From the IMG/VR virus record IMGVR_UViG_3300023184_000029, positions 32,001 through 96,000 of that record: 64,000 nucleotides of DNA, one strand, 5' to 3'. Source of the stretch: a virus. Below are positions 1-64,000 of the stretch, piece after piece. A model generated the notes under the pieces. That model did not search any database. It was given only the letters and a program-made list of their open reading frames with translations, and was not told the DNA's origin. The position numbers were made by a program, and so were the translations under genes. The first letter of the stretch is position 1, and each line of letters opens with the position of its first letter.

Positions 1-28
1 CCATTCTTTGTTTTCCATATGTATAATG

Positions 29-466
29 TTAATTTAAAATATCAAACATTCCTTTGTAGTAATGTGGCTGTTTTAAAAAATACACAGAATGAGAGACTAT
101 ATGATTAATATAATCGTGTTGAGTCTTGTCGTGTATAAAATATTTTTTCTTCCATACTTTAACATTATCATAGTTATTCCCCAAATACTGGAAGGAATTA
201 CCCTTGCCAGTATTGGAGAAGTAACTATTCACAGGAATCGACTTGCTTGGAAAACCAGAGGCAGGCGGGATGCCGAAACCACCAACATACCATACATTTG
301 GAGAACTTTCAACTATATCATTTAGAGCATCTTGTAACATTTTACCCCAAGAGTCCCATGCTTCTGGATCAAACTTAAAGTAATGTTTATACTTTTTCTC
401 TAAATTGTCCTGACTATCATCATAGTCGTGACTATCATCATAGTTGTCATCATGTTCTTCGTTCAT
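29..466 (-). CDS. hypothetical protein with acidic N-terminus
   Basis: ORF tiles directly after the primase stop; start moved to MNEEHDD. Confidence 0.7.
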   Translation of the reverse strand: MNEEHDDNYDDSHDYDDSQDNLEKKYKHYFKFDPEAWDSWGKMLQDALNDIVESSPNVWYVGGFGIPPASGFPSKSIPVNSYFSNTGKGNSFQYLGNNYDNVKVWKKKYFIHDKTQHDYINHIVSHSVYFLKQPHYYKGMFDILN

Positions 467-468
467 TT

Positions 469-1608
469 TTATCCTATACAAAACTTATCACTAAGTTCAT
501 TAGCTAGTTCTTTAGCAGCACCGGATAGGAATCTGTTGCCGCTAAAATATAGTGGGGTACTCACTTGATTTAGGAACTCCACCACCGTTTTTAAAAGTTT
601 GGTCTGCTGACCGTCGAGACTTATATCCTCGTCACCAGTATCATTTGGAAGCGTCTGGAGAGCATCTGTATCGTCCTCAGTCGCAGGAGATACTGGCATG
701 GGATCACCATAAGCTTTTTGAAAGACACTACCACTAGCATACCCATAAATCGGTTTGATATTTTCTGTGCTATTTGTATATGTCTCAGGACTCAAAGCTT
801 TCATCTGATTCAGAATGTTTGTTGCAACATTAAACGATACTGGAACTCCAGTAACGTCAGACCTCTTATAAGCCTTAGCATATTCTTTAAACCATTCGTC
901 GCTAGTCTTATTTGCAACAACATTAACAACAGCAGACACTCCATCAAGAGCCTCTTTAAGCTGTTCAATATTAACCCAATTACCAGTTGATCCCGATAAA
1001 ATACTGGTAAAATAAGGCTGCTTTCCTTCCCAACCCTTCCTCCACCAAGTATAAGGGATCCTATAAATCTGATTGATTTTAATAGCTCTGGCATCACCAC
1101 CAAAATGGTTTACAAGTTTCTTCTGGATACCATTCCAGTAAGTCTTGTGAGGATTCGTATTGTTTTGGTTTAGAATCCAATAGCATTGATAGCCATTACG
1201 AGTATCAACAACCCAGCTTGGCTTTACTGGAAAGTTATTGATCTGATCCAAGAATTCCTTTTTCTTCTGCATAACGATACTGGGCTTAAAATAACGACCT
1301 TGATCATCTCGACCAGCATCCATATCGACAAAACAAGCACGAATTCTACTAATAGCATACTGCTTACGTCCACCATTAACATAGAAGTAAGCATCAGCAC
1401 CTTGACTATCGTTGGCAATAGCAACAGTTGTAAGATGATCTGTATGATTCATACTACTGATCTTCTTACGAGGATCACCGTTGTAACAGAAAATCTGCTG
1501 ACCACCAAAAGAATCAAAAAACTTATTTCGCAAAGTAATTTGATCTCTTGTTCCAATTGCACTGTGATTCTTATCGAACGGATTAAAAGCCAAAGTATCG
1601 CTAAACAT
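469..1608 (-). CDS. RepB-like DNA primase (AEP superfamily) domain protein
   Basis: Motifs FVDMDAG, VDTRNGYQCYW, GGD..AIKINQIYRIP; AGAGG RBS before ATG at 1608. Confidence 0.7.
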   Translation of the reverse strand: MFSDTLAFNPFDKNHSAIGTRDQITLRNKFFDSFGGQQIFCYNGDPRKKISSMNHTDHLTTVAIANDSQGADAYFYVNGGRKQYAISRIRACFVDMDAGRDDQGRYFKPSIVMQKKKEFLDQINNFPVKPSWVVDTRNGYQCYWILNQNNTNPHKTYWNGIQKKLVNHFGGDARAIKINQIYRIPYTWWRKGWEGKQPYFTSILSGSTGNWVNIEQLKEALDGVSAVVNVVANKTSDEWFKEYAKAYKRSDVTGVPVSFNVATNILNQMKALSPETYTNSTENIKPIYGYASGSVFQKAYGDPMPVSPATEDDTDALQTLPNDTGDEDISLDGQQTKLLKTVVEFLNQVSTPLYFSGNRFLSGAAKELANELSDKFCIG

Positions 1609-1689
1609 TTGTTTTCCTCTTTTACTACTTCCCACCAAATATTTTGATATTGGGATAGCAAACACTACTATCAAAAGCAATATCTCTAA

Positions 1690-1773
1690 AAATGTGGGAG
1701 GGAATCGAACCCTCTCAATTAGCGTATGCCTTATAGCTAGAGGCTAATATCTTTAGTCACCAGACTCCACCTT
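1690..1773 (-). ncRNA. tRNA-like RNA with a 19-nt anticodon loop
   Basis: Acceptor AAGGTGG/CCACATT (6/7 bp), D hairpin TCT-GGTGACTAA-AGA, stem ATTAGC/GCTAAT, T arm GAGGG-TTCGATT-CCCTC. Confidence 0.55.
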
Positions 1774-1784
1774 TTGACTATCTC

Positions 1785-2657
1785 TTAGTACTGATTATTC
1801 CAATCATCCTCATCAAGATCATCTTCTTCATATTCTTCCTCTTCCTCATCCTCATCAAACTGATCCCAATACCCTTCTTCATTGGTATAATCTTCGTCCT
1901 CATCCTCATAGTCATCCTGACTAAAATCAGCAGAATACAGGGGCTTTAGAAGTTCACCCTCATATTCTCCAACAACTTCATATCGGCATGTGCGAAGCTT
2001 TTCGCAGTTGCAATCGCTTGGAACACTCACAACATCTTTCGGATTAATCTTAACAATCACAATCCTATCACCAGATTCTAGGCTGCCATAACCAGCAACG
2101 TAGTTCAATGCACCAGCATGAAGCCCATCAGAACAGCCCCTAGCACGATTATCATCAACCTTTGCTCTTTGCATAGTGCAAATCTGACCAACGCGATTAT
2201 CAAAAACCCCACGATACTTATCCTTATAATCACTCCTTACTGCCTTATAAGCCAGAAAGTGACCATCCTCAGTAATTGGCAGATGCTCATGTTCAAGGAA
2301 ATCATAAAGTTCCTTCTGACTCTGCATACTAGGATTTTCCATGATATTATTCAGAAAATTAACGAGCGGTTGGAACGGTAGTCCCTTGCTCATAAACTCT
2401 AGAATTCTTTTGCTAATTGATCCATGAACAGGCTCACCTTCATAAGTGACCTGACCATTCTTGATCTCCACAAGACCATCACTAAAAGTAGCAACAGCTT
2501 TTTGAACATCAACAACCTCCAACAGTTCCTCTGCCGTAGCAGAGGGAAGTTTTTCCAGAATCAACTTATAGTTGATATGATCCGGCAACACCTGATAACT
2601 CTGGTTATTTAGAACCAGTGTCAAATTACCATCCACAAACATAAACGGAACAGCCAT
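1785..2657 (-). CDS. rIIB: RIIB-like protein
   Basis: GLHAG..Y, IVKINPKDVVSVPSD..CEKLRTCRYEVV motifs; adjacent to rIIA; acidic tail. Confidence 0.9.
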   Translation of the reverse strand: MAVPFMFVDGNLTLVLNNQSYQVLPDHINYKLILEKLPSATAEELLEVVDVQKAVATFSDGLVEIKNGQVTYEGEPVHGSISKRILEFMSKGLPFQPLVNFLNNIMENPSMQSQKELYDFLEHEHLPITEDGHFLAYKAVRSDYKDKYRGVFDNRVGQICTMQRAKVDDNRARGCSDGLHAGALNYVAGYGSLESGDRIVIVKINPKDVVSVPSDCNCEKLRTCRYEVVGEYEGELLKPLYSADFSQDDYEDEDEDYTNEEGYWDQFDEDEEEEEYEEDDLDEDDWNNQY

Positions 2658-2702
2658 AATCCAACTCCTAAAAATTAAAGTTTCGATACCTGTGATACTG
2701 TC

Positions 2703-2730
2703 ATTTTACACTAATCGGCAAGCTTGTCAA
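2703..2730 (-). promoter_or_regulatory. sigma70-type promoter with GCCGAT spacer motif
   Basis: TTGACA-16-TAAAAT on minus strand upstream of rIIB. Confidence 0.7.
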
Positions 2731-2751
2731 GGGGTCTTGAACAATTTCTGA

Positions 2752-5439
2752 CTACTTGATCAAACTACTCAACTGAATCTTTAATAGGTCAATATTCTCC
2801 TGACTCATCTGCTGGATCCAATCCTTACCAGAATTTCCATAGTATGAGTGACGATCCTCAAGAATAGGATTCTGACTAGGCTTTAGGTCTGTCAAATTAC
2901 CAGATACTTGATGATTCCCCATAATAAGCTTTAGCATAGGATTCTTATCTATCTCAGTTTTGATCTGCTCCCTAATTTCAGAGATTTTCCATCTTTTAAG
3001 ATCCTCAGTAGAAGTCCCACGAATAATCTTGAGATAACCCTCTGCTTTTGTACTATTATCTCCAGAGTACAAAGAGTTGGAGATCATGCGAGTCAAGGTA
3101 TTGTAGGCCAAATTAGCATTACGAATCTCCTTACCGTCAACATCTTCAATGCCAATTTCTTTCATAAGCTTAGAGATATGAGATAGATATTCTGTTTGCT
3201 TAAACTTACTAATATTAAAAGGACTCATATGAACAGTATTAGCAAAGAACTCTGTTAGCATAGTCTTATTCAAACAATCTACAAGAGTCTTGTTGTTAAT
3301 AAACTTATCATAATCTAGACCAAAGATATTCAGAATATGAAACATAAACTGCTTATCTGTTGTTCCATGCCTATTATATGCGTATCCTCCAGAGGTCTTC
3401 TCCTCTGTTGCATAGTCCTTCTTACAATATTCAACAAGCTTGTTGATAGAAGAAAGATTCTTAAAATGTTTTTCTGCTACAACTTTAAGCTGTCTCTTCA
3501 AAAAGTCGTTGAAGTTAACAAGATTGTATCCGTCTTTCTCAAGCTTTTTAGCAAAAGCTGTTTTGATAGCATAAACCTTACTATCTCCAACCAAGTCCTT
3601 GACTATACTCTTGAGCGTTTCATCTCTAAGAGTAATACCAATATCATTAATCTGTGGATAGCCAGACGCAGGTTCAGTCTTATAGCGAAGCATAGGAACA
3701 TACACGATCTCATCTTGTTCCAGAAAATCTTCCAGTTGTTCTTCTGAAAGAATTCTCAGACAAGTAGCGTCGTTGTAAGGATTGGTAATCTGCTTGCTAT
3801 CCTTATCATAACCATGAATAAAGAATACGTCTTGATCGCTAACGCTACCATTAGAATTTCTATTGTAAGACTTTCTTGGTCCAGAACTTTGTGTCAGATG
3901 TTTGTAGTCTGAAACCTTGAGTAGATTTTCAGCCCCAACATCTTCAATCAGTTGATCAAAACCTTCTCCGCTTTTTGTATGATCCTTAGTATCAATCAAG
4001 AGGTATGCAAAGCAATCATTTGTATTACAATATTTTGTAATAATTTTCTTAGCAGTCTCTTCACCCTTAACGTCACACACAAAGAAACTCATCTGACCTT
4101 TCTTTTTCTGGTTATTCCAATAACTATAACCTTTACCAGTAAGAGTTTCGTGATGAATCTTATCAGTCAGAGCAACCATGCGACGAGAACGAAACCCAGC
4201 AGTCTTGTAATTAAAAACATACAGACTCTTGCCAGCCGGAATTTTATATTCCAGATCGTTACCAGAATTGATGGGATGATCTTTGCCCTTGGGATCGGTC
4301 CAAGATGCACCAACTCCCCATCCTCCAGCCAGTTCGTTCATGGTATAGTATGAAGTAATGGCTTCTACTTTAGTTTTAGAAGTTTGAATTTTCTTGGAGA
4401 ATTCTTCCTTCATCTCAATATAAATTTCTTGAGTCTTTTTACGAAGGGTCTTGATCACATCTTTAGTATACTGCAATCCTTCCCGGCTTACGTCCATCTC
4501 AAGTTGACCGATATTAAAATCCAACTCAAGATAAAGACCAGAGTTGATAATCTCACTAACAAAACTCTTCCAACTATCAATATCTGCTTTTTGGAAAGCT
4601 CTATTCCACTTCTGAATATGATCTGGCATCTCTTCCTTTTCTTGACCCACAATCTGTGCTGTCTGAACAGGATACGCAATATTGCCCATGATAGCTACAA
4701 CACCACTATCAATACGATGATAACTATTAGGATAGTATTGAGTATCATTATTCAGTCGGCAAACTCTCCACCCGTCACCACTAATAACGATGCTAGTATT
4801 ACTATACTTATGATCTTGTAAACCACTCCCGATACCACCCTCAATAATAGGTTTCATACGGAAATAATGGAAGATTCTCTTAGCCTTATCTGTAAATTCT
4901 TGGAAGTCATGCTGCTTAACAGCAAAACTAATCTCAAGACCATTAGGCTCAGATGTATTAGAAGTATTAAAAAGATTGAGGGTAGGAACACCGCTCTCAT
5001 CAATCGCCGCAATATAGGTATATTTCTTGCCATTATAATAAGATGCGGTCGTAAAACTCTTGGTATAAGCAAACGGACTCTTAGACCCTAGACCAAGACA
5101 ACCCACAAAATCATTGCTATCATTCTTGTTGGACGCTCCATAGGTTGTATACAAGTCCTCCATATCATGCTGACTAAGACCAGTACCGTAATCTCTAACC
5201 ATAAAAGTTGGATTAGCAGCGGTGGGCAGAGTTACCTTAAAAGGATTCTTATTACCAGCAGAAATGTGGCTATCATAAGCATTAGTTGAAAGCTCACGAA
5301 TTGCAGCCATAACCTTGTCAGAATAAAGAGAATCTGAAAGGATTTTAAACATTTTGCTTGTTTGAGCAATATTAAACTGATTCTTGCTCGTAACACCAAC
5401 GCTGTGAGTCTCAATCGTCCTATCTGCCAACTTCATCAT
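2752..5439 (-). CDS. rIIA: RIIA-like protein (GHKL/HATPase N-terminus)
   Basis: IRELSTNAYD, DYGTGLS, GCLGLGSKSPFAYT motifs; 895 aa; next to rIIB. Confidence 0.92.
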   Translation of the reverse strand: MMKLADRTIETHSVGVTSKNQFNIAQTSKMFKILSDSLYSDKVMAAIRELSTNAYDSHISAGNKNPFKVTLPTAANPTFMVRDYGTGLSQHDMEDLYTTYGASNKNDSNDFVGCLGLGSKSPFAYTKSFTTASYYNGKKYTYIAAIDESGVPTLNLFNTSNTSEPNGLEISFAVKQHDFQEFTDKAKRIFHYFRMKPIIEGGIGSGLQDHKYSNTSIVISGDGWRVCRLNNDTQYYPNSYHRIDSGVVAIMGNIAYPVQTAQIVGQEKEEMPDHIQKWNRAFQKADIDSWKSFVSEIINSGLYLELDFNIGQLEMDVSREGLQYTKDVIKTLRKKTQEIYIEMKEEFSKKIQTSKTKVEAITSYYTMNELAGGWGVGASWTDPKGKDHPINSGNDLEYKIPAGKSLYVFNYKTAGFRSRRMVALTDKIHHETLTGKGYSYWNNQKKKGQMSFFVCDVKGEETAKKIITKYCNTNDCFAYLLIDTKDHTKSGEGFDQLIEDVGAENLLKVSDYKHLTQSSGPRKSYNRNSNGSVSDQDVFFIHGYDKDSKQITNPYNDATCLRILSEEQLEDFLEQDEIVYVPMLRYKTEPASGYPQINDIGITLRDETLKSIVKDLVGDSKVYAIKTAFAKKLEKDGYNLVNFNDFLKRQLKVVAEKHFKNLSSINKLVEYCKKDYATEEKTSGGYAYNRHGTTDKQFMFHILNIFGLDYDKFINNKTLVDCLNKTMLTEFFANTVHMSPFNISKFKQTEYLSHISKLMKEIGIEDVDGKEIRNANLAYNTLTRMISNSLYSGDNSTKAEGYLKIIRGTSTEDLKRWKISEIREQIKTEIDKNPMLKLIMGNHQVSGNLTDLKPSQNPILEDRHSYYGNSGKDWIQQMSQENIDLLKIQLSSLIK

Positions 5440-5477
5440 TTTTCTCCAAAAGTGTTATCGTTCCCTGTGATAGCTAG

Positions 5478-5506
5478 AGTATACCATCGGCAAAACCTCT
5501 TGTCAA
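5478..5506 (-). promoter_or_regulatory. sigma70-type promoter with GCCGAT spacer motif
   Basis: TTGACA-17-TATACT upstream of rIIA. Confidence 0.75.
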
Positions 5507-5754
5507 GCATCAGTTTTCTTTTGTTGTCTGTCTGATATTATTTTAAAGCCTATGGCTATGTCTATCAGACCCAAAACTTTTAAAAAGACCACAGGCAAAG
5601 TAAACGTCATACCTCCAACAAGTATGCAGAGCAATCCCATGACCCACACAAAAAACCTTGGTATCCAATTAAATAAAGATAAGATGTAACTTAATGGCCC
5701 TATAATTATCACAGAAAAAAAGATTATTGTTACTATCAGAGCCAAACTAGCCAT
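5503..5754 (-). CDS. small membrane protein
   Basis: 83 aa, hydrophobic; stop/start coupled with neighbour. Confidence 0.65.
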   Translation of the reverse strand: MASLALIVTIIFFSVIIIGPLSYILSLFNWIPRFFVWVMGLLCILVGGMTFTLPVVFLKVLGLIDIAIGFKIISDRQQKKTDA

Positions 5755-6083
5755 TACTGAATCTCATCTTCTTCGTCTTCATCATCGGTATTTTTATCTT
5801 CCCAATTATTTACTTCTGGTATCCATCCCTCATTAGAAGAATATTCTTCATCAATATCTTCATCATCTATTATTTGTTCTGCATCTTCTATAAATATAGT
5901 TAATGTATTAAGTATTTCTAGTACAGAGTCTATTTTTGCAGATACTAGTTTTACTTCTTTCTTTAGTGATTGTATTTCTCTATGGGTAGTATCTATGTCT
6001 TTTGATAGTTTATTGTCTACTCTATGAATTTCTTTATTACTTTTCATTACTTCTTTTATTACATCATCTATATTTTTTGACAT
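5754..6083 (-). CDS. hypothetical coiled-coil protein with acidic tail
   Basis: ORF tiling. Confidence 0.7.
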   Translation of the reverse strand: MSKNIDDVIKEVMKSNKEIHRVDNKLSKDIDTTHREIQSLKKEVKLVSAKIDSVLEILNTLTIFIEDAEQIIDDEDIDEEYSSNEGWIPEVNNWEDKNTDDEDEEDEIQ

Positions 6084-6093
6084 TATATCATCC

Positions 6094-6408
6094 TTAAAAA
6101 TTTAAATTTTTGTACTCTTTTATATCTCCATTTTCAGCAATCTTCTTATCCTCATAACCCCCAGCCACCCTGCGATACAGTTCTTGCTTAATGTTCTCTA
6201 ATACACCAGTAGCCATAGCAATCTTGCTATAAGATACGTCCCCCATTACATTCATTATGATGCGAGAAAAACAATAGTTTATTCGCCCAAGATACCGGCT
6301 AAAATCACGAGGATTATTCAGATTAGTTTTGCTATTTAGTATAACATTAGACAAAACCTCTATTGCACTATTTAGTTCAAGTCTTTCGTCTTCATTAATA
6401 TATGGCAT
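6094..6408 (-). CDS. conserved phage protein (DUF6899-like)
   Basis: MPYI..NY.FSRI..GVLE..K.ELYRR.A..YEDKKI.ENGD pattern. Confidence 0.6.
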   Translation of the reverse strand: MPYINEDERLELNSAIEVLSNVILNSKTNLNNPRDFSRYLGRINYCFSRIIMNVMGDVSYSKIAMATGVLENIKQELYRRVAGGYEDKKIAENGDIKEYKNLNF

Positions 6409-6419
6409 ATTTTTTCCTA

Positions 6420-6944
6420 TTATAAGTCTATACAATTACATTCATATTTAAAACAATAACTACATTTTGGGCCGGGATCGGGATTTCCCCAAGCATTTGC
6501 ACGACCATCAAAACTTTCTTTCCCAGTATCAATGCAAACTACTTTAGACTTCCCTCGTCTTTTAATATATCCGATATTTGAATAATGACAATCCCAAAAT
6601 TTTAGTCTAGTTTTTAAAAAAATCTTATTAACTAGGTTCTGTATTCGTACGCTAGATACCACCCCATACGGTTGTTGTGCTAGTTCAGTAATATATCCCC
6701 ATTCGCTTTGTTCTGGAATATATCCTTCTATAGATTTAGCATACTGTAGCTTTATAGTTTTACTTATTACCTTGGGGGCCAAATCAAATATGGATAATTC
6801 ATACTGAATTTTTCTAGCATAGTCGGCTTTTTTCTTGGATGGAAATTCTTTAAAAGCTAAGTTATCATAATTTAATATCGGATATAATTGAGAGTATCCT
6901 CCCTCTTTAAACCAAGAGTCATTATCAATTAGATACTTAGCCAT
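6420..6944 (-). CDS. minimal protein-kinase-like fold protein
   Basis: DCHYSNIGY catalytic-loop-like motif and CIDTG; paralog at 49477-50001. Confidence 0.55.
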   Translation of the reverse strand: MAKYLIDNDSWFKEGGYSQLYPILNYDNLAFKEFPSKKKADYARKIQYELSIFDLAPKVISKTIKLQYAKSIEGYIPEQSEWGYITELAQQPYGVVSSVRIQNLVNKIFLKTRLKFWDCHYSNIGYIKRRGKSKVVCIDTGKESFDGRANAWGNPDPGPKCSYCFKYECNCIDL

Positions 6945-7290
6945 TATAATAATTTTCAGAAATTTTATTTCCAGAAAGATGTTCGACTAAACTTATTGCT
7001 TCTTGTAAAGAATCTGTACTAGTTATTCTTAATGAAGATTGTACAAAATCAATTTTAAACGAACCATAAATTGTATAGAATGGCTCACCAACAGCTTCAG
7101 TATCGTCCCAATAATCTTCTATGCTTTTAATACTCTCAACAACAGTACCACCCTCATAGTCACTAATCTCCCTTTCTGTCTCAATTTTATAAAGTCTAAG
7201 GTGAGATGAATTATTGCCAGTATTCAAACAATATCCTTGATAAAATCTATTTTTGGCTATCATACGATTTCCTATATAATGGAACAACAA
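6937..7290 (-). CDS. hypothetical protein
   Basis: ORF tiling. Confidence 0.6.
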   Translation of the reverse strand: MLFHYIGNRMIAKNRFYQGYCLNTGNNSSHLRLYKIETEREISDYEGGTVVESIKSIEDYWDDTEAVGEPFYTIYGSFKIDFVQSSLRITSTDSLQEAISLVEHLSGNKISENYYNG

Positions 7291-7530
7291 TATCTTGATT
7301 TATATAAGGATTATTCTGAATTCGCAAATCAAATAAATCATTATGCTTATTAGTTTTAGCCCAAGCAACTGGAGTCTCAAAAGACTTTCTATAACACTCT
7401 AGTTCTTTTTTGAGTTTTTTAAGTTCATCCTTAGCATTATTAACCCAAAAAATATCAGCACCACTTGACCAAGCAAAATCAATAAGAGTATCCAAAGGAT
7501 TAGAATTCTTTTCGTTATCAGAAGGCATCA

Positions 7531-7746
7531 TCATACAAAACCTATTCTTGTTTTATCACTAATTGTAACTTCTATTTCGTTTGGAGCAAAAGATTGAGTT
7601 GAGTATGAGCGACTATTCCACCATCCACACTCATATGTGATATTATTATCTCCATGAATATTAATACTAACAATTGTACCATAAACATCGTCTGCCAGTT
7701 TAACTTTGCTTCCGATCTTATATAGATCTAGAGAATTTTTTGTCAT
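7531..7746 (-). CDS. small beta-barrel (YodC/DUF2158-like) protein
   Basis: IGSKVKL..YECGWW pattern. Confidence 0.45.
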   Translation of the reverse strand: MTKNSLDLYKIGSKVKLADDVYGTIVSINIHGDNNITYECGWWNSRSYSTQSFAPNEIEVTISDKTRIGFV

Positions 7747-7789
7747 TTAAGAGTCTTTCTATGTTTAGCAGTAATTACTATTAACTAAA

Positions 7790-8058
7790 TAGGAGCGGTG
7801 GGATTCGAACCCACACTTGAAGGATTTTCTTACTACTATAGTTTTCACTACCCTTTCAGTTTGTAGTCTGGACTTTATCTTAACCATAACTTTCGTTTTA
7901 GGTTCCTGCCGTCAAGTCTCTACACCTTCATATTTCTATGCTTGGCTCGGTATTAGCAGTTAAGCCTTCACCGAATTTGACAGGTTCTACTTTAGAGATT
8001 TCTCTTTAAGCACTCAAATTGTATAAGTCCTTTGTCTCTGCCTTTGGACTACGCTCCC
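7790..8058 (-). tRNA. trnL-UAA: tRNA-Leu(UAA), intron-interrupted (exons 8058-8025 and 7828-7790)
   Basis: Spliced product GGGAGCG..AAGGA-CTTAAAA-TCCTT..GTGGG-TTCGAAT-CCCAC-CGCTCCT-A. Confidence 0.9.
7829..8024 (-). mobile_element. group I intron (IC3-like), 196 nt, no ORF
   Basis: 5' exon ends in U, intron ends in G; P AAATTCGGTGAA, Q AATACCGAGC, R GTAGAGACTTGACGG, S AAGATAAAGTCC. Confidence 0.9.
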
Positions 8059-8155
8059 ATGATACTCCCAACCATACAAACCAGTGATTTGAGGTTAATT
8101 ATGCTGTTTGCTGCCTCTTATTTAGTTTGTATGATCGGAGAGTAATGGTTTTAAA

Positions 8156-8437
8156 TCAACCGTTCGTATGAGCCTTGAGGCGACGAACAATGTCTGCCAT
8201 AGCCTCAACATTATCAACCGTCTTAACAGGCTTCTGACGCTCCATAGCGGGAAGTTCAACACCCTTCTTAGACAGAGCCGCCTTTGTACGAGCATATCGT
8301 GCCATCGTACTAGCAATCTTCTGACCAGTCTTTGATGCAATCTCAGCATAAGTCTTGCTAGAAAAAACTGCCTCAAGAAACTGCTCATCAGAACAACGAA
8401 CACGGGTCTGCTTCTCAACACTAGTAACTTCAGCCAT
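8156..8437 (-). CDS. hypothetical protein, possible helix-turn-helix
   Basis: GGAGG RBS before MAEV; promoter at about 8520-8547. Confidence 0.7.
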   Translation of the reverse strand: MAEVTSVEKQTRVRCSDEQFLEAVFSSKTYAEIASKTGQKIASTMARYARTKAALSKKGVELPAMERQKPVKTVDNVEAMADIVRRLKAHTNG

Positions 8438-8679
8438 AATAATCCTCCAAATTCTTAACCAATCTTTCAACTTGAGACTCAACCACATAGTTGATATTAT
8501 CTCACGTTGTCCTTTTGATTGTACAACACCTTATCGGCATTGTCAATGGGTATCCTTGATTTTTTTTCGGTTCTGTCAGAATTATTTGCAAATCTTTTTT
8601 AAAAGAACGGAGCAACCTAACTGCTCTCTCAATTTTTAAAAACTTGTCCTATAAAGGCAGATTAGAGTCCTATTGTCGA

Positions 8680-8865
8680 TTAGTCCTCAGTTGGTAGCAC
8701 CAGTGCCAATAATAGATAAATCCATAACAGAATACTACCGCTAAAAATAGTTCCTAAAACAAAGCCAATCCTAATCAAAGATACATCTATTCCGGTGGAT
8801 TCAGACAAGCCACCACAAACCCCTAAAAAGGTTCTGTTTTTATTGCTTTTATGAAACTTGCTCAT
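8680..8865 (-). CDS. pspC: PspC domain protein
   Basis: NRTFLGVCGGLSE.TGIDVSLIRI + hydrophobic helix ending YLLLALVLP. Confidence 0.85.
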   Translation of the reverse strand: MSKFHKSNKNRTFLGVCGGLSESTGIDVSLIRIGFVLGTIFSGSILLWIYLLLALVLPTED

Positions 8866-8879
8866 AAGTAAATCCTTTA

Positions 8880-9179
8880 TTAAGTATTATTTTCTTTTGG
8901 GGAGTGCAGAGTAATTTTAATTATTAAATATCCATCTCTATTACTCTCAATATTTTGTATTGATTTAATTTGTCCTTTACCCAAAAAAGAATCTCCAACC
9001 AATAAAAACGGACCACCATCTAGATTAGCTGAAGTTATAACAGAAGGATCATTTTGACAACCAAATCTAGCCCACTCACTTTCTCCTTCTACCAAATATT
9101 CTCTTTCGCCTATTTGTGTGATTATTCTGGTATTTTTACCCTTATTAGACTGAGTACACCGGCTCATTAAAAGCCTCAC
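8880..9179 (-). CDS. hypothetical protein
   Basis: ORF tiling; start uncertain. Confidence 0.55.
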   Translation of the reverse strand: MRLLMSRCTQSNKGKNTRIITQIGEREYLVEGESEWARFGCQNDPSVITSANLDGGPFLLVGDSFLGKGQIKSIQNIESNRDGYLIIKITLHSPKENNT

Positions 9180-9400
9180 TGTGAAGCATATAACCTTCGT
9201 TATTTTCTGACGTTAGGCCATTAAGAACGTCTTTTAGTCTATCATTTTCAGTTTCAAGCATACTTATGATATTTTTTGCTTGGTCTAGAGCAAGCTGTAG
9301 ATGTTTAACTTTATTAGCAAGTTCATCAGCAACATAACTGTTCATACTCTTGACTACCATAGTAACCTCCTGTGGTAAATGGCTAACAAAATATACACCA

Positions 9401-9685
9401 TTATAAATTTAGATTAAGTCTGTACAAAAAGTTTTTTAAATCCAAAAGTTGTTTATTATCTAAGAATATTTGATCAGCATAAGGCTTTTTATGAACTAAA
9501 ACCCGATAACAATATCTTAAACGCTGCCAAAATGACATTTTGCTTCTATATGATGTTAAATTTTCATAAATAGCAAAATCAGCAGCCTCAATTTCATGAT
9601 CATATTCAATAACTAAAATTTCACTTCTACAACCACAAGGAATAAAAATAGTCTTATTTTCTTTTAGATTTGTTACGCTTCCCAT
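9401..9685 (-). CDS. hypothetical protein
   Basis: ORF tiling. Confidence 0.6.
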   Translation of the reverse strand: MGSVTNLKENKTIFIPCGCRSEILVIEYDHEIEAADFAIYENLTSYRSKMSFWQRLRYCYRVLVHKKPYADQIFLDNKQLLDLKNFLYRLNLNL

Positions 9686-9783
9686 GTTTCTTCTTTCTAA
9701 AAATTCTTTCGTAATTTTTGTCCCAAGTATCTTGGGAGACTAAACTAACTCGTCTTTTAGAACCTTTGCCGTTTTGGCTCATG

Positions 9784-10404
9784 TTAGTACTTTCCAGACT
9801 TCTTGAGGTTATCTATTGCCCATAGCGGTTGTAAATTTGTATAATGAAAACAAATTTTTTGTTGCTCTATATCATTTAAATCAAAACTACAACATGGCTT
9901 GATATGATCTATATGCCACTCTCCAAAATTATCCCAACTCATACCAACTGTGAACTGACTCTCTAAATATAGTTTAAGATGTTCCCAAGAGCAACCCGTT
10001 AAGTCATAAGCAGTGCTATTTTTTGAACCTCTAGACAAAGCCATCCTAATACGATTACTAATAATAGTTCTTAGTCTAAAATTAATATTATTTTTTCTTT
10101 TTTGTCGTCGTTTTTTATTTATTTTTTCTCGATATTTTGCTCTATACTTCTTAGCGTTTACAGCAACTTTATCTGGATTTTCTTTCCCCCATTGTTTTCT
10201 ACTTTTATTTAAATATTCTCTATTCTTAGATCTATATTCCTGTTGTTGTTTTTTAATTTTCTTTTTATTTTTTTGTCTTCGTATAAGATTATATTCTTTA
10301 TGACAAGACTTACAATAGGGAGATTTTCCATCCTTTGATGCTTTTTGATTGTGAAAACTAACTAACTCTTGTTCTTTTTTGCATTTTATACATTGTTTTT
10401 TCAT
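9784..10404 (-). CDS. HNH endonuclease (FHYTNLQPLW family)
   Basis: N-terminal CxxC..CxxC; WHIDHIKPC..CFHYTNLQPLWAIDNLKK. Confidence 0.85.
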   Translation of the reverse strand: MKKQCIKCKKEQELVSFHNQKASKDGKSPYCKSCHKEYNLIRRQKNKKKIKKQQQEYRSKNREYLNKSRKQWGKENPDKVAVNAKKYRAKYREKINKKRRQKRKNNINFRLRTIISNRIRMALSRGSKNSTAYDLTGCSWEHLKLYLESQFTVGMSWDNFGEWHIDHIKPCCSFDLNDIEQQKICFHYTNLQPLWAIDNLKKSGKY

Positions 10405-10444
10405 AGTGTATACCTTTTCGCTTATTGTATACACCAAAAGTTAA

Positions 10445-11140
10445 CTAATCTTCAAAAACATACGACCAATATCTAGAATCAGTCTTGTTTTGTTTTGCGT
10501 CCCAAAAAATACACCTAGCAATATACAAGGGAACATTAAGTTTTCCACAATTAATACTCCAGTGTCTTTCCATTTTCTTATACAAAGACAATCCAGTTTT
10601 ACTCTGATATGTAAGGGTTTTCATACCGTACAATTCAAGCATATGAGTATCCCCACAAAACACTCTACATTCATTAGGATGAATTTGTTCCAAAGAAAAC
10701 GAAATTTTGGCAGAACCTAGTCCGCTAATCTTGTCTACGATACTATCTCTCTTTTTTACATGACCTTTCTTGGCTGTAAAATAGAAATCTTTAGGGTTAG
10801 CCCAAAATTGGTCTTTGAAAGCCCAAATAAACTTTGTTCTATTATTATAAAGTCCACAACCACTATTCTTAATTTTCTCTCTTAGAGTCTCCTTGTTATC
10901 CATCCAATCGCTAAAATTTTTGATAGCATTATACCCATTAACATTTGATTTCCATGTTGTATGGACGCTCATAAAACTGAACAGATAGCGGCGGAAAATA
11001 TCATCATGATTTTGTGGACGAACACTCTCCCAATAATCTTTATAGGCAACTACCTTATCCTTGGGAAAATTCTTAAAAAACTCGTCTGCCTTAGACGTAC
11101 TCATTACAACAGGTTTCTTCTCAATAACTACTTCTGTCAT
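10445..11140 (-). CDS. helix-hairpin-helix DNA glycosylase/lyase-like protein
   Basis: ISGLGSAKISF HhH motif followed by GDTHM. Confidence 0.6.
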   Translation of the reverse strand: MTEVVIEKKPVVMSTSKADEFFKNFPKDKVVAYKDYWESVRPQNHDDIFRRYLFSFMSVHTTWKSNVNGYNAIKNFSDWMDNKETLREKIKNSGCGLYNNRTKFIWAFKDQFWANPKDFYFTAKKGHVKKRDSIVDKISGLGSAKISFSLEQIHPNECRVFCGDTHMLELYGMKTLTYQSKTGLSLYKKMERHWSINCGKLNVPLYIARCIFWDAKQNKTDSRYWSYVFED

Positions 11141-11279
11141 GGTTTCTCCAATGTTTGATTCCAAAGTGTATGCTCCGATTCTACACTAGTGTTATCGTCT
11201 TGTCAATCGGTAAACTGTAATATTTCTAATTAAGTGTATAATTATTATATAACCTTTTTAATAGGGAGACTTTAAAATA

Positions 11280-11807
11280 ATGATTATTCTGTATTTTATA
11301 TTAGCAATATTGATTGCAGATTTATTAACTGGTATATTTCATTGGTGGGAAGATAGATATGGTAATCCAGATTGGCCAATTATAGGAAAATATATTATAC
11401 AACCTAATATTAGACATCACAAAAATCCAATGTTATTTTGTAGGGGTAATTACTGGCAGAGAAATTGGACAACAATCACTCCTACTTTAATACTTTCTGG
11501 TATATTTTATATAATAAGTTATTATTTTTTTTCTTTAGTATTTTTATTGGCTTCTCAAAGCAATGAAATACATTGTTGGGAACATACTAAAACTAATAGA
11601 TTAATCAGATTTTTACAGAATTACAACATATTACAGAATAAAAAAACACATTCACTACATCATAAGCGCCCCTATGATACTAATTATTGTGTTATGACTA
11701 TGATTGTAAATCCTATACTTAATAGTTTTTCTTTTTGGTATTATCTAGAAAAATTTATCTTTCTAATTTCTGGCATTAAACCAAGAAAAGAAAGAGAAAT
11801 ATACTAG
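11280..11807 (+). CDS. lipid desaturase, CarF/PEDS1/FAD4 (TMEM189-B) family
   Basis: ADLLTGIFHWWEDRYG, RHH, SNEIHCWEH, HSLHHK.PYDTNYC histidine motifs; TM helices. Confidence 0.85.
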   Translation: MIILYFILAILIADLLTGIFHWWEDRYGNPDWPIIGKYIIQPNIRHHKNPMLFCRGNYWQRNWTTITPTLILSGIFYIISYYFFSLVFLLASQSNEIHCWEHTKTNRLIRFLQNYNILQNKKTHSLHHKRPYDTNYCVMTMIVNPILNSFSFWYYLEKFIFLISGIKPRKEREIY

Positions 11808-11886
11808 CTATATCGGCTTGTCAAGAACCTCTACTTTAGGTTTTATCCAATTTTTGAAAACCTCATTGCAATATAGCTTCAATATA

Positions 11887-12444
11887 TTATTGAATTGCAA
11901 AATCTCCCTCGTTTGAGAGAAAAATTATTCTACTATTATTTTGTTTGACAAATTCATCAACTGCTGGAATAACACTAAAACTAGGATGATTAATATAATC
12001 GTGTCCACATATTAATCCTGTCTTTTTTAATTTTGGAAAATACATATTCAAATCAGCTTTGACACATTCATATATATGAGTAGCATCAATATAAATAAAA
12101 TCAAAATATTGATCTGAAAAATCATTTACAACATCATAAGAAAATCCCTTTTTTAAGATTATTTTTTCATCAATTATGTGTTGTTTAAATAATTGAGATA
12201 CTTTTAAGTATTCATTATTCGTACTATATGCTGTATTTAAATGAGATAATGGTCCACTATATGTTTTTTGATCAGTATTTTTATCACTACTAACTTCCCA
12301 AGGATCTACTAAGTATAATTTTGTTGGGTTTAGAATTTCATATATTTTTTGTGCAAAAAATCCATCATAAACTCCTATTTCTATACAAATAGGGTTTTCC
12401 GGTAATTGTTTAGCAACATTTTTTAAAAATTGAATTCTATTCAT
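11887..12444 (-). CDS. class I SAM-dependent methyltransferase (Methyltransf_24-like)
   Basis: IEIGVYDG, FDFIYIDATHIYE, GLICGHDY. Confidence 0.85.
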   Translation of the reverse strand: MNRIQFLKNVAKQLPENPICIEIGVYDGFFAQKIYEILNPTKLYLVDPWEVSSDKNTDQKTYSGPLSHLNTAYSTNNEYLKVSQLFKQHIIDEKIILKKGFSYDVVNDFSDQYFDFIYIDATHIYECVKADLNMYFPKLKKTGLICGHDYINHPSFSVIPAVDEFVKQNNSRIIFLSNEGDFAIQ

Positions 12445-12512
12445 TATATTTCTCTATTATTTCCAGTTTCTTAAAGAAGATTAATTATCTCTATAATCAT
12501 TATTAATTAGCT

Positions 12513-12800
12513 CTAATCAAAAGGACAGGAATTTGGATCGCCCCCATCTTCTATAAATTTAGATAGTTCTTTAGCATAATTCTCGCCAACCATATGTCCT
12601 GTTTTAGATTTTGCTGATTGAATTTGTTGTTTTTTTTGTATCTTTAATTGTTTCTTTATGTCTTTTTCTTTCTTTTTTTGCTCTTTTGTGGAATCCAAAG
12701 CACCAACTCTTTTGGCCTCCTGCAAACCATATTCTTGGATAATTCTACGATTTCTACGTTGATCTGCCCATCTTCTAGATTTAGTAGGACGATATTTCAT
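12513..12800 (-). CDS. basic hypothetical protein
   Basis: Coupled to ligase stop. Confidence 0.6.
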   Translation of the reverse strand: MKYRPTKSRRWADQRRNRRIIQEYGLQEAKRVGALDSTKEQKKKEKDIKKQLKIQKKQQIQSAKSKTGHMVGENYAKELSKFIEDGGDPNSCPFD

Positions 12801-14113
12801 TATACCACCCTAGACTCACCATGTAATATTTTAAAAGTAGGAAATCTCAAACTAATCCCACCCTCTTGGTTGTTGCTCTCAGCAAAATACTGAACAGTTA
12901 TGATTTTTCCAAGAATCTTTTTTGGATGTTTATAAAAGTCTTGACGCTGCTCAATAGTAAAGCCAGACCCTACTCTAACATCATAATTTTTATGCTTAAT
13001 AGTAACACAACTTAGCATGGTTTCCTCATGCTCTTTTCCATTAAGAACATATCGGAATGGACCCATTTCAGTATCAACTACTTCATACTCATCATCAAAA
13101 AACTTTTTAACTTTGAGTAGGTCTTTGGATCGCTTACCTTTATATGGTTCGTCTGCTCGTAGCATAACTCCTTCCCAACCATAATCGGAGGCTTCTTTAA
13201 CCCACTCTTGAAAATGCTCATCATTATGAATCAATTCTTGTTCAAGGAGGGTGAGACATGGACATTCATTCTTAGTCATAATCTCTGTCAAATTTGCCAA
13301 ACGAATAGAATAAGGACGATTCTTCTCGCCTTTCTTACTATAGAACTCATCGTGACTAATCATATCAAAAATCTTAAAAGATGGATTAGGAATAGTATGA
13401 TCCTTCTTTTTCAGTTGTTTCATAATCCCTTGAAAATCCTCATTGCCATCTTCATCAACTAGACAAAGTTCTCCATCCAAGACTACATTAGTAATACCCA
13501 AAGCCTTAATACCGCCCCTAACAATATCCAAAGTCTCAAACTCTTTTCCCGTGCGGGAATAGAAGGTAGTATCGCCATTAGCATCAACAATAGCAACACA
13601 TCTAGCACCGTCAATCTTTCTGCTAACATACCATCCATCCTTCCAGTCAACAATTTTAGGCTCGTATTTATCAGCAAGAGCCACACTAAACTCTGGAATA
13701 TGATCTGAGATTGCTTTATTTATAATCTTATCCCCAGCACGGGTTTTCAAGTCCTTGTCAATAATACAGTGAATCAGTTCCTCGTATTCTGAATAATGTT
13801 CAATAAAACTATTAACAGCAGATATAGCATCATGCCCGGTAATCTGTCTGCTTTTAAGAGCATCAAGAAGATCAAAGAAGTTTTTATATTCATTCTTTCT
13901 GGCTACAAGATGATTCTTCTTCTTGAGATTGTCGCTAGTGACATTGTATTGCCACAACGGATGATAGGTATACAATAGAATATTCTTCGTAAAACTAGCA
14001 GCGGCACTGCTATGATTACAATAGTCCTCAATAATACTCTGCTTATCAATAGTGCTGCTGGTGGCTCTAAGATCACGAACCATTCCCCAAACATAATCAA
14101 AATCGTGAATCAT
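12800..14113 (-). CDS. lig: ATP-dependent DNA ligase
   Basis: KIDG motif I, LDGEL, EGVMLR, LLKVK, VGSGFT, SLRFPTF. Confidence 0.95.
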   Translation of the reverse strand: MIHDFDYVWGMVRDLRATSSTIDKQSIIEDYCNHSSAAASFTKNILLYTYHPLWQYNVTSDNLKKKNHLVARKNEYKNFFDLLDALKSRQITGHDAISAVNSFIEHYSEYEELIHCIIDKDLKTRAGDKIINKAISDHIPEFSVALADKYEPKIVDWKDGWYVSRKIDGARCVAIVDANGDTTFYSRTGKEFETLDIVRGGIKALGITNVVLDGELCLVDEDGNEDFQGIMKQLKKKDHTIPNPSFKIFDMISHDEFYSKKGEKNRPYSIRLANLTEIMTKNECPCLTLLEQELIHNDEHFQEWVKEASDYGWEGVMLRADEPYKGKRSKDLLKVKKFFDDEYEVVDTEMGPFRYVLNGKEHEETMLSCVTIKHKNYDVRVGSGFTIEQRQDFYKHPKKILGKIITVQYFAESNNQEGGISLRFPTFKILHGESRVV

Positions 14114-14162
14114 CTTTTTTCTCCTGTGTGTTCCAACATCATATCACAACACAACCCTCTTG

Positions 14163-14378
14163 TCAAGTATCGTCTAATCTTTGCCGTTTCTTGAACACAA
14201 TCGCCATATATTGTACCAGATCGCTTCCAGAAGTTTGAAACCAACAAGGGAATATAGCATGAACTATTAGACATAAACCAGCAACCAAACAAACAAATCC
14301 ATAGAAAATAGCAAATTTTAAATGCTGATAATAAGTCATATGATTTTCTATTAGATGTTGTTTAATTCTGTTTTTCAT
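14163..14378 (-). CDS. small membrane protein (DUF6356-like)
   Basis: HL.E.HMTY.QHL.FA..IVHAIFP pattern. Confidence 0.5.
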   Translation of the reverse strand: MKNRIKQHLIENHMTYYQHLKFAIFYGFVCLVAGLCLIVHAIFPCWFQTSGSDLVQYMAIVFKKRQRLDDT

Positions 14379-14719
14379 TTATCCTTGGACCTTGAAAGAA
14401 AATAGTTCATAGCATTAACAATTCCTTGTAAATTATCTCCTAATTTTCCTATACCGGTATTACAACGATCACAGACCCAACCCCTAAAACTATCATTACC
14501 ATGATCGTGATCTAATACCCATTTAATAGGTATTTTTTTACAACACTCACAAAACTCTGGTCTAGGTGGTGCTATTTTATGAAGACCACTTCTTACCTTG
14601 GAGTGTTTCTTTACGCACTTTTTACATCTAGTATCCAGATTATCTTTGTACATACTGTGTTTAGGGAAACTTCCCTTGTTTTTTCTTTTGCCACAATATG
14701 TACAAATTTTTCTACTCAT
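14375..14719 (-). CDS. endonuclease VII domain protein
   Basis: CECC..LDHDH..FRGWVCDRCNTGIG.LGDN. Confidence 0.85.
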   Translation of the reverse strand: MSRKICTYCGKRKNKGSFPKHSMYKDNLDTRCKKCVKKHSKVRSGLHKIAPPRPEFCECCKKIPIKWVLDHDHGNDSFRGWVCDRCNTGIGKLGDNLQGIVNAMNYFLSRSKDK

Positions 14720-14725
14720 ATTAAG

Positions 14726-15079
14726 TGGAGGCGATGGGAGTCGAACCCATTTGCTGCGATATTTCTAATTACATCTTCTACAAGTTTATTTCGTTATTTA
14801 TCAGACCAATTAAACTTTAACGAACAAAATTTTAATTAGACTTTTCAACCTATTATTCTCAATCAAAGCAAGTTGACCACTCTGATCCAGCAGGATTTTA
14901 CGACAATCTTTTGGACGCTCCCTGCATCGCTTCCTAAGATTGTTGCTACTATTTATTAAGCAGCAAGGGCTAACTGATTTACGCCAGTTAAGCGTTTAAT
15001 CTGGTTTTAAAGTAGCCACCAGATCAACTACTACTTGCTAATATAATCTTCTTTATCCAGTCGATACCGTTACGCCCCC
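14726..15079 (-). ncRNA. ssrA: tmRNA; tag reading frame 14985-14956 encodes (A)GVNQLALAA*
   Basis: 5' GGGGGCGTAACGGTATCGAC; 3' ATGGG-TTCGACT-CCCAT-CGCCTCC-A with G3:U70; TTAACT before the GGC resume codon; 354 nt. Confidence 0.93.
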
Positions 15080-15614
15080 TATATAAAATTATTCGTATTT
15101 AACCTTTTCGAGTCTCAAAAGCTCTTTTTTTATTTCACTATATTCTTGATCAGTAATCCAATGATTATTCTGTAGTGAATTCTCTAGCTTGTTAACACAA
15201 TTAATCAAATGTAAATTATAACCAAGAGACAGCAACAATGATCCAAAGAATAAAACAAAAAAACTTAATTTCCATAGTGGTCTATCACACATTTAATTTT
15301 CCTTTTCTTATCATATTGAAATATTCTTTTTGGGATATCCATATATCATCGTTGATTGATCTCCCATTATCTATAATACTCCAAATCTTCTTTCTGCCAC
15401 GATATGCCAATTTTAACCATAGACTTTCACCAGAGACATAACAAAGTCTCCTTTTGAGAGAAAGGTTAAGTGACCACTCTCTCAAATTCCCCATCATGTT
15501 CCAAAAAGATTTTTCAGATCCATAATTTGTTGTTCGCATCCTTGAATCTCTATCTCTATGTCTCTACACTTCTTACAATAGTCAGAATCAAAACGCTCTT
15601 TTAATTCATCTAAT

Positions 15615-16055
15615 TTAGCTTTTAGGCTTGTTATTTCTTTTAGAAGTTTTTCGTTTTGGTTGTGGTTGTGGTTGTGGTTGTGGTTCATCATCTTGGGTCT
15701 TTAATGTTAATTCACTAGAAGATAGCCAGAAAACCATTTCGTTTAATTTATCATCCCAAGCACACTCTACTCTGCCTTCAGCAGCTAGTTTTGCCAAACC
15801 AACATTATATAGCCACATTGTGACTTCTTCAAAAGTTCTATTGTAGCTATCTTCATCAATTAATAGGTTGCCGTCCTCATCTTCGCCAATACAATTGCTT
15901 TTAATCAAGTTGGTAGTTTGTACTATGCTGATAAAATCATCGAGATTTTCATTATAAAATTCTGTGAATGATAAAGCAGCATTTTTTCTAATACTTTCAG
16001 CATACCTGTTCAAATCGCTAATAGAATAAATCTCACTCATAGTAATATACCCCAA
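15615..16055 (-). CDS. hypothetical protein with a short (PQ)n tract
   Basis: ORF; CAACCA tandem repeat near 15657-15684. Confidence 0.6.
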   Translation of the reverse strand: MGYITMSEIYSISDLNRYAESIRKNAALSFTEFYNENLDDFISIVQTTNLIKSNCIGEDEDGNLLIDEDSYNRTFEEVTMWLYNVGLAKLAAEGRVECAWDDKLNEMVFWLSSSELTLKTQDDEPQPQPQPQPKRKTSKRNNKPKS

Positions 16056-16346
16056 TTAAATAAATTTCTTAACTGTTTGATCTATTTTTTGACTACTTTT
16101 ATCCAATAATCTATTCAAAGTTTTTTGCATAGTTTGATCTCCTCTAGGCAACCAACGACCATCTTCATAAAGAGCAGTGATAATCTGTGGAATCCAATGC
16201 TGATATGCTAATTCAAACTCTTCTGGAAAATATACTTTAAGAATTCTCTCTATATGATATAAATTATTGACTATAGAATCTCTATGATCCAACAGATTAT
16301 TTAATTGGTCTTTTTGGGTTTTAGTAAAACCTCCTTCAAGACTCAT
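16056..16346 (-). CDS. hypothetical protein
   Basis: ORF coupled to neighbour. Confidence 0.65.
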   Translation of the reverse strand: MSLEGGFTKTQKDQLNNLLDHRDSIVNNLYHIERILKVYFPEEFELAYQHWIPQIITALYEDGRWLPRGDQTMQKTLNRLLDKSSQKIDQTVKKFI

Positions 16347-16759
16347 TAGACAGTCTCCGTTTTAGGCTTGAGTTTCATCAGCTTATGCTTCGTTTTCCAA
16401 ACTCCTGTTTCTTTATTTTGGAAATCCCTTCCCATATAAATATGACAGAAGCCGCTGGACTTGTCAAGACCATAAGCACGAATACCATTCTCATCTACGC
16501 TCTCAACAACAAAACGCCCTCTATATCCCATAGGAATAAATTCACCCTTGGATACATAATACGGTCCACCAGCAACCTTTATTCTCTCTCCCTTGACCAG
16601 AGTTTTCCAATCAACCTTTTGAATAATCTTTGTGTTCTTAGCCTCTTTACTCTTGGGCTTAAATATAAAAATATGATTGCACTTTTTGCAACAATATGCC
16701 CTTGGGCCAGTTGTAGTTCCGCAATCTGGACAAGCTTTTTTACCCTTACCAAGTCCCAT
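16346..16759 (-). CDS. zinc-ribbon hypothetical protein
   Basis: CPDC..CKKC; promoter at 16796-16823. Confidence 0.7.
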   Translation of the reverse strand: MGLGKGKKACPDCGTTTGPRAYCCKKCNHIFIFKPKSKEAKNTKIIQKVDWKTLVKGERIKVAGGPYYVSKGEFIPMGYRGRFVVESVDENGIRAYGLDKSSGFCHIYMGRDFQNKETGVWKTKHKLMKLKPKTETV

Positions 16760-17339
16760 CTTTGATCTCCTGTGAAGTGTAGTTGATACGCCCTAAGTAT
16801 AACACAGTTATCGGAGTTGTCAAGGGGTACTCTTTAGACGATTCTAGATTTTTCAAACCTAGCACTAAATATACTTGAGATTTTTAACTTATCATGTAAG
16901 TTTGGATACATAATCTTTTTCTGGAATAATAGTTAGCTTACCGGGATCATAATGACAAAAATAACTGTCATAAATACGTTTTTTTGCAAGACCTTCTTCT
17001 TCTATTTGAATATAAACATTAACTCTGTATCTGTTTTCCCACAATTTATTAATTTTAGTCATCAAATAATGCTTGGGCTTTGCTACCTGTTTAAAAAGCA
17101 AACTCTCAATTTCAAAGTCCATTAAGTATTCTCCTCAAAAATCTTTTCAATATTAGTAATAAGCACCAATCTGTCTTTTTTACGACTATCGCTAACATAA
17201 TAAGTATCACATGTGAATTCGTCACCAGTATTCGCATCATGAATTAATATCGGAGTATTCCACTCAAAAGTTCCAACAGCTTGTATATTGTTGGCTCTTT
17301 CATGAAGAAAAGTATAAAGATCAAGCCAAGTCATTTTAT

Positions 17340-17558
17340 TCATCTGCTTCTCCTATTTGCTCTATCTAAAATACGAATAGTTTCTTTAGCATTACTAGGA
17401 ACCATCACTAAACTTGGTGCTGTTTTATGTCCCCAATCCATAAATCCCACAGCACGATCCTCGACGCTACATTCTTTACAAATAATTTTACGACCAGTTT
17501 CTACAAGAAATTCGTAACGGTCAACACCAACGCAATTTTTGCAATAAATACAATTCAT
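17340..17558 (-). CDS. small zinc-finger protein
   Basis: CIYC..CKEC; GGAGG RBS. Confidence 0.6.
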   Translation of the reverse strand: MNCIYCKNCVGVDRYEFLVETGRKIICKECSVEDRAVGFMDWGHKTAPSLVMVPSNAKETIRILDRANRRSR

Positions 17559-17578
17559 AGGTAGCCTCCGTTTACGGA

Positions 17579-18037
17579 TTATACCATCATCATCGGCATT
17601 GTCAAGCCGCCAACTCCAATCAAAGTTCCAAAACTATTGGTAAAATCTCCATCATCAGTACTATAATAAATAGTATCTAATCCTACAGCATTAAGAAGCT
17701 TACTACAATTCTCGCAAGGCTTACTTCCTAGTACAAGTCCTCTCCTGTTAATTCGCATAACAACAAGTGACCAATTAGGATCAATGGAATTATACCTATC
17801 AAGTAATTGAGATACAAGATGAGACTCAGCATGATAAAATGGATGTTCCTTATATTTGGGAAGATTGAAATTTTCACCTATTCTATAAGCACCAGTATGA
17901 GTTTTAATAGGATTATTTTGAGTGAATCCTATAAGCTTAGTACCATCAAATGCAGCGGCAAAATGATAGCAACGAATTTCCTTACAAGGATTCCAGCTAT
18001 TGTATGCTTTCTTAATAGTTTTTTGAATTATCTTCAT
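17579..18037 (-). CDS. cytidine/dCMP deaminase-fold zinc protein
   Basis: HAE and SKPCENC zinc/catalytic motifs. Confidence 0.75.
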   Translation of the reverse strand: MKIIQKTIKKAYNSWNPCKEIRCYHFAAAFDGTKLIGFTQNNPIKTHTGAYRIGENFNLPKYKEHPFYHAESHLVSQLLDRYNSIDPNWSLVVMRINRRGLVLGSKPCENCSKLLNAVGLDTIYYSTDDGDFTNSFGTLIGVGGLTMPMMMV

Positions 18038-18072
18038 AAACTTCTCTGTTAGTGAGACTCTAGTATATCACA

Positions 18073-18312
18073 CTAAAAGGATTCGTCAATAGCATCTGGA
18101 ACAGTTTGGAATCTTCCCTCAAAAAAGAAATAACATAAAGGCCAAGGAAGAATTTCCTTATGCACCTTATAATGGTGAATTTCAGAGTTTGTTTTAACCA
18201 TAAAATGAGGAACCATAGTTCCCGGTCTTGTTCTTAATATTAGTCTTGGTTTATGATCTCTTTGTGTCCACAGGAGCATAATTGCTCCAGTAAAACAATT
18301 TCCGTATTTCAT
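18073..18312 (-). CDS. hypothetical protein
   Basis: ORF. Confidence 0.55.
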   Translation of the reverse strand: MKYGNCFTGAIMLLWTQRDHKPRLILRTRPGTMVPHFMVKTNSEIHHYKVHKEILPWPLCYFFFEGRFQTVPDAIDESF

Positions 18313-18818
18313 AATAGCTTCCTTGCTATTTAGCCTTCTTTATTATCTTCATTATAAATTTCATTCAGCTTTTTATTTACTTCATCCAAGATATAAATAT
18401 CATCAGCATCTTCTGGATGAATTTTAGGTAACGGAGTAACATTAACTTTTTTAGATCTTGGAGACTCTGGATTTAATGGTTTTGGATTGGGTTTATCCAT
18501 GAAAGTTTCCTTTTACTTAGAAGCTAATAGATATAATCCTATATTAGCAAAGGCATAACCAGTATACGCTATAAGCATACCAATATTACCTCTATAACCC
18601 TGCTCTATTGCAACATAGGCATATACGAAACCAGTAAAAATAATTAGCCAACTACTCATTAGTTTTTCTCTATAGGTATGTATCTAACCCCATTTTCGGA
18701 CACTTGTTCCTTGCCTATAGTAAGCTTAGGGTCTGTTTTGATCAAGTTAATCATAGCTTGAGTATTAACGCTATCGCTAATTACAATAGTTCCAACTTGA
18801 GGCATAATTATATCCTTA

Positions 18819-19730
18819 TTAAGAAAGTGTAGTTAAAAGTTCATTATATTCTGCAATTGCTAAATCCTTAGCTTTTAATTCCATGTCCACATCAAATTCT
18901 AAACCATAGTTATCAAAAGTATTTTGAGGATAATCAGCATGAGCGCGAGGATTATTACCTACCCTACTTTCACTATAATGAAATAGGCATCTGGTTTGCC
19001 AAGTATCATAACACATATTAATCGCTTCGCGTTCTGTGAGATTATTAGGATGACACTTATGATGCAAGTAATCAAAACAGATTGGAATACGAGTTATTGG
19101 ATGAAAAATATCCACTAATTCTTTAACACTCCAGCAGTTTAGTTTATCGTCATTTTCAATGGTTAGTCTAGCTTGACAATTTTCATCTAGTTTTTTAAAG
19201 TTTGCATAAAATCTATGAGAAATTTCTTCTCTTGTACCATTATTGTTATGTACATGAAGATTCATGGGCGATCTAGTATCTGCTGGAAGTCCAATTCTGT
19301 CAAAGAAACTGCTGTAGAAGTTGAGTTCTGTGATTGTTTTCTCAACAACTTTTTCGTTGAGGCTTGACAAACTGTTAAATTCACTAGGATGAGCAGAAAC
19401 ACGAACATTAGTAGAGGAAATACTCTGTGCAATATTATCAAACTCATCTTGAATAGAGTCATAGTTAGGTAAATCTTCTAGATTAACATTTGCTGCGTCA
19501 TAAGTAATTAAAGGGAAAATATCACTACTAACACGATAAACATAATTATTTTCCGCACAAAACTGTATGGTTTTATCTGTAACCATTAGATTATTTTGAA
19601 TTCTTGATCCAAGAATTTCCAATGCTTCTTCTCTAGGCAAAGAATTAAATCTTTTGAAAGTCATGGTTTGATGACCAAAACCCTGCTCTTTGAGTTTAAG
19701 AGAAATGCAGCAAAGACCGAACCTATTCAT
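18819..19730 (-). CDS. uvsE: UV damage endonuclease (UvsE/UVDE)
   Basis: G.CCI, YRVSSDIFP, SAHPSEF, NLHV, LTIENDD, FDYLHH, FHYSES, HADY, MELKAKD. Confidence 0.93.
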   Translation of the reverse strand: MNRFGLCCISLKLKEQGFGHQTMTFKRFNSLPREEALEILGSRIQNNLMVTDKTIQFCAENNYVYRVSSDIFPLITYDAANVNLEDLPNYDSIQDEFDNIAQSISSTNVRVSAHPSEFNSLSSLNEKVVEKTITELNFYSSFFDRIGLPADTRSPMNLHVHNNNGTREEISHRFYANFKKLDENCQARLTIENDDKLNCWSVKELVDIFHPITRIPICFDYLHHKCHPNNLTEREAINMCYDTWQTRCLFHYSESRVGNNPRAHADYPQNTFDNYGLEFDVDMELKAKDLAIAEYNELLTTLS

Positions 19731-19794
19731 AAAATGCTCCTGTGAACGGATTATATCCTTTATCGTCAGTTTGTCAATACCAACTTGAGCATTT

Positions 19795-20424
19795 TTAGTA
19801 TTCGGCCAATAAAGTTTGTTTCATAGATTGTGTTAAATTATTCTTATCTAAGTAATAGTTTAAATCTTTATGAAAGATATTTGGCATATTTTCTAGGACT
19901 CTTGGGGAATATATTGGATTTTTTGGTCTTTTTCTTAGTTCTCTATTTAAATGATAACTCCACAAATAAGCATTAACCGCCCGGATATATTTATCATTAT
20001 CAAAATTTTCTATAGGATTATTTGCTATTAATTTTAGAACCCTTTTTTCACAATCATGTTCTATTTCTAGAATATCGTGTAAACTCTGATCCAATTGCTC
20101 ATTTGTAAAAGTACAGTCTTTAATGTCGGTACAGTATTTTAGAGATGGAAAATTGATCCAATCAAATAGAATATCATAAGTTGACATACTTTTATCCCAT
20201 AACTGTCGATCATGCTTCCACTGCAAAAAATGACAGTATTCATGAATAAATATCTCAAAACCCATATGATGTTTCATAGCTACCACAAATTCTTCTTCAC
20301 CTTCATCTGTGCCAAACCATCCACCATAACCATCAATGTTGTCCACATTTAATAGCTTAACGGAAAACTTGTGAGATAGTAATTCTTTTACTACTTTTAG
20401 TGTGAAGTCTAATTTGGTATCCAT
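19795..20424 (-). CDS. HExxH-motif hypothetical protein (possible metallopeptidase)
   Basis: IHEYCHFLQW and a downstream EHDCE. Confidence 0.5.
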   Translation of the reverse strand: MDTKLDFTLKVVKELLSHKFSVKLLNVDNIDGYGGWFGTDEGEEEFVVAMKHHMGFEIFIHEYCHFLQWKHDRQLWDKSMSTYDILFDWINFPSLKYCTDIKDCTFTNEQLDQSLHDILEIEHDCEKRVLKLIANNPIENFDNDKYIRAVNAYLWSYHLNRELRKRPKNPIYSPRVLENMPNIFHKDLNYYLDKNNLTQSMKQTLLAEY

Positions 20425-20614
20425 TATACTAAAATTCCTTTATCATCTACCACAGAAAAAATCTTAACTACTTTTAGTTCCGGCTCAAAATGAGTATGAA
20501 AGTTTTTGATAGCTTCTTCTTTGGATGAAGTAAAAAAAGAACGATGTAAAATTAACATCTGTTTGTCTGTTCCATTTGTCTCTTTAAGTTGTCCAGTTAC
20601 AGTAAATTCTTTTT

Positions 20615-21247
20615 CTACCATCCTAAAGCCTCCGATATAATGGGGAATTGAGTTTTAAAAATTTCTTTAGCTTCATTAGCAATAATCATATGTTCTTTTT
20701 GAGTTCCATGAGCAGACCTTAGATTAATGTAGTGGACCCATGATCTTATACTTCCGCTCATATAAAGTTTGGTTGGGGTAGCTAGCGGTAATATAAATCT
20801 AGCACATTCTTTAGCTATTCCATCAGCTATCATACCATCATAAAGAGCTTTGCTTTTAGCAAAATGCTCACGAATTTTAGTATTCCACTTAACTCTTGTT
20901 TCATCAGTTATATCGTCTATGCTATTTTGTCTATTCTTAGTATCTTGGCGACGTAATTCAAATACTGGAATTTCTTCTGATAGCAATGAAGCATCAGCAT
21001 ATCTTTGACTAAATTCTTGAAATGTAAAACTTCTATGCCGTAAAATTTGAGCAGCAATACCTCTTGTAGTATTTATCTCAAGAGTTAGAAATGCCATTTC
21101 AAATATAGACCAATGTTGATGCTCTATGCAATACTTTAGTAATTTAGCATAGTTGTCGCTGTCTTGTCCTTTAGGGTTGCTTACCTTGGCACAATATGCT
21201 ATTAATTTTTCTGCATCTGGAGTTACACTGATTAGTTTTACGTCCAT
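20615..21247 (-). CDS. thyX: FAD-dependent thymidylate synthase
   Basis: HWSIFE, QILRHRSFTFQEFSQRY, ECARFILP. Confidence 0.96.
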   Translation of the reverse strand: MDVKLISVTPDAEKLIAYCAKVSNPKGQDSDNYAKLLKYCIEHQHWSIFEMAFLTLEINTTRGIAAQILRHRSFTFQEFSQRYADASLLSEEIPVFELRRQDTKNRQNSIDDITDETRVKWNTKIREHFAKSKALYDGMIADGIAKECARFILPLATPTKLYMSGSIRSWVHYINLRSAHGTQKEHMIIANEAKEIFKTQFPIISEALGW

Positions 21248-21276
21248 ATTTGATCCTCTCTTCTTTCTTAATTTTC

Positions 21277-21660
21277 TTATAACATATATGGTTCCCAAAG
21301 TTCTTTTGGGATTAATGTTTTATAGTCAATAGTTAATTCTTCATTTTCTTTTATATCTCTGGATGCAACGCAAGAATTTTCATCTTGTTCTATGATATTA
21401 GGATTATTTGAATGATTTACAAACCTACTATCATCCAAAGGAATTAAATAGTTTCCATCATCATCCAGCCAATAGTAGTCTTTGTCTATTATAAAATCTT
21501 TTTCTATCTGTGATAATTCTTCATATCTAGTAGGACTAATTGTTAATACTGAAATGCTGGTCATTTTCCATATTAAATCTCCTTTTAGAATATCTTGGTT
21601 TGCAAATAAACCTATACCAGATATTAAACTTCTATCTAATTTAGTTTTTACTACTATCAT
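21277..21660 (-). CDS. SET domain protein
   Basis: GIGLFA.QDI.KG, RFVNHSNNPN, ASRDIKENEELTIDY. Confidence 0.9.
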   Translation of the reverse strand: MIVVKTKLDRSLISGIGLFANQDILKGDLIWKMTSISVLTISPTRYEELSQIEKDFIIDKDYYWLDDDGNYLIPLDDSRFVNHSNNPNIIEQDENSCVASRDIKENEELTIDYKTLIPKELWEPYML

Positions 21661-22151
21661 GATTTATTAAACCTGTTTGTTTTAGTTTCCCACCAAAACG
21701 ATACCATCTGCTCATCTCCATTAAAATATATTGGACAAAAATCTGGACGAAAAATACTATTAAGATCACAGGCTACGCATGTAAAATATAATTGTGATCT
21801 TGGAAAACCATAATCTAAAAGTTTTTTCTCTATTTTTCTAAAATTATTTCCACTAAGACATCCACTATCTACTACTATTAATGAGTAGTATGGATCTAAT
21901 TGATCTGGATGAATAAAAGCCTCAAACTCATCTTTGTATGGAATATTTATCGGCTCTATATCTAGAGGCTCATCCTTATCAGATAGTTTATGGGCCATTA
22001 ATTGAGCCATAAGTCCAGAATATTCATAACTTAATTGCAATACTGCTGTTTTACTAGCCAAGTTAATCAAACTGTTATCACGAATTTCTTGACATATTCT
22101 ATCTATACATTTAGTTTCCCATTCTCTGTCAATAAAAAGATTCTTTTTCAT
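21657..22151 (-). CDS. phosphoribosyltransferase-like protein
   Basis: LIVVDSGCLSGNN resembles a PRPP-binding loop. Confidence 0.45.
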   Translation of the reverse strand: MKKNLFIDREWETKCIDRICQEIRDNSLINLASKTAVLQLSYEYSGLMAQLMAHKLSDKDEPLDIEPINIPYKDEFEAFIHPDQLDPYYSLIVVDSGCLSGNNFRKIEKKLLDYGFPRSQLYFTCVACDLNSIFRPDFCPIYFNGDEQMVSFWWETKTNRFNKS

Positions 22152-22695
22152 TCTTTATTCCAGTAAGAAACAATCTTATCCCATAGTGGTTTAAAAAAAT
22201 AAACAGCTACATAAGCTATAATACCATTAATAGCCGATGCAACAAGTCCGGTCAGCGTTATAGTAACACATTGAATTTTAGAACGATTTGCCCCATCCTT
22301 CTGTTTCATGAGATATATCCTTTTCTAGCTGTTGCATTTTATATTCTGACTGATATGTTATATGTTCGTTATTTGTCATATGATTATATATAGCAAACGC
22401 TAATTTACTAACACTCGTTGTTGTTCCGTTTATTGATTCGTCATCTATTTTTGACCAATTATAGATGTATGAGTTTTCTTTATCTGTTTTGGATCTGTCA
22501 GCTTTATATCCATTAGTTTTGCACCAGCTTTTGATTTCTTTCCAAAGCATATATTTCCCTTTGTTTTTATCTTAGAAATAGTCTCATGTAATTTGCTTAT
22601 AATTTGATCTATGTCTGATACTTGTTGTATTGTAAGATTATTTGATCGTAAGCAATGATAACAGATATTTATTAATAGTTTATAATCTTGCTCAT

Positions 22696-23049
22696 TCATT
22701 TTTGCATAGTCTCTTCATAGGCCATTTTCTTTTTATGTTCAAATCCCATAGCAAAACCCTGCATATAAACTGTCTTTAGTAATCTAAAATTTTCTCCGAC
22801 AAATTCTCTATTATCTTTAGCCCACAGAATGAAACTTTTTTCTTCATCGCAAATATCAGTTAGGTCTGGATGATAAATTTCATCAAACCATAAATAATGT
22901 TTTTGTAGTTCACTATCTAGTGCAATAAAAACTGGTGGTTTCGGATCGTAGCTATGATCTATTTCTGATATGAAAATATCGTCCATAAAACAATTCACCA
23001 GCTTGTCTCCAACATTAAGCTTCATTGCTTGATCTAATCTCATGACCAT
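22696..23049 (-). CDS. hypothetical protein
   Basis: ORF tiling. Confidence 0.6.
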   Translation of the reverse strand: MVMRLDQAMKLNVGDKLVNCFMDDIFISEIDHSYDPKPPVFIALDSELQKHYLWFDEIYHPDLTDICDEEKSFILWAKDNREFVGENFRLLKTVYMQGFAMGFEHKKKMAYEETMQK

Positions 23050-23771
23050 AAACTCCCACGAATTTTAATTAATTCAATCAACATTTTTGTATCTTCTTTA
23101 TCGTAATCATCCATGATCTTGGCTATTTTTTTATAGTAGCTTTTACCATCTTTTTCTTTGGTAAACATAGAGTATGGATCAGTTCTATAGTCTCTATCCT
23201 TCCACCAGTTGTAAAGGTCTAATACTTTTTGAGATGATATTGCTTGGGCTGTAGGTTTGTTATAATCTTTATTGTCAGGATTAATTCCATAATCTTCGTT
23301 CATCTTTAGTTGACCTGCCCAGTTTAGGTAATCCAATCCTGCCTCCGCACATCTGCCGCCGATAAATTTATATTTCTTCTCAGATTTCCATTTACTAAGA
23401 TGAGCCAGTTCATCCTCTACATAAATTGTCAACTCATTAAAAAGACCGTGAAGTATTCTATAGTCAAGATCGTAATATTGTCCCGGCTTTAGTCCTGTTT
23501 TAAGATAGTGCATTTTATCTATATAACGATTGCAAATGTATACTTCTATGGTATGATAAATATCCATAGGTAGATTCACAATATCCTGCAAAAAATTTAA
23601 CAGTTTTTCAGCAACCCAGTATCTAAATGGGTGTTTTTGTTTTGATTCTTTTCTCCAAACTCCCCATTCATCCAACCCAAGAGCATAGGGTTTTTCAATG
23701 CCTCTAATCCAGTCGGCAAATTTGGAACAACTCCAATAATTGAAACGACTTCTTTTATTAAGTTTGAACAT
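23040..23771 (-). CDS. conserved hypothetical phage protein
   Basis: 243-aa ORF, coupled stops/starts. Confidence 0.7.
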   Translation of the reverse strand: MFKLNKRSRFNYWSCSKFADWIRGIEKPYALGLDEWGVWRKESKQKHPFRYWVAEKLLNFLQDIVNLPMDIYHTIEVYICNRYIDKMHYLKTGLKPGQYYDLDYRILHGLFNELTIYVEDELAHLSKWKSEKKYKFIGGRCAEAGLDYLNWAGQLKMNEDYGINPDNKDYNKPTAQAISSQKVLDLYNWWKDRDYRTDPYSMFTKEKDGKSYYKKIAKIMDDYDKEDTKMLIELIKIRGSLWS

Positions 23772-23988
23772 TATAGATCAATATTTACTCCATGATTATT
23801 AAGCAATCTATGAAACTCTGTTGTGATTTTTTCTAGAGCATCACTAGCATTTGTAAAATTATTGTCATATTTACGCCATGATCTTAGCTGTTGACTAAAG
23901 TCCCACAAACATGATTGCATTTTATTTGCTTGATTAATTACATCGTATTGATGCTGATCTTCTGGCAAAACTAATTCAAATATAACTT

Positions 23989-24282
23989 TCATGATGGAAA
24001 ATAACTCTTTCCTTCTAGGGGATCTTTATCATAAGGATAATTAAATGGACCCAAAACTTTCCTTCTTTTTTCCTTAATAAAACCTAGAACTTCATTAAAA
24101 CAAGTTTCACACAAATGAATATCATACTGTGTACCATCTTGTTGGGAAAAATATCCCCATGTAGCAGTTAATTCAGCATATTCATGCTCATTTACTGGTT
24201 CAGTAATTGTGCAATCTTTTCCACAAGCATCGCACATGATTTTGTCTACTGCTTTTACCGTTTTCTTTTTATATGTTTTCAT
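23989..24282 (-). CDS. zinc-binding hypothetical protein
   Basis: CDAC..LCETC. Confidence 0.6.
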   Translation of the reverse strand: MKTYKKKTVKAVDKIMCDACGKDCTITEPVNEHEYAELTATWGYFSQQDGTQYDIHLCETCFNEVLGFIKEKRRKVLGPFNYPYDKDPLEGKSYFPS

Positions 24283-24601
24283 AAGGCTTAACTCTCCAAC
24301 CTAAATTTAATAAATCATTTCTTATAACTTCTGTAACTATTCCCTCACTAACATAGCCATTCTTTTCTTCTGAATATATTCCACTACAATAGTAATCTAA
24401 ATAGTTTCCACCCTTATTTACTAATTCTGCTACTATTCCGCCAGAATATCTCCAGCTACAAGTCCACTCTTGTTCTTCATAAAAGAATCTATTATTAGAT
24501 AAGGCAGCATATAGATTCTGACTATAAACAGAGTCTTTGCACTTACTTCTAATTAGATCGCTATTTAATAGATCTTTTTCCAAGTCTGGATATTGGGTCA
24601 T
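24269..24601 (-). CDS. hypothetical protein, paralog of 30815-31180
   Basis: Shared YSQ.LYAAL.NNRF..WTCSWR.SGGIVAEL..Y.D.YCSGI. Confidence 0.75.
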   Translation of the reverse strand: MTQYPDLEKDLLNSDLIRSKCKDSVYSQNLYAALSNNRFFYEEQEWTCSWRYSGGIVAELVNKGGNYLDYYCSGIYSEEKNGYVSEGIVTEVIRNDLLNLGWRVKPYENI

Positions 24602-25150
24602 TCCTGCACCTTGCTTCCCATATCATAAGGGTATCCATCTTCAGGGTCTTCACTATAAACATCCTCATAGTGATTATCCCACCAAGGAATTTTAGTATCT
24701 GGTAAATTTTGATCAGATTCGTTATTATTTAGGTTTGTATTCATTTAAATACTTTAATGTGTGTATTATATTAGTTAAAATAGAAGAATCAAATTCTCTC
24801 TCAAAGGGAATAAAAACCCAAGCATTATTGTCTACATTTTTAATATAATAACCATATTCGCTTTTATAGTGTGGACTATTCATGTTTTACTCTTAAATTG
24901 AACTATCGGCAACCTACTAGATTGTATCAATTGGTCTAAAGTTTGTAAAGAGGCTGAGTTTAAACTTCTAAGATAGTCATCAAAACTATTCCAGTCTTTT
25001 TTATCTATTATTAACCAATATTCTCTTTCAGAATAGCCCATAGAATCTTCACTATGACATTCTACTCGTCCAGCAGCCCATTTATCTCCATTTTCTTCTA
25101 ACCATTTAGAATTCATGATTAGTTCTTGTACCAAATAATAATACCACATT

Positions 25151-25333
25151 TTATGTTATACCACTCTCTATTTCATAGATCATCTTATTAATTGGTTGAA
25201 TATTATTCTCAATAATCATATCTCTAGGCTTCTTATTATCAAATGCTGGATTTGGAGTATCTAGCCAAGAATCAATAAATTCTTCTTTTACTATTCTTTT
25301 CAGTCTTTCTTTAAGATCATCTATGGTTTTCAT
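25151..25333 (-). CDS. MbcA/ParS/Xre antitoxin C-terminal-like (DUF2384) protein
   Basis: WLDTPNPAFDNKKPRDMI. Confidence 0.65.
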   Translation of the reverse strand: MKTIDDLKERLKRIVKEEFIDSWLDTPNPAFDNKKPRDMIIENNIQPINKMIYEIESGIT

Positions 25334-25544
25334 TGTAATCCTAACTCTTGATCAAGTTCGCTCAATTTATTTAGTGCTTGTAGTCGCTGATAGTTTAAGC
25401 CCGCCACAAACCCACACTGAAAATAGTAAAAATCATTAGCTGTTCCTTCGTGATCTCCCTCTATCCATATTTCTCTGGCTAATTCTTTGGCTCGACTATA
25501 GCCAGATTCTATACTCTCTTTTTGTTTTTGTTGCCAAGTTTTTT

Positions 25545-26036
25545 TCATTTTTCTTTTTCTCTTTTTTCGTATTCTTTTTGGGTTAGATATGTCCCATCTG
25601 CTTTTTTGCTAGTAAACTGCCCCATACCCATACAATGTCCACAAATGGTCTTAGACATTTTCGGCCCAGCAGCACCATATTCTTGAAGTAAAATTTGGTA
25701 ATGGGAGTTTACGCTGTCGCAGTAATCATAGTGTTCGCCATATGGCAGTTTAACACATTTTGAGCATCTGTCAACTAATAAATGTTTATTGAGCCACAAA
25801 GCCATCTTGGCATCAAACATAATTTTGTTAACATCTTCAACTCTTTCTCCTGTTCCATCGCAATAGATACAAGATATTAGGTGTTTCTTGTAATATAACT
25901 CTAGTCTTTTTGCTTTAAGATAGTCATAAAGATTGTATTTATCTGGGGGTATGGCGAAGTATAATACAATTATAAAACCAACGCATCCAACTATGGATAT
26001 AAAATCATAGAAAGTAAAAGGTTTGATATTATTCAT
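25545..26036 (-). CDS. membrane-anchored protein with DnaJ-like CxxCxGxG repeats
   Basis: N-terminal TM; CIYCDGTG and CGHCMGMG. Confidence 0.6.
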   Translation of the reverse strand: MNNIKPFTFYDFISIVGCVGFIIVLYFAIPPDKYNLYDYLKAKRLELYYKKHLISCIYCDGTGERVEDVNKIMFDAKMALWLNKHLLVDRCSKCVKLPYGEHYDYCDSVNSHYQILLQEYGAAGPKMSKTICGHCMGMGQFTSKKADGTYLTQKEYEKREKEK

Positions 26037-26631
26037 TTGACGTCTTTGTAGTTATGATCATAGATATGTGGATTGTTTTCTATAATATTTAACCAATTGT
26101 TCTCAACTCCTAGTTGATCACAAACAAAACTATAAAAGGATAAGCCCTCATAATCATGTTCTGGATATGATCCATTCTGCTTATCGTACTTTGTAACAAA
26201 TTGCTCTAGAATATCTAAGAATTGTTGATTATTCATCTTTTCCCCTATAAAATATTACCACATGACTTCCATAATCTGTAGTTACAAAAATTTTTCGCTC
26301 ATCATATTCTACATGATGTTCATAACACAAATCTTCTGCTTCTCGTAACAATTGCTTTAAAGTAACCGGCCCATATAAATCTTTCTCTATTATCTTGTGG
26401 TCGCTCATAGATAAGCCTCGCCCCACATATATTTTCCTCTTACTGTTCTACCATATCTATTAATTGTAAACTCACCAGCGTCAGGAAATTTTTCTTCCCA
26501 TTTACAATCGTGTCTTTTTAACCAATCAACAGCATCATAATAATTATGAAATATCAAACATTTTGGTATTGGCCCTACTGGCATAAGACTATCAATATCT
26601 GTTTGGTCGAAATATATTACTAGTTTATTCA

Positions 26632-27057
26632 TCATATATTTTCCACATTCTTTTCTATAATATCAGCAATAGTAGAAAACTTTTTACCATCATCATTAAG
26701 ATCAGCAAGACATTCTTCAGTATTATATTTAAAACCTGTGATATCAATATTGCTAACAATAAAATTTCCTAGATGTTTTTTGATACCAGCCCATTTTCTC
26801 ACCGCTTGTGGCAAACCACCATCCACTGTATTAAATCTTACAAAACTTGTACCCGACACATCATCTTCCATTTCTTCAGTAAGAAGGGCTTTTTTATGAT
26901 TTTTCTTCATGGTTTCATTATACAATTCACAAAGAACACCCAAACAGCAATGTCTTGGTTCGTTCTTACTAGTAAATTGTTTCAGATAACCTTTACCCTG
27001 TTTATATTTGCCGCTTCGTAAAGCCTTTACCCATTTTTTAGCAATATCTTTTTTCAT
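26632..27057 (-). CDS. hypothetical protein, paralog of 37140-37544
   Basis: Shared KKWVKAL.SGK.KQG.G.LKQ..HCCLGVLCELYN..LAD.ND.G.KF.TIA.II.KN. Confidence 0.75.
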   Translation of the reverse strand: MKKDIAKKWVKALRSGKYKQGKGYLKQFTSKNEPRHCCLGVLCELYNETMKKNHKKALLTEEMEDDVSGTSFVRFNTVDGGLPQAVRKWAGIKKHLGNFIVSNIDITGFKYNTEECLADLNDDGKKFSTIADIIEKNVENI

Positions 27058-27193
27058 TTTTTCTCCAGTTCATTTACTCTGTCTTGTAACCCTTGAACAA
27101 CCATAATATTCATTCCTAATCTGTTGCTTAATTCTGCAATTCTTTGAAAACAAAAAAGCAGTAGCAAAAATACGATAATGTCAAAAAATAGTT

Positions 27194-27508
27194 TCATGAA
27201 TTTTTCTCTTGTTGTTCCAAGAAAAGCTTCTTGTATCCTTCGTTGATTTTAACTTGTACTCCATCAGTATGAAATATGCTAAACTTAGTTTGATATAATG
27301 GTAAATTAATACCGATAACCTTGTTAGTTTTGCTGCATCTAACCAAACTAATATCTGCTCCTTCGCCTTTTATCCATTCATTATAAACACAAGCAGCGTT
27401 ATCCAAAATTAACTCTACTCTATCTGATTCTTTATCAATCCATAAAGTCGCAGAAGGTTCGTAAGTTCTAGATTCCTCTAGAAATGCGTCCCAATCAAAA
27501 TTGTCCAT
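27194..27508 (-). CDS. hypothetical protein
   Basis: ORF. Confidence 0.6.
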   Translation of the reverse strand: MDNFDWDAFLEESRTYEPSATLWIDKESDRVELILDNAACVYNEWIKGEGADISLVRCSKTNKVIGINLPLYQTKFSIFHTDGVQVKINEGYKKLFLEQQEKNS

Positions 27509-28058
27509 GATTTTTTATTCCTTCAAATTTCATTTTGGTCCCACATCATTAGTTTTAAAGTTTGGATTGATAAAATAGTAAAATAATTCATATAGTTCAT
27601 AAACTAAAACAACAGATAAAAATACTGTTTGTAATATCAAAAAACCGAAAAAACAATAAAATAGTAAATATTTTAACATGGCAGGTGAGGTATCATTACC
27701 AATACTCTGAAAATAACACCGATATCAAAGACCAATATTCCAGATCTAGGCTTTATTTTCTCATATCAGTCAAATCCCATTCTCCTTTTCCTTGTCTTAC
27801 CATGTTTGTTATATTGAAAACGCCCCGATTATCGTTGGTTAATGCTCTTTCACATACGAGCATTAGAGCAACAGGACGTTACACGCTGGAGATCAACCCA
27901 GCGGCGTCGGTTAATTCCGATCTTGTTCATTTTGGTGTATATTATAATGGGATTGTGTTGCAGACTTTCCTCTAATCATACAATGTATTATACCAGAAAC
28001 CTGAGTGTTTGTCAACTGCAACTTGACAACATTTGGGTTTTCTGTTTTTAAGGGTCTG

Positions 28059-28673
28059 ATGATGGTTATCATCGTAAAAGAATGTAATAGATGTAAAGAA
28101 TATAAGTTATTAGAAAATTTTTATAACGCCAAAAACAGACTATTCAACAAGGCTTCTCATTGTAAAAAGTGCGATAATGCTTTTGGTAAAAATCGTCGTA
28201 GAAAAAACCCAGCAATAACAAAAGAAAAAGAACAAAAATATAGAGAAAAAAATAGATCAAAAATAAGACAATACTATGAAGATAATAAAGAAAAATTCAA
28301 TGAACAAGCAAGAAGGTACAGAAAAATTAAACAGGAATCTGATCCTATTTTTCGGATTGGGCATAGTTTAAGATGTAGACTTAGAGGAGCATTAGCAGGA
28401 ACGTCAAAATCAGCGGAGACATTAGAACTGTTGGGATGTTCTGTGGAAGAACTTAAAAAACATTTAGAAAACCAATTTGTAAAAGGTATGACTTGGGGTA
28501 ACTATGGGTTGCGTGGTTGGCATATAGACCATATTATTCCATGTGCTAGTTTTGACTTAACCAAAGAAGAAGAACAAAGAAAATGTTTTCATTATTCTAA
28601 TCTACAGCCCTTATGGGCTAAAGATAACTATGCCAAAGGAGATAAAATCTATAAATCTTCTCCAGTATTATAG
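28059..28673 (+). CDS. HNH endonuclease (FHYSNLQPLW family), antisense to neighbours
   Basis: CNRC..CKKC; WHIDHIIPC..CFHYSNLQPLWAKDN. Confidence 0.87.
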   Translation: MMVIIVKECNRCKEYKLLENFYNAKNRLFNKASHCKKCDNAFGKNRRRKNPAITKEKEQKYREKNRSKIRQYYEDNKEKFNEQARRYRKIKQESDPIFRIGHSLRCRLRGALAGTSKSAETLELLGCSVEELKKHLENQFVKGMTWGNYGLRGWHIDHIIPCASFDLTKEEEQRKCFHYSNLQPLWAKDNYAKGDKIYKSSPVL

Positions 28674-29633
28674 TCGATAACTGGCTTATCACAAGCCAGA
28701 ATCATTCTTTCTAGTTGCCATTTTAGACCTTCAGTATCATCACTAATAACATAGGATGGTTTCTCAGATATATTTACAATATCTCCATTCTCATCAGTAT
28801 ATGCCTCATGAATACCATAACTAATATCAGTATCTCCAAGAGGAATTTTGGTAACTTGCTTCACGACCCTGTGTGACCAACTCATTATTCTATCTCCATA
28901 AGATTTAGATATAACTCAGTAGTTAATATGTCAATATCTTTAATCTCATCTTCTGAAAAGACATCATAGAAATTTGCTCTAGAAAACTCACTAATATCAC
29001 CAATATGAGTAGGAGAACCTATATCATTAGTATTTTTCCAGAACTTTAGTTGTTGTTCTAGAAAATCTATAACTTTAAGTTGTTTGTTTGAGGGTTTCAT
29101 TTTTTGATCCATCCATTATGTAAATTTACCACATATTCCGCTGTTTCTTTATCTATACTACCATCTGGTATAATATATTCAAATTCATCAACTCTTTCAG
29201 TTTCGCCCACTGTATTCTTATACAATATCTTTTCAGTTGGTAATATGATTCTGCACCAACAACTTTCTCCAACATTACAGGTTTCTAATTTCCAAGGTAT
29301 AGTTAAACTGTGACTTTGGGCTTCATCGTAGCTGTCAAATATTTTTTCAGACATTTGATAGCCTCTCACGAAAATTTAGCAACTCATTCAAGTTTGCTTT
29401 TTCTCTTTCTAGATTTTCTTTTTGATATTGTATTTTATAGTCTATATCTTCTATGGTCGCCAACCTAATTTCTTCACAATGTCTTAAACCATAATACCAA
29501 TCTTCTTTTGAACTAAAAAAAGTTTTTCCATACCAAGGGTCTTGATTTGCCTCAAAAATAGACAAAACTCCACCTTTATGACCTAGTAGACAGATTATAT
29601 CTCCCTTTTTCCAATTGGGAATATTTTGCATTT

Positions 29634-30017
29634 TCATACTGGCTGAGTACCATATAGTCTTTCAGCAAACCATATGGCACGATCTTTATCAGATGTTAAA
29701 TTTAAATCCACGCTCTTTCGCTCATTGTAGTCTAGTTTCCAATACCTATCAATACCAAACTTTTCCCAAGTGGACAAATCATAATCGGTCATAGAAGTTC
29801 TATAACCTGATGGTTTATTCTCATCGTAAATATGTTCAAAAACATCACGAACAATAACAATTTTAGTATTGCTGTCAAGATTATCCCAGTGCTGAGTAAT
29901 CCAATCTTGAATTGCTCCCGGCACATAAGTGTGTCGCCCAAGAGCATATCGCAATGCTGACAGTACCATAATCCCACCATTAGTATCACAGTTAAATTTT
30001 GATTTTTTAGTTTTCAT
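29634..30017 (-). CDS. hypothetical protein
   Basis: SALRYALGRHTY motif; ORF tiling. Confidence 0.65.
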   Translation of the reverse strand: MKTKKSKFNCDTNGGIMVLSALRYALGRHTYVPGAIQDWITQHWDNLDSNTKIVIVRDVFEHIYDENKPSGYRTSMTDYDLSTWEKFGIDRYWKLDYNERKSVDLNLTSDKDRAIWFAERLYGTQPV

Positions 30018-30195
30018 TACACTAATTTAGAACCATTATGGGCAAAAGAAAATTTATCTAAAGGAAATAAAAGCAGCGTTTCAATCTTATAGAAACCCTG
30101 CCGAAACTTTACGGTTGTTAATTTTAATCCTAGATACCCGCGACTAAGAACCTTTCGGCATCAACTGTTTTATTCTATCAGACTATCGGCACTTG

Positions 30196-30822
30196 TCAAT
30201 ACTCATCTTTAACCAAAGAGTAGGTTTCTAACTCGTCTAAACAGACAAATTTAGTATTTTCATACATTGTAGTTTTTGATTGATGATAATGAGCATGAAT
30301 CCACAATTTAGGCTGATGAATTTTGTACAATTCTCCCAAAGCCCAATTAGTAATATTCTCATATATTCTACCATAAGGGCCAATATAATTAGTAGCCATA
30401 AAATCTGGGCAATCATGAGACAACATAACATCGGGCTTGATTGAACCATAAAGTTCTCTAGCTTGCATAAATCCTTCAATATTAATTTGTTCATCTTCCC
30501 ACCAATCAATACCTATAGTTCGATATTGTCTATCAATGCTATACGCTCCAGCATACCAAAAAAAATCTAACCCATTAAAATCTACCATATAGCCATAATC
30601 GGGAAGAAAATGTGGATAATTTTTTGCTAATACTGTGTTGTCATGATTGCCTCTGATAATAAGATGTTTAGTATGATCAACACTATCTAATGTTTCATAT
30701 TTGGAAAGGCCAAAATCTCCTATCTGAATAGTATATTCATGTCGATCTTTTTGACGAATGATCTCATGGTAACTTCTATATTTCTGGTGACAATCTCCTA
30801 TGATAGTAATTTTATTACTCAT
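30196..30822 (-). CDS. calcineurin-like metallophosphoesterase
   Basis: GDCH, GDFG, GNHD, SHDCP, HAHYH. Confidence 0.88.
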   Translation of the reverse strand: MSNKITIIGDCHQKYRSYHEIIRQKDRHEYTIQIGDFGLSKYETLDSVDHTKHLIIRGNHDNTVLAKNYPHFLPDYGYMVDFNGLDFFWYAGAYSIDRQYRTIGIDWWEDEQINIEGFMQARELYGSIKPDVMLSHDCPDFMATNYIGPYGRIYENITNWALGELYKIHQPKLWIHAHYHQSKTTMYENTKFVCLDELETYSLVKDEY

Positions 30823-31180
30823 AACTTCCCCAATCATTTCTATAAATACCCGGTTTTAATTTAGGCTCATAAGGTTTGATTGTCCACCCTAACTGTAATA
30901 AATCTTCTCTTATTTCATCTGTTACAAATCCTTCAGATACATAATCATTTTTATCACTAATTCCAGAACAATACCAATCCATATAATCTTCTTTGTGTGG
31001 ATTTCTTAATTCGGCTACTATTCCACCGCTCATTCTCCAAGAGCAAGTCCATTGTTCACCATTTTTTAAAAACCTATTATTGCATAATGCAGCGTACAAA
31101 TGCTGACTATAAATTTCACTATTATAGCATTTATCAGCAATAAATTTTGTGTGTAGAAGTTCGTATTCTAAATCAAACAT
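30815..31180 (-). CDS. hypothetical protein, paralog of 24269-24601
   Basis: Shared motifs. Confidence 0.75.
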   Translation of the reverse strand: MFDLEYELLHTKFIADKCYNSEIYSQHLYAALCNNRFLKNGEQWTCSWRMSGGIVAELRNPHKEDYMDWYCSGISDKNDYVSEGFVTDEIREDLLQLGWTIKPYEPKLKPGIYRNDWGSYE

Positions 31181-31683
31181 AATTATTACTTGTGCTTTTT
31201 CTTTTTCTTAATCGGTTTTGAATGTACCATTTCTTCTAGTCTCATAACATAAGCATCAGTATTAGCGTTTTGTAGAGTTCTATCCATTCTTTCTTGAGAC
31301 TTTTTCTGTTTATATTGTTTAAGCTTAATAGTTATACCGCTAAGACCATAATATGCCATCAATATTGGTGAGGTTAATATAACAAGAAATGTTAATAGGC
31401 CCAACATACATAGTACATAAAACATACCACTGGTTATTAGTTCACATAGCGGAATAATATTATCATCAACAAAACTCATGATTTATACTCATCTAGATTA
31501 AAAGCTTGTTTAAAAGTAACAAAAAGATCATTAGTATGAAGTTCTACTAAAATTGCTAAACCCTCAAGAACATTAACAATCTGATCATTATCTAGTTGAT
31601 AATCGGAGATATTCTTTGATATTAATCTAATTTGATCAGAAAAATTTGAAGTATTTAGTATTTGTTCTTCCAGTTTAAATCTA

Positions 31684-31878
31684 TCACTCATTATATTGTT
31701 CCTTTACATAGTCTCCTAAAAAATTGTATAAGTCATTAAGTTGCTCTCTGTTCAACCTTAATTCGTATCTTTCATTACTAAAATTAGTTAAACGCAATAG
31801 AAAAGGACGATATTTTAGAAATGGATTAGATACTATCTCTATAAGATCATTGCTTAGGTCCAATGAGTCAATTCTCAT
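31684..31878 (-). CDS. small protein, divergent member of the LxxLADFI family
   Basis: C-terminal LNREQLNDLYNFL. Confidence 0.5.
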   Translation of the reverse strand: MRIDSLDLSNDLIEIVSNPFLKYRPFLLRLTNFSNERYELRLNREQLNDLYNFLGDYVKEQYNE

Positions 31879-31880
31879 AA

Positions 31881-32339
31881 CTAATTATCCTTTTCCCACG
31901 GGAATATAATCCACCCATCCTCTATATCCCTATCTATAGTTCTTGCTCTATAATCAATCTTAAAACTCTGAGACTTATTAAATATTAATGAGCAAGTTTT
32001 TATATGATTAACATCAAATCCTTTTGCTATAAATTCTATGATGATTTTTGATAATGTTCCTCCGCTATCACATATATCATCCACAATAAGGATATTACGA
32101 TCTTTAGAGAGTTCTTCTACTTCATAAAGTCTAACTTCATTATCATTACTATCTCTAAGCTGACAACTCATCATAATTAGAGGTTTATTTAAAGTATGAC
32201 TAATCTTAACAGCTGGAATTAATCCTCCCCTTTTAACACCAACCACATAATCAGGCATCCACTTATCAACATATAGTTGCCGTATAATATATAGAATATC
32301 ATGATCAAAGTTATCCCAAGTATAAAATAGTCTGTTCAT
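31881..32339 (-). CDS. type I phosphoribosyltransferase (Gpt/Hpt-like)
   Basis: VVGVKRGGLIPA, ILIVDDICDSGGTL, WIIFPWE. Confidence 0.88.
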   Translation of the reverse strand: MNRLFYTWDNFDHDILYIIRQLYVDKWMPDYVVGVKRGGLIPAVKISHTLNKPLIMMSCQLRDSNDNEVRLYEVEELSKDRNILIVDDICDSGGTLSKIIIEFIAKGFDVNHIKTCSLIFNKSQSFKIDYRARTIDRDIEDGWIIFPWEKDN

Positions 32340-32343
32340 TATT

Positions 32344-32784
32344 TTACGCATTTGAATTCCTACAGCTATCACAAAGAGTAGTTATCCAACCGCCCTTATT
32401 AGGGTAGCCTTTATTTCCGCAAACTTCACAAATCTTATAACTCATGGCTTCTGCCATGCTAACTAAACCTTCTATATATTCATCACCACCACTAAAATAG
32501 ACTCTAAGACCACCAAACTTTTCTTTGATTTGATCAAATTTAACGGGAAAATATTCCGGCAATCCTTTGAGTTTTTCTGGATTATTTTTTTCTAGATATT
32601 TTTTATTATCTTCTATACTATTTTCATGTTGAACAATCATCCAACAAAGAGATGACAATATATCATGCCAACCGTTTCCGCAATCACAGCCCCATGACAT
32701 ACAGCTACTTTGAATACCTTTATCTTTATTTATAAAGAGATTAGGATATTTTTCAAACAGTTGATTTTGTAATTCTTGATCCAT
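32344..32784 (-). CDS. conserved hypothetical phage protein
   Basis: CG.GW, QIKEKFGGLRVY, CEVCG..LCDSC. Confidence 0.7.
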   Translation of the reverse strand: MDQELQNQLFEKYPNLFINKDKGIQSSCMSWGCDCGNGWHDILSSLCWMIVQHENSIEDNKKYLEKNNPEKLKGLPEYFPVKFDQIKEKFGGLRVYFSGGDEYIEGLVSMAEAMSYKICEVCGNKGYPNKGGWITTLCDSCRNSNA

Positions 32785-32791
32785 AATTTCC

Positions 32792-33184
32792 TCAGTGAAT
32801 ATGGCAGTTACTAGTAAAAATTATACCTCGTTTTTGGGGCGGGTCAATAGGTTTATCAAACTTAATAATGTCTGATACTACCCATCCATATTTAGGCTTA
32901 TTATCATTCCACCCATAGTCTTTGTTGTCTTCTTCTACTTTGTGTCTTTGATAATCATCAATCCATGATTGTTTGTCAGGATAAGAGAAAGAATGACTAA
33001 AAGTAATAATTCCGATAATGCGACTTTTAAACTTCCCTTTCTTGCCGGGAGTTTCTATGAGTGCCAAAGGCTCCCCATTATACTTGTCAGGAAGCTGATA
33101 CGTTCTCGTTTCAACGGTTTTCAAGCCATTAATTAAAAGAATACTCCACGGGGCTTGAACATTTAAACCACTCAAACTATTCAC
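32792..33184 (-). CDS. ASCH/PUA-like domain protein
   Basis: LNVQAPWSILLINGLKTVETR; YGWV. Confidence 0.8.
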   Translation of the reverse strand: MNSLSGLNVQAPWSILLINGLKTVETRTYQLPDKYNGEPLALIETPGKKGKFKSRIIGIITFSHSFSYPDKQSWIDDYQRHKVEEDNKDYGWNDNKPKYGWVVSDIIKFDKPIDPPQKRGIIFTSNCHIH

Positions 33185-33416
33185 AGTTTTCTTTCATCCA
33201 CAAACGGTTCAACTTAATATAGTTCATAATATAATTAGCCGCATTATTTACACTATCTTTAGACTCATAATGGGTCTGTAGCATATTTTTAACAACATAC
33301 TTTTCATCGTCTGTCATCAAACCATCTTTACCAAATCCACCATATTCATCACTAATATAGTCTGCCACAAGATTGGTATACTTTTCAAGTTTCATAAGTG
33401 TTCTCCTTGTAGTGCA

Positions 33417-33445
33417 AGTATATCACTCTTATCGGCCTTTGTCAA
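33417..33445 (-). promoter_or_regulatory. sigma70-type promoter with GCCGATA
   Basis: TTGACA-17-TATACT. Confidence 0.75.
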
Positions 33446-33507
33446 GACGAACCTTGAGAATCCCTGATTCTGAAAAAATATTTCAAACCTTTCTGTTAGT
33501 ACTGCGT

Positions 33508-34224
33508 CTATTTAAACTTAATAGACTGAATATCTATATATGTTAAATGCCAATTTAAATAAATACTATTCTTTATCTCTTGATATCCTATGTATTTTTC
33601 TAATCCTGCAAGTATGTTATTATCAGAAATATTTCTTAAATCAAATAATAGCCTACAATAATTAATCATATCATTTTTTGAATTAAAGACCCAAGGACAT
33701 TCTATATCAGAAATACCTAATACTGATAAACTTTCGGGAAATTGTATATCGTGCCAATTATAGTATAATCCTTTATGTTCACCCGTTGAAGTATATTGAC
33801 CAATAAAATTATCTAAAAATAAAGAAATATTACTGTTCAATGAAACATCTGCTAAATGAATTAAACCTTCATTTTTTATGTGTAATGAAATATTTTTTAA
33901 AAAAGAATCTAATTTTTCTATATGATGTATAGAAGCCAAGCATACAATTCTATCAACATTAGGAATATCCCACTTTTCATATGGAGAAACTACTGATATA
34001 TTATTAATAGATTCAGAAAAGTCTAATGACAATACTGTACTATCTTCTGGACAATATTTTTTTAAATATCCTCCTAGAGATGGTATGTCTAATATTATTT
34101 CATTATTTTTTACAGGATATCTAGAAAAAAGTTGATAAAATTCTTGATCCCTAGCATTAGGATACAGACTCATTGCCAAATCATAAGACTGTCCTCTATG
34201 TCTAAAAATATTACTATATTCCAT
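33508..34224 (-). CDS. class I SAM-dependent methyltransferase
   Basis: ILDIPSLGGYL, DRIVCLASIHH, LKNISLHIKNEG. Confidence 0.75.
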   Translation of the reverse strand: MEYSNIFRHRGQSYDLAMSLYPNARDQEFYQLFSRYPVKNNEIILDIPSLGGYLKKYCPEDSTVLSLDFSESINNISVVSPYEKWDIPNVDRIVCLASIHHIEKLDSFLKNISLHIKNEGLIHLADVSLNSNISLFLDNFIGQYTSTGEHKGLYYNWHDIQFPESLSVLGISDIECPWVFNSKNDMINYCRLLFDLRNISDNNILAGLEKYIGYQEIKNSIYLNWHLTYIDIQSIKFK

Positions 34225-34226
34225 AT

Positions 34227-34667
34227 TTATATACTCTGATCCCAGATAACCATAACAATATTTTCTTGAGTTGGAATAACTAATTCAGCCCCAGAAAACT
34301 TTTGTGGAAAATGTTGTGCATATTTCATGCCGTCTAATTTTTTAAGAAATACTCTACATACTATTTTATTAGCAAGTTTTAGAAGATGGTCAATAAGTTC
34401 TATACCAGCAAGATTTAATATTCCGTCGCCAATAATCACAGAGGATTTTTGATCTAATTTTCCCCAATCGGACTGAATAACAGGTTTATTTTGTGGTATT
34501 GGATTAATATCAACCATAAAATCACATAAGGGAATCAACTCTTTTGTCATTCCCAATAAACAAACTGGACTTATTCCGCTTGTATGAAGTTTAAATAATT
34601 CTACTTCATATTCATTTGGAGATAAAGGAGGTTTAAGATTTTGCCAATGCTGAGTATCTTGTATCAT
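34227..34667 (-). CDS. hypothetical protein (possible degenerate methyltransferase fold)
   Basis: Middle gene of a three-gene block; LLGMTKEL, IIGDG. Confidence 0.6.
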   Translation of the reverse strand: MIQDTQHWQNLKPPLSPNEYEVELFKLHTSGISPVCLLGMTKELIPLCDFMVDINPIPQNKPVIQSDWGKLDQKSSVIIGDGILNLAGIELIDHLLKLANKIVCRVFLKKLDGMKYAQHFPQKFSGAELVIPTQENIVMVIWDQSI

Positions 34668-34668
34668 T

Positions 34669-35328
34669 TTATTTTTGACTTTTGATCGTATTAAGTTCTA
34701 TACAAGTTTTACATTTTCCACATTCTTTAAATATATCCTTATCACTAATAATAGGAGTCCTACAACTCCAAGTCATGTTTCTTAGTTCTGTAGGAATAGT
34801 ATTATATATCTCTGCTTTTGTTAAATGTTCAACAGGATATACTTTTTCAACATTTGGAACAAATAGTTTCAATATTTGTGTTCCCCTAATAGCTCTTTCT
34901 TCTATATCTGCACCCATATCAGATTTTGTGCGACCTACAGCAATTTTTTTAATATTAGGTAAACACTTACAAATAGAAGCCGCAATAAAATTGTATATAT
35001 CACTATCAAACATAAAATTTTGATTAATAACTATAGCATCCGCCGTTTCTGTTAAATACGAATAAAAAGGATATTCATGATAACTTTGACTATATTTAAC
35101 TTTGTATGATTGAGATACATACGAAAGAATATTTCTAACAGACCGCTGCTCCGCTTCTGCTCTTTGTTCTTTATTCAGAAGATATAAATGATGTAGATGT
35201 ATTTTGTTCTCTTTGTTCTGCAATAATTGCCATAAAGCCCCAGTAGAATCTAATCCACCAGAAAACATCAGTAATATATTTGAATCATCAATATCTATAT
35301 TTTGTTTTTTTAATATATCTTCTATCAT
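34669..35328 (-). CDS. QueC-like PP-loop ATPase
   Basis: LMFSGGLDST; TWSCRTP..CGKCKTC zinc site. Confidence 0.75.
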   Translation of the reverse strand: MIEDILKKQNIDIDDSNILLMFSGGLDSTGALWQLLQNKENKIHLHHLYLLNKEQRAEAEQRSVRNILSYVSQSYKVKYSQSYHEYPFYSYLTETADAIVINQNFMFDSDIYNFIAASICKCLPNIKKIAVGRTKSDMGADIEERAIRGTQILKLFVPNVEKVYPVEHLTKAEIYNTIPTELRNMTWSCRTPIISDKDIFKECGKCKTCIELNTIKSQK

Positions 35329-35391
35329 TAGTTATATTCTTTCATTCATCTTTAGTAATATTATATCTAAGCTCTAATTATGTGATAATAA

Positions 35392-36078
35392 CTATACAAA
35401 CTTTTCTAAAGTTATTATACCATCTTTTATCCCTAAATAAGTGCAGGTTTTTTCTGTCCAACATCCACTATTAGCATACCATACAGAATGGTTTTTATCA
35501 AGTAAAGGATAATGAGTATGGCCCAAACAAACACAATCAATTTGTTTACCTATTGAATAGTTTCTGGATTTTTCCATCATATTCTCATTACATCTTAAAT
35601 AAGTCTTTGAGCGATGTTTAATAAATTTGGGCAAAAATCTTTTATCAAGTCTCTGAATTGTTCTATACATAAAATCTGCTACTCTTGTAGTATTAGGATA
35701 TTTATATATAAAATCGTCAAATTGATCTCCATGCAAGCACAAGAAGTTTTTATCTCCACTAGAAAAGATATACTCATTCTTAAAATCTAATCCTATTAGA
35801 TGAGATATGTTTTCAGCATCTCCATCATGGTTCCCTCTTATCCAGACTATTTCTACATATTTACTCATTCGTCGTAATAAAGACAATATTTTCCAATGAT
35901 TTTTCTTTATTCTACGAAAATCTAGGTTATCAAAAAAATCCCCATTAATAATCAATTTATTTGTTTTAGTATAAACTAATCCTAAAAAAGCATATAATTG
36001 TTTGCTCTCACAAACACTACTTCCTAAATGAGTATCGCTTATTATTATTGCATCCAGCAATTTTGAATTTTTGGTCAT
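35392..36078 (-). CDS. LpxH-like metallophosphoesterase
   Basis: ISDTHLG, GDFFD, GNHD, HGD, GHTH, NSGCW. Confidence 0.85.
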   Translation of the reverse strand: MTKNSKLLDAIIISDTHLGSSVCESKQLYAFLGLVYTKTNKLIINGDFFDNLDFRRIKKNHWKILSLLRRMSKYVEIVWIRGNHDGDAENISHLIGLDFKNEYIFSSGDKNFLCLHGDQFDDFIYKYPNTTRVADFMYRTIQRLDKRFLPKFIKHRSKTYLRCNENMMEKSRNYSIGKQIDCVCLGHTHYPLLDKNHSVWYANSGCWTEKTCTYLGIKDGIITLEKFV

Positions 36079-36447
36079 TTTCTCAATACTTTAGAGTAAT
36101 TTAACCCCTTGATACTCTAAAATACACTAATTTAGTAGTGAATATAATTCTCAATATTCATTTCTTTTCCCCAATAGTTTCATATTCTTGTATCCAAGCA
36201 TTATAAACATCTTTAGCCTGTTGATGAGTATCACAAGAATAAATTATCCTAAATTTATGAAGATCAACTTCCCTAACAATATCGTTACCGTCTATTTCTT
36301 CATTAAACTGAGGAAGCCCCAATAGTTCTATCCAAGTTTTTTGTGTCACTATAGATTCTTCAGACAAAAGTATATCTTCTTCTAGTTCGTTTGGAATATA
36401 TAGTGGGGGCCATCTCCATGAACGAGATGAAATAAAATCTTGATTAT

Positions 36448-36681
36448 TCATTGATTATGCTCCAAATACTTATATATAAAATCGGCCAGACCTTTTAATT
36501 CTTCCCTACTAATTGGTGGATGAGCATAATTTTTAGTACAGCCTAACATTAAGCCATAATTATCAATAAACATCATGCCTTTATGAAATAGATGAAGATT
36601 AAAAGAGTCTGCTCTAAATGTACTCTTGTTTGATAAATTTTTATTTTCCATTAAAACAACTCCCCATATCCATTCCACCAA
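36448..36681 (-). CDS. small protein, LxGLADFI family
   Basis: C-terminal ISREELKGLADFIYKYLE. Confidence 0.65.
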   Translation of the reverse strand: MVEWIWGVVLMENKNLSNKSTFRADSFNLHLFHKGMMFIDNYGLMLGCTKNYAHPPISREELKGLADFIYKYLEHNQ

Positions 36682-36739
36682 TCATAAATACGAATACTAG
36701 CCATATAGCCAAGAATAGCAAACAATACAAGACCAGCCA

Positions 36740-36949
36740 TTAGTTATTCTCCAAATTTTTATTAAGAAAATCGGCCAAACCCTTTAACTTATCTTTAGTC
36801 ACTTGAAAGGCAACACTCTTATCATTTCGATCATTATAAATCGAAACATAACAAGAATTTCCATTCGTTACCATTTCCACACTAATATCCTTATCAATAT
36901 CATAATGAGCAGGATTAACTGTTTGCATATAATAATCTCTATCAACCAT
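36740..36949 (-). CDS. small protein, LxGLADFI family
   Basis: C-terminal VTKDKLKGLADFLNKNLE. Confidence 0.7.
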   Translation of the reverse strand: MVDRDYYMQTVNPAHYDIDKDISVEMVTNGNSCYVSIYNDRNDKSVAFQVTKDKLKGLADFLNKNLENN

Positions 36950-37155
36950 TAGTTATTTTCTCCTAGAAAGCTTTTAATAAAGTTCCCCAATCCCCTTAAC
37001 TCATCCTTGGTCATTCTAACAGCTAGATATTCCCAACTAATAACATTACTAACATCAAACTTGACCATATTTTCCGACAGCATTTCAATATCAAATCGGG
37101 TAACATCAGCCTTATAAAAGTCTTTCATCACAATACTCATTAAAGATTCTCCCAA
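36949..37155 (-). CDS. small protein, LxGLADFI family
   Basis: C-terminal MTKDELRGLGNFIKSFLG. Confidence 0.65.
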   Translation of the reverse strand: MGESLMSIVMKDFYKADVTRFDIEMLSENMVKFDVSNVISWEYLAVRMTKDELRGLGNFIKSFLGENN

Positions 37156-37544
37156 TTTTTGTCAATAATATTTGCAATAGTCTTAAATTTTCGCCCAAAA
37201 TCATTTACATCAGCAAGATTATTATTAATACCATCGGTATCAGTAAACTTACCGTCGTGACTTTTCATACCAGCCCATTTTCTTACTTTTTCTGGTAACA
37301 TATCAGTGCTATTACCAAATCTTACAAAACCAAAACTATAATCGTAGCAACCTTTCACAGTTTTGACCGGAATGGTTTTCTTGTGATTCTTTTTCATTTC
37401 ATCATTATACAACTCACAAAGAACCCCAAGGCAACAATGCTGGGCCTGCTCCCTGTTATTAAATTGCTTGAGAGTTCCCACCCCTTGTTTAAACTTGCCA
37501 GAACAAAGAGCCTTAACCCACTTTTTCATAATGTTATTTTTCAT
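37140..37544 (-). CDS. hypothetical protein, paralog of 26632-27057
   Basis: Shared motifs. Confidence 0.75.
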   Translation of the reverse strand: MKNNIMKKWVKALCSGKFKQGVGTLKQFNNREQAQHCCLGVLCELYNDEMKKNHKKTIPVKTVKGCYDYSFGFVRFGNSTDMLPEKVRKWAGMKSHDGKFTDTDGINNNLADVNDFGRKFKTIANIIDKNWENL

Positions 37545-37828
37545 TTATTTATCCTTTCAATAATACCAGATCTCCCAAGAGCAATTCTTACCCCCAGTTT
37601 CTTATCATAATTATCATTTCTGCTACAAAGAGCAACTCCCTCAAAATGAAATCCATTAGGACTATCAATAATGATATGAGTTGATCCACCCTTAGTATCT
37701 GGCTCAAGTGGAGAGGAGCCAATAATAACTGAAGGATTAGCAGTTTGCCACTTAAATCTGCCCATATAAAGTCGATTATGAAGAACCTTTACCTTAAAAC
37801 CTTTATTACGAAGTTCTTGAACGGTCAT
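37541..37828 (-). CDS. conserved hypothetical phage protein
   Basis: GVALCS.NDNYDKKLGVRIALGR. Confidence 0.65.
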   Translation of the reverse strand: MTVQELRNKGFKVKVLHNRLYMGRFKWQTANPSVIIGSSPLEPDTKGGSTHIIIDSPNGFHFEGVALCSRNDNYDKKLGVRIALGRSGIIERINK

Positions 37829-39138
37829 TATTTATTCTCCCATAATGGATATTGTTTTTCATTCTTATCTAATTGATCGGCCAATTTTGCCACTTCTCTT
37901 TCGCTCCATCCTGTAAAATAACCCCTCATAAATATTTGGGTTAATTGATTACGGTCTTTTTCATGCTCATAATATTTTTGTACAGCCTCTATCCAAGTTT
38001 TTGTTGCTAATTATAGGGGATTTTCAGTCATTACTTATTCTCAACATCAAAGTCCAAAAGGTCGGGATTAATAAGGTCAGTCATATAGTCTTTAATTAAA
38101 CCATGCAGAGAATCGTCATCTACCGCTGTAACCCAAATATCCTCTATAATCTTATCAACAAGATCACAAACATCTTTAAAGTTATTGCGATCTAAGTTTA
38201 CAAACTCTTGTTTGACGTTAACTGCCACTAGTTATTCTCCAAAACTATTTGTTTAAAAATATTGATTTGTACTAAAACATCCCAAAAACTATATCCATAG
38301 CCCTCTTGCAATCTCAAATCTTCTCCATAAAAAATATTATAACAATATCTGTTATCATAACGATAGATGCTAATCTTCATTTATTTGTTTCTTTAAATTT
38401 GAATTGACCATATAAAGACTCAAACATATGATTAACCACTATGCCAGCAATATTATTAATGCTATTTTTTGGATCAGCCATTACCCCAATTAACAAATGA
38501 AATTCGTGTTTATGAAGGGGGTCCAACTGAATTAGTAATGATCCATTCCTCATTCTGTTAAAGTGAAAATCTTTATACTCTGAACAGATATACTTTAATA
38601 CTCTTGCGTGATATTTCTTATAATCTGCTTTACTATCAAATTTTTCATTCATAGTTTTTACCAACCGATTATCCTATCTATAAATGTCGCACATTGCATA
38701 GTGGCTATGAAATATAGTAAATAATACTCCCATCGTGGAATAGTTATCATTTCTTTTCCTCGTAAGGATTAAATCCTGTAAGTTGGTAATAAAAAGAAAA
38801 TAATCTTTGTATACGACTGTTGGCGTCATCATAGATTTTCCAACCATTTTCTGTATCAGTATCTATAGTGTCCTTATAGTCTTGAACACAACTAATAGCA
38901 TAAGCAATATCTTCAGCTAGTGTTGGTCTAATCATTATTTTTCCCCATCACAATATTGATGCTCAGAGTATTCTTCCAACCATTCATGAAAAGCATTATT
39001 AGCATCAAGATAGTTGTCAAAATAGGCGATCTTTTTAAACTTGTGAGTTTCAGTTTGTCTAAGAATTAATCGCCCCCAAACAAGTTCATTACCTTGAGGA
39101 ACTCCATAAAGTTCCATTTTAGTTTGTGGTCTGTTCAT

Positions 39139-39408
39139 TTATTTTTCCCCAATAGTCTCATAAATAAAATCCGCCAATGCTAGTAATTCTTCTTTTGTGG
39201 TTGGTGGATTGATTACATTATGCTTCTTGTTTGTTCTAAAGACCATACCATACTCATAACTGGTTAAGTTATCAGAATATCCACCAAAACGATCACGCTC
39301 TATAGCAAGATCAAAATATTCACCATCAAAAATATTCTGTTTAGGTATATAGCTACTCATTTCTTCCACCATGCTCAATATCCAACTGATAACTTTCCAG
39401 AGAGTCAA
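39139..39408 (-). CDS. small protein, LxGLADFI family
   Basis: C-terminal TTKEELLALADFIYETIG. Confidence 0.6.
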   Translation of the reverse strand: MTLWKVISWILSMVEEMSSYIPKQNIFDGEYFDLAIERDRFGGYSDNLTSYEYGMVFRTNKKHNVINPPTTKEELLALADFIYETIGEK

Positions 39409-39437
39409 GAATTAGGCCAACTTCATGTTTATCAAGA

Positions 39438-39914
39438 TTAATATTCATTATTCTTCATCCTATTATTTATTAGATTCATTCCAAAAATCTTGTGATTAAT
39501 TCCCATTGTTCGTTTTTCTGGTATAAAAAAGTCTTTATCAAGACGGAAATTATAGTCTGTAATAAGTTTGTTTATTATTAGATTCATTACTATAAATGGA
39601 GATACATTAAAACTATCACTATCTAACCAATTAACATTGGTGGGAATTTCCATAGAGTCTTTAATTCCAAATCCATCAATTGAAAAATACAGATTGAGTT
39701 TTTCAGTACAGGGTACTCCTGTAGTATACAATTCCAAACTATTCAAAGAAGTAATATTACACTTAAAGTCGAGATTATTTATGAATAGTTCAGCAACCCT
39801 TTCTGCTATATCATAACGAATATTAGATGGTTTGACCTTGCCACTAGCAATAAGAGGTAAACTTGATAAACAAGCAAAACTATCTCCTATAAAATTTCTT
39901 CTATTAATACTCAT
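39438..39914 (-). CDS. hypothetical protein with a twin-arginine-like N-terminus
   Basis: MSINRRNFIG. Confidence 0.5.
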   Translation of the reverse strand: MSINRRNFIGDSFACLSSLPLIASGKVKPSNIRYDIAERVAELFINNLDFKCNITSLNSLELYTTGVPCTEKLNLYFSIDGFGIKDSMEIPTNVNWLDSDSFNVSPFIVMNLIINKLITDYNFRLDKDFFIPEKRTMGINHKIFGMNLINNRMKNNEY

Positions 39915-40180
39915 TTCTTTTCTTCTTCAAGAATTTTATAAATAAAATCGGCCATTCCCTTTAGAGTTTCCCTATTCATATCCAATATATAATCATTAAG
40001 AATATCGCCATTATCCCAAAAGTCCACCCTAAACATCTCCCCATTCTTTAGAGAGATTTTATCTATGATTAAAGATAGATCATGATCAATTTGATATTGA
40101 TTTTTGGATTGATGACCATTTTTGATATTAGATTTATAGTTCTTGTTTGATTTAGTATTCATTTCTGGCTCATTTCCCAC
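39911..40180 (-). CDS. small protein, LxGLADFI family
   Basis: C-terminal MNRETLKGMADFIYKILE. Confidence 0.6.
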   Translation of the reverse strand: MGNEPEMNTKSNKNYKSNIKNGHQSKNQYQIDHDLSLIIDKISLKNGEMFRVDFWDNGDILNDYILDMNRETLKGMADFIYKILEEEKK

Positions 40181-40445
40181 TAAAGACTATTTGATTTCTA
40201 TCTTGATGGGCTAGTTTCCCACCAATATGCCTCATCATAATGTGGGCATTAGTATAGTTTGGGTTGTCTTTGTGTTGTTTTTCGGTCAAAAACCATCCTA
40301 AAACTTGGTGCAAAATTTCTAGTTCCTTATCAGTCAGTTGAATCGTCTTATACATCTTTTTCAGCCTAAAATTAAACTTTTTACCCGTATCAGTACCAAC
40401 AGTATACCATACAACTCCATAGTGTCAAGTATCGACAAAAGGGGA

Positions 40446-40474
40446 TTGACAACTTTAGCCAAGTCTGGTAGAAT
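40446..40474 (+). promoter_or_regulatory. plus-strand sigma70 promoter with no downstream ORF of 60 aa or more
   Basis: TTGACA-17-TAGAAT. Confidence 0.55.
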
Positions 40475-41460
40475 TAGACTTGTGAGAATCCTTAAATTTC
40501 ACCACCGGATAAGATAATAAGTAAATTTTAATTGATTAATGTGAAAAATAGGACGTATAAGCTAAGAATACTCTTATTCGGCGTTGATCTGGGATTCTTG
40601 AGAGGTATATATGGTGGAATTTGATGTGTTAAATATCTCTTTTTTCATTAAAAAATGCACAGAAACCATAGAAACTATTGTAATTAGACCCACAAATACT
40701 AGTTCTTTGATAAAAGGCACATGAAATTCATTAATTTTGATTTTGGTCATAATTATCGTCCTCATAAAGATAATCTTGTAAATAGCTAACTAATGCCCAA
40801 TGTAGTATGGTGCAGGAAAGAATAATCTGTGGGCCATATAAAATTAAAGGATCATTATTAAGCATTATAATAGTCCACAATTCTGCTAAAAATATATGAC
40901 AGTACTATGATTCCTAAAATACTAATTATTAGTCGGGATAGATCATCATGTATGTATGTTGGTAGTAGTGGTTTGCTTACTACTGTATTCTGAAAAAATA
41001 AAGTTATCATTTCTTATATCCATTAATATCTCTGGAACTTGATCCATTAGGATCATAATAACTTATAAGAATAGAAAAAGCAATAATACTAATTATTATT
41101 AAGGATCCAACAACTATGGCTAAAATTTGAGTAATAGTCATTTTATTTTGGGGGCGGATTATTATGGTCTATAAAAAATTTATGACAAATATATATTGTT
41201 GTTTCAACTAATATCACAGACAAGACTAGAAAACCTAAAAGATTAAGTATCTGAACCATAACCAAAAGCCTTTTTAATTAGACCAAAAAAATAATTTGTT
41301 TTACTTTCTGGTTTTATAATATCTTCTGTACTTTTTAAAGTGGGGGATTCATTATTACAATTTCTCTTACATTTTTCCCCACAACTCTTTTTGGGGGTTG
41401 TTTTCTTTTTGGGCTTAGAAGAATCAGACTTGGGTTTCTTTTTATTCATATTTAATTCTC

Positions 41461-41506
41461 GCTGACTATAACCACTTAAACCAAATCTGCTGGTTTAGGT
41501 GGGACT
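41461..41506. repeat. repeat family R2, copy 1
   Basis: GCTGACTAT..CCAAATCTG..GTTTAG..GGAC. Confidence 0.6.
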
Positions 41507-41730
41507 ATGATGTTCTAACAATAAAATATTATCTACACTATGATTAACTTTTTTTATTTCTAAACTAATAAAACTATCTGATACATCAGGAAAGGATTTC
41601 TGGAATTTAGTCACTAAATTTTGTACCTGAGAGCATATAAGATCACATGATATTTGTTTATCTAGTCTTATAAAGTATTTTTGACTGACTGTATCCATAA
41701 AATCCAACCCTGAATGATCAGGTAAAACAA

Positions 41731-42057
41731 TCACCTATATCTTACACAAGCATACCATCCACTCCTACCTTTAGCTACTCCTATTTCTACTGGAGTCTTT
41801 TGTCCCCAGTAACAACAGTTTCTAATAGCAGCATCAGAACTTACACTACTAAAACCAACTCCTTCATATCCATTATTTCCACCACAATGCCCCATGCTAT
41901 TTCGGCGGGCCTGAATTTCGGCAACACCTTGAGCAGATGATGTTGATGGTTGATATGAGGAATAGGAGTAATATTTACCCTGACTATAAACTATATTCTG
42001 ACTATAACCAACTGAAGAACAAAAGCATAATGCCACCAATAGTACTAATCTAATCAT
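41731..42057 (-). CDS. small secreted cysteine-rich protein
   Basis: Signal peptide; MGHCGG..EGVG..IRNCCYWG..GWYACVRY. Confidence 0.7.
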   Translation of the reverse strand: MIRLVLLVALCFCSSVGYSQNIVYSQGKYYSYSSYQPSTSSAQGVAEIQARRNSMGHCGGNNGYEGVGFSSVSSDAAIRNCCYWGQKTPVEIGVAKGRSGWYACVRYR

Positions 42058-42177
42058 AAAAGTTCCTCCTTGAATAAAATAATCCTAGATAAGAAAAGAC
42101 CCCTAATCTTATGAGTTACCGTATTCGCTATTCAGCACGGGTTCATAAAATAGGGGCTATCTTTTCCTTTATATTAA

Positions 42178-42396
42178 TTAACGAACAACGCTACGAACGC
42201 GGGCCACAGTTCTACGACCAAAATTACGAGTAGCCTCAACAGTTCGTCGTGTTACTGTTACTGGAACTGAGATTAGTTCTCTTGTAACATTGACAGTTCG
42301 ACTACGAAGTGTACAATTACCATTAACACAACACTCACCAGCATAAGTTGACGAGCCAAGTAACATAAGAGCAATCACAAATGCAAACTTCATCAT
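42178..42396 (-). CDS. small secreted basic peptide
   Basis: Signal peptide, CC..C, Arg/Thr/Val-rich tail. Confidence 0.65.
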   Translation of the reverse strand: MMKFAFVIALMLLGSSTYAGECCVNGNCTLRSRTVNVTRELISVPVTVTRRTVEATRNFGRRTVARVRSVVR

Positions 42397-42506
42397 AAAC
42401 TTTTCTCCTGTTAAAGTATGTCGCGTCCATGCGACCGATTTATGTTCTATAGTAGGAATACAGTTTCAAGGGTCAACTACAAATTTCTTAAGGGGCCTAC
42501 AATCTC

Positions 42507-42551
42507 GCTGACTACAACCAAAAAAACCAAATGCGGCACATTAGCTGAGAC
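42507..42551. repeat. repeat family R2, copy 2
   Basis: GCTGACTAC..CCAAATGCG..CATTAGCTGAGAC. Confidence 0.65.
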
Positions 42552-42711
42552 TAATGCCCGGATCGGTTATACTAATTATAGTTGATTGTTAATTATGGAT
42601 TAAAGTTTTGAGTAGGATAAAAATATCGGTATCCAAACCATGTTACCAAACTTAACAATATGAAAACACCAACATACCAATACTCTAATGGTAGCGTAGT
42701 CATAAATCACC

Positions 42712-42963
42712 TCAATTCTTAATTGTAAAAGTTTCTGTGTCTGCTCTATCGGTTTTACTAATTTTATTTCTACGAACAATTTTAGTAATACGTCCACGAC
42801 GATCATCATGAGATGATTCTAAGAAACATTTATCCTCATGATTATCATGGAATCCTTTAAAATTCCAGTTATAGTTTAATAGAATCTCTTCAGCAGATGT
42901 AGAGTGATCATAAATTTCACCCTCTACTTCAAAAGAAATTATTCTTCTAAAAGTTCTAGGCAT
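42712..42963 (-). CDS. hypothetical protein
   Basis: ORF tiling. Confidence 0.6.
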   Translation of the reverse strand: MPRTFRRIISFEVEGEIYDHSTSAEEILLNYNWNFKGFHDNHEDKCFLESSHDDRRGRITKIVRRNKISKTDRADTETFTIKN

Positions 42964-43252
42964 GATGTAGTTCCTCCTGTGTTGAAGGATCGTCTAGATG
43001 ATAATCCTTGTCTTTCCTTTTGGTTAAGGTAGCTGGCTTATCATAATCTTGCCAATTATCTATTAGAATCTCAGGAGTTTCCTTTCTTATTTCACACTCC
43101 AAAGAATAGTTTCCAGACTTATCCTTTTCTTTACTTAGATAATCTCGTAAAGAGTCTTTAATCTGCATGAAATCCATTTCACCAAGTATCTGATCAATAT
43201 ACTTTCTTTGAATTTCCTTACGATTAACCTCACTAATATATCTAGCACGCAT
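42956..43252 (-). CDS. hypothetical protein
   Basis: GAGG RBS; ORF tiling. Confidence 0.6.
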   Translation of the reverse strand: MRARYISEVNRKEIQRKYIDQILGEMDFMQIKDSLRDYLSKEKDKSGNYSLECEIRKETPEILIDNWQDYDKPATLTKRKDKDYHLDDPSTQEELHHA

Positions 43253-43465
43253 AAATCACCTCATGGTTAAAGTTAAAAACACTTTTGCCCATGATTCCAA
43301 TTGTTCTTCGTCTTTGCTCACAAGACGTTTAACATTTGGCTCCGTTGACTAGATCATTATACCAGATGGTGAGATAGCAAACAAATCAATATCTTAACAA
43401 TTTTTTAAAGAGACCTCATCAATTGTCCGACTACGGATATATCGATAATACAAAAATTTGGTTGC

Positions 43466-43493
43466 TTGACAAAACACAGAAATAGAATATAAT
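43466..43493 (+). promoter_or_regulatory. plus-strand sigma70 promoter
   Basis: TTGACA-16-TATAAT. Confidence 0.55.
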
Positions 43494-43686
43494 TATGCAG
43501 CGGGTGGAAGTTATACTATATACTAAGAGTACTAGTTAGATACTTTATCTGGTCTATCTATGTTGGACCTATAGACTCTTAGCTTCTATAATAACTACTT
43601 ATCAACCACGCAAACCACTAATACAACCAAGAGCAATACTAAAACAGATAGCGATTGAAAAGAAAATAAAATCCTCCGTTCATTGG

Positions 43687-43715
43687 TTGACAAAAGAAAA
43701 CTTGGAAGTTAGAAT
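43687..43715 (+). promoter_or_regulatory. plus-strand sigma70 promoter
   Basis: TTGACA-17-TAGAAT. Confidence 0.55.
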
Positions 43716-43784
43716 AAAACCAACCTCCCACTCTACCAGTATACCATACCTATCGGTCGCCACAACCCCTTGAGTTTAAAGGAT

Positions 43785-44189
43785 TTAGATCAGATGGCCG
43801 GAATCACTAAGAGTTTTAATAGTAGTCCCCAGGCCCGGCACCAAGCTTACCAGAAAGGATTCCATGGACGATACCCAAAGATAATGATCATGTTCCCAGT
43901 TCAATGATACATTGTTACTATTTACATGTGCTATCCATACAGTTTTAGAATATCCACTAGAGTAGTTAATAGTAATAGTCTTAAGATTTTCAATAGGATA
44001 ACTTATTCCAGTTTCTTCATTTAATTCTCTAATAGCAGCAGAGGTATTAGTTTCATTAGGTTCAACATGACCACCAGGCAAACAATATCGGCCGGGCATC
44101 CATGGAGCAGATTCTCCACGACGTAAAATTAATAACTTTTTATATGAGTCTATAACTGCCACAGTTGAGGTTTTTTGATTTTTACTCAT
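43785..44189 (-). CDS. NUDIX hydrolase
   Basis: PGGHVEPNETNTSAAIRELNEETG Nudix box. Confidence 0.92.
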   Translation of the reverse strand: MSKNQKTSTVAVIDSYKKLLILRRGESAPWMPGRYCLPGGHVEPNETNTSAAIRELNEETGISYPIENLKTITINYSSGYSKTVWIAHVNSNNVSLNWEHDHYLWVSSMESFLVSLVPGLGTTIKTLSDSGHLI

Positions 44190-44814
44190 GAACAATTTTC
44201 TCGAGTTTTTTAGTAACACTATCTAAAAGTTTAGTAACAGGTTTAGCAACAGTATAATCACTAACATAGTTCTTTATAGCGTCTAATAGTTTCCATGCCT
44301 CTTGTTTACTTATATCTATTTGCATAATTAACCTCGTAATCAGGAACCATAAAAGACCCATCCCTAGGACAATTTTTAGTACCTTGTTCACCATATTCAA
44401 AAATAAGATTACAGGTATTACATTTATACCTATAGTTTCTGCTTACAACAAGGGAAATTAGCAACATTATAATGCACAGTATTTTATTCATACTAAACCC
44501 CAAATTGACATTTAGGACACTTTTTCCAGTTACCACCACAAATTTTACAAATTCCCCTACTATACTTACTCATACCAGTTCTCCAATTCTTTCGTGATAA
44601 TTCCCACCCAACTCCTTATTAATTTCTTTAACATAAAGATTAGCCACACTTAAATAATCACTTCCCTCATTAAGATACCTCATAGTACCAGTCTCCATAT
44701 ACCATTGTATCCTAGCTTTGGCACAATCTATACAATAGTTCATGCTTTTAATCAGATCATCTTTTCTAGACATATTTTATTTTCTCCTGCATAATTAATA
44801 GACCAAGAATTCGT

Positions 44815-44858
44815 GCTGACTATCGCCAAGACCGCAAATCCGTAAGATAAGCTGAGAC
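44815..44858. repeat. repeat family R2, copy 3
   Basis: GCTGACTATCGCCAAGACCGCAAATCCGTAAGATAAGCTGAGAC. Confidence 0.75.
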
Positions 44859-45024
44859 AAAACAAAGTGGCCCCATATAAAGCCAGACTATACTTAAGCT
44901 TATCAAAATGGTAAAGATTATAACTATCTAACAATAATTTAATATTGAGACTTTATCTCAAAACTATCATTAGAATAACTCATACTCTCCCATACCACCA
45001 GTATACCATACGAGAGGACTCGTC

Positions 45025-45051
45025 GCAACTTGTTTAGTATCATAGACTTAG
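45025..45051. repeat. single 27-bp palindrome (half of the R1 module)
   Basis: GCAACTTGTT-TAGTATC-ATAGACTTAG. Confidence 0.5.
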
Positions 45052-45084
45052 AATCATCAAAGAATCTAATGATCCTATATTTTG

Positions 45085-45129
45085 GCTGACTATCAACAAG
45101 ACCAGCAAATCCGGTGGATTAGATAAGAC
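45085..45129. repeat. repeat family R2, copy 4
   Basis: GCTGACTATCAACAAGACCAGCAAATCCGGTGGATTAGATAAGAC. Confidence 0.75.
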
Positions 45130-45257
45130 AATCATAATATGATTTTATACAATCTATTTTTATAATCTTACCCTAACTTCTTTCATACCAACACCTTACG
45201 TCTACTCCCCCCTAGAGTATATCGGAATTTGCCGTGCTTGTCTACAGTTTTTTTGAC

Positions 45258-45337
45258 GTAAGTCCTTATGAATACTAAAGTTACGACAAAATTTTGCGGC
45301 CCGGCTCGTCGTAAGTCGTTATGTTGCAAGTACTTAC
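45258..45337. repeat. R1 80-bp double-palindrome module, copy 1
   Basis: GTAAGTCCTT-N7-AAAGTTAC end; 26-bp linker; GTAAGTCGTT-ATGTTGC-AAGTACTTAC. Confidence 0.9.
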
Positions 45338-45363
45338 GTCTAGTGAACCGTTTCGCAGCAATC

Positions 45364-45411
45364 AAAAGAGAAGGCCGCAGCCAGTTTCCCAGCTACGGCC
45401 CTCCCCCTTTT
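45364..45411 (-). terminator. intrinsic terminator after the DUF932 gene
   Basis: GGGAGGGCCGTAGC..GCTGCGGCCTTCTC followed by TTTT. Confidence 0.8.
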
Positions 45412-45429
45412 CATCGTGACACGAAAAGA

Positions 45430-46377
45430 TCAGACGGCGTTCGCAAACTCCACTGCGGTATTGAGTGCTTTGACGTTATCAACCCCATTCTGTCCGAACC
45501 AGAGTGAGTCGAGGCGATTGCTCACCGTGCGACCCTTGCTATAGTTCAGATACTCATTGAAGCCATTATAGGCAGCCCACCATGTTCCACGAACATTCGT
45601 AGCACTCTGCTTCGGGCCTTCCACAAGCGTCAAGATTTCATCCATAATATTACGGGTACGAGTCTTGATATCTTCGTCCGGGGTCTTATCAATCCCCAGC
45701 AGAATCTTGACATACTTACGAATATCGTTCTGATTGAAATCCTTAGAGGCGAGGAACCTATACTGTTCCGCAGTCGCCTCGAACTGCACGTTGATATTAT
45801 CCATGATGTCTCGCACGTTATCCAGATTTGTTTTGCTGGAGCGTGTGTGACGAATCCGAATCAACTGGCTGTCCTTGTTGGAGTGGGCAGCAGCGAGAGT
45901 ATTCACGCAGACCACGCGGATCGGAGTATATCCGACGCGGATCGACGTTGTACCGTCGTGGCTGTTACTCAGCAGGATAAACTTGCTCACCTCATCGCCG
46001 GGAACAATTTCGCTGTTCGCACGATTGAGTTGAGCCAACACCCAAACCTTCTCGCCCTCACTGAGCGAACCGGCGGTGTGCAGTTGGCACTCGCCAGCGT
46101 CCAGAAACGGCTGGAACCAATCAAAAGCATCTTGATTCTGGAGAGGGGTATAACGCGGACCCACAACTCCCAGCACCCTATTATCGGTCTTACGGAAAGT
46201 CGCCTTGGCGTTGACTTCCTCGCCTTCCGACGTAAACAACGGCTTCGTACCAACTTCCCAATCCAGACCAGCAGCGGTAATCGCCTCAGAAATAGAGGGA
46301 TTCTCATCGAGCTGCGTACCCTCACCATGCCAAGGGGTAGCACCAACAAACATCATCTTTTCGACCATAGCAGGCAT
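45430..46377 (-). CDS. DUF932/DUF945 phage/plasmid protein (TIGR03299-like)
   Basis: TPWHGEG, AAGLDWEV, Y.PLQN.DAF, TAGSL..G.KVW, NSHDGT, TPIRVVCVNTL, T.WAAYNG..EY. Confidence 0.88.
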   Translation of the reverse strand: MPAMVEKMMFVGATPWHGEGTQLDENPSISEAITAAGLDWEVGTKPLFTSEGEEVNAKATFRKTDNRVLGVVGPRYTPLQNQDAFDWFQPFLDAGECQLHTAGSLSEGEKVWVLAQLNRANSEIVPGDEVSKFILLSNSHDGTTSIRVGYTPIRVVCVNTLAAAHSNKDSQLIRIRHTRSSKTNLDNVRDIMDNINVQFEATAEQYRFLASKDFNQNDIRKYVKILLGIDKTPDEDIKTRTRNIMDEILTLVEGPKQSATNVRGTWWAAYNGFNEYLNYSKGRTVSNRLDSLWFGQNGVDNVKALNTAVEFANAV

Positions 46378-46420
46378 AATCAACCCTTTCGTGTTACTGA
46401 TTCTTCGTTCCGATACGCTG

Positions 46421-46449
46421 ATTCTACCATCTATTATCGGCAGTGTCAA
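46421..46449 (-). promoter_or_regulatory. sigma70-type promoter with GCCGATA
   Basis: TTGACA-17-TAGAAT. Confidence 0.85.
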
Positions 46450-46478
46450 GGGGCAAACTTGCGGAAAAATTTCGTGAC

Positions 46479-46558
46479 GCAAGTCGTTGGTATATAAGCA
46501 CTTACGTCGGGCGGGGCCGCCCCGGCTCGTCCTAAGTCTTTTGGTGGCTTAGGTTTAG
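46479..46558. repeat. R1 module, copy 2
   Basis: GCAAGTCGTT-GGTATAT-AAGCACTTAC; 26-bp linker; second palindrome. Confidence 0.9.
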
Positions 46559-47041
46559 GAGCGGAGCCTTTAGATCACGCACACACCATTTAGATCCTTC
46601 TTCATCCGGCCTATATGAACATTCATCTGGAAGATAGCAATAAATACCCTTGCAAATTGCTCTTGGATATTCATCACTAATAGTATTTTTAATTCTTCTT
46701 ATCGTTTCTCCAGAGCAAATAAGATCATCAATAACCACATATTGAAAAGGAGCAACGCCCTCAGTTCTAAATTCACTGTAGCATTTTTCATCTTTGCGAA
46801 TAATTAAAATGTGTTTATCAAGCAATTCAGCAATTTGTGGAACAACCATCAAACCACTAATACCGCAGCAAGCAATAGTGTCAAACTGATTTTTAATTTT
46901 TCTAAGATCACAAACAGCCTTTATAATTATCTTATTACGCTCTTTATGATTTAGCACACGGCAAGTGTGGCTAGCACCTTGAATAACTTTACCGTCTGGA
47001 GTACGACGAAAATCATCGGGCTTTTGGCTCAAAACATTCAT
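46532..47041 (-). CDS. phosphoribosyltransferase-like protein
   Basis: IACCGISGL, YVVIDDLICSGETI. Confidence 0.75.
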   Translation of the reverse strand: MNVLSQKPDDFRRTPDGKVIQGASHTCRVLNHKERNKIIIKAVCDLRKIKNQFDTIACCGISGLMVVPQIAELLDKHILIIRKDEKCYSEFRTEGVAPFQYVVIDDLICSGETIRRIKNTISDEYPRAICKGIYCYLPDECSYRPDEEGSKWCVRDLKAPLLNLSHQKT

Positions 47042-47046
47042 ATAAG

Positions 47047-47125
47047 TGTGGATGGCTGGATTCGAACCAGCTTTCAAGAAAGAAAGGATAAAGAAAAGAG
47101 TCTAGTCCCACCTAGAAGCATCCAC
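47047..47125 (-). ncRNA. tRNA-like RNA with a pyrimidine-rich tract in place of the anticodon arm
   Basis: GTGGATG/CATCCAC 7 bp; TCTAG-GTGGGA-CTAGA; GCTGG-TTCGAAT-CCAGC; A73. Confidence 0.7.
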
Positions 47126-47130
47126 AAAAA

Positions 47131-47301
47131 TCAGCAATCATCTTCCGTTATATCAGGATAGTAATTCTTTCCATAAGAAGGAACCTCATCATCTTTTTCT
47201 TCATCCATCCAAGGTTCTTCATCTAGACCAAGATCATCGGCATTTTCTACCAATTCATCATAGTCATAATCATACTTTTCGTAATCATCACTATAACGCA
47301 T
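47131..47301 (-). CDS. small acidic protein
   Basis: 23 of 56 residues D/E; AAGG RBS; promoter upstream. Confidence 0.65.
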   Translation of the reverse strand: MRYSDDYEKYDYDYDELVENADDLGLDEEPWMDEEKDDEVPSYGKNYYPDITEDDC

Positions 47302-47355
47302 AATCAACCTTCCTTTCTTTCCAACATTATACACCAACCAAACATACTTGTCAAG

Positions 47356-47428
47356 TGGGGGCGGTGGGACTCAAACCCACGATAAACGGTTTAAAAGACC
47401 GCTACTTTAGTCGCTAAGTTACACCCCC
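47356..47428 (-). tRNA. trnK-UUU: tRNA-Lys(UUU)
   Basis: Cloverleaf; anticodon loop CTTTTAA. Confidence 0.9.
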
Positions 47429-47468
47429 AAGGGTTTTCTAGTATACCATTCTTTTTTTATTTGTCAAG

Positions 47469-47540
47469 TGACCCCACGGAGAATCGAACTCCGATCTACA
47501 GCGTGAAAGGCTGTCGTCCTAGCCGTTAGACTATGGGGCC
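47469..47540 (-). tRNA. trnE-UUC: tRNA-Glu(UUC)
   Basis: Cloverleaf; loop CTTTCAC. Confidence 0.92.
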
Positions 47541-47580
47541 AGCCATCGCAACTCAAACGTCAGCCTCCGAAGCTTAAAAG

Positions 47581-47656
47581 TAGGGCGTGTACGAGTCGAA
47601 CGTACCTATGATCACCTTATAAGAGTGACGGATGCAACCGGCTTACCTTACGCCCC
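47581..47656 (-). tRNA. trnI-UAU: tRNA-Ile(UAU)
   Basis: GGGGCGT/ACGCCCT; TCACT-CTTATAA-GGTGA; GTACG-TTCGACT-CGTAC. Confidence 0.85.
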
Positions 47657-47714
47657 GTGTCTTTCAATCATACTCTACTTATCGGCAAGAGTCAAGTCTT
47701 GTCTTTAGAAAATC

Positions 47715-47794
47715 CTAAGTCGTTATCTGATAAGCACTTACGTCAAAAACGGCCCGCCGAATTTTTCCTAAGTCTTTTATTTTCAAATAGTTAT
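47715..47794. repeat. R1 module, copy 3
   Basis: CTAAGTCGTT-ATCTGAT-AAGCACTTAC; 26-bp linker; second palindrome. Confidence 0.9.
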
Positions 47795-47796
47795 AA

Positions 47797-47883
47797 CGGA
47801 ATCTGAGGGATTCGAACCCCCGGAGGATTTTAACCCTCGGCGGTTTAGTAAACCGCTGCCTTAAACCACTCGGCCAAGATTCC
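47797..47883 (-). tRNA. trnS-ACU: tRNA-Ser(ACU)
   Basis: Long variable arm, G73; GCGGT-TTACTAA-ACCGC. Confidence 0.88.
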
Positions 47884-47885
47884 AA

Positions 47886-47957
47886 CTCTGTGAGTAGGAC
47901 TCGAACCTACAACCGGGCGGTTAACAGCCGCCAGCTCTACCATTGAGCTATCACAGA
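47886..47957 (-). tRNA. trnN-GUU: tRNA-Asn(GUU)
   Basis: Cloverleaf; loop CTGTTAA; G73. Confidence 0.93.
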
Positions 47958-48031
47958 CCATCTTGCTTTCGAACCCGTTTGGTGTATTATACTTTAGGGT
48001 TCGATCAATTATTATAGCTGGATATCTTATA

Positions 48032-48529
48032 ATGTCAATACCAGAATTTAAAATTTGCCCAAAGTGCAAAGAAAAAAAACACAAAACCGAATATCATACA
48101 AGAAAAGACAAAGGATATACTTATCTAAAAAGCTATTGTAAACAATGTTCATCATATACCAAAACTAGAGCAGAAATACTAAAACAACAATATAACTTAT
48201 GTTCTTGTGGTAATATAAAGTCTAAAAAGGGTAAAACTTGTAAATATTGTAGTCGTATAGATCATACAGAACTATTAATAGAAAATTGCAAACACCCTAG
48301 ACGTATTGTTAAAAGAACAATAATTAGAGACAAACTTATAGATCATAAGTGTTCAGAATGTGGAATAACTAATGAATGGAATAATAAGCCTATTGTCTTA
48401 CAACTCGATCATATTAATGGTATAAATAATGATAATAGATTATCTAATTTAAGATTTTTATGCCCTAATTGCCATTCACAGACCGAAACATTTTGTGGTA
48501 GTAATATTAAAAATAAAATGCCCAGGTAG
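48032..48529 (+). CDS. HNH homing endonuclease inside the tRNA cluster
   Basis: CSECG..LQLDHING..DNRLSNLRFLCPNCHSQT. Confidence 0.9.
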   Translation: MSIPEFKICPKCKEKKHKTEYHTRKDKGYTYLKSYCKQCSSYTKTRAEILKQQYNLCSCGNIKSKKGKTCKYCSRIDHTELLIENCKHPRRIVKRTIIRDKLIDHKCSECGITNEWNNKPIVLQLDHINGINNDNRLSNLRFLCPNCHSQTETFCGSNIKNKMPR

Positions 48530-48590
48530 GACTCAAACCTACAACCCGCTGATCCAAAGTCAGCTGCTCTATCAATTAAGCTACTGGGCA
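48518..48590 (-). tRNA. trnQ-UUG: tRNA-Gln(UUG)
   Basis: U1-A72; loop CTTTGGA. Confidence 0.88.
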
Positions 48591-48591
48591 G

Positions 48592-48664
48592 AGCCGATGG
48601 CCGGGAACGATCCGGCGACAGGCAGTTTACAAAACTGCTACTCTACCAACTGAGTTACATCGGC
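48592..48664 (-). tRNA. trnT-UGU: tRNA-Thr(UGU)
   Basis: GCCGATG/CATCGGC; loop TTTGTAA; atypical T loop ATCGTTC. Confidence 0.85.
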
Positions 48665-48680
48665 AATCTACCTATTATAA

Positions 48681-48872
48681 TCAATAGTGATAATCCTCGC
48701 AAGCCCGACGCTTTTCAGCGGATCGGGTTCGCAACCGCTTGGGGCGATTGTCCATAACGGTATCCCGATGTTCCTTGTGTCCCGTTGACAACTCCCAAGG
48801 CTTCTTGACCTTGACCTTGATTTTGTTGTGGTTGCGTCGTGGGCGAATATCGTCGTTGAGGTGGTGCATAGT
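48681..48872 (-). CDS. small basic protein
   Basis: MTMHHL..KKPWE..RPKRLRTR; overlaps the 3' end of ORF 48715-49122 in another frame. Confidence 0.55.
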   Translation of the reverse strand, partial: TMHHLNDDIRPRRNHNKIKVKVKKPWELSTGHKEHRDTVMDNRPKRLRTRSAEKRRACEDYHY

Positions 48873-49140
48873 CATGCCATATTCCATTGTCGTGTAAATA
48901 AAAAACTTTGTCTATGTTAGGATCATAAGCCATTAGACAGTATTGTATAGGATACACAATCTTTTGTCTAGATGGTATTTTTGGAATTTTTAAATCACCT
49001 TTTTGGTAATCTTTAACGCCAGTATAGGCCAAACCTAACAGAGCAATCAATACCCCAATCCATTGGATCACGCTGTCCCATCCTTTCCGTTTAATCATAT
49101 CATAGTTATCGGCACTTGTCAACCTTTTCTTTAAAAAATC

Positions 49141-49220
49141 CTAAGTGGTTGAGGCCATTGCACTTACGTCAAATTTGGCCGGCCCCGCTCGCCCTAAGTG
49201 CTTATGCAGTAAGGGTTTGC
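49141..49220. repeat. R1 module, copy 4
   Basis: 80 bp, 27-26-27 geometry. Confidence 0.9.
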
Positions 49221-49228
49221 GGTTAGTT

Positions 49229-49465
49229 TTAGTCGTTACCTAGCGTCCATCCACCCATCTTTGCGATTACGTTCAGTTTCAAAACTTCCGTTTGCTTATC
49301 AGCAGTTAGATAGTCTCTAAAACCACGCTCATCAATATAGAAGTATTCATCTAATGTATCAAACTTATTACTCTCAAACAAACTTGTAACCGCCGCTTCA
49401 ACAGAACTTTTATCTGTAGAGTAAATTAGTTCCAGAGTACCACACTTGATATAATATTTAGACAT
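49229..49465 (-). CDS. hypothetical protein
   Basis: ORF. Confidence 0.65.
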   Translation of the reverse strand: MSKYYIKCGTLELIYSTDKSSVEAAVTSLFESNKFDTLDEYFYIDERGFRDYLTADKQTEVLKLNVIAKMGGWTLGND

Positions 49466-49476
49466 TTTTCAATTCC

Positions 49477-50001
49477 TTAGTAGGCATATTCATTTTTATG
49501 TTCAAACTGTCCATAAATATCTTTATCCCAACCACCAAAACTCTCAACCCCAACATCTATCACCACAGGAACCCATGCTCCGTTTCTTCTAACATATCCA
49601 AAGTTTCCTCTATGATGATCGGAGTAGTCCAGCCCACATAGGTGTAGTTCCCAAACTATTTCCCCAATGATAGTACAGTTACTGCAACCACTCTCAAAAC
49701 AGTCTCCGTCACAATACTCGTAACTACACTGTGACATCAATCTAGCAATTTCTGTCAAATAACCATACTCTGTCAATCCTTGATTACTATTTCGGCGAAT
49801 TCTGCCAACTTGACCGTACACACGCGGAGCCAAGTCTTGCTCTGCCAGAATACTTTGAACTTTATGAGCAAAATCTGCTTCCTCTTTAGATTTAAACTCT
49901 TTGAAACCCACACGTTTACGATCTATCTTTCTGTCTTTGATAATATAGAAAGCATTTTTACTTCCCTCATCATCATACAAACCCAAATATATATTAGTCA
50001 T
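49477..50001 (-). CDS. minimal protein-kinase-like fold protein
   Basis: DHHRGNFGY, VIDVG; paralog of 6420-6944. Confidence 0.55.
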   Translation of the reverse strand: MTNIYLGLYDDEGSKNAFYIIKDRKIDRKRVGFKEFKSKEEADFAHKVQSILAEQDLAPRVYGQVGRIRRNSNQGLTEYGYLTEIARLMSQCSYEYCDGDCFESGCSNCTIIGEIVWELHLCGLDYSDHHRGNFGYVRRNGAWVPVVIDVGVESFGGWDKDIYGQFEHKNEYAY

Positions 50002-50178
50002 TATTTATTTCCGTTCTAATATATTCCATATCTTGATCCGGACAATAGATACACATAGGTGTACCATTTTCACTATACCACCAAGGCTCTACATAAACGT
50101 GTTTATCACACTCGGGACACTCCCATCTACTTCTAACTTTTTTATCGTCAATAGTTTGCCAGTTTTCCATAGTAATCC

Positions 50179-50892
50179 TTAGTGAGCAGGAAACAATACA
50201 TTAGCCAAACCACGAACACACAAGTCACAGTGTACGCTATTTTTGGTTTTTGTGCAAGTGACAACTCCACGACCACGACGAATTTCCGGGCAAGTGATAA
50301 ACTTTTCACCTTCCAGCACAACCAGTTTCGGTAGTGCTGATCGCCATGCTGCAACCTTATTCTTGCCACGCGGACGCTTAGGGGCAATTTTAGTATCACT
50401 ATCACACCATGCGAACAGTTTGAAACCAGCAGCCTTAGCCTGTTTCATATCTTCACCATCATGGATACTAGCATACATATTGATATACTTGCCAAGTTCC
50501 ATAGACAATCTGGTATCATAAATATGGGTATAAGCCCACATGGTCGGCAGACTACCACCACTAGCAAGAATATTCTCACAAGCCCACAATACATTATCAA
50601 CATATTCATTGTCAAGTTCACCATACTTGAAAAAGTCGCCACGCTCATGCCAGCGAACATCTTTATTTTTCTTGACGGCATCCACCAGCATGGAGCGAAT
50701 ACGATTCTTTTCTGTAACAAGATTTTGCATACCGGCAGGACGAACACCGGGATAGATATTTTCCAAATCTTCTGCATAGCATCCGTTACCGAGAAAATCA
50801 CAATCGGACGGACAACTATCACCAACCGGACGCGAAACCACAATACAATTTTCCTTACCCAACTTATCATTACCATTTGCAGTTTTCATCAT
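50179..50892 (-). CDS. Gp88-like protein (radical-SAM-related phage family)
   Basis: SCP.DC..CYA, VRWHERGDF, AYTH, YAS, C-terminal C..C..C. Confidence 0.65.
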   Translation of the reverse strand: MMKTANGNDKLGKENCIVVSRPVGDSCPSDCDFLGNGCYAEDLENIYPGVRPAGMQNLVTEKNRIRSMLVDAVKKNKDVRWHERGDFFKYGELDNEYVDNVLWACENILASGGSLPTMWAYTHIYDTRLSMELGKYINMYASIHDGEDMKQAKAAGFKLFAWCDSDTKIAPKRPRGKNKVAAWRSALPKLVVLEGEKFITCPEIRRGRGVVTCTKTKNSVHCDLCVRGLANVLFPAH

Positions 50893-50969
50893 TATTCTCC
50901 CTTGTCTACCGATTCTACACTATATTATCGGCTAGTCAAGACCAATTCTTGAAGAAATTATTTTTTGAT

Positions 50970-51049
50970 GCAAAGGCTTGTGGCATAAGGACTTACGTCA
51001 AACGGGGCCGCCCGGATTTATCCTAAGTGCTTACTGGCGAAGGGTTTAG
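50970..51049. repeat. R1 module, copy 5
   Basis: 80 bp, 27-26-27 geometry. Confidence 0.9.
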
Positions 51050-51106
51050 AATCGAATCTGTTTTGGTGTATATAGAAGTAGTTAAACTTTCTATTAGGAG
51101 ATTAAT

Positions 51107-51592
51107 ATGGTCAATTGTAGACATTGCGGTAAAGAAACAAATAATCCTAATTTTTGCTCTAGATCTTGTGCAGCTAAAACAACTAATAAAATACCTAAAC
51201 GCAAGAAAAAGATTAATCATTGCTCATTGTGTGGCAAAGAGACAGGTTTTTTTAGAAGGAAATTCTGTATAGATTGTAATCCTATGAATAAAGATTGGAA
51301 TTCTATAACTTATGGAGATGCTATCCAAACTCGTAAATATCAAAAGAATTCTAGGATCAGGAATCTATCCAGAAAAATCTATAAATCATCTGGTAAACCA
51401 GAATGTTGCATGATTTGTAAATACGATAAACATTTTGAAGTATGTCATATTAAAGCTATTTCCTCCTTCCCTAAGACTGCAACAGTTGGAGAAATAAATC
51501 ATATAAATAATCTTATAGCTCTTTGTCCCAACCATCATTGGGAATTAGATCATGGAGACTTAATACTGCCGGAAGGATTTGCACCCTCGTAA
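51107..51592 (+). CDS. HNH endonuclease
   Basis: CRHC..FCSRSC; CMIC..EVCHIK..NLIALCPNHHWELD. Confidence 0.88.
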   Translation: MVNCRHCGKETNNPNFCSRSCAAKTTNKIPKRKKKINHCSLCGKETGFFRRKFCIDCNPMNKDWNSITYGDAIQTRKYQKNSRIRNLSRKIYKSSGKPECCMICKYDKHFEVCHIKAISSFPKTATVGEINHINNLIALCPNHHWELDHGDLILPEGFAPS

Positions 51593-51636
51593 ATCAACTT
51601 AGAAGGTTGACGCCTAATCTACTCGGCCACGGCAGC
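51564..51636 (-). tRNA. trnR-UCU: tRNA-Arg(UCU)
   Basis: GCTGCCG/CGGCAGT; TCAAC-CTTCTAA-GTTGA. Confidence 0.87.
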
Positions 51637-51659
51637 GTATATGTATTATATCATATCCA

Positions 51660-51850
51660 CTCAACGCCGCAAGCCCACATGGCGTCCCATGTAGGCTATA
51701 CGGTTTGATGGTGGGATCACTTTACCATCGTAATATTACTAGTAGCAGACCCCTTCCCGGCAACCACGCCGGTTATTAGTTGGTTAGACTCTACTAGGTG
51801 GGTCTGAGCCCACTCCATTACGCGGGACGAATCCCGCCGCACTATGCCTA
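51660..51850 (-). ncRNA. candidate structured ncRNA
   Basis: At least five hairpins plus a long-range CTAGTAG/CTACTAG stem in a non-coding gap. Confidence 0.5.
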
Positions 51851-51887
51851 AAATCTATTTATACTGACATAGTCCAGTTTATCAAGA

Positions 51888-52139
51888 TCAAGCCTCGACG
51901 GTTTCCTTCTCAACCTTACCAGAGTGGGCATCACCGGCCTGCTCCGCAGTCACGCCCGTGACCCTAGCCCGCCAGACCTTATAACCCTGCTCTGAAAAAG
52001 CCTTGACCTCGCCAGCCTTGACATTCGCATGAACATCGCCAGGGAGGCTATCGCTCAGGCAAGAACGAATCGAATCAACCACACCGTCACGATCAAGCTC
52101 ATCCGCAACCACATCAACCACAAAGCTAAACTTCTTCAT
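51888..52139 (-). CDS. hypothetical protein
   Basis: GGAAAGG RBS; promoter upstream. Confidence 0.7.
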   Translation of the reverse strand: MKKFSFVVDVVADELDRDGVVDSIRSCLSDSLPGDVHANVKAGEVKAFSEQGYKVWRARVTGVTAEQAGDAHSGKVEKETVEA

Positions 52140-52339
52140 TGTAAAAAACCTTTCCAAAAGTGTTATCGAACCAAGTAAAGTAATTATACACACCAAACAT
52201 CACTTGTCAAGGGCTAAGTCGAACTTTGTAGTTTGCGATCAACCAGCGTCTTGTCGTGTGATGCTATCATTCTACCATATAGTATCGTCATCGTCAAGGT
52301 GTTTGCATGAATGATTTTTTGGTATTCTCATGATTTGTT

Positions 52340-52419
52340 CTAAGTTGTTGAAGTATAAGGAGTTACGTCAAATTTGGCCGGCCCGCCTCGCCGTAAGTGT
52401 TTTACGGACAAGGCTTTAG
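52340..52419. repeat. R1 module, copy 6
   Basis: 80 bp, 27-26-27 geometry. Confidence 0.9.
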
Positions 52420-52420
52420 G

Positions 52421-52792
52421 TCAAGAGAGAAAGCCCTCACAACCCAAAGTGGTCAGTTCACGCAGCAACTTCTCAGCCGCTTCGGGCGTCTTGAAAGTAA
52501 TGCTCTGCCTAACGTTCGGTTGAGCAGGAACGAACCTATCATACTTCCAGCCACCCACCATACCATCGGTCCACTCCTTACTTTCCTTCAAACCCCAGCC
52601 AGTAGCAATCCGAATCGCCTTGATGCAAGGGATGCGGTTGTCCAGAGTCATGCCGCCAGTGATCGTCACCTGTCGCCTCTGGTTCACGCCCAGAGCAATC
52701 TCAATAGCGTTGACGATACGATCATGCAAATCATTGCTAGCCGTATTAGCAATAGCAACAGCCTCGGCCACAGTCACCTGAATACTAATCAT
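52421..52792 (-). CDS. protein with a ribosomal L7/L12 C-terminal-like domain
   Basis: RIPCIKAIRIATGWGLKESKEWTD resembles the bL12 KI.VIK.VR..TGLGLKEAK..V motif. Confidence 0.7.
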   Translation of the reverse strand: MISIQVTVAEAVAIANTASNDLHDRIVNAIEIALGVNQRRQVTITGGMTLDNRIPCIKAIRIATGWGLKESKEWTDGMVGGWKYDRFVPAQPNVRQSITFKTPEAAEKLLRELTTLGCEGFLS

Positions 52793-52794
52793 CT

Positions 52795-53220
52795 TTAAAC
52801 CCTTTCTTCCAAAATATAAACTTGTTTACCGTTAGTCAAGAGAGTAGCATACTCGCTACCATCCCAAATGAATTCGTTACTATCGCTTTCTCGTCGCCAG
52901 TGCGGATCTCTTAGTGGGTTATAGTACAATTTTTCAAGATTGTCAATAGGTAATGAAGGATAAAAATCTTTCCTTAACATTACCTCCTCACACCGAACCC
53001 ACCCACTAACATCATGCACTCCAGCCTCAAATACCTGTTTAGCCTTATTCGGCCTATTCCACAACTTACAACCCCGCATCTCTAACTGATATTTTTTGGG
53101 GTCAACGTAGTATACATCAACTGTTTCCCCACCCTGTTTAACTTTCACTTGCCAGAACATATAATGGGGTCCGTTGCTCAAATGGAAACGAACTTCGCCA
53201 TGCAGTGGTTTCTGTTTCAT
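52795..53220 (-). CDS. hypothetical protein
   Basis: ORF; promoter upstream. Confidence 0.7.
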   Translation of the reverse strand: MKQKPLHGEVRFHLSNGPHYMFWQVKVKQGGETVDVYYVDPKKYQLEMRGCKLWNRPNKAKQVFEAGVHDVSGWVRCEEVMLRKDFYPSLPIDNLEKLYYNPLRDPHWRRESDSNEFIWDGSEYATLLTNGKQVYILEERV

Positions 53221-53269
53221 GCTTATACTATACCTTATAGAAACGATCTTGTCAAGACCCCGTATTCTC

Positions 53270-53314
53270 GCTGACTATCGCCAAGACCACCAAATCCGTA
53301 GGATTAGGAAAGAC
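53270..53314. repeat. repeat family R2, copy 5
   Basis: GCTGACTATCGCCAAGACCACCAAATCCGTAGGATTAGGAAAGAC. Confidence 0.75.
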
Positions 53315-53458
53315 AAGCAGGCTTCCGCCATACTCGACCAACATTTCAGACAACCTCTTTTGATATCATTGTGGTTGTCCCCACACTTGCTTTCCCGTTT
53401 AAGTATACCTCTATTATCGGCAAATGTCAAGAGAAGTCTTTAAAAAATATTTTTGAAC

Positions 53459-53538
53459 GTAAGTCTTTTGCGGTCAAGTACTTACAACAAATTTCGCCCG
53501 CCGGATTTCTCCTAAGTCCTTATGCTGTAAGAAGTTAC
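53459..53538. repeat. R1 module, copy 7
   Basis: 80 bp, 27-26-27 geometry. Confidence 0.9.
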
Positions 53539-53706
53539 ATCTAAGAGTTTTCAAAAACTAACTCCACATATTTATTAACAAGTTCAGGTAGTGAAATCTC
53601 ATGAGTACCGATTAGTTCTTTAGTCTTATCTACATTGTGCTTATTTACAGCGGCCATTCTATTTTTGAAAAAACTCAGAATATAGATCATGGCCTTTTCT
53701 CTATCG

Positions 53707-54024
53707 TTAGTCATACAACCCCTTAGTATATTCTTCTGGGATAATGGGACACCAACTCTTTGCTCGTTCCTCATCATATGGAAGCCAGAACGGAGCATCA
53801 CAAGCGTCACAAGTCCACGGTTTGGCTTGGTTGGTAAAAACGTGCTGGCAAATCTCTATCTCTTTATCTACAACCTTTTCATTATTTTCATTGTAATAGT
53901 ATGTTTCCATCTTTCGGTCTGGATGGTAAGAATAGTACCCAATTCCTATACCAATATTGGGGCCAAAGTAATAAACCTTCTGCCCAACCTTTGGCGGATT
54001 CTTATGAGAGTTATTCCATTCCAT
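53707..54024 (-). CDS. hypothetical protein
   Basis: ORF tiling. Confidence 0.65.
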   Translation of the reverse strand: MEWNNSHKNPPKVGQKVYYFGPNIGIGIGYYSYHPDRKMETYYYNENNEKVVDKEIEICQHVFTNQAKPWTCDACDAPFWLPYDEERAKSWCPIIPEEYTKGLYD

Positions 54025-54145
54025 TACTTAGTTACCTCAATACTCCACTTAGTACCCTTCAACTCAGCAATCACAGTCATATCCAACTTAACCAGTTCGG
54101 CCACAATTTCGGCCAACCTCTCAATATCATTAAGATTAAGATAGA

Positions 54146-54373
54146 TCATTTTCCCCTCACAATAATTACACACTCAACATCATTATTGCTATCCGTCATA
54201 TTAACATACTCATGACGACCAATATACCAAGTGTCCTTGTCATTAGCATCAAGTACCACACTATCCGACTTCACACTGATATCATCAAGGCCACCCTCAT
54301 AACCAAGAGTAAGAACCCTCATATCGGACGGATAATTCTTCAACTGCTCAATAAGTTCGTTAACGGTCATCAT
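54146..54373 (-). CDS. hypothetical protein
   Basis: MTVNELIEQL..P.DM.V pattern. Confidence 0.65.
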   Translation of the reverse strand: MMTVNELIEQLKNYPSDMRVLTLGYEGGLDDISVKSDSVVLDANDKDTWYIGRHEYVNMTDSNNDVECVIIVRGK

Positions 54374-54624
54374 TCACCCTCCCCAAACATACTTGCCCAA
54401 GCCTCATTATCATTACCCGTCATCAGAATCTCACGCTGTTCAGAATCCAGATACGGAAAGCAACTCTGAATCAGTCCACCATTCAGCCATTCATTAGCAT
54501 CACTCAACTTTACCGTAATAATAAACTGCCTATCACTAGACGTATATCCAGAAAATACAAGATTATCACCTTCCACAACCCTACGCACATTATCAGTCAA
54601 ACAATATCTAGTAAAACCAATCAT
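54370..54624 (-). CDS. hypothetical protein
   Basis: CAGGAG RBS; LIQ.CFPYL...REILMTG. Confidence 0.7.
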   Translation of the reverse strand: MIGFTRYCLTDNVRRVVEGDNLVFSGYTSSDRQFIITVKLSDANEWLNGGLIQSCFPYLDSEQREILMTGNDNEAWASMFGEGE

Positions 54625-54703
54625 ATTTTTTCTCCTGTGCTACCATTCTACTATCTATTATCGACACTGTCAAGAGGGTTTCTTGAAGAAAAATTTTTAA
54701 GAT

Positions 54704-54783
54704 GTAAAGTGTTGTAGCACAAGCAGTTACGACGAGCCGGGCCGCCCCCGTTTGCTCTAAGTCTTTTAGCAGCAAGACTTTAT
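54704..54783. repeat. R1 module, copy 8
   Basis: 80 bp, 27-26-27 geometry. Confidence 0.9.
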
Positions 54784-54785
54784 AT

Positions 54786-55043
54786 CTACTTTAGCAGATA
54801 GGTTATTTTCTGTCCATTTTCAATCATAGCCGTATAGGCCGCAATTCGCCTATCCTTTTCACGCTTCTCAATTTGGTGGTCTGTCTCACCGATCTCTAGC
54901 GAGTCGCACTTACGCTCCAGATCAGTTAAAGAAACGCTATCAGTACGATTGTCTCTAAATTCTTCTGGCAGCCAGCTATTTGGAACCAGAATCAGATCAT
55001 TGATAAGTTTCTCAAATTCTGCCAGCAACTCATAACCATTCAT
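54786..55043 (-). CDS. hypothetical protein
   Basis: AAGGAG RBS before ATG at 55043. Confidence 0.7.
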   Translation of the reverse strand: MNGYELLAEFEKLINDLILVPNSWLPEEFRDNRTDSVSLTDLERKCDSLEIGETDHQIEKREKDRRIAAYTAMIENGQKITYLLK

Positions 55044-55059
55044 ATCTTTCTCCTTTGTA

Positions 55060-55560
55060 TTAAAACCAGCGGAACCATTTACGATCCGGTTCCTATAGCC
55101 CACACCTATAACTTTCAAGGTTTGGAAACCGCCCACGCTGCTTCACTGCTTTCGGGCACCTAATATCAGGCAGTTTATCAGAGGCAACGGTTACTGGTTG
55201 TTCGGTATCCGGCTGTTATTTCAGTGATTCTATCCGATGAAAGATAGAACGCAAGCGTAATGTTGCGGTGTTAATTCACTCTATTACCCGATGAAGGATA
55301 ATACCGGATTGTATTGGCCGTGGTGAGGATGCAATCCCCCATAGATTGGTATTCTAGCCTAACGTATAACCCCGTCAAGCAGCCTTCGGGTACGAAATCC
55401 CGGAACGCTTAGTCGAATAGGTTATCCCAATCTAGTCCAAGGCATGGACCCACGGATGTTTGTATTGTAGGACCGATTGTAGAAGACGTTTCCTAGGACA
55501 TCAACTACCGCTTTTACCGGCTGCTCGGCCCGACACAACCAACAAGTTTTCACTTGTTCT
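55060..55560 (-). ncRNA. candidate large structured ncRNA or leader (~500 nt)
   Basis: Follows the promoter at 55567-55594; many nested stems with G-U pairs on the minus strand; no credible ORF. Confidence 0.65.
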
Positions 55561-55623
55561 TCAATCATTCTACCATCTATTATCGGCTTGTCAAGAGAGT
55601 TTCTTGAAAAATTATTTCTAGAC

Positions 55624-55703
55624 GCAAATCGTTTAGAGATAAGGACTTATGTCGAGTTCGGCCGCCCGCCCTATCCCTAAGTTGTTTAAGGATAAGGACT
55701 TAC
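55624..55703. repeat. R1 module, copy 9
   Basis: 80 bp; CTAAGTTGTT-TAAGGAT-AAGGACTTAC. Confidence 0.9.
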
Positions 55704-55705
55704 GA

Positions 55706-55909
55706 TTAGTTATTACTAGCCCCAATAGACTCACGAACTCTAACGATACCATCAGTTCTGGCAATCTCAAGAGCCTTACAAAAGAACTCAAAGAAAGTAT
55801 CCATTTCAGTATGTACAGCTTGCTCATCAACAGTGGTAGCATTTATCAGACAAATGGCAAAATTTCTCACACAATCAGAAACAGCATCTCGTTCTTCAGT
55901 TGTCAACAT
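55706..55909 (-). CDS. hypothetical protein
   Basis: GGGAGAG RBS; promoter upstream. Confidence 0.65.
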   Translation of the reverse strand: MLTTEERDAVSDCVRNFAICLINATTVDEQAVHTEMDTFFEFFCKALEIARTDGIVRVRESIGASNN

Positions 55910-55971
55910 AATTCTCTCCCTTTCTGCTCAATATACTCTATTAAAAACCTTTTGTCAAGCCCCGACTACTG

Positions 55972-56015
55972 GCTGACTATACCCACTCAACCAACCCGGC
56001 AGGGTTAGGCGGGAC
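55972..56015. repeat. repeat family R2, copy 6
   Basis: GCTGACTATACCC..CCAACCCGGCAGGGTTAGGCGGGAC. Confidence 0.65.
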
Positions 56016-56233
56016 AGTTATGCGTGATTCTTTCCACGATGATATTATCCCCATAGTGCTTTTCCGCTAATCTAATAGCATGATAGGTACTCTGGGCCTC
56101 GACATAACCCAAAAGCTTATATCCTCTCATTACCATATAAGTATCAGTATTCACGCTTCCTCCTCCGATCCTGCGAACATTTCCTCTTTTGATTTCCCAT
56201 ATTCTACACTACTATTATCGGCCTGTCAAGAGC

Positions 56234-56779
56234 CTAAACCTGAGTTTTTCTTTTAAGAAGTTTCCCACACGAACCGTATTTTTCCACAAAACTATCAAAA
56301 TTATCATGATAGTACATATTCATATTATCACAATAACTATCAAAAACGGGAGTATATCCTTCCTTACCCCTTTTAGTATTATTTTCCTCAGCCCACAAAT
56401 CGATCATATTAGAATGGGTCCACTTAATCTTTACGCCCGTCGGAGTCAGGAATATTAAAAAGACCACATCGCACAATTCCGGCTTAATCTTTTGAAAATA
56501 ATAATAAGAACGATTTCCCCTGATCTTAATCGAAGACATTTTAACTTCAACTTTAATCCTATCATCCACAAGAATATCAAAATCACTATTAGAACCATAA
56601 TGCTGCACAATAAACCCACTCATCATAAGTTTTTTAACCAGCATCTTCTCGCCAAACAAACCCCTGTCTGTACTATTTAACAGACTAATGCGATAGGACA
56701 GCTCATCCTTTTCTGTAGAATAAATCTTTTCCTTGACCAATTCAGCCTCGATCTCTTCAAAATCCGCAATAGTGAACAT
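56234..56779 (-). CDS. PD-(D/E)xK nuclease-like protein
   Basis: GE..V..L..G; DFDILVD..KVEVK. Confidence 0.6.
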   Translation of the reverse strand: MFTIADFEEIEAELVKEKIYSTEKDELSYRISLLNSTDRGLFGEKMLVKKLMMSGFIVQHYGSNSDFDILVDDRIKVEVKMSSIKIRGNRSYYYFQKIKPELCDVVFLIFLTPTGVKIKWTHSNMIDLWAEENNTKRGKEGYTPVFDSYCDNMNMYYHDNFDSFVEKYGSCGKLLKRKTQV

Positions 56780-56868
56780 TATTATGTCCTTGTTGGCAGT
56801 TTTCGTTCCTCGATAGTCTTAGGATACCATCACTATCGGCAGTTGTCAATAGATTTCTAAAATTAATC

Positions 56869-56948
56869 GTAAACCCATATGGCTTAAGGAGTTGCGTCAA
56901 ATTCGGCCCGCCGCCCGCGTCCTAAGTCCTTTGGTGTCAAAGGGTTAG
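56869..56948. repeat. R1 module, copy 10
   Basis: 80 bp, 27-26-27 geometry. Confidence 0.85.
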
Positions 56949-56979
56949 GAGTTGGGCATTCTTTAGGCAGAAACTGCTA

Positions 56980-57384
56980 CTAGAACAGCAGGCTAGCAAC
57001 CTTGCTGGTAAACAGCGTACCAGCCAGCAAAGGCTTGCGACAATTAGTCACACGCTCTGCATAGAAGTTACGCACCTTTCCGTCGAACGTGCGACAAGTT
57101 ACCAGATGGTTCGTGCGAATGAAATTGGGATCATTAGCACGATACCGACTTCTGCTATTCAGCTTGCGAATTTGATCAGCAGTAAGCGTCTGCTTACCGA
57201 TCACCTTAGCAAGGAATCGCTCATGAGTTCCATGCAATGGCTGTTCGTAGGTAAAGTTGAAAACCTGACCCTCAACAGCATTAGCAAGACTAGTTCTAGA
57301 ACCGCCATAGACAGCATAGAACAGAAAACTGGCAACAACAGCAACAGCAGCAAGAAGACCACCAACCACAAACAAATTATCCAT
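56980..57384 (-). CDS. membrane-anchored hypothetical protein
   Basis: N-terminal TM; AAGGG RBS. Confidence 0.7.
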   Translation of the reverse strand: MDNLFVVGGLLAAVAVVASFLFYAVYGGSRTSLANAVEGQVFNFTYEQPLHGTHERFLAKVIGKQTLTADQIRKLNSRSRYRANDPNFIRTNHLVTCRTFDGKVRNFYAERVTNCRKPLLAGTLFTSKVASLLF

Positions 57385-57452
57385 AATCAACCCTTTCGTT
57401 AGGAAAACCAATCGTTCAACTCTCAGCATTCTACAACTATTATCGACATTTG

Positions 57453-57746
57453 TCAAGCCTCAACTTGAACAAAATTTTCTTTCCAATACTCTTGCATTTC
57501 CGCAAGGTTCACCGCACTATCATTCCACGACACACCGTCGGGCGTTTCATAGAAAATAGCACTGGTATATTTCCATGAAGTATTCAAAAAAGCATCGCTA
57601 GACAAATCACGAAGCCTAGCCATAAAATCTTTATAGTCTTGACACACGGCCGCAAATTCGTTCAGACCTTGATCATTACTAATCCAAAGGCATACGTTCC
57701 ACGTTTGGTAGTTCGCATAGCCGTTATAGGTTCCGTCAGGACTCAT
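57453..57746 (-). CDS. conserved small phage protein (YNGxxNxxTW family)
   Basis: YNGYANYQTWNV.LWI.ND; ETPDGVSW. Confidence 0.7.
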   Translation of the reverse strand: MSPDGTYNGYANYQTWNVCLWISNDQGLNEFAAVCQDYKDFMARLRDLSSDAFLNTSWKYTSAIFYETPDGVSWNDSAVNLAEMQEYWKENFVQVEA

Positions 57747-57829
57747 ACTTCACCCCTTCTTTCATATTGTCATTCTACCATCTATTATCGACCAATGCAA
57801 GAGGGAATCTTGAGAAAATTTTTTTAGAC

Positions 57830-57909
57830 GTAAAGTGTTGATACATAAAGAGTTACGTCAAATTTTTGCGGCCCCGCTCGCCCTAAGTCGTTATCTGACA
57901 AGGGTTTGC
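57830..57909. repeat. R1 module, copy 11
   Basis: 80 bp, 27-26-27 geometry. Confidence 0.9.
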
Positions 57910-57917
57910 GGATAGTT

Positions 57918-58145
57918 TCACTCAAAGTCTACAAATATAACTTGAGCATAACCCCTAGGCTTAATTGTAAAGCCATCGCCAAAATCATAAGTATCACTCT
58001 TAACGCCCGTCATGCCAGCCAGTTTCTTAGCATGATATGTTACGCTACGCTGAGAGTCATTCTTGGGAACAAACTCCCAACGCTTCACCCAACCATAATT
58101 AGCTTCACCACCGAAAGTATCGGTATGAGTTACAACACATTTCAT
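57918..58145 (-). CDS. hypothetical protein
   Basis: TDTFGGEANYGWV motif. Confidence 0.7.
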   Translation of the reverse strand: MKCVVTHTDTFGGEANYGWVKRWEFVPKNDSQRSVTYHAKKLAGMTGVKSDTYDFGDGFTIKPRGYAQVIFVDFE

Positions 58146-58344
58146 ATTCCAATCTCCTCTGAACTAAAAGAACAAACATTCAAGCCACTAGCGGCCACAA
58201 CAGTATCAAACATGATACCAAGAAACTCTTGTCGGTCAACAGCATCTGTCATGTTATGTTCCGGCAAGTCTAGAACATACTCGCTCGAAATAGGCTGTTC
58301 ACCATTTTCATTTTCCACAACAATATCAAAGAATCGGCATTTCA

Positions 58345-58608
58345 TTAGTAATCTTCTCCCCCAAAGTAACCGTAATCTTCATCCGTTCCGAATCCCGCAT
58401 CACGCATGGCTGAATCAAAATCCCCATCCATGCTATCATCGTAAGAATCATATTCTTCGTTCTCCAAATCTTCTTCATCATCATCAGTAAACTGACTCTC
58501 AACTTCATGCTCCGCGTCTGGATGATAGCTTGAACTATCCTCTCCATAGAAAACAGCATCATCATCATAAGAATTATCAAAATCGTAAAGGGGATCAGGA
58601 TGGCTCAT
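58345..58608 (-). CDS. highly acidic protein
   Basis: 33 of 87 residues D/E, one Arg, no Lys. Confidence 0.7.
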   Translation of the reverse strand: MSHPDPLYDFDNSYDDDAVFYGEDSSSYHPDAEHEVESQFTDDDEEDLENEEYDSYDDSMDGDFDSAMRDAGFGTDEDYGYFGGEDY

Positions 58609-58666
58609 GTTTCTTTTCCTTTCTTATGGTCACAGTCTATCAAAAAAAACTTAGCTTGTCAAGAGA

Positions 58667-58873
58667 CTACCACCGATTCCGGCGATACTCTTCTCGCAAA
58701 TCCTCTTCCTCTTGCCTTTGGCGACGAGTAACAGCCGGACCTTCGCCGGTCAGGTAAGCGTCACGGGCAGCATCGTAACCGTCATCACTATCTTCCATCG
58801 GCTCACAATGCTCACCACAACGCGGGCAAATATCTTGAAACCGAACCAGAATACCACAGCAATCACTAATCAT
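58667..58873 (-). CDS. small zinc-ribbon protein
   Basis: SDCCG..ICPRCGEHCE; paralog at 60234-60392. Confidence 0.7.
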   Translation of the reverse strand: MISDCCGILVRFQDICPRCGEHCEPMEDSDDGYDAARDAYLTGEGPAVTRRQRQEEEDLREEYRRNRW

Positions 58874-59243
58874 CTTTCACTCTCTCTTTCTCTCACTCTA
58901 TCCTACACTACTATTATCGGCTTGTCAAATGCCTTTTCTTGAATCTTTCTAGATTGAAAGGTTGTCCGAATACTCTTCCGGTACACACTCGTCCACAACC
59001 CCAACAATGTCGGCCCAATCCCAAAAATCAACTTCCACGCTAGGATCGTCAATCGGCTCAACAACCCCTTCGCTCACCATGCCAGCCAGAATCAGATTGA
59101 TTTCATCAAAATCGTGAAGCATTGGTATTTTCCTTAGTGGTTTCCCTTGTGATGCTGTCATTCTACAGTGTTTATCGGCCAATGCAAGGTAAATCTTTGG
59201 AATTTTTTAAATATAATTCTGTGCCAAACGGGAAATATTTTTG

Positions 59244-59258
59244 TGGCACAGCTTTTGC
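59244..59258 (+). promoter_or_regulatory. sigma54-like -24/-12 motif
   Basis: TGGCACAGCTTTTGC (GG-N10-GC). Confidence 0.5.
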
Positions 59259-59271
59259 GTCGATGCTCGTC

Positions 59272-59351
59272 GTAAGTCTATGCTATCAAAGTAGTTACGA
59301 TTCGCGGGGCCGCCCCGGTTTGCCCTAAGTCTTTATAGGGCAAGGGTTTGC
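59272..59351. repeat. R1 module, copy 12
   Basis: 80 bp, 27-26-27 geometry. Confidence 0.9.
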
Positions 59352-59558
59352 GTTAAGAATTTACAATCCAAGCAACCAAGCAACCAGCCACAAAAGAAAT
59401 GGTAAGAATGATAGAATCCGAATTAATCATTATTATCCTCGCTATTCCTTACATAAAAAACCAAATCAGAAACAAACCAAGAACACAACACGCCAGCAAC
59501 AAATCCCACACCTATTTGTACCCAGTTAATATCGACCATCCTTGTCGCCTTTCTTTAA

Positions 59559-59789
59559 TTATGCGGGGTTCAAAGCATTATCCGCAAGAGTAGTAATCTT
59601 AGACCAAGCAGAATCCACAGTATTATCATCACGCAAATAAATTGTATGCTGATCGCCGGGAATATCACTAATAATAGAAACTTGCCAACCACAAGGGGTA
59701 GACCAACCACAACCCGAACGAGTAATAATAACCTCACAACCCTCAAGGTAAGTATCGGTCAATTCTCTAATTTGTTCAACAGTAATCAT
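59559..59789 (-). CDS. hypothetical protein
   Basis: AAGGA RBS. Confidence 0.6.
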   Translation of the reverse strand: MITVEQIRELTDTYLEGCEVIITRSGCGWSTPCGWQVSIISDIPGDQHTIYLRDDNTVDSAWSKITTLADNALNPA

Positions 59790-60161
59790 TTTTATTCCTT
59801 ATTCTTCCAATACTGATTTTGCAGATAATTATCAACAACACCAAAAGCCTGAGCAAACAACCAGAAAGCCACGTTAGCAAAAGCATACATGGCAAGGATA
59901 GTAAAAATCCAAGCATTTATAATGATAATATTGGTCATTTTCCAACCTTCTCTTTCTTCTGCATCATTTCCAGATAGAGTTTTTCCAACAACTTAACCTG
60001 TTTAATAGCACGATTAGTTTCCCGATCCATTCTTTCAATAGCTTTTTGATGTGAAGTTTTCATTTCTTTTTTCCTCTACTTCTTATATCGACATTCTACC
60101 GTCTAATCTTTAGTTGTCAACTAGAAAATTTTCTTGCAATATTGAAAGGTTCCCCTAGCTT

Positions 60162-60206
60162 GCTGACTATACCCAGCTTGCCCAAATCCGCAGGATTAGC
60201 TGAGAC
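60162..60206. repeat. repeat family R2, copy 7
   Basis: GCTGACTATACCCAGCTTGCCCAAATCCGCAGGATTAGCTGAGAC. Confidence 0.75.
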
Positions 60207-60233
60207 TATCAACAATCCCCAGATGACAGGAGA

Positions 60234-60392
60234 CTATGCCGCCTCACCATCATCATAACCGGGGATATAATCCGGTTCGGAATCATACGAAACAACTTCA
60301 CAATGTTCGCCACAATCTGGGCAAATCCCATGATCCATCATGATACCATCCATCTCATACCCACAGCAATCCGAAACCATCATGTCTTCCAT
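60234..60392 (-). CDS. 52-aa zinc-ribbon/acidic protein (below ORF-track cutoff)
   Basis: Translated by hand: MEDMMVSDCCGYEMDGIMMDHGICPDCGEHCEVVSYDSEPDYIPGYDDGEAA. Confidence 0.7.
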   Translation of the reverse strand: MEDMMVSDCCGYEMDGIMMDHGICPDCGEHCEVVSYDSEPDYIPGYDDGEAA

Positions 60393-60527
60393 TCTCTTAT
60401 CCTTCTTTCTTTCTGTCTTACTTCTTATATCGACATTATACCATGTTCATCTTGAGCTTTCAAGAGAAATCCAGAAATTTTATTGTCAAAAGATTTTGAC
60501 AAAACTTTTCGTAATTTTGTGGAGGTT

Positions 60528-60542
60528 TGGCACACCATTTGC
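60528..60542 (+). promoter_or_regulatory. sigma54-like -24/-12 motif
   Basis: TGGCACACCATTTGC. Confidence 0.55.
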
Positions 60543-60551
60543 TAAGTTGTC

Positions 60552-60631
60552 GTAAAGTCTTATGGGGTAAGAACTTACATCAAGCCCGGCCCGCCCCGTT
60601 TGTCGTAAGTCTTTATATGGCAAGCACTTAG
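60552..60631. repeat. R1 module, copy 13
   Basis: 80 bp, 27-26-27 geometry. Confidence 0.9.
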
Positions 60632-60825
60632 GAGATACTTTGGCGACTGCCTATAATTTCAGCAGCAATGCTTCGAATTAGAGCATCTTTCACTGCCGGA
60701 TTAGTCACGCATTCTTCCGTGAGCCTTTCGGCCAGAGAACATGATGCGTCCATCATTTCCAAAGCACCTTGCAAGCCAAGGCTCATCCAAATTTTTTCCA
60801 TCGGTGAGAACATTTGTATAGCCTT

Positions 60826-61092
60826 TCAATTCCATCCAAAGTTTTGATCGAGAAACGGTCCGTAGATCATACCCTCATCGATCCAGCACTCATTCAGTTT
60901 CGAGGTAGTGGCATCGAACCGAACACAATACATAGCTACCCTGTCCCCGATTGCTGGCAGGATGTTCACCACCACAGCCCACGCCAGATCGGCACCAATC
61001 CTTGAACCAACCTGAACCCTATCACCAATTTGAATCATTCTGTTCTCTCTTTCTTGTGTTGGTATTCTAGCGAAGTTTTTTCTGATCGTCAA
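60826..61092 (-). CDS. hypothetical protein (real start probably MIQIG)
   Basis: GAAAGAGAG RBS-like leader. Confidence 0.55.
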   Translation of the reverse strand: MTIRKNFARIPTQERENRMIQIGDRVQVGSRIGADLAWAVVVNILPAIGDRVAMYCVRFDATTSKLNECWIDEGMIYGPFLDQNFGWN

Positions 61093-61098
61093 CCCCCA

Positions 61099-61305
61099 CT
61101 ATCGGGTGGTCGCACCGTTCGCTTTGGCATACCGATACAACGCTCGCTCGTCCACCATGAAACGCTGAACACCCTTCAAATCCTTGAAATCCCAATGGTA
61201 GGTGAGAACGTCAGAGCTGACCATCCAACGGGCTTCGATGCTCGAAGTCTTCTTCAGCGTATAGCCCAACTTCTTCAACTCTTTCTCAATCGTCTTGCTA
61301 TTCAT
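61099..61305 (-). CDS. hypothetical protein
   Basis: GAGAGAGAAAG leader; promoter upstream. Confidence 0.65.
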   Translation of the reverse strand: MNSKTIEKELKKLGYTLKKTSSIEARWMVSSDVLTYHWDFKDLKGVQRFMVDERALYRYAKANGATTR

Positions 61306-61418
61306 CTTTCTCTCTCTTTCTTTCTTGTGCTATCATTATACCAGTATTATCGTCCAATGTCAATAGCCTAGATCAGAAAAAGTTTCCTTACAATGCTGTA
61401 AGGTTGGAGAAGCAAGTT

Positions 61419-61433
61419 TGGCACAGGATTTGC
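61419..61433 (+). promoter_or_regulatory. sigma54-like -24/-12 motif
   Basis: TGGCACAGGATTTGC. Confidence 0.55.
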
Positions 61434-61480
61434 TAGTGATCAGAATATAGGCAGAAACGCCTAATATGTAAGCATTGAAC

Positions 61481-61560
61481 CTAAGTTGTTGGTATATAAG
61501 CACTTACGTCAAATTTGGCGGCGAAAAATCGCCGTAAGTCCTTTGGTAGCAAGGCTTTAC
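61481..61560. repeat. R1 module, copy 14
   Basis: 80 bp, 27-26-27 geometry. Confidence 0.9.
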
Positions 61561-61590
61561 GTCGAGTTTTTTTGTACAGTGTACGGAAGA

Positions 61591-61920
61591 TCACCCCTCC
61601 GAAAAGGGGGATACTTCCTCTCCACAAGCAAGAATCGCGGTATATTGCGATTCCAGAGCAGCAACCCTTTCGGCAGAACCCGGCTTGCCAACTCTCACAA
61701 TCATGCGATCCTCACCCCCCACAAGGCGGGGATCGGCCTTTTCCTTGCGAATCTTGCCCAGATTCTTTAGGGCTTTACGATTGAACTTCAGCACCTTCTC
61801 ACTACGGATTGGGCCATACACCCCATCCGCAAGGGAGGGTTGGTGAGGAATCGCAATCCCGAGGAAGCACAGTCTGGCTTGACGCTTGGCGTTTTCGACG
61901 ATAGGGAACTTGGTTTTCAT
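61591..61920 (-). CDS. hypothetical protein
   Basis: GAAAGAGAGAAAG leader. Confidence 0.7.
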   Translation of the reverse strand: MKTKFPIVENAKRQARLCFLGIAIPHQPSLADGVYGPIRSEKVLKFNRKALKNLGKIRKEKADPRLVGGEDRMIVRVGKPGSAERVAALESQYTAILACGEEVSPFSEG

Positions 61921-62023
61921 TTTCTTTCTCTCTTTCTTCTTATACCGACATTATACAGGCTTTTCTTTAGGTTGCAAGCGAAATCTTTGGTAGTTTCCTT
62001 ACAATATCGTAAGGTTTCCCACA

Positions 62024-62038
62024 GCAAATATCGTGCCA
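62024..62038 (-). promoter_or_regulatory. sigma54-like -24/-12 motif
   Basis: TGGCACGATATTTGC on the minus strand, close to consensus. Confidence 0.6.
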
Positions 62039-62084
62039 AAAAAGAATATTTTACTTTGGCATACGATATGCGTCCAAACTTGAC

Positions 62085-62164
62085 GTAAGTCGTTGCAGCA
62101 TAAGTACTTAGAGAAAATTTTGCGGCGAAAATTTGTCGTAACTCCTTATGGGCTAAGGGTTTGC
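62085..62164. repeat. R1 module, copy 15
   Basis: 80 bp, 27-26-27 geometry. Confidence 0.9.
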
Positions 62165-62336
62165 GACTCGTTTTTCCACCTATACAGTAGTTCAGCACAC
62201 AATTCCTTAATACTATTTTTAATATTTTCTTTATCTGATTCGCTCAAAGCATATTGCAAACGAATTTGCTCAATCCTTAAAGCGGTTTGTACTGTACATT
62301 TGCTTAGTTGAGAAACTTTCATTTGAACACCTATTC

Positions 62337-62555
62337 TTATTTAGCATGAAAAAAAACATTCTCATTACCAACAGTCTTATTAGTAATGGTCACAATCCAA
62401 TTCTTTCCGCTGCCATCTTCACGCATCACACAATTGATAATACCAACATGGGCATTTCCCTTAGTGTCGATAACACACCCATACTTACCCGTTCGCATAG
62501 CAGAGAAAATCTTGTCGAGGTTATTCACTACCGGTTTATAAGCTGTTGCAAACAT
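62337..62555 (-). CDS. hypothetical protein
   Basis: GIINCVMREDGSGKNWIV motif. Confidence 0.65.
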   Translation of the reverse strand: MFATAYKPVVNNLDKIFSAMRTGKYGCVIDTKGNAHVGIINCVMREDGSGKNWIVTITNKTVGNENVFFHAK

Positions 62556-62723
62556 TAGTATTCACCCAAAGTAAAAGAAAGGAACGTAAACAAAAAGATA
62601 GACGGCCCAACCGATTAGAAACACTTGAATACCCAAGCCACTAATCATTCCGAAAGTATCCACATCATCGGGATGCTCACCAAACAAATTGTAGCAGATC
62701 CAGTTTTTCATTTTCTTTTCCTT

Positions 62724-62909
62724 TCAAGCAAATTCTTCTTCACCCTGGAAATCGTCCAGCCACTCATCGTTCGTTTCGATGTGCTCATCGGCATCACCCA
62801 TGATCGGATCCCATTCACCATCATCATAGCCTGGGATATAATCGGCCTCATCTCCATATCCCACGATCCATTCCTCGCCGTTTTCGTCAATCATCTTTTC
62901 CATTTTCAT
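62724..62909 (-). CDS. small acidic protein
   Basis: D/E-rich; contains DYIPGYDDGE, shared with 60234-60392. Confidence 0.65.
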   Translation of the reverse strand: MKMEKMIDENGEEWIVGYGDEADYIPGYDDGEWDPIMGDADEHIETNDEWLDDFQGEEEFA

Positions 62910-63221
62910 TCTCACTTTCTCTAGTATTCTACTAAGATATTTTCTATTCGTCAAGCCCGATTCATGAATGAGATAGCCTCGTCGGCACTCTTGAAAATCC
63001 CAAGCAAAATCCTCTTGCCATTCTGGTCGTGATAAACCTTAAACTTCCGGCCAATCTGAATCATCGTGAGCGTGATCATTTTCTTTTCTCCCTTTTTCTC
63101 TTGTGCTTTCATTATACAGTGTTTATCGACGCTTTCAAGAGAAATCTTTGTAATTTTTCAAATATAATTTCATGCCAAATAAAGATATTTTTATGGTATG
63201 GCCTTTGCGTCAAAAATCGTC

Positions 63222-63301
63222 ATAAGTCATTCCCACACAAGCACTTACATCAAATTTTGCGGAGTATAATGATCATAAGTTCTTATACCGTATAGGTTTA
63301 G
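63222..63301. repeat. R1 module, copy 16
   Basis: 80 bp, 27-26-27 geometry, more degenerate. Confidence 0.8.
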
Positions 63302-63414
63302 GGCATAGGGGGGTTTTTTTGTTTTACTTATCATCTCATCAGAATTTCTAAAAATCCTGGGGTGGTCCATACATAGTCCAGGCCCTATAAAATAATTAGC
63401 CAGTTTAATAGCCA

Positions 63415-64000
63415 CTATTTATAAACTTTACCACTCCATATAGAGTTACCGTCCACAACCACCCTAACACTATTCTCCCCGCTCTTAAACCACCTAGGAG
63501 CTAGCTTCATATTAAATCCATGGTAACTAGAACCTAAAACCTTTCTCAAATCCCCCCTATAACCATTAGCAGTACCACTTTTTACCACCACATCATTTAT
63601 AACCACACTAACCACCACAGACTTGTTTCCCCTATTTTCACTAAAAGCCCATCCCTTAATTCTTTTTAAGGATAAAATTTCCACATTTCCTATAGAAGTA
63701 CTAATCACCGGCATACTAATAGAAACCGGAGTCTTTATGGGTTGTGAAACATTAAAAACCAGACTCTTATTCAAGACCCCACCACTGACCAACCTATCTG
63801 CTAAACTATTATTTTTTTCTACAGTACTAAATATATAACTTTTAACCTCATTAATGCTCCATGAAGGATTCTGAGATTTTAAATATCCCACAGAGCTAGA
63901 GACTCTAGGAGCAGCAGCACTTGTACCAGCAAAAGAGCCATAACTATTATTAGGAAAAGTAGTATTTACTCCATTAGCAGGAGCCCCCAAATCTACACTA
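63415..64000 (-). CDS. subtilisin-like (S8) serine protease, C-terminal part; runs off the window
   Basis: DLGAP, GTSAAAPRV catalytic-Ser motif, followed by a beta-rich domain. Confidence 0.8.
   Translation of the reverse strand, partial: SVDLGAPANGVNTTFPNNSYGSFAGTSAAAPRVSSSVGYLKSQNPSWSINEVKSYIFSTVEKNNSLADRLVSGGVLNKSLVFNVSQPIKTPVSISMPVISTSIGNVEILSLKRIKGWAFSENRGNKSVVVSVVINDVVVKSGTANGYRGDLRKVLGSSYHGFNMKLAPRWFKSGENSVRVVVDGNSIWSGKVYK

Follow-up and report, generated by a model that had tools for sequence, protein, structure and literature searches.

The 64,000-nucleotide window analysed here belongs to an uncultured freshwater phage whose complete 186-kb genome (186,542 bp; CheckV-100%) encodes proteins less than 40% identical to those of named phages. 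Scanning the whole genome with an 80-bp PWM revealed exactly 16 ungapped modules of about 80 bp, all between positions 45257 and 63302 of the window and none elsewhere (Table 1). Because all 16 score without gaps (55-99 bits), their length is invariant, while the start-to-start spacing varies from 604 to 1829 bp. Each module contains two palindromes with centres 53 bp apart, joined by a linker with a GC-rich core. A search for TAAGTCCTT-N7-AAGGACTTA with up to 3 mismatches gave 15 matches, on the + strand only, from 45312 to 63247, against 0.06 in shuffled sequences. The first-pass annotation of the window had reported 16 copies of constant length with variable spacers, the 53-bp centre distance and the GC core of the linker; our scan bears out these points and adds that the genome holds no copy outside the array. 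The reported palindromes are present, but systematically imperfect, since arm positions 6-7 of palindrome P2 and 4-5 of palindrome P1 are usually non-complementary.

The genes of the array all lie on the minus strand, and the region containing the 16 modules is transcribed by the host RNA polymerase. Every module is bounded by the stop codon of the preceding gene (or by a tRNA) on one side and by the next promoter on the other, as had been described from the sequence, with a single polarity relative to transcription in 16 of 16. The upstream stop codon or tRNA end is 0-8 nt from the module in eight cases and inside it in four. The cassette reads, in order, module, AT-rich UP-like linker, TTGACA, a spacer with GCCGATAAT, (TG)TAgAAT, Shine-Dalgarno sequence and gene.

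Table 1. Positions, in window coordinates, of the modules (located by PWM; scores in bits where given), promoters and sigma54-like motifs.
Feature	Position	Strand	Remarks
Module 1	63221..63302	-	54.8 bits; most upstream in transcription direction
Module 2	62084..62165	-	77 bits
Module 3	61480..61561	-	89.9 bits
Module 4	60551..60632	-	TAA of distal half-site is the stop codon of the upstream ORF
Module 5	59271..59352	-	
Module 6	57829..57910	-	
Module 7	56868..56949	-	
Module 8	55623..55704	-	
Module 9	54703..54784	-	
Module 10	53458..53539	-	
Module 11	52339..52420	-	
Module 12	50969..51050	-	
Module 13	49140..49221	-	
Module 14	47714..47795	-	adjoins tRNA-Ser 3' end
Module 15	46478..46559	-	contains stop of upstream ORF
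Module 16	45257..45338	-	last module
Representative sigma70-type promoter, TTGACA-17-TAGAAT	46421..46449	-	GCCGATAAT spacer motif; 28 nt after module 15
Analogous sigma70-type promoters	45216-45244, 47667-47695, 49094-49122, 50912-50939, 52269-52297	-	
Analogous sigma70-type promoters	53402-53430, 54645-54673, 55567-55594, 56821-56849, 57772-57800	-	
Analogous sigma70-type promoters	59160-59187, 60435-60463, 61335-61363, 61950-61977, 63111-63138	-	
Palindromic TGTGCCA-N17-TGGCACA	59212..59258	.	between module 5 and promoter; + arm TGGCAC-N5-TTGC, sigma54-like, points into module
Sigma54-like -24/-12 motif TGGCACACCATTTGC	60528..60542	+	9 nt from module 4, pointing into module
Sigma54-like motif TGGCACAGGATTTGC	61419..61433	+	
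Sigma54-like motif TGGCACGATATTTGC	62024..62038	-	gene direction; perfect match

Conservation was assessed on 129 unique module copies, pooled over this phage and about 28 viral contigs related to it. Each module carries four conserved half-sites of the TAAGTSSTT type, in fuller form (C)GTAAGTSSTT(G/A), arranged as two 27-29-bp dyads that flank the GC-rich core. Information content is 1.4-2.0 bits at the half-site positions but only about 0.1-0.3 bits in the 7-bp spacers and over most of the core, whose lengths are nonetheless fixed. The most conserved pentamers lie at about 0, 21, 54 and 75 bp, and thus all share one helical face. Covariation between the arms is absent from the 129 copies: Watson-Crick pairing is at or below the level that independent columns would give, and positions 6-9/21-24 and 61-62/74-75 are mostly mismatched. 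The RNA folds of whole modules are weak and inconsistent (z from -3.7 to +0.7), the MFE of the core is no better than that of shuffles (mean z +0.17), the palindromes attain only -6.3 and -4.1 kcal/mol, and the core is followed by just TTT, with no U-tract. Given the lack of both arm covariation and a fold better than shuffles, the module is a double-stranded DNA site rather than a hairpin or an attC-like structure. Selection acts on its sequence and not on its structure.

A near-consensus sigma70 early promoter lies downstream of all 16 modules, mostly behind an AT-rich linker, and the GCCGATAAT motif of the promoter spacer is itself conserved. The distance from module to -35 hexamer is quantised at about 18, 28.5, 39.5, 50 and 60 bp, with clusters at 17-18, 27-30, 38-41, 48-51 and 59 nt and empty troughs between them. 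The periodicity peaks at 10.5 bp, with a Rayleigh R of 0.70 (n=96; null 99.9th percentile 0.35) that stays at 0.66 once similar units are collapsed (n=81), although a small number of founder cassettes may have given rise to the discrete linker classes, in which case fewer independent events lie behind the periodicity than n suggests. Such quantisation indicates that the modules are helically phased with the promoters. Eleven of the 16 are phased to sigma70 promoters only, while modules 1-5 (starts 59271-63221) are 82-116 bp from theirs and three of these five are poorly phased; of the strong sigma70 promoters in this region, about half have no module. Half-sites conserved without arm covariation, the single polarity and the 10.5-bp promoter periodicity together support the operator array for an early region that had been offered as one of two initial readings.

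The sites occur throughout the lineage. In each relative with a complete genome, 12-25 modules form a single contiguous array of 10-22 kb. The palindrome, GTAAGTSSTTGA-N3-TCAASSACTTAC (27-29 bp), is always paired around a GC core, and it persists across clades that share only 25-40% identity in their core proteins. Sister clades have fixed palindrome spacings of 41/42, 50 or 64/65 bp, the 50 bp found in one of them being about 4.8 turns. The original suggestion that both palindromes face the same side of the DNA consequently holds for the 53-bp spacing of this clade but is not universal. In some sister clades the GC core forms a perfect G/C hairpin, for instance GGGCCC-GAG-GGGCCC, and the core may for that reason have a role at the RNA level. 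Neither deposited phages nor the literature yielded a match to the element; its description as undescribed is thus correct for the element itself, while the general concept was already known.

The second initial reading was an integron-like array. Arms and spacer of 11-7-11 fit the geometry of tyrosine-recombinase core sites, and the modules could accordingly be the core sites of an integron- or Xer-like recombinase, possibly encoded by the host, that excises and inserts promoter-carrying cassettes. Cassette order does vary locally among relatives, and the endpoints of high-identity blocks between contigs are about 4.5-fold enriched at the modules: 25% fall inside them against 5.8% in the null, and 35% against 7.5% lie within 10 bp, with 47777, 51028, 55706 and 56905 as examples from the comparison with the related contig L121. 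However, these breakpoints are dispersed over module offsets 1-88 and are not confined to the 7-bp spacer, where a recombinase would have placed them, and the swapped units are single promoter-gene units, not whole inter-module cassettes. Strand exchange by Cre, Flp, Int and Xer requires a matching spacer between partner sites, whereas the 32 spacers of this phage include one identical pair in 496 and differ on average at 4.9 of 7 positions. Neither the tyrosine (PF00589) nor the serine (PF00239) recombinase profile has a match at E<=0.1 in the complete genome (controls were positive), which extends to the whole genome the earlier remark that the window contains no recombinase; an enzyme might still be supplied by the host. 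In the absence of an integrase or resolvase and of an overlap common to the 32 spacers, shuffling by a tyrosine recombinase is very unlikely. An attC-type site was also rejected, as a conserved sequence without compensatory changes is the opposite of a conserved fold with variable sequence. The phasing with promoters would be left unexplained by any recombinase, and the site-specific reading, already largely refuted, retains only a very small probability. The mosaicism at the modules looks instead like homologous exchange between conserved repeats, of the kind reported for the promoter-early stem-loop (PeSL) cassettes of T4-type phages (Arbiol et al. 2010, PMC2839356; Comeau et al. 2014, PMC4122927). 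The formation of excised mini-circles during infection is a further mark of the PeSL class.

With the upstream stop codon on one side and an AT-rich tract with a sigma70 promoter on the other, the module sits exactly where a PeSL has its stem-loop. It might likewise be a transcription terminator or insulator that stops read-through from the upstream cassette, working through RNA hairpins or a protein roadblock with no direct action on the downstream promoter. The proximity of upstream gene ends, the clean G/C hairpin cores of sister clades and the lack of enrichment of canonical intrinsic terminators in the region (15 against 13.4 in shuffles) are compatible with such a role. It is nevertheless unlikely in view of the arms without covariation, the fold and TTT of the core, the inconsistent whole-module folds and the helical phasing, which is not expected of a terminator. 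Moreover, a canonical hairpin with a T-run at about 45350-45410 precedes module 16, and similar terminators precede modules in L096, which argues that the module itself is not the terminator. An extra TGTGCCA..TGGCACA element lies between modules 1-5 and their sigma70 promoters. Motifs of the sigma54 -24/-12 type next to some modules suggest a different regulatory role: the modules could be enhancers (UAS) at which an AAA+ activator of the host works on sigma54 RNA polymerase, and the adjoining motifs the true regulated promoters. All four occurrences of TGGCAC-N5-TTGC in the 186-kb genome adjoin modules 2-5. The pooled loci contain 58 sigma54-like matches where about 5 are expected, and such a motif lies within 160 nt after 21 of 153 modules, against 2 in the preceding flank; L066 has tandem TGGCACG-N4-TTGAAT motifs after its modules. 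Two dyad sites whole turns apart are typical of the UAS of NtrC- and XylR-type activators, whose -24 GG/-12 GC promoter is expected some 80-150 bp downstream; for motifs in gene direction, such as TGGCACGATATTTGC at module 2, the palindrome centres would lie at about -87 and -140 from the predicted start site. Nine motifs in gene direction occur among the 153 modules, most motifs pointing the opposite way or missing the -12 GC. On the other hand, only a minority of modules have the motif. In the most frequent arrangement (13 cases, offset 8-13 nt) it is directed into the module, which would then occupy +1 to +80, and in several copies TATA or TTGA replaces the near-invariant -12 GC. The profile search found neither a sigma54 nor a bEBP gene in the phage genome (no Sigma54_DBD match; the only PF00158, Sigma54_activat, match is a RuvB-like protein), but the host may supply them. 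Taken with the 11 modules phased to sigma70 promoters alone, this makes control by sigma54 quite improbable.

We favour, with moderate confidence, the interpretation of the modules as paired operators or enhancer-like sites through which a putative, highly conserved factor controls early promoters of the host RNA polymerase, and secondarily as recombination linkers. Each module would be the upstream portion of a composite early-promoter cassette that recurs through the region. An oligomeric protein, of phage or host origin, would bind to it, probably as a dimer on each palindrome and a tetramer on each module, and would act on the host sigma70 RNA polymerase at the adjoining promoter in a manner dependent on the helix face, thereby co-ordinating the whole early regulon. 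Because the promoters are already near consensus, the protein is somewhat more likely to insulate early transcription, or to shut it off in a timed manner, than to activate it. As the best-conserved sequences of the region, the modules also offer crossover points for homologous recombination, and crossovers there would reshuffle early gene cassettes among related phages. A co-occurring DNA-binding protein or recombinase, for which the first-pass annotation had proposed a search, was not recovered by profile or fold searches: Pfam, PHROGs, Atlas and fold searches gave no binding-protein candidate among the conserved early ORFs (a subset of the ORFs of the genome), and HTH_3, HU/IHF, integrase and bEBP have no match in the genome. 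A broader proposal, about which we are rather doubtful, is that paired GTAAGTSSTTGA-N3-TCAASSACTTAC constitutes a pan-lineage enhancer or operator, at which one highly conserved factor, either a protein of the host that all these phages have hijacked or a phage protein with a new DNA-binding fold, would serve sigma70-type and sigma54-like promoters from one face of the DNA. If so, a single factor would control the early regulon across several deeply diverged clades of uncultured freshwater phages, and the modules would set the points at which these phages exchange cassettes from a common pool.

The element resembles repeated promoter cassettes and phage operator arrays more than an integron. 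With PeSLs it shares the composite intergenic cassettes repeated amid small ORFans, the position directly upstream of an AT-rich stretch that leads into a near-consensus sigma70 early promoter and a Shine-Dalgarno sequence, the enrichment at insertion, deletion and replacement junctions of related phages, and homologous-looking recombination with crossovers dispersed within the cassette. While the PeSL has a simple Gn-loop-Cn terminator hairpin, the module is a fixed 80-bp array of four half-sites and a GC core with no stable stem-loop, and it is distinguished further by its helical phasing with the promoter and by the GCCGATAAT motif of the promoter spacer. No close similarity marks the phage as a T4-type myovirus. 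The phiC31 CIRs (conserved inverted repeats) and the stoperators of mycobacteriophage L5 are multi-copy repressor operators, single 13-17-bp elements in or near promoters or in transcribed DNA, in temperate phages with an identified repressor gene. Here, too, many copies of one conserved putative site are distributed over early intergenic spaces, an arrangement that lets one protein govern many transcription units; the dyads (27-29 bp), however, come in pairs around a GC core and sit upstream of the promoter at about -68 to -132, in a phage with no integrase and no recognisable repressor found. Upstream activator or architectural sites phased with promoters are known from CRP class I promoters, Fis at rrn P1 and phi29 p4 (about -82). 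Similarly, the dyads are centred about 60-100 bp upstream of the start at positions that differ by whole turns. Their inferred centres (about -57.5, -68, -78.5, -89.5 and -100) are offset by about 4 bp from those of CRP class I, and a second dyad follows at a further 53 bp upstream. The half-site sequence is also unrelated to theirs, and the -35 and -10 elements of the promoters are consensus to begin with. As for integron attC and tyrosine-recombinase core sites, the likeness lies in imperfect inverted repeats of similar arm-spacer-arm dimensions that bound small gene cassettes; in the modules it is the sequence and not the structure that is conserved, with no common overlap sequence, the genome has no integrase, and every cassette has its own promoter.

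A scan of the whole source genome, an IMG/VR virus record of 186,542 bp with a CheckV completeness of 100% whose bases 32001-96000 form the window, with an 80-bp position weight matrix (PWM) of the paired-palindrome module revealed exactly 16 copies, all ungapped and all located at 45257-63302. The first-pass annotation had described sixteen modules of this kind, with fixed dimensions and variable spacing, and both points hold: the two palindromes lie 53 bp from each other, centre to centre, and successive modules are spaced by 604-1829 bp. The pattern it had proposed gives 15 matches against 0.06 expected; what it observed is confirmed, and far from random. The modules are nearly dyad-symmetric, yet score 25-40 bits higher in one orientation, which is common to all 16. 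The minus strand carries all genes and eight tRNAs across 44-64 kb. On this transcribed strand, each unit consists of the upstream stop codon or tRNA 3' end, the distal palindrome P1 (CgTAAatcCTTg-N5-tAAgGACTTAgG), a linker with the GC-rich core gGGccGGCC, the proximal palindrome P2 (CGTAAGTcCTTat-N4-cAAcgACTTAcg), an AT-rich linker, the promoter, a purine-rich ribosome-binding site and the start codon. The upstream stop or tRNA 3' end lies 0-8 nt from the module in half of the cases, and sometimes inside it. The promoter is made up of TTGACA, a 16-17-nt spacer bearing the conserved sCGATAAt, and (TG)TAgAAT. An extra palindrome, TGTGCCA-N15-17-TGGCACA, is inserted between the module and the sigma70 promoter in the five most upstream units (59271-63221).

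The same module was also found, in arrays with a spacing of about 1 kb, on about 28 further viral contigs by one IMG/VR pattern scan combined with the PWM. Each of five complete or near-complete relatives has 6-25 modules, invariably as a single contiguous block of 10-22 kb, which runs across the genome ends in the relative with terminal repeats. The same palindrome is kept in more distant clades, whose core proteins are 25-40% identical to those of the window phage, and there it adopts the cleaner form GTAAGTSSTTGA-N3-TCAASSACTTAC. In these sister clades the centre-to-centre spacing of the pair is fixed at 41/42, 50 or 64/65 bp, and the GC cores are clade-specific, such as GGGCCC-GAG-GGGCCC; the linker in L092, one of their contigs, contains an additional small palindrome, CGTTACGATTTCGTAACG. 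Megablast, blastn and tblastn searches detected the module in none of the deposited phages, and a string search of the literature returned no match. With its four half-sites and GC core, fixed length, helical phasing, and presence in several clades with clade-specific spacing, this element is undescribed. The closest known systems are the promoter-early stem-loop (PeSL) cassettes of T4-type phages and multi-operator arrays.

Conservation and covariation were computed on 129 pooled unique module copies. The half-site positions TAA, TT, AA, ACTTA, TAAGT, CTT, AA and TTA are near-invariant (1.4-2.0 bits), and the central spacers, like most of the linker, retain 0.05-0.3 bits at constant length. 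Arm-arm pairing in these copies showed no excess over independently shuffled columns, and was significantly rarer at several positions. The right arm of P1 is a constant GGACTTA and its left arm, TAA(A/G)(T/C)CC, varies uncompensated, while GC in one arm of P2 stands opposite CG in the other. Conservation without covariation is the signature that sequence-specific recognition of duplex DNA by a putative symmetric protein would leave. The four best-conserved pentamers are located at 0, 21, 54 and 75 bp, and thus share one helix face.

The spacing between module end and -35 hexamer is discontinuous, with classes of 17-18 (17 units), 27-30 (40 units), 38-41 (14 units), 48-51 (4 units) and 59 bp (3 units) and almost no values between them. 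Rayleigh analysis gave a peak at 10.5-10.75 bp with R = 0.70 (n = 96), or 0.66 (n = 81) once units at least 80% alike were collapsed, the 99.9th percentile of the null being 0.35. Assuming a standard start site, P2 is centred at about -57.5, -68, -78.5, -89.5 or -100, and P1 lies 53 bp further upstream. The linker classes may be descendants of a handful of founder cassettes; that five or six of them would all be in phase by chance is unlikely (p <0.01 by our estimate). The distances in the window are 12, 17, 18, 18, 27, 28, 28, 28, 29, 29, 41, 82, 83, 87, 106 and 116, and the phase is not kept by all of the long ones (82-116). The sister clades have few recognisable sigma70 promoters, too few for a phasing comparison. 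The conserved half-sites without covariation, the shared orientation and the helical phasing to the promoter argue for a putative operator array, one of the two readings offered by the first-pass annotation. The sigma70-consensus promoters, and above all those with the CGATA spacer (21 of 21), occur only on the minus strand of genome 40-96 kb, and the modules therefore label the promoter-proximal 18 kb of what the host RNA polymerase transcribes. The sCGATAAt motif itself may serve as an additional operator or, within the core promoter, as a recognition element.

The other reading, an integron-like, site-specific shuffling of cassettes, is rejected, given the lack of an integrase, the unlike spacers and the scattered breakpoints. 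The earlier remark that no recombinase is visible extends to the whole genome, in which neither Phage_integrase (PF00589) nor Resolvase (PF00239) domains were matched. In the Cre, Flp, Int and Xer systems, dissimilar spacers preclude strand exchange between copies; the 32 central spacers of the array have no common sequence, with one identical pair among 496, which argues against strand exchange among the modules. Gene order among the relatives is mainly syntenic, with single promoter-gene units locally swapped or inserted/deleted. In the comparison with L121, the closest relative, the blocks that are 97-99% identical stop at or inside modules (47777, 51028, 55706 and 56905). Among the 52 block endpoints from all contig pairs, 25% are located within modules, versus 5.8 +/- 3% for random positions, and the endpoints are scattered over module offsets 1-88. 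The mosaic junctions therefore match homologous exchange at conserved linkers, not site-specific cutting in the spacers. Homologous exchange at PeSL linkers has been demonstrated experimentally in T4-type phages (PMC2839356, PMC4122927). Like those PeSLs, the window modules coincide with exchange junctions and their crossovers are scattered. They would take the concept of conserved regulatory cassettes linking exchangeable gene modules to phages outside the T4 type, in the form of a different kind of element. The high rate of homologous recombination should be seen together with a RuvB-like helicase that the phage encodes just upstream of the window.

Another possibility would be that the modules are enhancers for a host AAA+ activator (bEBP) of sigma54 RNA polymerase, the putative sigma54-like motifs beside them being the regulated promoters. 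The motif TGGCAC-N5-TTGC has four copies in the genome, all adjoining modules 2-5 (counted from the upstream end); the pooled loci contain 58 sigma54-like motifs against about 5 expected, and 21 of 153 modules carry one between module and promoter, versus 2 in the opposite flank. The commonest placement is a fixed offset of 8-13 nt, directed into the module. A minority of the motifs run in the gene direction, which puts the palindromes at about -87 and -140, the geometry of a bEBP enhancer, but the phage genome has no sigma54 or bEBP gene, and we consider this explanation improbable. The longer motifs of this type (see the table) often form the arms of the TGTGCCA..TGGCACA palindrome. An RNA or single-stranded DNA structure (hairpin, cruciform, terminator or attC-like fold) received no support from folds, column-pair covariation or Rfam. 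Whole-module RNA folds of both strands are inconsistent, shuffled sequences fold as well as the GC core, the palindromes folded separately reach only -6 and -4 kcal/mol, and an Rfam scan of 44-64 kb assigned no family to the modules. A classical terminator stands in front of module 16, the last of the array, and in L096, a contig of the clade with 41-bp spacing, a canonical terminator precedes the module, the promoter following about 28-31 nt after it. The module is thus distinct from terminator function.

As for the protein that would bind the putative operators, comparison of 20 early ORFs with Pfam and PHROGs yielded ORFans or weak matches only, and HU/IHF, HTH_3, Sigma54_DBD and true bEBPs are absent from the phage genome. 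The best-conserved early protein (g53220; 52795-53220, minus strand; 141 aa) is 81-94% identical among close relatives, its neighbours 50-70%. Its confident AlphaFold model (pLDDT 86), largely of beta structure, matches nothing in Foldseek at E<=0.001 and no PDB fold, with a best VIA Z of 2.4. The model of g61920 is poor (pLDDT 63), and the ESM Atlas gave no usable match for either protein. A search for proteins of high identity in the distant module-bearing clades found two small conserved domains only, KPGLWENIRKKK..KPGDKDRPD and a C-terminal RFGDPNM..RRKSFRARMRCD, which are 65-79% identical there, while other shared proteins are 25-40% identical; the two small proteins that contain them showed no link to the module arrays. 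The palindrome is far more conserved than any compared phage protein, which points to a conserved host factor, or a phage protein escaping detection, as the putative binder. If a single factor reads the modules, it would be the master switch for the host-takeover programme of large uncultured freshwater phages that form a widespread lineage, and the module is a ready bait for finding it. The module would be a clean natural example of helical-phase-dependent control, with dozens of natural spacing variants (18, 28.5, 39.5 and 50 bp). For annotation, it reliably marks the early region and transcription-unit boundaries in these genomes.

Features of the phage genome and of related contigs (window numbering unless marked genome)
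Feature	Position	Strand	Remarks
Sigma70-family factor	genome 10787-11377		phage-encoded
Two small proteins with short conserved domains	genome 11434-11856 and 13066-13623	-	
RuvB-like Holliday-junction helicase, 300 aa	genome 30327-31229 (784-1686 of L138, just upstream of the window)	-	~38-40% identity to bacterial/phage RuvB
Early sigma70 promoter spacers with sCGATAAt	45216-63138	-	motif 3-4 nt after the -35 hexamer
Eight tRNA genes (Lys, Glu, Ile-UAU, Ser-ACU, Asn, Gln, Thr, Arg-UCU)	47355-48664 and 51564-51636	-	among early cassettes
Pistol ribozyme (Rfam RF02679)	51816-51878	-	50 bits vs gathering score 34.5, E = 1.2e-6
TTGGCAC[AG]-N4-TTGCT motifs	59212-59258, 60528-60542, 61419-61433, 62024-62038, 63163-63177		only beside modules
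Sister-clade contigs with palindrome pairs			L066 (G006), L096 (G007), L069 (G008), L092 (G009), L061 (G010)

Megablast, blastn and tblastn found no close named relative of the phage among deposited phages, and its rIIA-like and RuvB-like proteins are <40% identical to anything deposited. Metagenome-assembled genomes contain module-bearing contigs of freshwater-lake origin, and their binning into many phyla makes them uninformative on the host. The GC content is 40-44% in the module region (44000-64000), versus 29-33% in 6000-42000; the low-GC neighbouring 36 kb shares the strand of the module region, and sigma70-like promoters occur there as well. GCGC (68) and CGCG (36) are strongly depleted genome-wide, about 154 being expected from base composition, which may reflect restriction avoidance. 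GGCC (212) and CCGG (240) are not depleted in the whole genome; within the GC cores, avoidance of GGCC or of restriction sites was uninformative. Several of the eight early-region tRNA genes have a consensus sigma70 promoter of their own immediately upstream, and the Pistol ribozyme, also in the early region, is flanked by a small ORF and tRNA-Arg.

Follow-up and report, generated by a model that had tools for sequence, protein, structure and literature searches.

A string of exchangeable structured RNA domains with a conserved two-domain core in uncultured phages

Analysis of the window, a stretch of 64,000 nucleotides covering bases 32001-96000 of a 186.5-kb IMG/VR virus record rated complete by CheckV, revealed that a non-coding stretch of ~500 nt on its minus strand, from about 55560 to 55065, is built as a chain of self-closed RNA domains. 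Two of these, domains A and C, are the conserved core of an uncatalogued structured RNA family of uncultured phages, a conclusion that is well supported by comparison of the relatives. We consider it likely that the stretch is an early-region transcript, driven by a sigma-70-type promoter and made of four independently folding domains (D5, A, B and C), with A and C as the core and D5 and B as accessory modules. The chain runs from the promoter through the 5' domain (D5), A, B and C to the ribosome-binding site (RBS) of an 85-aa ORF. Every domain is closed by a helix of its own and bordered by a single-stranded (A)AUACAA linker. The components of the locus are the following:

55567..55594, minus strand: sigma-70-type promoter TTGACA-16-TAGAAT with an upstream TG (TG-n-TAGAAT), near-consensus (score 11/12).
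55470..55560, minus strand: D5, an accessory module with the hairpin AACAAG/CUUGUU and a three-way element closed by GGGCCGA/UCGGUCC.
55455..55469, minus strand: linker 1, with AAUACAA at 55466-55460.
55318..55455, minus strand: domain A, a cloverleaf-shaped four-way junction (covariance model R1, 156 bits).
55310..55317, minus strand: linker 2 (CCAAUACA), with an AAUACAA copy at 55315-55309, kept after domain A in most homologues.
55207..55309, minus strand: domain B, an accessory module closed by AUCCGG/CCGGAU, with two UUCAUC hairpins and a middle hairpin CGCAA/UUGCG.
55199..55206, minus strand: linker 3, degenerate (ACCGAACA); most relatives have ACAAUACAA here.
55065..55198, minus strand: domain C, a second four-way junction (covariance model R2, 102 bits).
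55044..55064, minus strand: 3' linker, with AAUACAA at 55061-55055, leading without a terminator into the Shine-Dalgarno sequence AAGGAG (55055-55050).
54786..55043, minus strand: 85-aa ORF, with its ATG at 55043 directly after AAGGAG.

The transcript probably starts near 55560, and both the promoter and the end of the RNA before the RBS of the ORF starting at 55043 lie where the initial annotation had placed them. That annotation had also assigned the RNA a promoter-module cassette of its own; the promoter stands, and the exclusivity does not, since the RNA runs into the 85-aa ORF with no terminator between domain C and the RBS, and no internal terminator was seen in the RNA either. In the window phage the ORF, which has no match in Pfam or PHROG, is apparently co-transcribed with the RNA. 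In most relatives a promoter is found at an equivalent offset from domain A (-41, or roughly -122 to -129). It lies either just ahead of the linker leading into A or farther upstream by one 5' domain.

The record carries the phage genes rIIA, rIIB and DNA ligase, with rIIA being less than 40% identical to that of any cultured phage; the members of the family are probably lake phages. None of the ten small ORFs around the RNA has a Pfam domain, except one with DUF7249. A tRNA cluster starts ~3.4 kb downstream of the RNA on the same strand. Between 50000 and 60000 of the window, 53 sigma-70-type promoter matches were counted against 24.5 expected from shuffles (twice the expectation), and the strong ones, spaced every 0.3-1.2 kb, are all on the minus strand; this spacing would fit an early region of small-gene cassettes. 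Other RNA elements were also recognized in the window. They include a seven-tRNA-gene cluster (47355-48664, minus strand) with a tRNA-Ile of anticodon UAU and a tRNA-Ser of unusual anticodon ACU, a group I intron (7847-8034, minus strand; 57.4 bits) and a Pistol self-cleaving ribozyme (RF02679; 51816-51878, minus strand) directly upstream of a phage tRNA-Arg (51564-51636). The ribozyme is kept in the related contig L047 (4010-4073), the two copies scoring 50 and 56.5 bits.

The stretch is a genuine structured non-coding RNA of the minus strand, as first proposed, according to its folding energy, the covariation within domains A and C and the lack of any ORF longer than 48 aa. The longest minus-strand ORF, of exactly that length, overlaps the promoter. 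The minimum free energy of the minus strand is -158.7 kcal/mol (z = -2.5 against shuffles), vs z = -0.7 for the plus strand. Frequent G-U pairs, for example those in 48/62 rows at one P4 pair and in 49/50 rows at one P1c pair, would turn into A-C mismatches on the plus strand, which identifies the minus strand as the transcribed one and bears out the earlier remark that the G-U pairs fit this strand only. All six stems named in the initial annotation are present, distributed over the four units: AACAAG/CTTGTT and GGGCCGA/TCGGTCC belong to the 5' domain; in domain A, AGATTGG/CCAATCT forms helix P3 and ATAACC/GGTTAT the pseudoknot; ATCCGG/CCGGAT closes domain B, and the last hairpin of domain C is formed by GGAACC/GGTTCC. 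Both 8-bp hairpins with UUCAUC loops were likewise located exactly, at 55303-55282 and 55249-55228.

Relatives were gathered from IMG/VR via homologues of two flanking small ORFs, yielding 39 loci, of which 26 were matched by a profile of the element. Their alignment showed strongly conserved blocks between hairpins variable in length and sequence, together with compensatory changes. A pattern for domain A found matches in 77 IMG/VR contigs, and one for domain C found at least 44 further confirmed loci, which together place the family in well over 100 uncultured phage contigs. Covariation, tested as the initial annotation had suggested, is present: the helices of A and C show compensatory changes in 64 and 52 distinct homologues, respectively, with 95% and 97% of cells paired vs 18-52% when the partners were slid, and the observed covariation was reached by 0/500 shuffles.

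Domain A occurs in one copy only in the 186.5-kb genome, according to model R1, and comprises the following elements:

55455-55450 with 55323-55318, minus strand: P1, the 6-bp closing helix.
55449-55435, minus strand: P2, a short hairpin.
55434-55427 with 55349-55342, minus strand: P3, which forms the long arm together with P3b.
55425-55420 with 55371-55366, minus strand: pseudoknot of the bulge AUAACC with GGUUAU in the loop of hairpin Py (55378-55359).
55419-55415 with 55354-55350, minus strand: P3b.
About 55405-55380, minus strand: variable hairpin.
55339-55325, minus strand: P4, a hairpin.

The 6-nt bulge engaged in the pseudoknot sits between P3 and P3b and locks the long arm of the domain. 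Among the 64 distinct homologues, 95.2% of cells are paired, vs 35-42% with partners slid, and 24 of the 43 pairs have changed on both sides; none of 500 shuffles reached the covariation observed for this domain. An unbiased scan over all pairs of columns likewise picked out P3b and the pseudoknot. Divergent copies in three contigs have both strands of P1, P3 and the pseudoknot replaced together; they are located in L249 (3540-3675), L293 (about 3560-3670, minus strand) and L091 (5622-5777, minus strand). The P4 hairpin of divergent copies has 5 bp and a 7-nt loop, UUGGAUU or UUGGAUC, with the look of a tRNA T-arm. Such T-loop-like P4 loops are confined to minority variants (L017, L038, L091, L249 and L293); in the majority of homologues the loop of P4 reads AUNGCRU or consists of 3 nt. 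The 5' flank of the domain reads ACAAAC in nearly all homologues. P1 is followed by RCCA in the window and in many homologues, the R usually pairing with the base that precedes P1, and elsewhere by UUAUA, AUUCA, AGCA or other sequences.

Domain C is composed of the elements listed here:

55198-55193 with 55070-55065, minus strand: P1c, ACCAGU with GCUGGU.
55192-55186 with 55133-55127, minus strand: P2c, leading to arm 1.
55185-55134, minus strand: variable arm 1, with the quasi-palindrome GGUGCC at 55160-55155.
55125-55100, minus strand: arm 2, optional and variable.
55093-55071, minus strand: hairpin GGAACC/GGUUCC with the conserved 11-nt loop GGAUCGUAAAU.

In the alignment of 52 distinct homologues the paired share of cells is 97.4%, and 11/22 pairs have changed on both sides. 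The last hairpin is replaced in relatives, in a compensatory manner, by GAAUC/GAUUC, GUAAC/GUUAC or GGAUA/UAUCC, and its 11-nt loop is nearly invariant in the family (GGRKCGUAAAW). A K-turn was considered in arm 1 and rejected, its sequence being off consensus.

In most variants of arm 1 the apical loop (7-16 nt) contains a 6-nt Watson-Crick palindrome, which differs by lineage (UCAUGA, UGAUCA, GCUAGC, UGCGCA or UCCGGA) and is found in the loop of 21 of the 36 distinct stem-loop types; the density of palindromes in arm 1 is ~8 times that in the rest of A and C. With such a palindrome at the tip, two C molecules could join by a symmetric kissing loop. Replacement of one palindrome by another needs symmetric double changes, which makes it a signature of a symmetric kissing-loop dimer, and the self-complementary loop is indeed replaced by other palindromes across the family. 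The argument for a dimer rests on the position and the switching of the palindromes, because their total number, 46 vs 45 by mononucleotide shuffle, equals expectation and the sequences are related. The same kind of argument has been used for OLE L9.3 and GOLLD L21a (PMC12286853). We infer that domain C of the relatives dimerises in this way. The copy in the window carries an imperfect GGUGCC where close relatives have GGUACC, at a site that may or may not be a loop.

The two accessory modules have narrower distributions. D5 was found in 33 related loci, other relatives having a different 5' domain or none; its structure is supported by a single divergent copy (L276), because the other copies are nearly invariant in sequence. 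Domain B is present in 13 of about 200 related loci, with 93% identity, and is absent from most family members. Compensatory changes occur in its middle hairpin and in the stem of the second UUCAUC hairpin, and the UUCAUC loops are invariant except for one CUCAUC. The 16-nt hairpin motif UAUCY-UUCAUC-GGRUA (55282-55303 and 55228-55249) is invariant in ten contigs that differ elsewhere, and it may be a protein-binding site. The initial annotation had seen in the identical loops possible multimer contacts. The multimer idea gains support from elsewhere, the palindromic loop on domain C of the relatives. The UUCAUC loops are not self-complementary and, being confined to an accessory module of 13 loci in about 200, do not define the family. 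The linker motif AAUACAA occurs in the RNA as three exact copies and one degenerate copy; in the whole window it is found 19 times vs 21.8 expected. To our knowledge, it matches neither the (AAN)n nor the ANGGA motif, as a reading of the linkers as Hfq, Crc or CsrA sponges would have it.

The arrangement of the domains varies among the relatives. Sufficient downstream sequence was available for 60 copies of A; C comes after 54 of them, in the same order, and is missing from the other six. It follows A directly in 27 of these 54, and in the others an insert of 47-351 nt lies between them. Domain A is duplicated in tandem in L031, L071 and L245. In L071 the string extends over ~1 kb and consists of two A domains, two other modules, C, a spacer element and an odd tRNA-like gene, with AAUACAA between all units and AAUACAAAGGAG at its end before an ORF. 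In contig L273 (780-1090, minus strand) an unrelated structured module stands in place of A before C, and within about 15 nt after C there is what looks like the 5' half of an ordinary tRNA.

This variation bears on whether D5, A, B and C make up one ~500-nt tertiary fold that acts, and perhaps multimerises, as a unit in the manner of GOLLD and ROOL, which comes close to the single ornate fold first proposed and which we regard as unlikely on balance. Such a fold would agree with the joint occurrence of A and C, in constant order, at 54 of the 60 testable loci, with the single promoter serving the whole stretch, where no internal terminator was seen, and with the palindromic loops, which suggest oligomers; the P2 loop AUGC and the P4 loop GC(A/G)U might also form a tertiary contact. 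Against it, every domain is closed by its own helix, and an unbiased column-pair scan found no inter-domain helix with real covariation; the sole stack of at least four pairs between A and C (A14-20 with C239-247) was judged to be due to chance because its columns are invariant. In addition, most relatives either lack D5 and B or have other sequence in their place, A occurs duplicated or without C, and C occurs with another partner. The initial proposal of a single ~500-nt ornate fold is thus not upheld: the stretch consists of four self-closed domains that are dropped, swapped or duplicated in relatives, and a string of RNA cassettes with an A and C core is the better description. Given their constant order in 54 of 60 cases, A and C could equally be two domains of one functional RNA.

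What follows domain C also differs from contig to contig: an ORF, a palindromic module, a run of U residues, a promoter that overlaps the end of C, or a tRNA or tRNA-like gene, the last at 15-80 nt after C in L071, L054, L091, L075, L066 and L273. An odd tRNA-like gene lies ~75 nt downstream of C in L071 (4173-4245), L054 (10415-10487), L091 (5329-5408), L075 (8633-8710) and L066 (6010-6087), with a conserved spacer element between C and the gene. These genes score 35-48 bits with the Rfam tRNA model, and ARAGORN either misses them or reports 'tRNA-???' with a two-base anticodon.

A role as a cis-acting 5' leader of the 85-aa ORF, that is a riboswitch, thermosensor or translational operator, is suggested by the uninterrupted passage from C to the RBS of this ORF in the window and by the AAUACAAAGGAG junction that also precedes an ORF in a few relatives. 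It is nevertheless highly improbable. In other contigs the place after C is taken by a promoter, a U-tract, a tRNA-like gene or a palindromic module, the homologues of this ORF often lie 2-3 kb from the RNA or have none near them, and the RBS is unpaired, with no conserved element pairing with it. The varying downstream context and the remoteness of the ORF homologues argue against a dedicated cis-regulator, and the former favours an RNA acting in trans over a leader.

An element working at the DNA level, for instance a site of recombination or replication, or what is left of an intron or mobile element, is scarcely credible. Modules flanked by a repeated 7-mer do look like insertions with duplicated targets, and cassette shuffling implies frequent recombination at the linkers. 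The compensatory changes, however, include many G-U pairs valid on one strand only, and the pseudoknot and multi-helix junctions are conserved; moreover, no group I, group II or ribozyme model matched the element, and no reverse transcriptase, transposase, endonuclease or other nuclease gene was found among the neighbouring ORFs. A decayed or unusual protein-coding gene, for which nothing speaks other than the 48-aa ORF overlapping the promoter, is excluded by the stops in all frames, the indels of relatives, which lie in hairpin tips and do not come in multiples of three, and the substitutions paired across helices.

The RNA is new to Rfam, as the initial annotation had supposed. A search of the whole window against Rfam 15 at gathering thresholds gave no match in 55060-55560, and the region searched at E<=10 gave four chance-level matches only (12-20 bits), all to eukaryotic lncRNA or snoRNA models. 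Six relatives searched at E<=1 gave tRNA and Pistol matches only, outside the element. Families without a match include GOLLD, ROOL, OLE, HEARO, raiA, RNase P, tmRNA, group I and II introns and YrlA. No relative was found among GenBank phages (50,697 records), either by blastn with 11-base words for the element or by megablast for the surrounding 10 kb. In cellular genomes (596 Gb) the domain C pattern, too loose for a collection of this size, gave at least 120 matches, and those listed were all assigned to chance by the profile and the covariance model. A set of 10,006 candidate viral structured RNAs has been predicted from IMG/VR (Fremin et al., PMC10690425), and the A/C family may be among these unnamed candidates.

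The closest analogues are the T4 RNAs RNAC and RNAD on the one hand and GOLLD and ROOL on the other, and the family is a member of neither group. RNAC and RNAD, the small stable RNAs species 1 and 2 of 139 and 119 nt, are encoded at the end of the T4 tRNA cluster (NC_000866), head to tail after tRNA-Arg, and their function is still open (PMC9697503). Homology to rnaC and rnaD was sought in NC_000866 (69000-74000) with filters off and was rejected, the best scores being 9.4 bits for R1 and 6.1 bits for R2, neither on rnaC or rnaD. Whereas the T4 RNAs are classed as late (PMC9697503), the RNA of the window lies among small genes with sigma-70-type promoters, in what would appear to be an early region. 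Shared features are that both are non-coding structured phage RNAs of ~120-140 nt, lying head to tail and sharing a strand with tRNA genes, and that in relatives the RNA chain adjoins a tRNA or tRNA-like gene within 15-80 nt. We know of no AAUACAA linkers and no cassette shuffling in T4.

GOLLD (RF01998) and ROOL (RF03087) are similarly phage-borne, highly structured and often located by tRNA islands. They assemble via kissing loops, with palindrome-switching covariation backing symmetric contacts (PMC12286853). The switching signal is shared by domain C of the relatives, for which oligomers are predicted. In contrast, GOLLD and ROOL form one fold of 580-800 nt, whereas the present RNA is a string of self-closed cassettes with conserved units of ~135 nt each. 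The dimerisation initiation site (DIS) of HIV-1 is comparable in having a 7-16-nt loop with a central 6-nt palindrome, unpaired flanks and palindromes that differ by lineage; the resemblance is confined to mechanism, neither sequence nor context being related, and is weak for the window copy with its GGUGCC.

With tRNA and tRNA-like RNAs (the tRNA-like domain of tmRNA, YrlA Y RNAs and viral tRNA-like structures), domain A shares a four-way junction in which a 6-bp closing helix, a long arm and two hairpins, the first of them short, come together. RCCA often follows, and in minority variants a hairpin with a 5-bp stem and a 7-nt loop, UUGGAUU or UGCGAAU, resembles a T-arm. Domain A differs in having no spacer between P1 and P2, in a majority P4 loop that is no T-loop and in a CCA that is not conserved, and it is called neither by ARAGORN nor by the Rfam models for tRNA (RF00005), tmRNA and YrlA. 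The phage, moreover, encodes a real tmRNA of its own elsewhere (14723-15079, minus strand; 114.6 bits), and a search for partner proteins found no TROVE/Ro60, CCA-adding enzyme or RtcB gene. The likeness of domain A to tRNA is therefore one of topology, not of membership.

Under the preferred reading, that of an early transcript of independently folding domains, the linkers would insulate the folds from one another. They would probably also be the points at which cassettes are exchanged by recombination and the transcript is cut by an endonuclease, and processing would release stable RNAs of ~90-150 nt in the fashion of a tRNA operon. Early in infection these RNAs may work in trans as structured particles, most plausibly by engaging host or phage factors that handle tRNA-like RNA, as a decoy, sponge or scaffold. 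A bolder version, which we put forward as speculation and rate as quite unlikely, makes A and C a class of self-assembling particles, in which tRNA-shaped RNAs are cut at AAUACAA from a cassette-like operon, C forms dimers by way of its palindromic kissing loop, and host factors that recognise tRNA are captured or misled. If it were true, the targets early in infection might be, for example, anticodon nucleases, processing enzymes or defence sensors.

Abundant structured phage RNAs have resisted functional assignment before, T4 RNAC and RNAD for decades and GOLLD and ROOL still. The family described here is a widespread example in uncultured phages, with well-determined secondary structures that include a pseudoknot, an unusual build of exchangeable cassettes and a sequence signature of RNA-RNA dimerisation. 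With a sigma-70-type promoter and domains A and C of only ~135 nt, it would be easy to express, probe and image in a laboratory host, and it may thus offer a tractable entry to the role of tRNA-associated phage RNAs.
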